NCBI GenBank assembly: GCA_031414955.1
Contig: JANOQV010000219.1
Coordinates: 1-22,292 of the forward strand
Reading direction: 5' to 3'
Source of the DNA: Pedosphaera sp.
GTDB lineage: Bacteria; Verrucomicrobiota; Verrucomicrobiia; Limisphaerales; SIBH01
Length of the DNA stretch: 22,292 nt
The notes beneath the pieces are model-generated. The model had not been told where the DNA came from and searched no databases. It saw nothing but the letters and a program-made list of their open reading frames with translations. Below, piece by piece: positions 1-22,292 of this stretch. A program made the position numbers and the translations under genes. Numbering within the stretch: the first letter of the stretch is position 1; every line of letters begins with the position of its first letter.

Positions 1-249
1 ATCAAGCCAGACCAGCGCGGCGTTCTCCTTTTCGTCCACCGGCGCGTACCAGGCATCAAGCTCGCGTCCGTTGGCCGGCTCGCCCGCAGCCTTGATGGCT
101 TTCAGGCGCTGGTGATTGGCCGACACGAGCGTGCCGCGCCACACGGCAAACGCCAGAATCAGCAGCACCAGCAAGACCGCCAGCACCATGATGAACTTCA
201 ACGCCAGTGGCATCGGGCGCCTGTTGTTGGATTCCAATGTCGGGTTCAT
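1..249 (-). CDS. Hypothetical membrane-anchored protein, N-terminal 83 aa only (continues past window start)
   Basis: Not in the ORF track. Manual translation from ATG at 249: MNPTLESNNRRPMPLALKFIMVLAVLLVLLILAFAVWRGTLVSANHQRLKAIKAAGEPANGRELDAWYAPVDEKENAALVWLD, open to base 1. The ATG overlaps the TGA of the upstream gene (ATGA, 246-249). One strong TM segment. Confidence 0.8.
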   Translation of the reverse strand, partial: MNPTLESNNRRPMPLALKFIMVLAVLLVLLILAFAVWRGTLVSANHQRLKAIKAAGEPANGRELDAWYAPVDEKENAALVWLD

Positions 250-2858
250 TCGCGGGTGATGGTTTCGTCGAGGTTCAAGAGCACGCGGGCCAGCGTCTTC
301 CAGGCTTCCTTGCGGCGCGTGAGTTCGTCGCCGGGTTCGGCGGCGAGCTGCTGGGCGAGGAGTTGTTGCAGGCGTTGCTGCTCGGTTTGGTTCGGCGGGC
401 GAGAGAGGCAGAGGCGGAACAGTTGATTGATTCGTTCCGCGTCATCCTTCGCCGGAGATTTCAGCGCGCGCTGACCAAGGGCTTCAGCGAACTCGGTGAA
501 CTGCTGGTCGTTCAAAAGCGTGAGCGCCTGGAGCGGCGTGTTCGAGCGTAGGCGGCGCGTGCAGGCGCTGAAGCCGTCGGCGGCGTCGAAGACGGCGAGC
601 GCGGGATGCGGCGTCGCGCGCCAGAAGTGCGTGTAGAGCGCGCGGCGGAAACGGTCGTCGCCGGTGCTGGCTTTCCATTCGCGCCGGGACTGGCCGAGGG
701 TCATCACGCCGTCGGGCTGCGGCGGATAGACGGGCGGGCCGCCGATTTTTTCCGAGAGCAGGCCGCTGGCGAAGAGCGCGTTGTCGCGAATCACTTCCGC
801 GTCGAGCCGCACGCGCGACTGGCGGGCGAGAAGTTTGTTGAGCGGATCAAGCGTCGCAAGTTCCGGCCGCACGCGTGACGACTGACGGTAGGCGGCGCTG
901 GTGACGATGAGGCGGTGGAGGCTCTTGAGACTCCACTTCGTAGCAGCCGACGTGAGGAGGCTCTGATCAATTCCGAGTTTCGGGTTTCGGGTTTCGGGTT
1001 TTTCAGATGGAGCCTCGTTACCTCGGCTGCTACCGGGGTTTTGAAACTCACCCGCCAGCCAGTCGAGCAGCTCGGGATGCGTGGGCAGTGAGCCTTGCGT
1101 GCCGAAGTCGTTTTCCGTCTCGACGAGGCCGCGTCCGAAGTAGTGCTGCCAGACGCGATTGACGGTGACGCGCGCCAGCAACGGATTCGCGGGCGACACC
1201 GTCCAGCGCGCGTGGTCGAGGCGGTTCGGAGCGCGTACGTCCACGTCGGCGCGATTCGTTTCGCATGAACGCGCGGACGTGGACGTCCGCGCTCCGTCCA
1301 GCGGATGAAGCACTGCGAGCACGCCGGGCGTCAGCTTTTCCGCCGGGCGCGTGAAGTCGCCTTTCGTGAACAGATGCGTCTCACGCGGTGTTTTAAGTTC
1401 CTGCATGACGAGCGTGGTCACGCGCTTGGGCGTGCCGCGTTCGAGGGCGGCGAGCTTCGTGTTGCGCGTCTTGAACTCCGTGTCGTCCGGCTTGAACGCG
1501 GCATAGACCGCGCGCTTCTGCTCTCGCGTGCGCTCGGCCCACGCAGGTTTCATGGCGGCGCGCACGTTCGCGCGCAGCTTCGCGCGCGCGTCGTCGGTCA
1601 GCGATTCCTCCCACTTCACCGCCGCGCTGCCCTTGGCGTTCAGGTAGCGGTCCAAGTCCTCGCGCGTTTCTTCCAGCTCTTTTTTCACGTTCTCCGCCGA
1701 CTCGATCTCGCCGGGGATTTCCAACATCCCGCCGGGCGTGCCGCTGCCGTGGCCGTCCTGGACGGTGGAATTGAAGAAGGCGTAAAGCTGGTAATACTCC
1801 TTCTGCGAAATGGGATCGAACTTGTGGTCGTGGCACTGCGCGCAGGCCACGGTCAGTCCGAGAAACACCGTGCCGAAGGTGCCCACGCGATCCATCACCG
1901 ACTCGACGCGGAACTGCTCGGGATCAATGCCGCCCTCCTGGTTGATCTGCGTGTTGCGGTTGAACCCTGTTGCGACCTTCTGCGCGAGCGTCGCATTCGG
2001 CAGCAAGTCCCCGGCGAGCTGTTCAATCGCGAACTGGTCGAACGGCATGTCGTTGTTCAGCGCGGCCACCACCCAGTCGCGGTATTTCCAAATCTGCCGC
2101 GGCGCATCAAGGCTGTAGCCGTTCGAGTCGGCGTAGCGCGCGGCGTCCAGCCACCAGCGGCCCCAGCGTTCGCCGTAGTGCGGCGAGGCGAGCAGACGAT
2201 CCACGGCGCGTTCGTAGGCGTCGGCGGCTTTGTCGTTCACGAACGCATCCACTTCCTGCGGCGTGGGCGGCAGGCCAATCAGGTCGAGATTCAACCGGCG
2301 CAGGAGCGTGGCGCGATCTGCTTCGGGCGCGGGCGTAATTTTTTCTTTCTCCAACCGCGCGAGGATGAAGGCGTCGATGGGATGACGCGATGCTGACCTT
2401 GGACTTTGGACCTTGGCCGCTGGACTTCCCGGCACCACCGGACGCACCGGCGGAATGAACGCCCAATGCTTCGCCGTCTCCGGCTGCTCATCCACCGGGG
2501 CTTTCGCGCCTTCGTCGATCCATTGCCCCAGCAGCGCCATCTGCGCGCCGCTCAACGGCGGCTTTTTGTACGGCATCTGCGAGATGGTGTCGTGCGTGCC
2601 TTTGACGGCCTGCATCAGGAGGCTCGCGCCGCTCTGGCCCGGCTTGAAGCCCGCGCCATTCTCGCCGCCCTTCCGCGCGGACGCGGCGGTGTCGAGGCGC
2701 AGATCCCCTTTCTGCTGCGCCGCGCCGTGGCATTTGTAGCAATGCTCGGTGAGCAGCGGCTTCACCTCGCGCAAGTAATTAACCGCCGCAGAACACGGCG
2801 CGAGTGCCAGGGCACTCACGGCCAAACTGAACCAGCGTGCTTTCACAATTGGGAACAA
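246..2858 (-). CDS. Planctomycete cytochrome c (PSCyt1) + DUF1549 (PSCyt2) + DUF1553 (PSD1) domain protein
   Basis: Signal peptide; heme motifs CYKCH and CAQCHDHKFDP; hallmark segments HWAF, PIDAFI, LDLIGLPPT, YGERWGRWWLDAARYADS, NRVWQHYFGRGLV, PTHPELLDWLA, SNTPLQALTLLN. Start may be TTG 2858 or GTG 2846. Confidence 0.95.
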   Translation of the reverse strand: MFPIVKARWFSLAVSALALAPCSAAVNYLREVKPLLTEHCYKCHGAAQQKGDLRLDTAASARKGGENGAGFKPGQSGASLLMQAVKGTHDTISQMPYKKPPLSGAQMALLGQWIDEGAKAPVDEQPETAKHWAFIPPVRPVVPGSPAAKVQSPRSASRHPIDAFILARLEKEKITPAPEADRATLLRRLNLDLIGLPPTPQEVDAFVNDKAADAYERAVDRLLASPHYGERWGRWWLDAARYADSNGYSLDAPRQIWKYRDWVVAALNNDMPFDQFAIEQLAGDLLPNATLAQKVATGFNRNTQINQEGGIDPEQFRVESVMDRVGTFGTVFLGLTVACAQCHDHKFDPISQKEYYQLYAFFNSTVQDGHGSGTPGGMLEIPGEIESAENVKKELEETREDLDRYLNAKGSAAVKWEESLTDDARAKLRANVRAAMKPAWAERTREQKRAVYAAFKPDDTEFKTRNTKLAALERGTPKRVTTLVMQELKTPRETHLFTKGDFTRPAEKLTPGVLAVLHPLDGARTSTSARSCETNRADVDVRAPNRLDHARWTVSPANPLLARVTVNRVWQHYFGRGLVETENDFGTQGSLPTHPELLDWLAGEFQNPGSSRGNEAPSEKPETRNPKLGIDQSLLTSAATKWSLKSLHRLIVTSAAYRQSSRVRPELATLDPLNKLLARQSRVRLDAEVIRDNALFASGLLSEKIGGPPVYPPQPDGVMTLGQSRREWKASTGDDRFRRALYTHFWRATPHPALAVFDAADGFSACTRRLRSNTPLQALTLLNDQQFTEFAEALGQRALKSPAKDDAERINQLFRLCLSRPPNQTEQQRLQQLLAQQLAAEPGDELTRRKEAWKTLARVLLNLDETITRE
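940..1033. repeat. Intragenic GTAG-tagged REP doublet (REPIN-like) with (TTTCGGG)n spacer
   Basis: Left arm 940-963 GTAGCAGCCGACGTGAGGAGGCTC; reverse complement of 1010-1033 is GTAGCAGCCGAGGTAACGAGGCTC (21/24 identical). Spacer has four heptamers at 971-998. Confidence 0.88.
1227..1296. repeat. Intragenic GGAG-tagged REP doublet
   Basis: 1227-1253 CGGAGCGCGTACGTCCACGTCGGCGCG vs reverse complement of 1270-1296 CGGAGCGCGGACGTCCACGTCCGCGCG (25/27). The intact arm is itself a hairpin GCGGACG-TCCA-CGTCCGC. Confidence 0.88.
2394..2428. repeat. Degenerate heptamer tandem repeat (GGACYTT-like x5) inside the PSD1 gene
   Basis: TGACCTT GGACTTT GGACCTT GGCCGCT GGACTTC; encodes roughly GSPAAKVQSPRS between HWAF and PIDAFI. 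Confidence 0.55.
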
Positions 2859-2921
2859 CGCCGCGCAGTGTATCGGCCCGGACGGACGGACGCCAGCGTG
2901 TCGATCAAAGCGGCATTGGCT

Positions 2922-4502
2922 CTACTCTGGTAGAGCGTTTGGAAAATGCGGCGGCAACAGCTCTGGATCCACTGGCCGGGTGCGCTGCTTTTGTTCAAAC
3001 GAATCCAACTCCGACTGCGTGGCGGGTCGCGGCCAGACCATGTCGGTATTGAAGCGGCCAGACGCTGCGGCGCGACGCATCGGGTAACGACCTCCGAGCC
3101 GTTCTGAATCTACCATTTGCCCGCCGTTATCCACGCCATCCAATCCGACGGAGTAGAGCACGTAGCGACCGTCCTCGCCGCGCCGGTAGCGCAATTCCTG
3201 GCCATCCATAAAATCCGTTGTGATGGCCGGGAGAAAGGCCGGAACCAGGTCGCGCAACGAGGGCGGATAGGATTTGTGCTGAATCGCAAATCGCTCCAGC
3301 GCAACGGCGGTGACGATCAGCCTGCGCCTTGTTTCCGCCTCCGCCGCGCGCCTCAGGAGGCCTCCACGCTGAGTTTGCATACCCAAGCCCACCTGTTTCA
3401 GGTTCATGATTGAAACGATCCGCGAATGATTCGCGCCGCGAAAGACGACGAGATTCGTCGTGCCCGGGAGCGTCTGCATTTCTTTCCATGTCGCGCAAGC
3501 TGTCGCCCGTTTCAGTTCCTCACGACGATCGCGAAAATAGAGCAGCAAGGCTTTTTCATCTTCATAGCTGCCCTGATCGCGATAGCGGGCGTGCTGCCGA
3601 TAACCCTGCATCGCCGACCAGAGATTGCGAAACCCGACTCCTGGAGAACTGAGGACGCCCCGGAAAACTGGCCCCCAGCCGCCGATCTTTTCGCGGTAAC
3701 GCTCCGTTCGCGCGGTGCGGCAGATGCGGACCATGTTGGCGCAGGTCAACTCGGCGGTGACCGGCAGGCTTTCGAAGAATCTCACGGATTCCCATTCGCG
3801 TTGGAGCGCCAGGAGTTGAGCTTCATTCCAGCCATCGGTTTGCATGGATTCCCAGATCGCTTGTTCCGCACTGGTCACGCACGCGAATCGGACCAGGTGG
3901 CAAACGTCCGCCGGTTCGGGCGTCCACGCCGTCGCCATCCTTGAGAGCGCCAGGAGGTTGGTGAACACCACCCCGCTGTCGTTTTCGTGCATCGCCAGCA
4001 CGGCGCGCACGGCGAGTGTCTGGGCGAGCCGCTTGTAACCCGCGACGTAAGGCAAACGAATGTCGCCGCGAAGGTCCGGCTGAAATTGAACCGGCCCGGC
4101 CATCAAGGCGGCGCAGGCGCGGTTCAGTTCCTGATCGGGGCCGGCCAATTCCTCTCGCAGCAACGGCCAAAGGTTGGTGGTCCGATCCGTCGCGATGACC
4201 TCGACTGTCGAGACGGCCAATGCGGTGTTCGTGCCCATCGTTTCCTTGGGCTACAGTTCATGGATGGCGCGCAATGCGCGGACAGCTTCGCCGGCGGCAA
4301 TGATGGTCTGCGCCCGGTTCGTTGACTCGGTGGAAAGCGCAAACGTGAAATCCGAAAGCTCAGTTCGGAGGCCCTGCTGGCGCAACTGAAGCCGGATTCG
4401 CTCCACCGAAGCGCGCAGCGTGTGGCCCGACCATGCAAACCAGCCAAAAACGGCAAGCGCGATGGGCAACAGCACTCCGGCGATTTTCAGCCATCTTTTC
4501 AT
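2922..4502 (-). pseudogene. Membrane-anchored hypothetical protein with GspG/pseudopilin-like C-terminal motif, interrupted by an in-frame TAG at 4253-4251
   Basis: ORFs 4511-4251 and 4238-2922 are in the same frame, separated by TAG plus 4 sense codons (HEL*PKETMGTN). Upstream part has MKRWLK plus a TM segment; downstream part ends ALERF..YPPSLRDLVP..DFMDGQELRY..LYSVGLDGVDNGG. Could also be a split gene or a sequencing error. Confidence 0.7.
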
Positions 4503-4630
4503 TTCGCGCACGATTCAGGAGGGGCCAAGTCTGTTTTGAATGAACACACTCCCGACCTTCGCGTTCAAGCTTCATTCGGGTCGTAAATTCTTCGCGACGA
4601 TTCAGGCTGGTTCCGTTTCAATGCCCGCAG

Positions 4631-5851
4631 ATGAAAATATCCCTCCTCGCTCTCGCCTGCGCTGTGGCGGTTTCGCTACCGGCGCAGTTGCCCACCACCT
4701 CACCCAGGGCCGCCGGGTTTGATCCGGCGCGGCTCGAAGTGTTGCACGCGACGACGAAACGGTTCGTGGAGGAGGGAAAGCACGCGGGCCTTATCACTCT
4801 GCTCGCGCGTGACGGGAAGATCGTGGACTTCCAGAATTACGGCTATCGCGACGTGGAGAAGCAGTTGCCGATGGAGCGCGACACAATTTGCCGGGTGTAT
4901 TCGATGTCCAAGATCATCACCTGCGCCGCCACGTTGATTCTGTTCGAGGACGGGAAATTCAACCTCGACGATCCGGTTGCGAAGTATCTGCCGGAGTTGA
5001 AGGACATGAAGGTGTGGACGAACGGCACGACCGAGGCGCTCAAGCGGCCCGTCACCATCAAGCATCTGCTCACGCACACGAGCGGATTGATCTACGATTT
5101 TGCAGGCAACGATGAACTGACGAAGCTCTGGCGTGCGGCGGAGTTATGGAGCGGGCCGGGACTGACAAATTTCACCGCGAAGCTCGGCAAGCTGCCGTTG
5201 AAGCATCAGCCGGGCGATGCTTACACCTATGGCGTGAATCAGGACGTGCTGGGCGCGTTGATCGAGCGCGTGTCCGGCGAGCGGTTCGGCGCGTTTCTGG
5301 AGGCGCGGATGTTCGATCCGTTGGGGATGAAGGACACAGGCTTCGATGTGCCGCCGGCCAAGATGAACCGGCTGGCGAAGACGTACAAGCTGGAAGGCGG
5401 AAAGTTCATCGAGGACAAGCCGATCATTGAGACGTGGCCGGAGGAGGGCAAGGGAATCGAAGCGGGCGGCGCGGGAATCTTTTCCACGGCGGGTGATTTC
5501 GCGCGCTTCGCACAAATGCTCTGCAACGGCGGCACGCTCGGCGGCAAACGCATCCTGGGCCGCAAGACCGTTGAACTGATGACGGCGAATCACATGGTCA
5601 CGCTGCCGAACAACCAGGCCGCGACGCGCCAGAAGGGGTTTGGCCTCGGCGTGGAAGTGACGACGGACCTTGGCCAGCTTTCGGTGCCGTCATCCATCGG
5701 GCAATTCGGCTGGTACGGCGCGGCGACAACCTACTGCCAGATTGATCCCAAGGAGCGGATTGTGGCCATCGCGCTGGCGCAGCACTTCCCGTTCAACCAG
5801 CACAACTTCTTTGCGGTCTTCCAGACGGGGTATTATCAGGCGCTGAAGTGA
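4631..5851 (+). CDS. Secreted serine hydrolase, beta-lactamase class C/EstB-like family
   Basis: Signal peptide; SxxK motif (YSMSK), LLTHTSG, PG..YTYG, FDPLGMKDTGF, GGAGIFSTAGDFARFAQML, FGWYG. Confidence 0.93.
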   Translation: MKISLLALACAVAVSLPAQLPTTSPRAAGFDPARLEVLHATTKRFVEEGKHAGLITLLARDGKIVDFQNYGYRDVEKQLPMERDTICRVYSMSKIITCAATLILFEDGKFNLDDPVAKYLPELKDMKVWTNGTTEALKRPVTIKHLLTHTSGLIYDFAGNDELTKLWRAAELWSGPGLTNFTAKLGKLPLKHQPGDAYTYGVNQDVLGALIERVSGERFGAFLEARMFDPLGMKDTGFDVPPAKMNRLAKTYKLEGGKFIEDKPIIETWPEEGKGIEAGGAGIFSTAGDFARFAQMLCNGGTLGGKRILGRKTVELMTANHMVTLPNNQAATRQKGFGLGVEVTTDLGQLSVPSSIGQFGWYGAATTYCQIDPKERIVAIALAQHFPFNQHNFFAVFQTGYYQALK

Positions 5852-5883
5852 CAAGCGCGGCCCGGCACGAGCGCCGGGGGAAA

Positions 5884-6006
5884 TTTGGACTGCGGCGGCA
5901 ATTCGGACGCGACTCCGCTTTCGGATAGGCCCGGGTTCTCGAACTATCAGATCCCTGCCTCGTGCGAAAGCGCCGGTGCCGCTCCGCTCGGCCGGTGCCG
6001 TCCAAA
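5884..6006. repeat. Intergenic degenerate inverted repeat (REPIN-like), TTTGGAC...CGCTTTCG / CGAAAGCG...GTCCAAA
   Basis: Arms 5884-5923 and 5965-6006 have perfectly complementary outer (7 nt) and inner (8 nt) ends with a diverged GC-rich middle. Confidence 0.65.
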
Positions 6007-6097
6007 ATGATCTTCGGGGCCTTTGAAAATTCTCTCGTTTCACTGTCGCCTCTCGGCGGTTCGCTTGGTAGAAACGCAGCCGAACACCAATACATTT

Positions 6098-6748
6098 ATG
6101 AACATTCATGTGCCTCGCCGACAGTTTCTCCGCCACGCCGCCTTCACCGCCGCGCTGTTCACCACGCCCGGCTTGTTCGCGGATTTGCTCCAGACGCCCA
6201 AGCAGACCGAAGGGCCGTTTTACCCCGACCATCTGCCGCTCGACACGGACAACGACCTGCTCGCCATCAACGAGAACCTCACGCCCGCCGTGGGCGAGGT
6301 GACTTACGTGAGCGGACGCATCCTCGACGCGAAGGGCGACCCGTTGCGCAATGCTGTGGTGGAAATCTGGCAGTGCGACCACAACGGCGCGTATCTGCAC
6401 AGCAAGACCGGCAACAAGGAAAAGGCGGACAAGAACTTCCAGGGCTTCGGGCGTTTCGTGACGGGTTCCACGGGCGAATATCTGTTCCGCACCATCAAGC
6501 CCGTGCCGTATCCGGGCCGCGCCCCGCACATCCATTACAAGATCAAGCGCGGCGGGAAGGAACTGCTGGTCACGCAGCTTTACATCAAGGGTCATGCCGG
6601 CAACGAGAAGGACGGCATTTGGAAGAATCTCAAGGCCGGCAAGGAACGCGATTCAGTGACGGTGGACTTCGCGCCGCTCAAAGGTGCGAAGGCCGGGGAA
6701 CTGGCGGCGAAGTTTGACCTCGTGGTCGGCGTGACGCCGGCGGCCTGA
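6098..6748 (+). CDS. Intradiol ring-cleavage dioxygenase-like protein (protocatechuate 3,4-dioxygenase family) with Tat signal
   Basis: PRRQFL twin-arginine signal after ATG 6098; TEGPFYP, VEIWQCDHNGAY, FRTIKPVPYPGRAPHIH supply the Tyr/Tyr/His/His iron ligands typical of the family. Confidence 0.92.
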   Translation: MNIHVPRRQFLRHAAFTAALFTTPGLFADLLQTPKQTEGPFYPDHLPLDTDNDLLAINENLTPAVGEVTYVSGRILDAKGDPLRNAVVEIWQCDHNGAYLHSKTGNKEKADKNFQGFGRFVTGSTGEYLFRTIKPVPYPGRAPHIHYKIKRGGKELLVTQLYIKGHAGNEKDGIWKNLKAGKERDSVTVDFAPLKGAKAGELAAKFDLVVGVTPAA

Positions 6749-6912
6749 GCGCCACGCGGAGAGAATCACAAGCTGCGCTGACCATCCGCCCTTTCAACAT
6801 GCGACCTCTCGTCCGGTGAAAACTGAGTCCGAGGAATGTGAATGGGATCAGTGCCTGGCTTCCCTGCGCAGGCGGGGTGCAGCGCTGCGGTCCGCCTCGG
6901 TCAAAAACCGCG

Positions 6913-6941
6913 TTGAAGAAACGCCCCGGCTCAACTAATTT
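6913..6941 (+). promoter_or_regulatory. Putative sigma70 promoter, leaderless-type, for the rhomboid gene
   Basis: TTGAAG (6913-6918) - 17 nt - TAATTT (6936-6941) - 7 nt - ATG (6949); no Shine-Dalgarno. Confidence 0.55.
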
Positions 6942-6948
6942 CGCCGCC

Positions 6949-7827
6949 ATGCTCGAAGACCGCTCCTACATGCGGGCCGATCCGCACCGCCCGGCGTGGA
7001 GTGCCACGGCCCTGCTCATGGTCGCGGTGGTGGCGTGCTTCGCCTTGCAGTGCATCGCGATGGTTTACGGGCGGCAGGAGGCTTGGATTTACCACCATCT
7101 CGCCTTGAGCACGGACGGGCTGAAGAGCGGCTATGTCTGGCAATTGCTCTCGTTCCAATTCCTGCACGCCGGATTCTGGCATGTCGTCTGCAATCTGGTC
7201 GGCCTTTGGTTCTTCGGGCGCACGGTCGAGGAGCGATTGGGGGCGCCTGCGTTCCTAAAACTCTATTTCCTGGCGGGGCTGGTCGGTGGGGTTTTGCAGG
7301 CGGGCCTGGGCTGGGTGGCCCCGGACTTCTACGGGAAAGTCCCCACGGTCGGAGCTTCGGCGGGAGTGTGCGGGCTAATCGCGGTTTTCGCGCTGCTGGA
7401 GCCGGATGCGGAGATTCGAGTGCTGGGAGTGCTGCCCATAAAGGCCCGGCATTTCCTTTGGGTTTCTGGAGGCGTGGCCGCTTTCTTCACTTTCGTGCCC
7501 CTGGGCGGTGGTTACGCCCATGCGGCGCATCTGGGCGGATTTCTTTCCGGTGTGGTTTCCATGCGTTGGAGCATCAACCGCCCGGCGCTCCATTGGAACC
7601 CCCTGCAAGGCCGCCGCCGCAAGCGCCAACTCGTCCAGGCTGCGGCGCAAATCACCCGGTGGCGCGGTCGTCCGGATGACTCCGTCTCTCCGCTTCCGCC
7701 CGAGGAATTCATCAGCAAGGAAGTTGATCCTATTCTCGACAAAATTTCCGCCCACGGCATCCACAGCCTGACCCCGCGTGAGCGCCAGATTCTCGAAGCG
7801 GCGCGCGCGAAGATGGCGAAGCGGTGA
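6949..7827 (+). CDS. Rhomboid family intramembrane serine protease with C-terminal DUF6576-like tail
   Basis: WQLLSFQFLH..HVVCN, catalytic GASAG and AHLGG, multiple TM segments, tail EVDPILDKISAHGIHSLTPRERQIL. Start placed at ATG 6949 (MLEDRSYMR). Confidence 0.93.
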   Translation: MLEDRSYMRADPHRPAWSATALLMVAVVACFALQCIAMVYGRQEAWIYHHLALSTDGLKSGYVWQLLSFQFLHAGFWHVVCNLVGLWFFGRTVEERLGAPAFLKLYFLAGLVGGVLQAGLGWVAPDFYGKVPTVGASAGVCGLIAVFALLEPDAEIRVLGVLPIKARHFLWVSGGVAAFFTFVPLGGGYAHAAHLGGFLSGVVSMRWSINRPALHWNPLQGRRRKRQLVQAAAQITRWRGRPDDSVSPLPPEEFISKEVDPILDKISAHGIHSLTPRERQILEAARAKMAKR

Positions 7828-7961
7828 CCGAGCATCTTCGGGTGCCGCAGTCCCAAGCACATCCGGGCGAATTTACGAATCGTGGCAATCCGTCAAGCAG
7901 ACGACGTGGGAACTTCCTGGCCAGGCCCCGTTCCTGACTTTTCAGGGCCAGCAGCCCGGAT

Positions 7962-8068
7962 TGGCAGAAAGATTTCCTGGCAGAAAAATGCGGGGGCATG
8001 GGGAGAAAGCGGACGGCATGGCAGACTTTTGTCCCGGCTGATTTTTCTGCCAGGAAATCTTTCTGCCA
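7962..8068. repeat. Perfect 28-bp intergenic inverted repeat with internal TGGCAGAAA direct repeats
   Basis: 7962-7989 TGGCAGAAAGATTTCCTGGCAGAAAAAT is the exact reverse complement of 8041-8068; 51-nt spacer. Confidence 0.9.
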
Positions 8069-8317
8069 GGAGCCTCGCGTCCCGGCTCGCCAGTCTTTGG
8101 TTCAGCAGTTCTTGCCTCGTCTTGGCGAATACGCTCTGCAATCACACCAAGGCGCATCTCCCCGTACTTGCCCTGGTCGATCCGTGAGGCGAGCGAGCCT
8201 TTCGGTTGGCCGAAACTCAATGCCAATTCCCGCTTGTTTTAGCAGAGAGCAGGACTAGTGTTCCAACCGTAGTCCATATTTCCATGACGGCACCGTCGTC
8301 GAACGACCTTATCAGTT

Positions 8318-9346
8318 ATGAAAACACTCGTTGTTCTCTTCATAGTGGGCTCCTGCCTGATCTTGCGAACGAACCTCAATGCTCAAGGGCAGGTAATCTT
8401 TGCGAATAACGCGGCCATAGCCGTGACAAATACGCTTACCGGCGCCGCAGTCGTGAGCGGCAACACTTTTCATGTGGCGCTCTACGCGGCGCCGGACGGA
8501 ACGACCGATGAATCTGCTTTCTTCCTTGTTACCGAAACCAATTTTTTCGCTGCGGGACGATTTAATAAAGGCACGATCAGCATTCCGGGCTTTGGTGGCG
8601 GCACTTATGTGATGTTTCAAGTTCGAGTTTGGGAAATGGCCTACGGCAGCACTTATGACCAGGCTGCCGCCGCGTCGCCGATGAATGGGCGTTATGCCCT
8701 GCTGGGAAAATCGGTCCTCATCCGCTTCCTGCTGACTCAGCCGCCCTCACTTCCCTATTACATCTATACCGCGGGTTTGAATCCCATCCGGCTGACCGCC
8801 CAACTCGTGCCCAGTTTCTTCATCAACAGCATCGTTGTGGCCGAAGGCACCAATGGCACGAAGGACGCGGTCTTCACCGTCTCGCTCAGCAGCCCGCTCG
8901 CGGAGTCCGCCAGCGTGGATTTTGCCACCGCGGACGGCACGGCCGTGGCCGGGTCGGATTACGTGGCCACGAATGGCACGCTCAACTTCGCGGCCGGTGA
9001 GACCAATAAGACCATCACCGTGACGCTCACACCCGACCCAGCCGCAGAGGAGGACGAGGATTTTTCGGTCGTGCTCTCAAATGGGGTGAGTGGGCCGGTG
9101 GCACAAGGCACGGGCACCTGCCTGATCACCGAAGTTCGTGTGGTGGGACTGCGCATGGATATTGCAATCACCTTCAATACGATTGCCGGCCATCATTACA
9201 GCGTCGAATGGACCCAGGATCTCGTGACCTGGCAGGCGGTGAGCGGCGGGGAGGATATCGTCGGCCTTGGCGGCAACATGTCTGTTTACGATCAAGGCGT
9301 GAATCCCCAGGGCGGGCGATTTTACCGGGCGCGTCTGATCGAATAG
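8318..9346 (+). CDS. Secreted protein with Calx-beta domain and C-terminal 'FYR' domain
   Basis: Signal peptide ending NAQG; Calx-beta signature VAEGT..FTVSLS..SVDFATADGTAVAGSDYVATNGTLNFAAGETNKTITV..DEDFSVVLSN; C-terminus YSVEWTQDLVTW...RFYRARLIE. Confidence 0.85.
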   Translation: MKTLVVLFIVGSCLILRTNLNAQGQVIFANNAAIAVTNTLTGAAVVSGNTFHVALYAAPDGTTDESAFFLVTETNFFAAGRFNKGTISIPGFGGGTYVMFQVRVWEMAYGSTYDQAAAASPMNGRYALLGKSVLIRFLLTQPPSLPYYIYTAGLNPIRLTAQLVPSFFINSIVVAEGTNGTKDAVFTVSLSSPLAESASVDFATADGTAVAGSDYVATNGTLNFAAGETNKTITVTLTPDPAAEEDEDFSVVLSNGVSGPVAQGTGTCLITEVRVVGLRMDIAITFNTIAGHHYSVEWTQDLVTWQAVSGGEDIVGLGGNMSVYDQGVNPQGGRFYRARLIE

Positions 9347-9381
9347 AGCGGAGTATCCCCGGTTTCTCCAACTGCGGGTTC

Positions 9382-9411
9382 TTGCCCTCCGTGCTCGGCC
9401 GCAACTAAGCT
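9382..9411 (+). promoter_or_regulatory. Putative sigma70 promoter, leaderless-type, for xylB
   Basis: TTGCCC (9382-9387) - 18 nt - TAAGCT (9406-9411) - 7 nt - ATG (9419); no Shine-Dalgarno. Confidence 0.5.
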
Positions 9412-9418
9412 GCGCGCC

Positions 9419-10951
9419 ATGCGCACTCTTCTTCTCGGCATCGACAGCGGCACGCAATCGACCAAGGTCGTGGCGGTGGACGCCAAAAACGGCAACGTGC
9501 TCGGCACGGGGGCCCAGGCTTACGAATTGATTCCCAATCTCCCGCCCGGCGCGAAGGAGCAACATCCCCACACCTGGCGCGACGCCACAGCCAAGGCCAT
9601 CCGACAGGCGTTGCGCGGGGCCAAGGCCGTCGCGGCGGAGGTCAAGGCCATCGGCGTGAGCGGCCAGCAGCATGGCTTCGTGCCGCTGGATGCGAAGGGT
9701 GAAGTGATTCGTGCCGCCAAACTCTGGTGCGACACCTCAACTGCGGCCGAGTGCGAACAGATCATGTCCGCGCTGGGCGGACAGAAGGAAACCATCAAGG
9801 CCATCGGCAACTCGGTGTTGCCGGGATTCACCGCGTCGAAGATTCTCTGGCTCAAGAATCACGAACCGCAGAACTACAAGAAGCTCGCCACCGTTTTGCT
9901 GCCGCACGACTACCTGAACTTCTGGCTCACCGGCGAGAAGGTCATGGAGTTCGGCGACGCCAGCGGCACGGCGCTGCTCGACGTGCGCAAGCGCAAGTGG
10001 TCCGCGCCCGTGCTCAAGGCCATCGACGAGGATCTGGCGGGCAAGCTGCCGCCGATTCTGTTCAGCAACCAGGCCGCCGGGCGATTGCAGCGCGGCGTGG
10101 CCAACGAACTGGGCTTGAACACCGACGTGCTGGTCAGTGCGGGCGGCGGCGACAACATGATGGGTGCCATCGGCACCGGCAATACGCGCGCCGGAGTCAT
10201 CACGGCCAGCTTCGGGACGAGCGGAACCATCTACGCCTGCGCGGAGAAACCGGTCGTCGATCCGCGCGGCGAGATCGCGTCGTTCTGTGACTCGACGAAC
10301 CGCTGGCTGCCGCTGCTCTGCACGATGAACGTGACCGTGGCCACCGAGATGGTGCGCAACGATTTCAAGATGACGCACGATCAGTTCGCCACCGCGGCCT
10401 CGCGCGCGCCCGCTGGCTGCGATGGCCTGTTCCTGCTCCCGTATCTCGAAGGCGAGCGCACGCCCAACGTGCCGGACGGCACGGGTGTTTATCTCGGAGT
10501 GAACTCGCGCACCTTTACCGGGCACCATTTCGCGCGCGCCACGATGGAAGGTGTGACGCTGGGCATGAACTACGGCCTGCGCCGTCTCGCCCAACTCGGT
10601 GTGGAGCCGGCGCAGATTCGCGCCACCGGTGGCGGCGCGAGGTCGAAGCTTTGGCGGCAAATCATGGCCGATGTTTTCAACGCCGAGGTCGTGACGCTCA
10701 AGGTGAGTGAAGGCGCGGCCTACGGCGCGGCGCTCCAGGCGCTCTGGTGCTGGCGCCAGCACCAGGGCGAGAAGGTGGAGATCGCCGACATCACCGACGA
10801 GTTCGTGGAGATCAACAAATCCGAGACGGCCACACCGAACAAAAAAAACGTCGAGGTCTATCGCGAATTGCAGGCCTTGCAGGACGAAGCCTCGAAGTCT
10901 TTGCGCGGTGTCTTTGCGGAGCATCGGAAGTTTGTGCTGCGGCCCGATTAA
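9419..10951 (+). CDS. xylB: Xylulokinase (FGGY carbohydrate kinase family)
   Basis: LGIDSGTQSTK, GVSGQQHG, LWCDT, GFTASKILWL, LLPHDYLNFWLTG, GDASGT, GGGDNMMGAIGTG, SFGTSGT, LPYLEGERTP, TGGGARS. Confidence 0.9.
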   Translation: MRTLLLGIDSGTQSTKVVAVDAKNGNVLGTGAQAYELIPNLPPGAKEQHPHTWRDATAKAIRQALRGAKAVAAEVKAIGVSGQQHGFVPLDAKGEVIRAAKLWCDTSTAAECEQIMSALGGQKETIKAIGNSVLPGFTASKILWLKNHEPQNYKKLATVLLPHDYLNFWLTGEKVMEFGDASGTALLDVRKRKWSAPVLKAIDEDLAGKLPPILFSNQAAGRLQRGVANELGLNTDVLVSAGGGDNMMGAIGTGNTRAGVITASFGTSGTIYACAEKPVVDPRGEIASFCDSTNRWLPLLCTMNVTVATEMVRNDFKMTHDQFATAASRAPAGCDGLFLLPYLEGERTPNVPDGTGVYLGVNSRTFTGHHFARATMEGVTLGMNYGLRRLAQLGVEPAQIRATGGGARSKLWRQIMADVFNAEVVTLKVSEGAAYGAALQALWCWRQHQGEKVEIADITDEFVEINKSETATPNKKNVEVYRELQALQDEASKSLRGVFAEHRKFVLRPD

Positions 10952-11070
10952 CCTTTCGGCCCCGCGAATACTCCAATTCTTCGGTCTTCGTTGGGGCGGG
11001 CCGGGCGGGTGCCGGCCAGAAAATCGGCACTTTCCTCCCTCCGACTCATTTGCTTAGGTTCCGCCCCTTT

Positions 11071-11802
11071 ATGTTGAAACATCATCTGCTCGCGACGTTG
11101 ATTTTGAGCCTGACCATCCCGGCTTCCATGGGTGCGGCAGAAATCCCCAACGCGCAACAGGACCAAGCGGAGCCTCCGCAAGTCTCGCCCGCCCCGCGCG
11201 ACCTGACCAACGAGCCGCGCGGGCGAGAACTCGACCGCTGGAGTTTTCAGGCGGGGGTCGCCGCCATCACTGATTCAGCGATCGGTGATTTGTTCCGGGG
11301 CGACGCCCAGAGACCTTCGAGCGAGGCGCGCGGGGAGATTTATCTCCTGCAGGTCTCTCGCAAGCTGGCGGAGTTCAAGCCGGAATTGTGGGGCCAAGAG
11401 ATGAAGTTAGATCTCGAACTGCCCCTGGTGCTCGGAGTGGTCAATGAGGATGGCGATGGTTCCTTCCTGCAGTACAGTGGCGGCCTGACCTTGCGGTGGA
11501 AACATTTTCCCTGGAATCACTGGCTCTATACCAATCTCGAAACGGGTGTGGGTCTGACCTACAGCCAGCATGTCTTGGCCACGGAACGCGAACGCCTTTC
11601 CGGGCGCGAGCGTTCCCACCTCGAGTTTTACTGGCCGTTACAACTGATGCTGGCGCATCCGCAGCATCGCGAGCATCAGTTGGTCCTGTTTATTCACCAT
11701 CACTCCGGCGGCGGCATCTTCCACCGGGGTGGCGCGAACAGCGTCGGGATTGGTTATCGCTATGTCATCGGTGAGCGGAAAGCCAGGCGGGCCGGCGCGT
11801 GA
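11071..11802 (+). CDS. Putative outer-membrane beta-barrel protein, PagL/acyloxyacyl-hydrolase-like
   Basis: Signal peptide from ATG 11071; amphipathic strands LTLRWKHFPW, ETGVGLTYS, LVLFIHHHSGG, GANSVGIGYRY; H-x-S motif near the C-terminus as in PagL-like enzymes. Function is inference. Confidence 0.6.
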   Translation: MLKHHLLATLILSLTIPASMGAAEIPNAQQDQAEPPQVSPAPRDLTNEPRGRELDRWSFQAGVAAITDSAIGDLFRGDAQRPSSEARGEIYLLQVSRKLAEFKPELWGQEMKLDLELPLVLGVVNEDGDGSFLQYSGGLTLRWKHFPWNHWLYTNLETGVGLTYSQHVLATERERLSGRERSHLEFYWPLQLMLAHPQHREHQLVLFIHHHSGGGIFHRGGANSVGIGYRYVIGERKARRAGA

Positions 11803-11869
11803 ACGGCGAGTGAGGCACGAAACCGCTACCCGCCGACATTAGAATGTGAAACTCTTGGGTCGGCCCTTG

Positions 11870-11964
11870 ACACCGCAGGATCAGTGAAGTTGTCAGGAAT
11901 CTTGATCCAGATTCCAAGTCCGGTGCTGCGCCTCTTCGCAGCACAAAAGTGCATCCTGCGGTGT
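11870..11964. other. Structured intergenic element: 12-bp terminal inverted repeat enclosing two hairpins (MITE-like or cis-regulatory RNA)
   Basis: ACACCGCAGGAT 11870-11881 / ATCCTGCGGTGT 11953-11964; GGAATCT 11896-11902 / AGATTCC 11909-11915; GTGCTGCG 11923-11930 / CGCAGCAC 11937-11944. Confidence 0.6.
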
Positions 11965-11989
11965 GGTGGCCCAAACGCGGAGTCGAAGT

Positions 11990-13423
11990 ATGAGAATAAT
12001 TGAAGCCTCGAATTGTTTGCCGAGGGGGCGCGGATTGCTCCTGGCCTTGTGTCTTTTCGGCTGGCCTGGGTTCGCCGCCAACCAGGCGGCCAAACTTCCT
12101 GAGACCTTCGACGTGAAAGCCATCGATGCCTGGCTCGCTGAACAGGTGAAGCAGCCTGGGCGCGTGGGGATGTCTGTCGCCATCGTGCAGGACGGTCAGG
12201 TGGTGCTGGCCAAAGGCTACGGCCAGCGCTCGCTCGCGGATGGCCGTCCGGTCGAGGCCAATACGCTCTTCGCCATCGGCTCGGTCAGCAAACAGTTCAT
12301 CTGCGCCGCCGTGCTGCTGCTCGCGGATGACGGCAGGCTCTCGGTCACGGAGCCCGTCGCAAAATATTATCCCGACCTCACGCGAGCGAAGGACCTCACG
12401 CTGCTCGATTTGATGAATCACGTCTCGGGCTACCCGGATTATTACCCGCTCGACTTCGTGGACCGCCGCATGACGCGCAAGATTGATCCGGACGAATTGC
12501 TTCGCCAGTACGCGGGCGGCAAGCTGGACTTTGAGCCGGGATCAAAATGGTCTTATAGCAACACCGGTTACATCCTGCTCGGTCGGGTCGCGGAGAAGGT
12601 GAGTGGCATGACGCTCGGTGAATTTCTCTCGCGCAGGATTTTCCAGCCGCTTGGCATGACGCATTCATTCTACGAACTTGATCCATCCGACCGCCGGCTG
12701 GCCTCCGGCTACGCGACCTTTGCCTTGAGCGATCCCGAACTGGTCGGGGCCGAAGGTCAGGGCTGGCTCGGCGGTGCCGGCGGCATCTACGCCACGCCCG
12801 GCGATCTGGCGAAGTGGAACCTTGCCCTCATGGGCGGCAAGCTGCTCAAGCCTGAAACTTACGCGCTGATGACGACGGCGCGGAAGCTGAACGACGGCAA
12901 ATTCGCGGACTACGGCTGCGGGTTGTCGGTCAAGTTGCAGGGCGGGCGGCAAGTGCTGGCGCACAACGGAGCCGTCAGCGGGTTCAACACTTACAGCGCC
13001 ATGGTTCCTGCCAAGCGTGCAGCGGTGATCGTCATGGTGAACATCGAGGGCGGACTTGGTTCGATCCCCGGCCAGCTTTTTTCGCTGCTGCTCAAGGAGA
13101 CGTCGAACGTGCCGACCGTCAAGGCCGCTCCGGCTGCGGAAACTGTGAAGGCTGTCTTCGCCGAGATGCAGCAGGGAAAGATCAACCGCGCCAAACTGGC
13201 CGAGGAGTTCAACCTGTATCTGAACGACGCCCGGCTGGCCGGTGCGGGGCGGCGGTTGAAATCCTACGGCCCGCCGACCAAGGCCGATGTGTTGAGCAGC
13301 AACGAGCGCGGCGGCATGGAAGTCACCACCACGCGTCTGACCTTCAAGAGTGGTAACCTCAAGGTGCTGATGTACCGCACACCGGAGGGCAAGATTGAGC
13401 AGTTCTTTGTGAACCGGGAGTAG
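11990..13423 (+). CDS. Secreted serine hydrolase, beta-lactamase class C/AmpC-like family, with extra C-terminal domain
   Basis: Signal peptide; GSVSKQF (SxxK), WSYSNTGY (YxN), LAHNG; about 100-aa C-terminal extension. Start ATG 11990 or GTG 11963. Confidence 0.92.
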   Translation: MRIIEASNCLPRGRGLLLALCLFGWPGFAANQAAKLPETFDVKAIDAWLAEQVKQPGRVGMSVAIVQDGQVVLAKGYGQRSLADGRPVEANTLFAIGSVSKQFICAAVLLLADDGRLSVTEPVAKYYPDLTRAKDLTLLDLMNHVSGYPDYYPLDFVDRRMTRKIDPDELLRQYAGGKLDFEPGSKWSYSNTGYILLGRVAEKVSGMTLGEFLSRRIFQPLGMTHSFYELDPSDRRLASGYATFALSDPELVGAEGQGWLGGAGGIYATPGDLAKWNLALMGGKLLKPETYALMTTARKLNDGKFADYGCGLSVKLQGGRQVLAHNGAVSGFNTYSAMVPAKRAAVIVMVNIEGGLGSIPGQLFSLLLKETSNVPTVKAAPAAETVKAVFAEMQQGKINRAKLAEEFNLYLNDARLAGAGRRLKSYGPPTKADVLSSNERGGMEVTTTRLTFKSGNLKVLMYRTPEGKIEQFFVNRE

Positions 13424-13542
13424 GCCGGAGCAGGAACCGGGTAGATCGAGTCCCAATTGGTGCGACATCATGCCCGCGCTCCCCGCGCGAGCAAACAGGC
13501 GTGCATTTCGCGCCCTTTGGCTCAATCATCACTCGCCTTAGC

Positions 13543-14211
13543 ATGATCCCAGCACCCTGGAATTCCGAAGCAGCCGCCCGCAGCGACGACGACAGCCTGC
13601 CCACGCGCGGCAGCCTGCTGCACCGCCTGCGCGATGCCGGTGATGACGCGAGCTGGCGGACTTTCTTCGAGACCTACTGGCGGCTCATCTACAACGTGGC
13701 GCGCAAGAGCGGACTGTCCGACGACGTGGCGCAGGAGGTCGTGCAGGAGACGGTCATCTCGGTCGCGCGCAAGATGCCGGAGTTTCGTTACGACCCGCAG
13801 ACGGGTTCCTTCAAGCAGTGGCTGCTGCTCATCACGCGGCGGCGGATTCAGGATCATCTGCGCAAATTTTACCGTGCCTTGCCTGTCGCTGATGTCACTG
13901 CTGAGATAGCCGAACACCGTATGGCAACGCTGCCCTCGCCGGTGCTTCCGCCGGACGCGGCCATCGAGGCGGCGTGGGAAGAGGAATGGCGTGAAACTAT
14001 TTTCCAGACCGCGCTGGCCCGGGTGCGAGCGCAGGTGAATCCCAAGAGCTACCAGGCGTTCGACTATTGCGTGCTCCAGAATTTGCGCGCGCCGGCCGTG
14101 GCGAAGATGCTCGGGCTGAACGTGGCGCAGGTTTATCTCGCGCGGCATCGCGTCAGCCAGGCGGTCAAGCGCGCGGCGGCCGAGGTGGAGGAGGAATTCA
14201 AACTCGGCTGA
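13543..14211 (+). CDS. ECF sigma-70 family RNA polymerase sigma factor (kinase-associated type)
   Basis: PTRGSLLHRL, WRTFFETY..LIY, AQEVVQET, GSFKQWL (sigma2); VAKMLGLNVAQVYLARHRV (sigma4 HTH). Directly upstream of a Ser/Thr kinase; no anti-sigma gene nearby. Confidence 0.93.
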   Translation: MIPAPWNSEAAARSDDDSLPTRGSLLHRLRDAGDDASWRTFFETYWRLIYNVARKSGLSDDVAQEVVQETVISVARKMPEFRYDPQTGSFKQWLLLITRRRIQDHLRKFYRALPVADVTAEIAEHRMATLPSPVLPPDAAIEAAWEEEWRETIFQTALARVRAQVNPKSYQAFDYCVLQNLRAPAVAKMLGLNVAQVYLARHRVSQAVKRAAAEVEEEFKLG

Positions 14212-14238
14212 AAGATTCGCGCCCCGCAGGCGAACTCA
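14209..14238 (+). promoter_or_regulatory. Candidate ECF-dependent promoter, copy 1 (kinase)
   Basis: TGAAAGATT-N12-GCGAACTCA ending 12 nt before the kinase ATG; near-identical copy at 17504-17533. Confidence 0.65.
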
Positions 14239-14250
14239 ATCCCAGACACG

Positions 14251-17200
14251 ATGTCAACGCCGCTCGAGGAAAAACTCCCGGACCCCGGAACCGCCACTGC
14301 GGAATCGGAGCGGTCGATGCGCGCCGCCGTGGAATTCAAGCTGGGCGGAACGGCGGAACCGCGGCCCGCGCCACCAGTGATTCCCGATCACACGCTGCTC
14401 CGGCGGATTGGCCGGGGCGCGTATGGCGAAGTGTGGCTGGCGCGCAGCACGCTCGGGACTTTGCGCGCGGTGAAGGTGGTCCATCGCGCGGACTTCGAGG
14501 ACGAGCATCCCTACGAGCGCGAGTTCCGAGGCATCCTTAAATACGAACCGATTTCCCGCACGCACGAGGGGCTGGTGCAGGTGCTGCACGTCGGACGCAA
14601 CGACGCGGCGGGGTGTTTCTACTACGTGATGGAGTTGGCGGATGGGGTGAAGGGGAAAGTAATCAGTGAGTCAGTAATCGGTAAATCAGTCGGGACTCAT
14701 CCGCGTGGGCCGACCGGTTCACTGAACACTGATTCACTGATTACTGATTACTTTCCCAAAACGCTCCGCTCCGAACTCAAACAGCGCCAGCGTCTCGCTC
14801 CTGCCGACGCGGCGCAACTGACGCTGCGGCTCGCCAGCGCGCTCGCGCATCTGCACGCGCACGGGCTGGTGCATCGCGACGTCAAGCCGGGCAACGTGAT
14901 CTTCGTGAATGGTCAGCCCAAGCTCGCGGACATCGGGCTGGTCGCGGGCGCGGGCGACTCGCGAAGTTTTGTGGGCACGGAAGGTTTCATTCCGCCGGAA
15001 GGGCCGGGCACGGCGCAGGCGGACATTTATTCGCTCGGCAAACTGCTCTACGAACTCGCGACGGGCCGCGACCGTCTGGACTTTCCGCAACTGCCGCCGC
15101 TGGGAGTGGAAGGTAGTGAGCCTCGCGCTGCGAGGCCAGTGGGGGACGCAACGACGAACGATGAACTTCGCTCGCAGCGCGAGCGAAGCCACCTTGATGA
15201 CGCCCTGCTGGAATTGAACGAAGTGATGACGCGCGCCTGTGCGCCGGACTTGCAGCAGCGTTACGCGAGCGCCCCGGAAATGCAGGCGGAACTCAATCTG
15301 TTCCTTGCGGGCCGCAGCCTGCGCCATTCGCGCAACGTGGAACGGAATCTGGCGCGCTTGAAAAAGTTTGCCATTGCCGCGTGTCTGTTTCTGGCGGTGG
15401 CTGCGGTGGCGCTGTGGTTCTCGAAACGCGAGGAGCATCACGCGCGCGAACGGGCGAATGCCGAGACCACGCTCCGTCTGCGTGCGGAAACCGCCGAGCA
15501 CGAAGCACGGCAGCAGCTTTACACCGCGCTGTTAGAACAGTCGCGCGCCACGGTGCGCAGCGGCGCGATTGGGCAGCGGGTGCGCTCGCTCGACGCCGTG
15601 CGGAGGGCGGCCTCGATTTCCAACACCATCGAGTTGCGCCGGGAGGCGGTGGCCGCACTCGCGCTGCCTGATGTTCGCTTCGAGCGCGAATGGTTCGGCG
15701 GGAGCGACGTGACGGCGGTGCAGTTCGATTCGGATTTCCAGCGTCTGGCCGTGTCGCGCGGCACCAATGCGGTGGAGATTCGCGCCGTCGCGGATTTTCG
15801 AGTGCTCGCCACGTTGCCCGCCAGTCGCATCGGCGCGTGCCTCCGCATAGCGTGGAGCGCGGGCGGCCGTTATCTGGCGGTGCGGCGCGATCACGCTGCC
15901 GACGGAGAGCGTGCGGATGTGGAGGTGTGGGAGTTGACCGCGACGAACCGCGTCTTGCTCCTGCGCGACGTGCCGCGCGGCACCTTGGGGTTCCATCCCA
16001 CTCTGCCGCGGCTCGTCACCGCCACTCGCGACGGACCGATCCTCGTCCGGGATCTGGAAAGCGGGAAGGAACTGGCGTTGTTCGGCGTCAACGGCGTGCC
16101 GGACGCGCTGGAATTTTCACCCGACGGGAAACGGATCGCGGCGAGTTATCCGTCCGGCGGTGCGTGGATGATTTCCGTCCATGACGCGGAGAGCGGCGAC
16201 GTGCGGGCGTCGGTCCGTTTTGCCAATCGCATTCCCAATCTGGCGTGGCATCCGGACGGGCCGTGGCTGGCCGTGCCCGACTACGGTGGCAACGTGCATC
16301 TCGTGGACGCGCGCACCGGCGCGTTCAGCGTGCTGGGCCGGCACAAGGCCGCGGCCTACACCGTGGTGTTCAGTCCCGACGGGCGCTTTCTGATCAGCGG
16401 CGGCTGGGATCGTGAATTGATTTGCTGGGACGTGTTCACGCGCCAGCGTTCGTTCACGCTGCCTGTCGAGAGCTGGAATCTGCGCTTCCGGGCCAACGGC
16501 CAGCATTGCGCGGTGGTGGGGAATGGGCGCGTGCAATTCTTTGCCTTTGAATCGCCCAGCAGTCATCGGGAGTTCGGGATCGCGCTGGGGGCGAACGTGA
16601 ATCACGCCGCCTTTTCACCGGATGGCTGTTGGCTCGCGGCATCCGGCGACCGACGCCTGGGCCTGTGGAATCTGACCAATGAATCATCGCCCGCACTGGC
16701 CGGTGAGGCTGCGGATGCCCGCCCCTTTTTCACGCCGGACTCCAAGGAACTCTTCGGCAGCAGCCGCGAAGATGCGGGCTTCCGCTGGCGTATCGCTGCG
16801 GGTGACGACGCTTTGGTTCGCCTCGAACGAATGCCGTTGTCTAAGCCGGCGGATTACACCGCGCTGTGTCTGGCGTCGAACCGCGTCGTCTGGACCCTCC
16901 GCCAGGGATCACGTCTGCTGGCGCTGGACGAAGTGCCGGACGATGACGACTGGATGCACACGCTTTCGGGCGTGAGCCGGGCGTCACCGCGCGGCGAGTG
17001 GCTCGCGGTTTTCCGTCCGTTCACGCCGTCGCTGCGGGTGTATCGCCTGCCGGAACTGGTGGACGCCGCGAAGTTCACCGCTCTGGCGAACATTTCCGCC
17101 GCGAGTTTTTCGTCGTCGGGACGCGAGGTCGTCACCGTCGCGCGCAACACCGCCGAGTTCTGGGACATCGCCAGCGGCCAGCGCACGCGTGTGTTGAGCA

Positions 17201-17439
17201 ATTGCTCGCACGTCGTCTTCGCTCCCGATGACCGCCACGCCTGGATGCGCCTGAACCGCGTCGCCGGCCTCTACCATCTCGACACGCTCCAGCCGGTCCT
17301 CCAACTGCCCGGCGACACCGCGCCGCTGGCCCTCAGTTCCGATGGGCGTCATCTCGCGGTGAGCGTGGAAGGGCGGAGGTTGCAGGTGTGGGATTTGTTC
17401 AAGCTGCGGGATCAATTGCGCGAGTTGGGGATGGATTGA
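14251..17439 (+). CDS. Hanks-type Ser/Thr protein kinase with TM segment and C-terminal WD40 beta-propeller repeats
   Basis: IGRGAYGEVW, AVKVV, HRDVKPGN, LADIGL, GTEGFIPPE, DIYSLG; TM FAIAACLFLAVAAVALWF; repeated FSPDG/WHPDG...WD motifs. Confidence 0.95.
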   Translation: MSTPLEEKLPDPGTATAESERSMRAAVEFKLGGTAEPRPAPPVIPDHTLLRRIGRGAYGEVWLARSTLGTLRAVKVVHRADFEDEHPYEREFRGILKYEPISRTHEGLVQVLHVGRNDAAGCFYYVMELADGVKGKVISESVIGKSVGTHPRGPTGSLNTDSLITDYFPKTLRSELKQRQRLAPADAAQLTLRLASALAHLHAHGLVHRDVKPGNVIFVNGQPKLADIGLVAGAGDSRSFVGTEGFIPPEGPGTAQADIYSLGKLLYELATGRDRLDFPQLPPLGVEGSEPRAARPVGDATTNDELRSQRERSHLDDALLELNEVMTRACAPDLQQRYASAPEMQAELNLFLAGRSLRHSRNVERNLARLKKFAIAACLFLAVAAVALWFSKREEHHARERANAETTLRLRAETAEHEARQQLYTALLEQSRATVRSGAIGQRVRSLDAVRRAASISNTIELRREAVAALALPDVRFEREWFGGSDVTAVQFDSDFQRLAVSRGTNAVEIRAVADFRVLATLPASRIGACLRIAWSAGGRYLAVRRDHAADGERADVEVWELTATNRVLLLRDVPRGTLGFHPTLPRLVTATRDGPILVRDLESGKELALFGVNGVPDALEFSPDGKRIAASYPSGGAWMISVHDAESGDVRASVRFANRIPNLAWHPDGPWLAVPDYGGNVHLVDARTGAFSVLGRHKAAAYTVVFSPDGRFLISGGWDRELICWDVFTRQRSFTLPVESWNLRFRANGQHCAVVGNGRVQFFAFESPSSHREFGIALGANVNHAAFSPDGCWLAASGDRRLGLWNLTNESSPALAGEAADARPFFTPDSKELFGSSREDAGFRWRIAAGDDALVRLERMPLSKPADYTALCLASNRVVWTLRQGSRLLALDEVPDDDDWMHTLSGVSRASPRGEWLAVFRPFTPSLRVYRLPELVDAAKFTALANISAASFSSSGREVVTVARNTAEFWDIASGQRTRVLSNCSHVVFAPDDRHAWMRLNRVAGLYHLDTLQPVLQLPGDTAPLALSSDGRHLAVSVEGRRLQVWDLFKLRDQLRELGMD
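14653..14757. repeat. Intragenic 105-bp palindromic element built from GTAATCA/GTGAATCA units
   Basis: GGGAAAGTAATCAGT 14653-14667 is the exact reverse complement of ACTGATTACTTTCCC 14743-14757. Arms continue as 7/8-nt repeats; exactly 35 codons, codon-aligned. Confidence 0.88.
15110..15195. repeat. Intragenic GTAG/GTGG-tagged REP doublet in the kinase domain
   Basis: AAGGTAG-TGA-GCCTCGC-GCT-GCGAGGC (15110-15136); on the opposite strand AAGGTGG-C-TTCGCTCGC-GCT-GCGAGCGAA (15195-15167). Confidence 0.75.
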
Positions 17440-17503
17440 ACGAGCCGGCCGTTCCATTGCCGTCCCTCCCAAACCGGGCGGACGAAAAATTCTTTCCACC
17501 CGG

Positions 17504-17533
17504 TGCAAGATTTCGGCCCGACCAGCGAACTCA
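17504..17533 (+). promoter_or_regulatory. Candidate ECF-dependent promoter, copy 2 (PATR exoprotein)
   Basis: TGCAAGATT-N12-GCGAACTCA ending 10 nt before ATG 17544, preceded by the AT-rich tract GAAAAATTCTTT. Confidence 0.65.
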
Positions 17534-17543
17534 GAGCCGAACG

Positions 17544-20500
17544 ATGAAAACTGCTTTGGCAAATCTTGGCCCGTGGCGTCCGACTAAAGGATGGAGCACG
17601 GGCCTGCTGGTCTGGCTTCTATGGCTTGGCGCGGTGACAGCGGGACAGGGAGCCTACCCCCGATGGACCGGGGCCGTGAACGGTTACTGGAGTGAACCGA
17701 ACAATTGGGATCCCGCTGTCGTGCCCGCGAACGGTGATGGGATCTTTTTCTCCAAGCCGGACGCGCAGCATCACACGACGACGAATGATTTGGTGAACTT
17801 GAGCCTGCGCGGGTTAAATTTTGGCAAGTTTGAATTCGAGGATGAGGAAAATCATCACAACTACCAAGTTTATGGCAACTCCCTGCGACTGACGGGCGGA
17901 CTGACGGACGATGGGCGTCTGAGGTCGCACCCGGACGGCGACAACGAGGTCACGATCCATTGCCCGCTGGTGTTTCAGGATGGCGGAGAGGTTGACGTAT
18001 TTCCACATTTCGGCCTTATCTTTGGCTCGACGGCCAGTCTGCGCCTGAACGGTCCCATTACTGTTGAAGACGGCCTCCTCACACTGTCGGCGAGCGGGCC
18101 TGCCAGTCCGGGCGTGGCTAACAATGTGGGGCATATTTTCTCCCACGGCGCGATTTCTGGTTCCGGCAGCGTGCGCGCCGAGACCTATGAGGAAGGTTTC
18201 GTTCACTTCATCGGTCCGCTCAACAACACCTTCACCGGGGGCCTCTTCCTGGACACGCCGGAGGGCGGGCGCGTCATCTTTGAAAAGACGGCGGGCTTCG
18301 TCGTGACGAACCTGTTGGAGGTTTCACAAGGGGCGACGGGCCGCGTTGAGGTGGTCAACCCAAACCAAGTAGGCCCCGCCACGGTTCTCCGCGTGACCAG
18401 CCGTTCCCGCTTCGAACTAACCGGCGGCACGTTGAACATCGGGAGTCTGGTCATCAGCAATCAAACCTTCGGATCGTTCGTGCCCGTGGTGGACACGGGC
18501 AGTGCGACGCTCGGACTGCTCGGCTCGATTTCCACCAGCGTGCGCACCAACAGCCAGGCGCCCATCATTCGGGGACTGCTTAACCTCACGGCGGGCGATC
18601 ACTTGTTCAATGTCTCGGCACCGCAGTACGAAGGGCTGAACATCGAGGCGCAGATCATCGGGCCGGGCGGTTTCACCAAAACCGGCAATGCGGCGCTGCT
18701 GCTCCAAGGCAACAACAGTTTCCTCGGCTCGGTGAAGGTGAACGCGGGTGTGCTGGACGTGCGTCACGCCCAGGCCCTTGGTGGCACTGGCGGCGGCACC
18801 GAGATTTTCGAGGGAAATCTGACGCTGCGAAATGTGGTGATCGGCGCGGAGCCGCTCCTGGCCTCGGGGGGCGCGGAAGGTGAGTTTCCCGGCTCCGCGC
18901 TCACCAGCATCGGACTTTCTTCCTGGGCGGGGACCGTGGTGCTGAACACCAACCTCGTCGTGAATGGCGACATGACTTTCACCGGGCCGATTTCCGGTTC
19001 CGGCGGCGTGGGGTGTTTCGGCGGCGGCACGATTCGTCTCGGTGGGGCGCAGGCCAACACCTACACCGGCACCACGCTGGTGCGCTGTCCGCTCGTCGAG
19101 TTCACCAAACCGCACGCCGTGAACGCCTTCTCCGGCCCGCTGATCGTTGGCAATCTGTCGGGCGGACCTTCCGAGGCACGATGGACCAATTCCTACCAGA
19201 GCGCCGGGACGTTGCTCACGCTTTACGCCAATGGCCTCGTCAACTTGAACAACACCACCGAACGGTTCGGCTCCATCACTTTCCACGGCGGGCAGATTGA
19301 CAGCGGGCAATTTGGAATATGCGTGCTCGGCAACCCTGTCCTCACCAACGCGAGTTATCTCACCGTCCACGCCGCCAGCACTCCGGCCATCATTAACGGC
19401 TTCCTCCAGCCTGCGGGCGGGGCCGCTTGGATCACGGTTTCCAATGGCGTCGCTGATCCTGACCTCGTGATCAATGCGGGCGTGGTGGGGAACGCGCCGC
19501 AACTCATCAAGCAAGGCGCGGGAACGATGCGGCTGGCCGGCGCGGGCAACTACACCGGCGTCACTATTGTGAACGAGGGCACGCTGGAGGTCGCCCACAA
19601 CGCCGCGCTCGGCAGCGCGAGTTTCGGGACGATTGTCAACGAAGCCGCCACCCTTCGGCTCAACACCTTCAATCCCGTGCCGGAGGGTTTTGCGCTGTTC
19701 GGCACGGGCTTCGACGGGACCAACGGCGTTCTTCACGCCACCGGCAACACCACCCTGACCGGAGGGATATTTCTCAACGGTCCGTCCACGATCCACGTCG
19801 CACCGGGCGCGCTGCTGGCCGTGGACAACATCATCTGCGGCGCCGGCCCGCTGACCAAAACCGGGACGGGCAATTTCTATTTGGGCGGTGTCTCCGGCGG
19901 CACGGGGCACAACACCTACTCCGGCGACACCGTGGTCAGCGCGGGCCTACTTTATCTCTCGAAGAACCAGGGCGTGAGAGCGGTCCCCGGCAACCTGATC
20001 ATTGGCAACGGAGCCACGGGGCCGGCCACCGCGCGCTTCAATCGCAGCGGAATGATGAATGCCTCCGCCATCATCACCGTGAATGCCAACGGCCTGCTCG
20101 ACTTGAACGGCAACAACCAGACGCTGCCCCGGTTGAACCTCAACGACGGCGGCGACGTGCAGACCGGCGCGGGCACGCTCAGTTTCACGGCGGGCGGCGT
20201 GGTGTCTGTGGGCACGCTGAACGCGCCGCAGGTCGGGCTGCGCAGCGGCGCTTCGATCAGCGGGAAAATTGCTCTGCCCATTCTGGATTACCTGACCTTC
20301 GAGGTCGCACCTTATGGAGCCGCGCCTTTTCCGGGCGAGGGACCAGAGCTAAATGTTTCCGCCGTGATTCGGGACGCCGGCAACATCACCAAAACCGGCG
20401 CGGGCGCGCTGCGGCTGGGCGGGGCCAACACTTTCAACGATGCGCCGCCCAATTTCTCCGGCGATGTCGTCGTGAACGGAGGGACGCTGATCGCCGCCCA

Positions 20501-21989
20501 CGCCACCGCGCTCGGCGGCACCGCCGGTTGGACCTTCGTGAACAACAGCGCCTCGCTGGCCTTGCTCGAAGGCATTACGATCACCGGAGAAAACCTTTAC
20601 CTCAACAGCGATCATCCGCGCGCGCTCGACAACATCGCGGGCGACAACACCTGGACCGGTCCCATCAGTCTCACGCGCGATACCACCGTGGCCTCCAGTC
20701 TCGACTGGTCGCTCACGACGTCCGGCGTCATCGGCGGCGCGGGCCGTCTGACTAAAGTGGGCGCGGGCGTGCTCTGGCTGTCGGGCACCGCGAACAACAG
20801 TCATGCGGGCGACACCTTGGTTGACGAAGGATGGCTGGGGCTTGCCAAATCCGCGTTCGTGCGAGCCGTGCCGCAGAACCTGATCATTGGTCGCCCGGCG
20901 GGCGGAGCCTTTGCGGCGGCGCTCCACGTCAGCACGGATCAGATTTGGGGCCAGGTGACGGTGAACCCGGGCGGTGGACTGAACCTGAACGGCTATCAGG
21001 AATACATTGGCAACCTGACCTTGAATGGCGGCGGCGATGTGTTCACCGGCAACGGCACGCTGCATCTGACGACGGTGGCGGTCAATCCGGGAGCCTTCGC
21101 CAATCAGTCACTGATCTCCGGGCGGCTCGGGCTGAATGCGAGTTCCGTTCCCATCAACGTCGGCACGGGAACGATGGCTGGTGGCGCGGCCCATTGCTTG
21201 ATCACCACGTCCATCGTTCAGAGTGCGGGCACCTCCGTGCTTCATAAAACCGGCGGAGGCACCTTGCAGTTGACCGGCACCAACACCTACACCGGCGTCA
21301 CGTACGTGGGCAGCGGCGCGCTCCAAGTGGACGGGGTGCAACCGCAGAGCGCCGTGGAACTGGACCACGACACGCGCCTGCAAGGTGCCGGCACGGTGGG
21401 GCACATCCTTTTCAATGGCACCACCGCCATTGCCCCCGGAGCCAGTGCCGGAACTCTCACATGCAGCAATTTCGACGCGAGCGGTGGCGCAGGAAATCTG
21501 GAAGTCGAACTGAACGGCCATCCCACTGGTTACGACCAGATCGTTGCGCGCGGTCTTGTGGATCTGCGCGGGCTGGCCTTGCAGGCGTCGCTGAATTTTC
21601 TTTCGACCACGGGCCAGCAGTTCACGCTCATCCACAACGACGGAGCCGATGCCGTCACCGGCACGTTCACCGGCCTGCCGCAGAACGCGGCGCTCAGTAT
21701 CAACAGCGAGTCGTTTCAGATCAGCTACACCGGCGGCACCGGCAACGACGTGGTGCTGACTCGAATGCTGACTCCGCCGCGTCCCAAGCTGGAGATGGAG
21801 CGTATCCCGCCCGCCTCGGTGCGGCTCAAGTGGCCGACGAACTTCACCGGCTACACCCTCCAGTTCAGCACCAACCTGAGCGCCACGAACTGGTCCACGG
21901 CGACTCCGCCGCCCGTCATCACCGGCACCAATCGTGTGGTCACGAACGCGACGGCCAACAGCCCGAAGTTTTATCGGTTGCTGCAATGA
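17544..21989 (+). CDS. Large secreted autotransporter-associated beta-strand (PATR) repeat protein, no beta-barrel, C-terminal 'FYR' domain (1481 aa)
   Basis: Signal peptide; WTGAVNGYWSEPNNW; seven clear K.G.G.L.L.G.NTY.G.T.V..G.L-type repeats plus one degenerate; cap region GTFTGLP..ISYTGGTGNDVVLT; ends LKWPTNFTGYTLQFSTNL..NW..KFYRLLQ. Confidence 0.9.
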   Translation: MKTALANLGPWRPTKGWSTGLLVWLLWLGAVTAGQGAYPRWTGAVNGYWSEPNNWDPAVVPANGDGIFFSKPDAQHHTTTNDLVNLSLRGLNFGKFEFEDEENHHNYQVYGNSLRLTGGLTDDGRLRSHPDGDNEVTIHCPLVFQDGGEVDVFPHFGLIFGSTASLRLNGPITVEDGLLTLSASGPASPGVANNVGHIFSHGAISGSGSVRAETYEEGFVHFIGPLNNTFTGGLFLDTPEGGRVIFEKTAGFVVTNLLEVSQGATGRVEVVNPNQVGPATVLRVTSRSRFELTGGTLNIGSLVISNQTFGSFVPVVDTGSATLGLLGSISTSVRTNSQAPIIRGLLNLTAGDHLFNVSAPQYEGLNIEAQIIGPGGFTKTGNAALLLQGNNSFLGSVKVNAGVLDVRHAQALGGTGGGTEIFEGNLTLRNVVIGAEPLLASGGAEGEFPGSALTSIGLSSWAGTVVLNTNLVVNGDMTFTGPISGSGGVGCFGGGTIRLGGAQANTYTGTTLVRCPLVEFTKPHAVNAFSGPLIVGNLSGGPSEARWTNSYQSAGTLLTLYANGLVNLNNTTERFGSITFHGGQIDSGQFGICVLGNPVLTNASYLTVHAASTPAIINGFLQPAGGAAWITVSNGVADPDLVINAGVVGNAPQLIKQGAGTMRLAGAGNYTGVTIVNEGTLEVAHNAALGSASFGTIVNEAATLRLNTFNPVPEGFALFGTGFDGTNGVLHATGNTTLTGGIFLNGPSTIHVAPGALLAVDNIICGAGPLTKTGTGNFYLGGVSGGTGHNTYSGDTVVSAGLLYLSKNQGVRAVPGNLIIGNGATGPATARFNRSGMMNASAIITVNANGLLDLNGNNQTLPRLNLNDGGDVQTGAGTLSFTAGGVVSVGTLNAPQVGLRSGASISGKIALPILDYLTFEVAPYGAAPFPGEGPELNVSAVIRDAGNITKTGAGALRLGGANTFNDAPPNFSGDVVVNGGTLIAAHATALGGTAGWTFVNNSASLALLEGITITGENLYLNSDHPRALDNIAGDNTWTGPISLTRDTTVASSLDWSLTTSGVIGGAGRLTKVGAGVLWLSGTANNSHAGDTLVDEGWLGLAKSAFVRAVPQNLIIGRPAGGAFAAALHVSTDQIWGQVTVNPGGGLNLNGYQEYIGNLTLNGGGDVFTGNGTLHLTTVAVNPGAFANQSLISGRLGLNASSVPINVGTGTMAGGAAHCLITTSIVQSAGTSVLHKTGGGTLQLTGTNTYTGVTYVGSGALQVDGVQPQSAVELDHDTRLQGAGTVGHILFNGTTAIAPGASAGTLTCSNFDASGGAGNLEVELNGHPTGYDQIVARGLVDLRGLALQASLNFLSTTGQQFTLIHNDGADAVTGTFTGLPQNAALSINSESFQISYTGGTGNDVVLTRMLTPPRPKLEMERIPPASVRLKWPTNFTGYTLQFSTNLSATNWSTATPPPVITGTNRVVTNATANSPKFYRLLQ

Positions 21990-22204
21990 TGTCCTCTGTC
22001 TGCCTACGCCTTCCGCGTCGGCCGACTTGGGGCTGGCGGTTTCCAGGTGCGCTCAGGCCGGATCCGGCCAAGCGGCGGGCGGCGGGTGGTGCCGTCGGCG
22101 ACCGATTGGTGGCGGCATCGCAAGAGTTGAAGCTTCGGCCCTGAGACGGGGAAATCTCAGAGCCTGTCTGAAAAAGCGTTTGGGCGGCGCAGGCCACTGG
22201 CCCC

Positions 22205-22292
22205 GGAGTGCGCCCGTCCCCGGGCGCAGCCAAGTGGCCAAGGCGGCCGGTGTGGATTTTTCCAACGCGCTCGGCCTCATCACCTTGCTGCG
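22205..22292. repeat. GGAG-tagged REP, with the start of its inverted partner at the window edge
   Basis: GGAG-TGCGCCCG-TCCC-CGGGCGCA (22205-22228); reverse complement of 22281-22292 (CGCAGCAAGGTG) matches 22225-22236 (CGCAGCCAAGTG) at 10/12. Confidence 0.7.

Follow-up and report, generated by a model that had tools for sequence, protein, structure and literature searches.

How do repeat elements of unrelated sequence come to lie in frame inside two intact protein genes of one bacterial genome, and why do they sit where they do? The window, the whole stretch of DNA that was analysed, is 22,292 nucleotides long. A preliminary description had placed four inverted repeats and a heptamer tract in two intact ORFs, and indeed we find all five elements (E1–E5) at those places, multi-copy and in frame; E1–E3 lie within the stop-free frame of host gene 1 and E4 and E5 within that of host gene 2. 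The features are as follows.

246..2858, minus strand: host gene 1, a PSCyt1/DUF1549/DUF1553 (planctomycete cytochrome c) protein of 870 aa, intact ORF with orthologs
940..1033: E1, GTAG-tagged REP doublet with the tags outside, 94 nt, residues 609–640
974..1002: heptamer tract nested in the E1 spacer
1227..1296: E2, GGAG-tagged REP doublet, 70 nt, residues 521–544
2394..2428: E3, heptamer tract, residues 144–155
14251..17439, plus strand: host gene 2, a Ser/Thr kinase with WD40 repeats, 1062 aa, intact ORF
14653..14757: E4, hairpin with heptamer/octamer-array arms and without a REP tag, 105 nt, residues 135–169
15110..15195: E5, GTAG/GTGG-tagged REP doublet, 86 nt, residues 287–315
5884..6006: doublet of hairpins between genes, from a small family (8 loci, 0/8 inside genes)
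7962..8068: intergenic hairpin whose 28-nt arms match perfectly (16 loci, 0/16 inside genes)
13461..13482, minus strand: no more than a decayed GGAG-tagged single REP, unsupported as an intact element
22155..22292: intergenic element of the GGAG-tagged REP type, truncated at the end of the contig (97 loci, 0/97 inside genes)

Chance and assembly artefact are ruled out as origins of the elements by their copy number, their folding and their recovery elsewhere. As DNA, E1, E2, E4 and E5 fold with z-scores of −4.8, −8.2, −6.7 and −4.1, compared with a single control among 60 random coding windows at −3 or below. E3 has no hairpin (z +2.1 for 2380–2440). The arms of E1 differ from each other by swapped stem pairs, and those of E5 do likewise. 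E2, E3 and E5 also occur, with 0–3 differences, on public contigs of runs X1 and X2, which possibly derive from the source sample itself. An Rfam search of the window gave no family match.

The arms of all five elements are repeated in the genome, with 74, 11, 29, 16 and 38 blastn matches for E1 to E5 and, after merging, 34, 30, 32, 7 and 41 loci. Inverted doublets make up 14/34 of the E1, 5/30 of the E2 and 17/41 of the E5 loci. Period-7 tracts number 288, against 12–20 for periods 4, 5, 8, 10 and 11. The total came to 585 repeat loci (402 REP and 183 heptamer). Genes, as called with our own hexamer model, cover about 85% of the genome and contain 67/402 REP and 53/183 heptamer loci, so that in-gene copies are depleted overall; families differ, with 15/34 E1, 18/41 E5 and 3/30 E2 loci inside genes. 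Three of the intergenic elements reported earlier (5884–6006, 7962–8068 and 22205–22292) are likewise multi-copy, the last belonging to the commonest family in the genome, which flanks a RAYT gene (L010). On contig C117, a GxxExxY gene is bordered by arms of the 7962..8068 type. The fourth, 13461–13482, did not hold up, having neither a full-length copy in the genome nor a hairpin (z −0.8).

The five sites are likely loops of the proteins, a placement predicted from alignments; a single-sequence structure model was unusable (pLDDT 37). E4 falls between kinase positions matching PknA residues 100 and 103. Among the best 120 DUF1553 homologs, the E1–E3 sites are the only length-variable internal stretches besides one near the C-terminus, and 72/120 and 59/120 exceed the shortest homolog by at least 10 aa at the E1 and E2 sites, respectively. 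Many hairpin families without sequence relationship fill these three sites. Ortholog alignments revealed alleles without the insert at all five sites, so the peptides are not ancient and conserved. The refuting case named beforehand, distant orthologs with the same peptides but no DNA palindromy, did not arise. The elements encode peptides of 32, 24, 12, 35 and 29 residues (E1 to E5), and relative to the empty alleles the net gains are about +32, +16 to +19, +6, +23 and +25 residues. These fall below the element lengths because the inserts replace host codons. The earlier idea that loops of roughly 23–35 aa are added is incomplete, since the elements take the place of host codons and of one another.

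Coding flanks on one strand were found at 116/585 repeat loci, and 76 of these 116 are open in one frame. In 38 of the remaining 40 the arrangement is that of an operon gap, with the upstream stop at the element or before it, and in only 2 does this stop lie inside or after it; broken copies are undercounted here because decayed pseudogenes escape the flank test. In-gene copies are thus not frameshifted at the chance rate. None of the 25 in-gene E1 doublets lies in the phase that reads the TAG of its tag, and 19 of the 25 have a length of 1 mod 3, compared with 25/70 elsewhere (Fisher p = 0.0009).

Which enzymes could have moved them? In other genomes, arms of the E1 family flank a RAYT gene (L113; NF047646 E 7e-12, below the cut-off), those of the E2 family flank RAYT genes at two loci (L233 and L238), and those of the E5 family flank one above the RAYT cut-off (L354). 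RAYT is therefore likely the mobiliser of E1, E2 and E5. The host genome has 12 Y1 genes, four of which exceed the RAYT cut-off. Within the searched span, no arms of E1, E2 or E5 lie beside any of the 12, and the closest RAYT is 52% identical. The expectation of RAYT genes flanked by the same arms was thus borne out in other genomes. That no cognate RAYT was found in the host genome, which is 96% complete, counts against our main reading below and makes present mobility conjectural. A direct repeat of 4–6 nt, as expected of a target-site duplication, was present at the junction in 0/99 E1 doublets.

A single REP system for all elements, as first envisaged, is ruled out. It fits the tagged doublets E1, E2 and E5, but E3, E4 and the E1 spacer are heptamer arrays without a REP tag. 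E3 is likely a single arm left from a heptamer-armed hairpin. Arms of the E4 type adjoin four-helix-bundle genes at 3/38 loci and additionally at L291 (L291, L433, L434 and L437), an E3-type unit gave one weak match beside such a gene, and an E1-spacer-type unit gave none at the 38 loci. All 4 four-helix-bundle (TIGR02436) genes of G000 have inverted short-unit arrays on both sides when inspected by eye. In two sets of four-helix-bundle loci, heptamer tracts on both sides were present at 10/30 and 20/38 (2/150 control genes) and an inverted 14-mer at 27/30 and 35/38 (20/150 control genes). This adjacency ties heptamer-armed hairpins to four-helix-bundle genes and makes the protein a candidate partner for bacterial heptamer repeats. 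A look for fusions of four-helix-bundle genes within host genes gave none among the long frames checked, all of which proved to be read-throughs at a terminus or overlaps.

The sites themselves change occupants. The E1 site is filled in 13/14 orthologs by at least 7 families, with five recognisable families among 9 congeners, and the E4 site of the kinase holds different hairpins in orthologs and paralogs. Clustering of the insert peptides gave 17 and 13 clusters, a rough guide since it links distinct families into chains and leaves singletons. Common loops are occupied by families tied to different genes (RAYT, four-helix bundle and DUF559). Tiny mobile elements of several kinds likely use certain sites again and again as landing pads.

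We consider it reasonably probable that the inserts are in-frame copies of multi-copy hairpin and heptamer families, likely gene-less offspring of small gene cassettes bounded by hairpins, that persist in tolerant loops as neutral landing pads. By analogy with E. coli enzymology, an HUH/Y1 RAYT would copy REP doublets via single-stranded DNA and without target duplication; the pairing of arms with genes is observed, and for heptamer-armed hairpins adjacency points to the four-helix-bundle genes. Insertion would delete a few host codons, as seen at four sites. Selection would then purge frame-shifting copies, those with a stop and those landing in a conserved core, a cause that the pattern of surviving copies suggests. 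A later element may land in or beside an old, unconstrained insert while deletion trims the pile, and the tenant of a loop would so change between close relatives; nesting and differing tenants are seen, and their order of events is our reconstruction.

The pile-up of elements speaks for such reuse. In-gene elements touch another family in 14/124 cases. Random placement gave 0.45 (maximum 4) when every gene was open to it and 3.0 (maximum 10) when it was confined to the genes that hold the elements. Targeting of resident hairpins by an enzyme predicts this equally, which counts against the tolerance view. At the E2 site, moreover, seven complete GGAG-tagged doublets from four families end at the identical nucleotide, which is tidier than random landing and trimming would give. 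Such nesting above chance and a common right-hand junction are what one might expect if RAYT, and perhaps other cassette proteins, cut at or beside a resident hairpin and swapped in a new one, in which case targeting, and not tolerance alone, would explain the reuse; Ton-Hoang et al. propose integration by recombination with a REP/BIME-bearing target (PMC3333891). We nevertheless regard this exchange as rather improbable. The same loops are used by families paired with unrelated genes, and they also take inserts without hairpins (8/11 of those scored in the E2-region bin had no detectable hairpin, by an insert caller that missed several known inserts). There is also no co-conversion tract around shared inserts: third-position identity is raised around E1 (G000 versus G003), but a synonymous-site test gave p = 0.40, and among pairs over three sites p < 0.01 was reached in 1 pair, which shares no element. 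Homing-like co-conversion was rejected on this basis.

Whole cassettes do occur in frame in relatives. REP-RAYT-REP cassettes lie in their priA, dinG, dnaE and other genes as open frames continuous with the host protein, and would, if translated as predicted, form part of it and be the largest tenants. At 3/8 such cassette sites the host genome has a gene-less element, twice from the window's own families. Among congeners, empty, single-hairpin and full-cassette alleles coexist both at the priA site and in a sugar-kinase/UGPase gene, and the doublets flanking in-frame cassettes are direct repeats, in frame. An insert could thus be a footprint of a whole REP-RAYT-REP or other cassette that entered in frame and then lost its gene by recombination between the flanking hairpins. 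We think this unlikely. No full cassette was found at the window's own sites: its two host proteins are absent from the 40 in-frame RAYT hosts examined, none of the best 120 homologs has a Y1, DUF559, GxxExxY or four-helix-bundle Pfam domain, and a search with the E1-cognate RAYT found no long relatives, which is weak evidence. Hairpin loci (585) also far outnumber cassette-type genes (~21). On a quick host tree with weak support, RAYT-bearing priA alleles need 4 changes, a pattern that speaks for exchange at resident hairpins.

Purifying selection acts on the RAYT fused in priA (dN 0.037, dS 0.392), and the heptamer remnants at the E3 site mostly retain the native length, ~10 residues. Both could be taken to mean that inserts serve a function, whether as variable surface peptides or as mRNA hairpins, and are retained for it, or that they are removed from the RNA or protein. 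This seems very improbable, as close relatives have unrelated peptides at one site, empty alleles persist, Rfam recognises nothing in the window, and a selfish or domesticated RAYT would be expected to be under purifying selection too. Neutral landing pads remain our preferred reading. Tentatively, one may go further: RAYT, four-helix-bundle, DUF559 and GxxExxY cassettes and their gene-less offspring might inhabit proteins, seek resident hairpins and displace each other, so that loops cycle between empty, hairpin peptide and unspliced transposase domain. If true, this would be an intein-like niche without splicing in loops of essential enzymes of this Verrucomicrobia order.

The phenomenon had been thought possibly undescribed for Verrucomicrobia, which is not so. 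Di Nocera et al. 2013 listed in-frame intragenic GTAG REPs of Opitutus terrae in 70 rows (PMC3733652). Since in-frame REPs are already known in the phylum, the observation by itself adds one more example. The O. terrae elements, presumably from the same phylum, resemble ours in being tagged singles and doublets of several families that add 20–30 aa in frame, several per gene, in hosts including uvrA, dnaE2, a kinase and a UGPase, but the peptides listed there are unlike those of E1, E2 and E5. The portion of that paper covered here describes use of the same site for Xanthomonas recB only, and holds neither family turnover at one loop, nor in-gene heptamer hairpins, nor whole REPtrons in frame, all of which are found here. 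The useful addition is the turnover of families at one loop. In the literature covered, which includes few subscription journals, we found no account of such turnover, of RAYT cassettes in frame, or of hairpin cassettes with four-helix-bundle or GxxExxY genes. Because one loop in one genus offers matched empty, hairpin and cassette alleles, the mode of REP-doublet insertion is directly testable, as is RAYT targeting of resident hairpins, so far demonstrated in vitro only.

E1 (GTAG), E2 (GGAG) and E5 (GTAG/GTGG), not E3 or E4, share with REP/REPIN/BIME-RAYT REPtrons a tetranucleotide tag and hairpin, and as in those systems there are doublets, elements flank HUH/Y1 genes and target duplication is absent, here tested on E1 (PMC3333891, PMC8266576, PMC6006769, bioRxiv 10.1101/2021.07.10.451892). 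The RAYTs of E. coli and of further REPtrons are known to cleave single strands and carry out strand transfer (PMC3333891, PMC8266576). A difference is that up to 44% of a family's loci lie inside genes here, and many RAYTs of this order form internal segments of long frames. Such long proteins were discarded by Quentin et al. as fusions or annotation errors; annotation can be misled by in-gene inserts and by fused RAYT domains, and this survey filtered them out. Rickettsia palindromic elements are similarly in-frame palindromic repeats that add peptides to unrelated intact genes, but, as summarised in PMC10969869, they are ~150 bp with a conserved peptide, whereas elements here measure 65–105 nt, conserve their arms but vary in the spacer, and, unlike them, have candidate enzymes. 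The elements described here show where, at the DNA level, the long and variable inserts of low complexity in these proteins come from.

For the heptamer elements, ORF-bearing 23S rRNA intervening sequences are a comparison system beside inverted heptamer pairs. Rehm et al. 2015 described such pairs in Xanthomonas and Nostoc as mostly intergenic and some intragenic, and the part of the paper used here does not mention four-helix proteins (PMC4692102). In contrast to the pairs described there, the heptamer elements here have many different units, flank four-helix-bundle genes and share protein loops with REPs. The E3 family is also present in the dinG loop of the host genome.

The in-gene elements of the window are real. 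As claimed in the preliminary description, four inverted repeats and a heptamer tract are present in open frames.

Host genes and in-gene elements of the window
246-2858, minus strand: host gene 1, PSCyt1/DUF1549/DUF1553 protein
940-1033: E1, inverted repeat within open frame 246-2858(-), folding z -4.8
1227-1296: E2, inverted repeat within open frame 246-2858(-), folding z -8.2
2394-2428: E3, heptamer tract within open frame 246-2858(-)
14251-17439, plus strand: host gene 2, Ser/Thr kinase with WD40 repeats
14653-14757: E4, inverted repeat within open frame 14251-17439(+), folding z -6.7
15110-15195: E5, inverted repeat within open frame 14251-17439(+), folding z -4.1

A folding z of -3 was reached by 1/60 coding controls. 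The window, contig C219, belongs to a 6.55 Mb genome (62% GC, 313 contigs), for which our own hexamer model called 4598 genes (85% coding); a locus was scored as internal if it lay 90 nt or more within a called gene. The arms are multi-copy and not single-copy, the E1 to E5 families having 34, 30, 32, 7 and 41 loci, with 15, 3, 22, 4 and 18 internal, respectively. The genome collection contains at least 124 stretches with one of the window's repeat arms, and Verrucomicrobiota dominate the 80 titles listed. The intergenic elements at 5884, 7962 and 22205 are likewise multi-copy (8, 16 and 97 loci), and none of their copies is internal despite stop-free phases in their units (mean 4.6-6 of 6); youth, length or target choice could be the cause. 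The proposed intergenic element at 13461-13482 is at best one decayed REP (tagged palindromic repeat). In total, 67/402 REP and 53/183 heptamer loci are in genes, with 105 genes hit, and period-7 tracts number 288, compared to 12-20 for five other periods. A second strain may contribute to these genome-wide counts; priA (contigs C56, C223) and alaS (C94, C20) are duplicated, consistent with 5.8% contamination.

The elements keep the reading frame. Coding flanks on one strand were found at 116/585 repeat loci, and 76 of these are open in one frame. At the remaining 40, the upstream stop lies at or before the element in 38, as in operon gaps, and inside or after it in 2. Counting 3 as broken, 76/79 are in frame against a random expectation of one in three (p ~1e-32), in a flank test that decayed pseudogenes escape; frame-breaking at the chance rate is not seen. 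None of 25 in-gene E1 doublets uses the TAG-reading phase, and 19 of the 25 have a length of 1 mod 3, compared to 25/70 others (p=0.0009). The suggestion that the elements add peptides holds in that filled alleles are longer than the empty or short alleles found in orthologs at the compared sites, so that the peptides are insertions. However, element lengths are not multiples of three and, relative to empty alleles, host codons are replaced, leaving net gains of about 32 (E1), 16 to 19 (E2), 6 (E3), 23 (E4) and 25 (E5) residues.

The proposed multi-family REP system accounts for only some of the elements. E1, E2 and E5 are REP-built, with a GTAG, GGAG or GTGG tag and a short hairpin arranged as doublets with the tags outside, and in E1 and E5 the two arms differ via swapped stem pairs. 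In contrast, E3, E4 and the spacer of E1 are heptamer arrays. The predicted pairing of window arms with RAYT genes (Y1/HUH transposases) was found for E1, E2 and E5, but in other genomes. E1 arms bracket a RAYT gene in stretch L113 (NF047646 E 7e-12, below cut-off), where HUH and tyrosine motifs can be seen; the corresponding stretches are L233 and L238 for E2 and L354 (above cut-off) for E5. The window genome has 12 Y1 genes, 4 above the RAYT cut-off. Within the span searched, none of the 12 has E1, E2 or E5 arms beside it, and the 22205 family brackets one RAYT; relatives of the three cognate enzymes in this genome reach at most 52% identity. No target duplication of 4-6 nt was found at 99 E1 doublets. 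We also observed that the gene upstream of the E1-type REPtron (L113:1-1020) reads through the left doublet and carries another E1-like element, and that in the window genome one RAYT (L009, contig C94) is apparently frameshifted and one Y1 gene (L007, C99) has an internal stop.

Different tenants occupy the same sites. The E1 site holds an insert in 13/14 orthologs, from at least seven families (five recognisable among nine congeners), and also in five paralogs of the window genome. The E2 site is empty or holds one of four GGAG-tagged families, the seven complete copies of which share one end nucleotide; some inserts in this region have no detectable hairpin, which suggests that the region is tolerant. 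The kinase E4 site aligns between positions matching PknA residues 100 and 103; its hairpins vary from one ortholog or paralog to another, and in 2/18 it is short. The E5 site is filled in 2/19 with a remnant in a third. A contig from a public sequencing run joins the E4 flanks by different letters, with 3 differences over 137 downstream bases. Among 120 homologs (61-100% identity), length between conserved anchors varies at the E3, E2 and E1 sites and at residues 821-839; 72 exceed the shortest homolog by at least 10 residues at the E1 site and 59 at the E2 site. In a protein alignment, heptamer remnants at the E3 site often substitute the native ~10 residues with length unchanged, in phase with the conserved motif downstream. 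The alignments suggest that the window's insertion sites are surface loops. Elements are also nested: 14/124 in-gene elements touch or contain one of another family, where chance placement in any gene predicts 0.45 such cases and placement confined to the same genes 3.0.

We rather favor a joint reading in which RAYTs would cleave and transfer single strands and so move the REP doublets, by analogy with the in vitro activity described for E. coli (PMC3333891), selection would restrict survivors to tolerant loops, and an older insert would act as a neutral pad for the next. Exchange targeted to resident hairpins, a model published in the same paper, is consistent with the shared E2 junction but matches the mix of unrelated cassette classes more poorly, and we consider it unlikely; a co-conversion tract was looked for and not found.

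Whole transposase cassettes also lie inside genes. Some congener Y1 matches sit within frames of 1035-1446 residues; these matches are complete in-frame hairpin-RAYT-hairpin cassettes, found in priA (G003, G008, G009; a single priA match per genome), a sugar-kinase/UGPase-type gene (G003, G007, G009), carB (G010) and alaS (G006). The priA cassette lies between residues matching 211 and 218 of solved PriA, where other relatives have a single doublet or heptamer hairpin. Among congeners, the UGPase site can be empty, carry a single hairpin or hold the full cassette. That the hairpins are footprints of lost full cassettes agrees with priA and UGPase but is unsupported for the window's genes, and seems improbable. 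Between G008 and G009, the fused RAYT has dN 0.037 and dS 0.392, resembling its host. A survey of 301 genomes of the order gave 318 matches, 150 of them listed; by hand count, 62 of these 150 sit in frames >550 residues. Forty of these 62 comprise 8 priA, 14 dinG, 3 clpB, 4 UGPase, 3 dnaE and 8 restriction-, methylase- or BREX-like genes, and no window protein is among these 40. A protein search returned 232 long relatives, with hosts ranging from tRNA synthetases to DnaE. Eight cassette sites were checked in the window genome: an E3-type tract is present in dinG, an E4-type hairpin at dnaE site 1 and a different hairpin in priA. No element shows up in clpB, UGPase or either of two alaS copies, and dnaE site 2 is ambiguous. 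Most in-frame RAYT cassettes in housekeeping genes keep the HUH and tyrosine motifs; loci across the order include L226, L227 and L230 (priA), L228, L229, L231, L319, L320 and L387-L426.

Heptamer and hairpin arms also flank other cassette genes, a tie of adjacency only. By eye, all 4 four-helix-bundle genes (TIGR02436) of the window genome have inverted short-unit arrays on their flanks. Heptamer tracts lie on both sides at 10/30 (one N-masked locus scored negative) and 20/38 (2 short loci omitted) such loci of this genome and relatives, compared to 2/150 control genes. E4-type arms flank these genes in L433, L434, L437 and L291; the E3-type unit gave one weak match beside them and the E1-spacer unit none. 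Inverted arms accompany 4/4 GxxExxY genes, one set being of the 7962 type, and 1/2 DUF559 matches has its own hairpins. In the window genome, a GxxExxY cassette (C117:12546-13556) and a four-helix-bundle cassette (C241:18029-18352) each lie directly behind a DUF1549/DUF1553 paralog.

In-frame REPs in this phylum, of which the preliminary description knew no account, are already published, in Opitutus terrae (PMC3733652). Family identity with the window's REPs was compared by peptides only, and those given for O. terrae differ from the E1, E2 and E5 peptides. PMC6006769 notes in-frame REPs inside RAYT genes; it treats long proteins as fusions or errors and discards them. In the literature searched, we found no paper on one-loop turnover, in-frame RAYT cassettes or four-helix-bundle hairpin cassettes; new relative to it are reused loops common to REP doublets, heptamer hairpins and whole transposase cassettes.

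Elsewhere in the window, an ECF sigma factor gene lies directly 5' of the kinase-WD40 gene, the two together covering 13501-17439, and next comes a 1500-aa autotransporter-repeat (PATR) protein (17388-21989). A single-copy imperfect inverted repeat at 11851-11983 (31-nt arms, 71%), with no Rfam match, lies just upstream of the second beta-lactamase-family gene and overlaps its start. In the window genome, 28 heptamer-armed long hairpins of 100-170 nt span gaps between co-directional genes nearly from stop to start, for example at C67:45600-45731 and C184:45155-45292.
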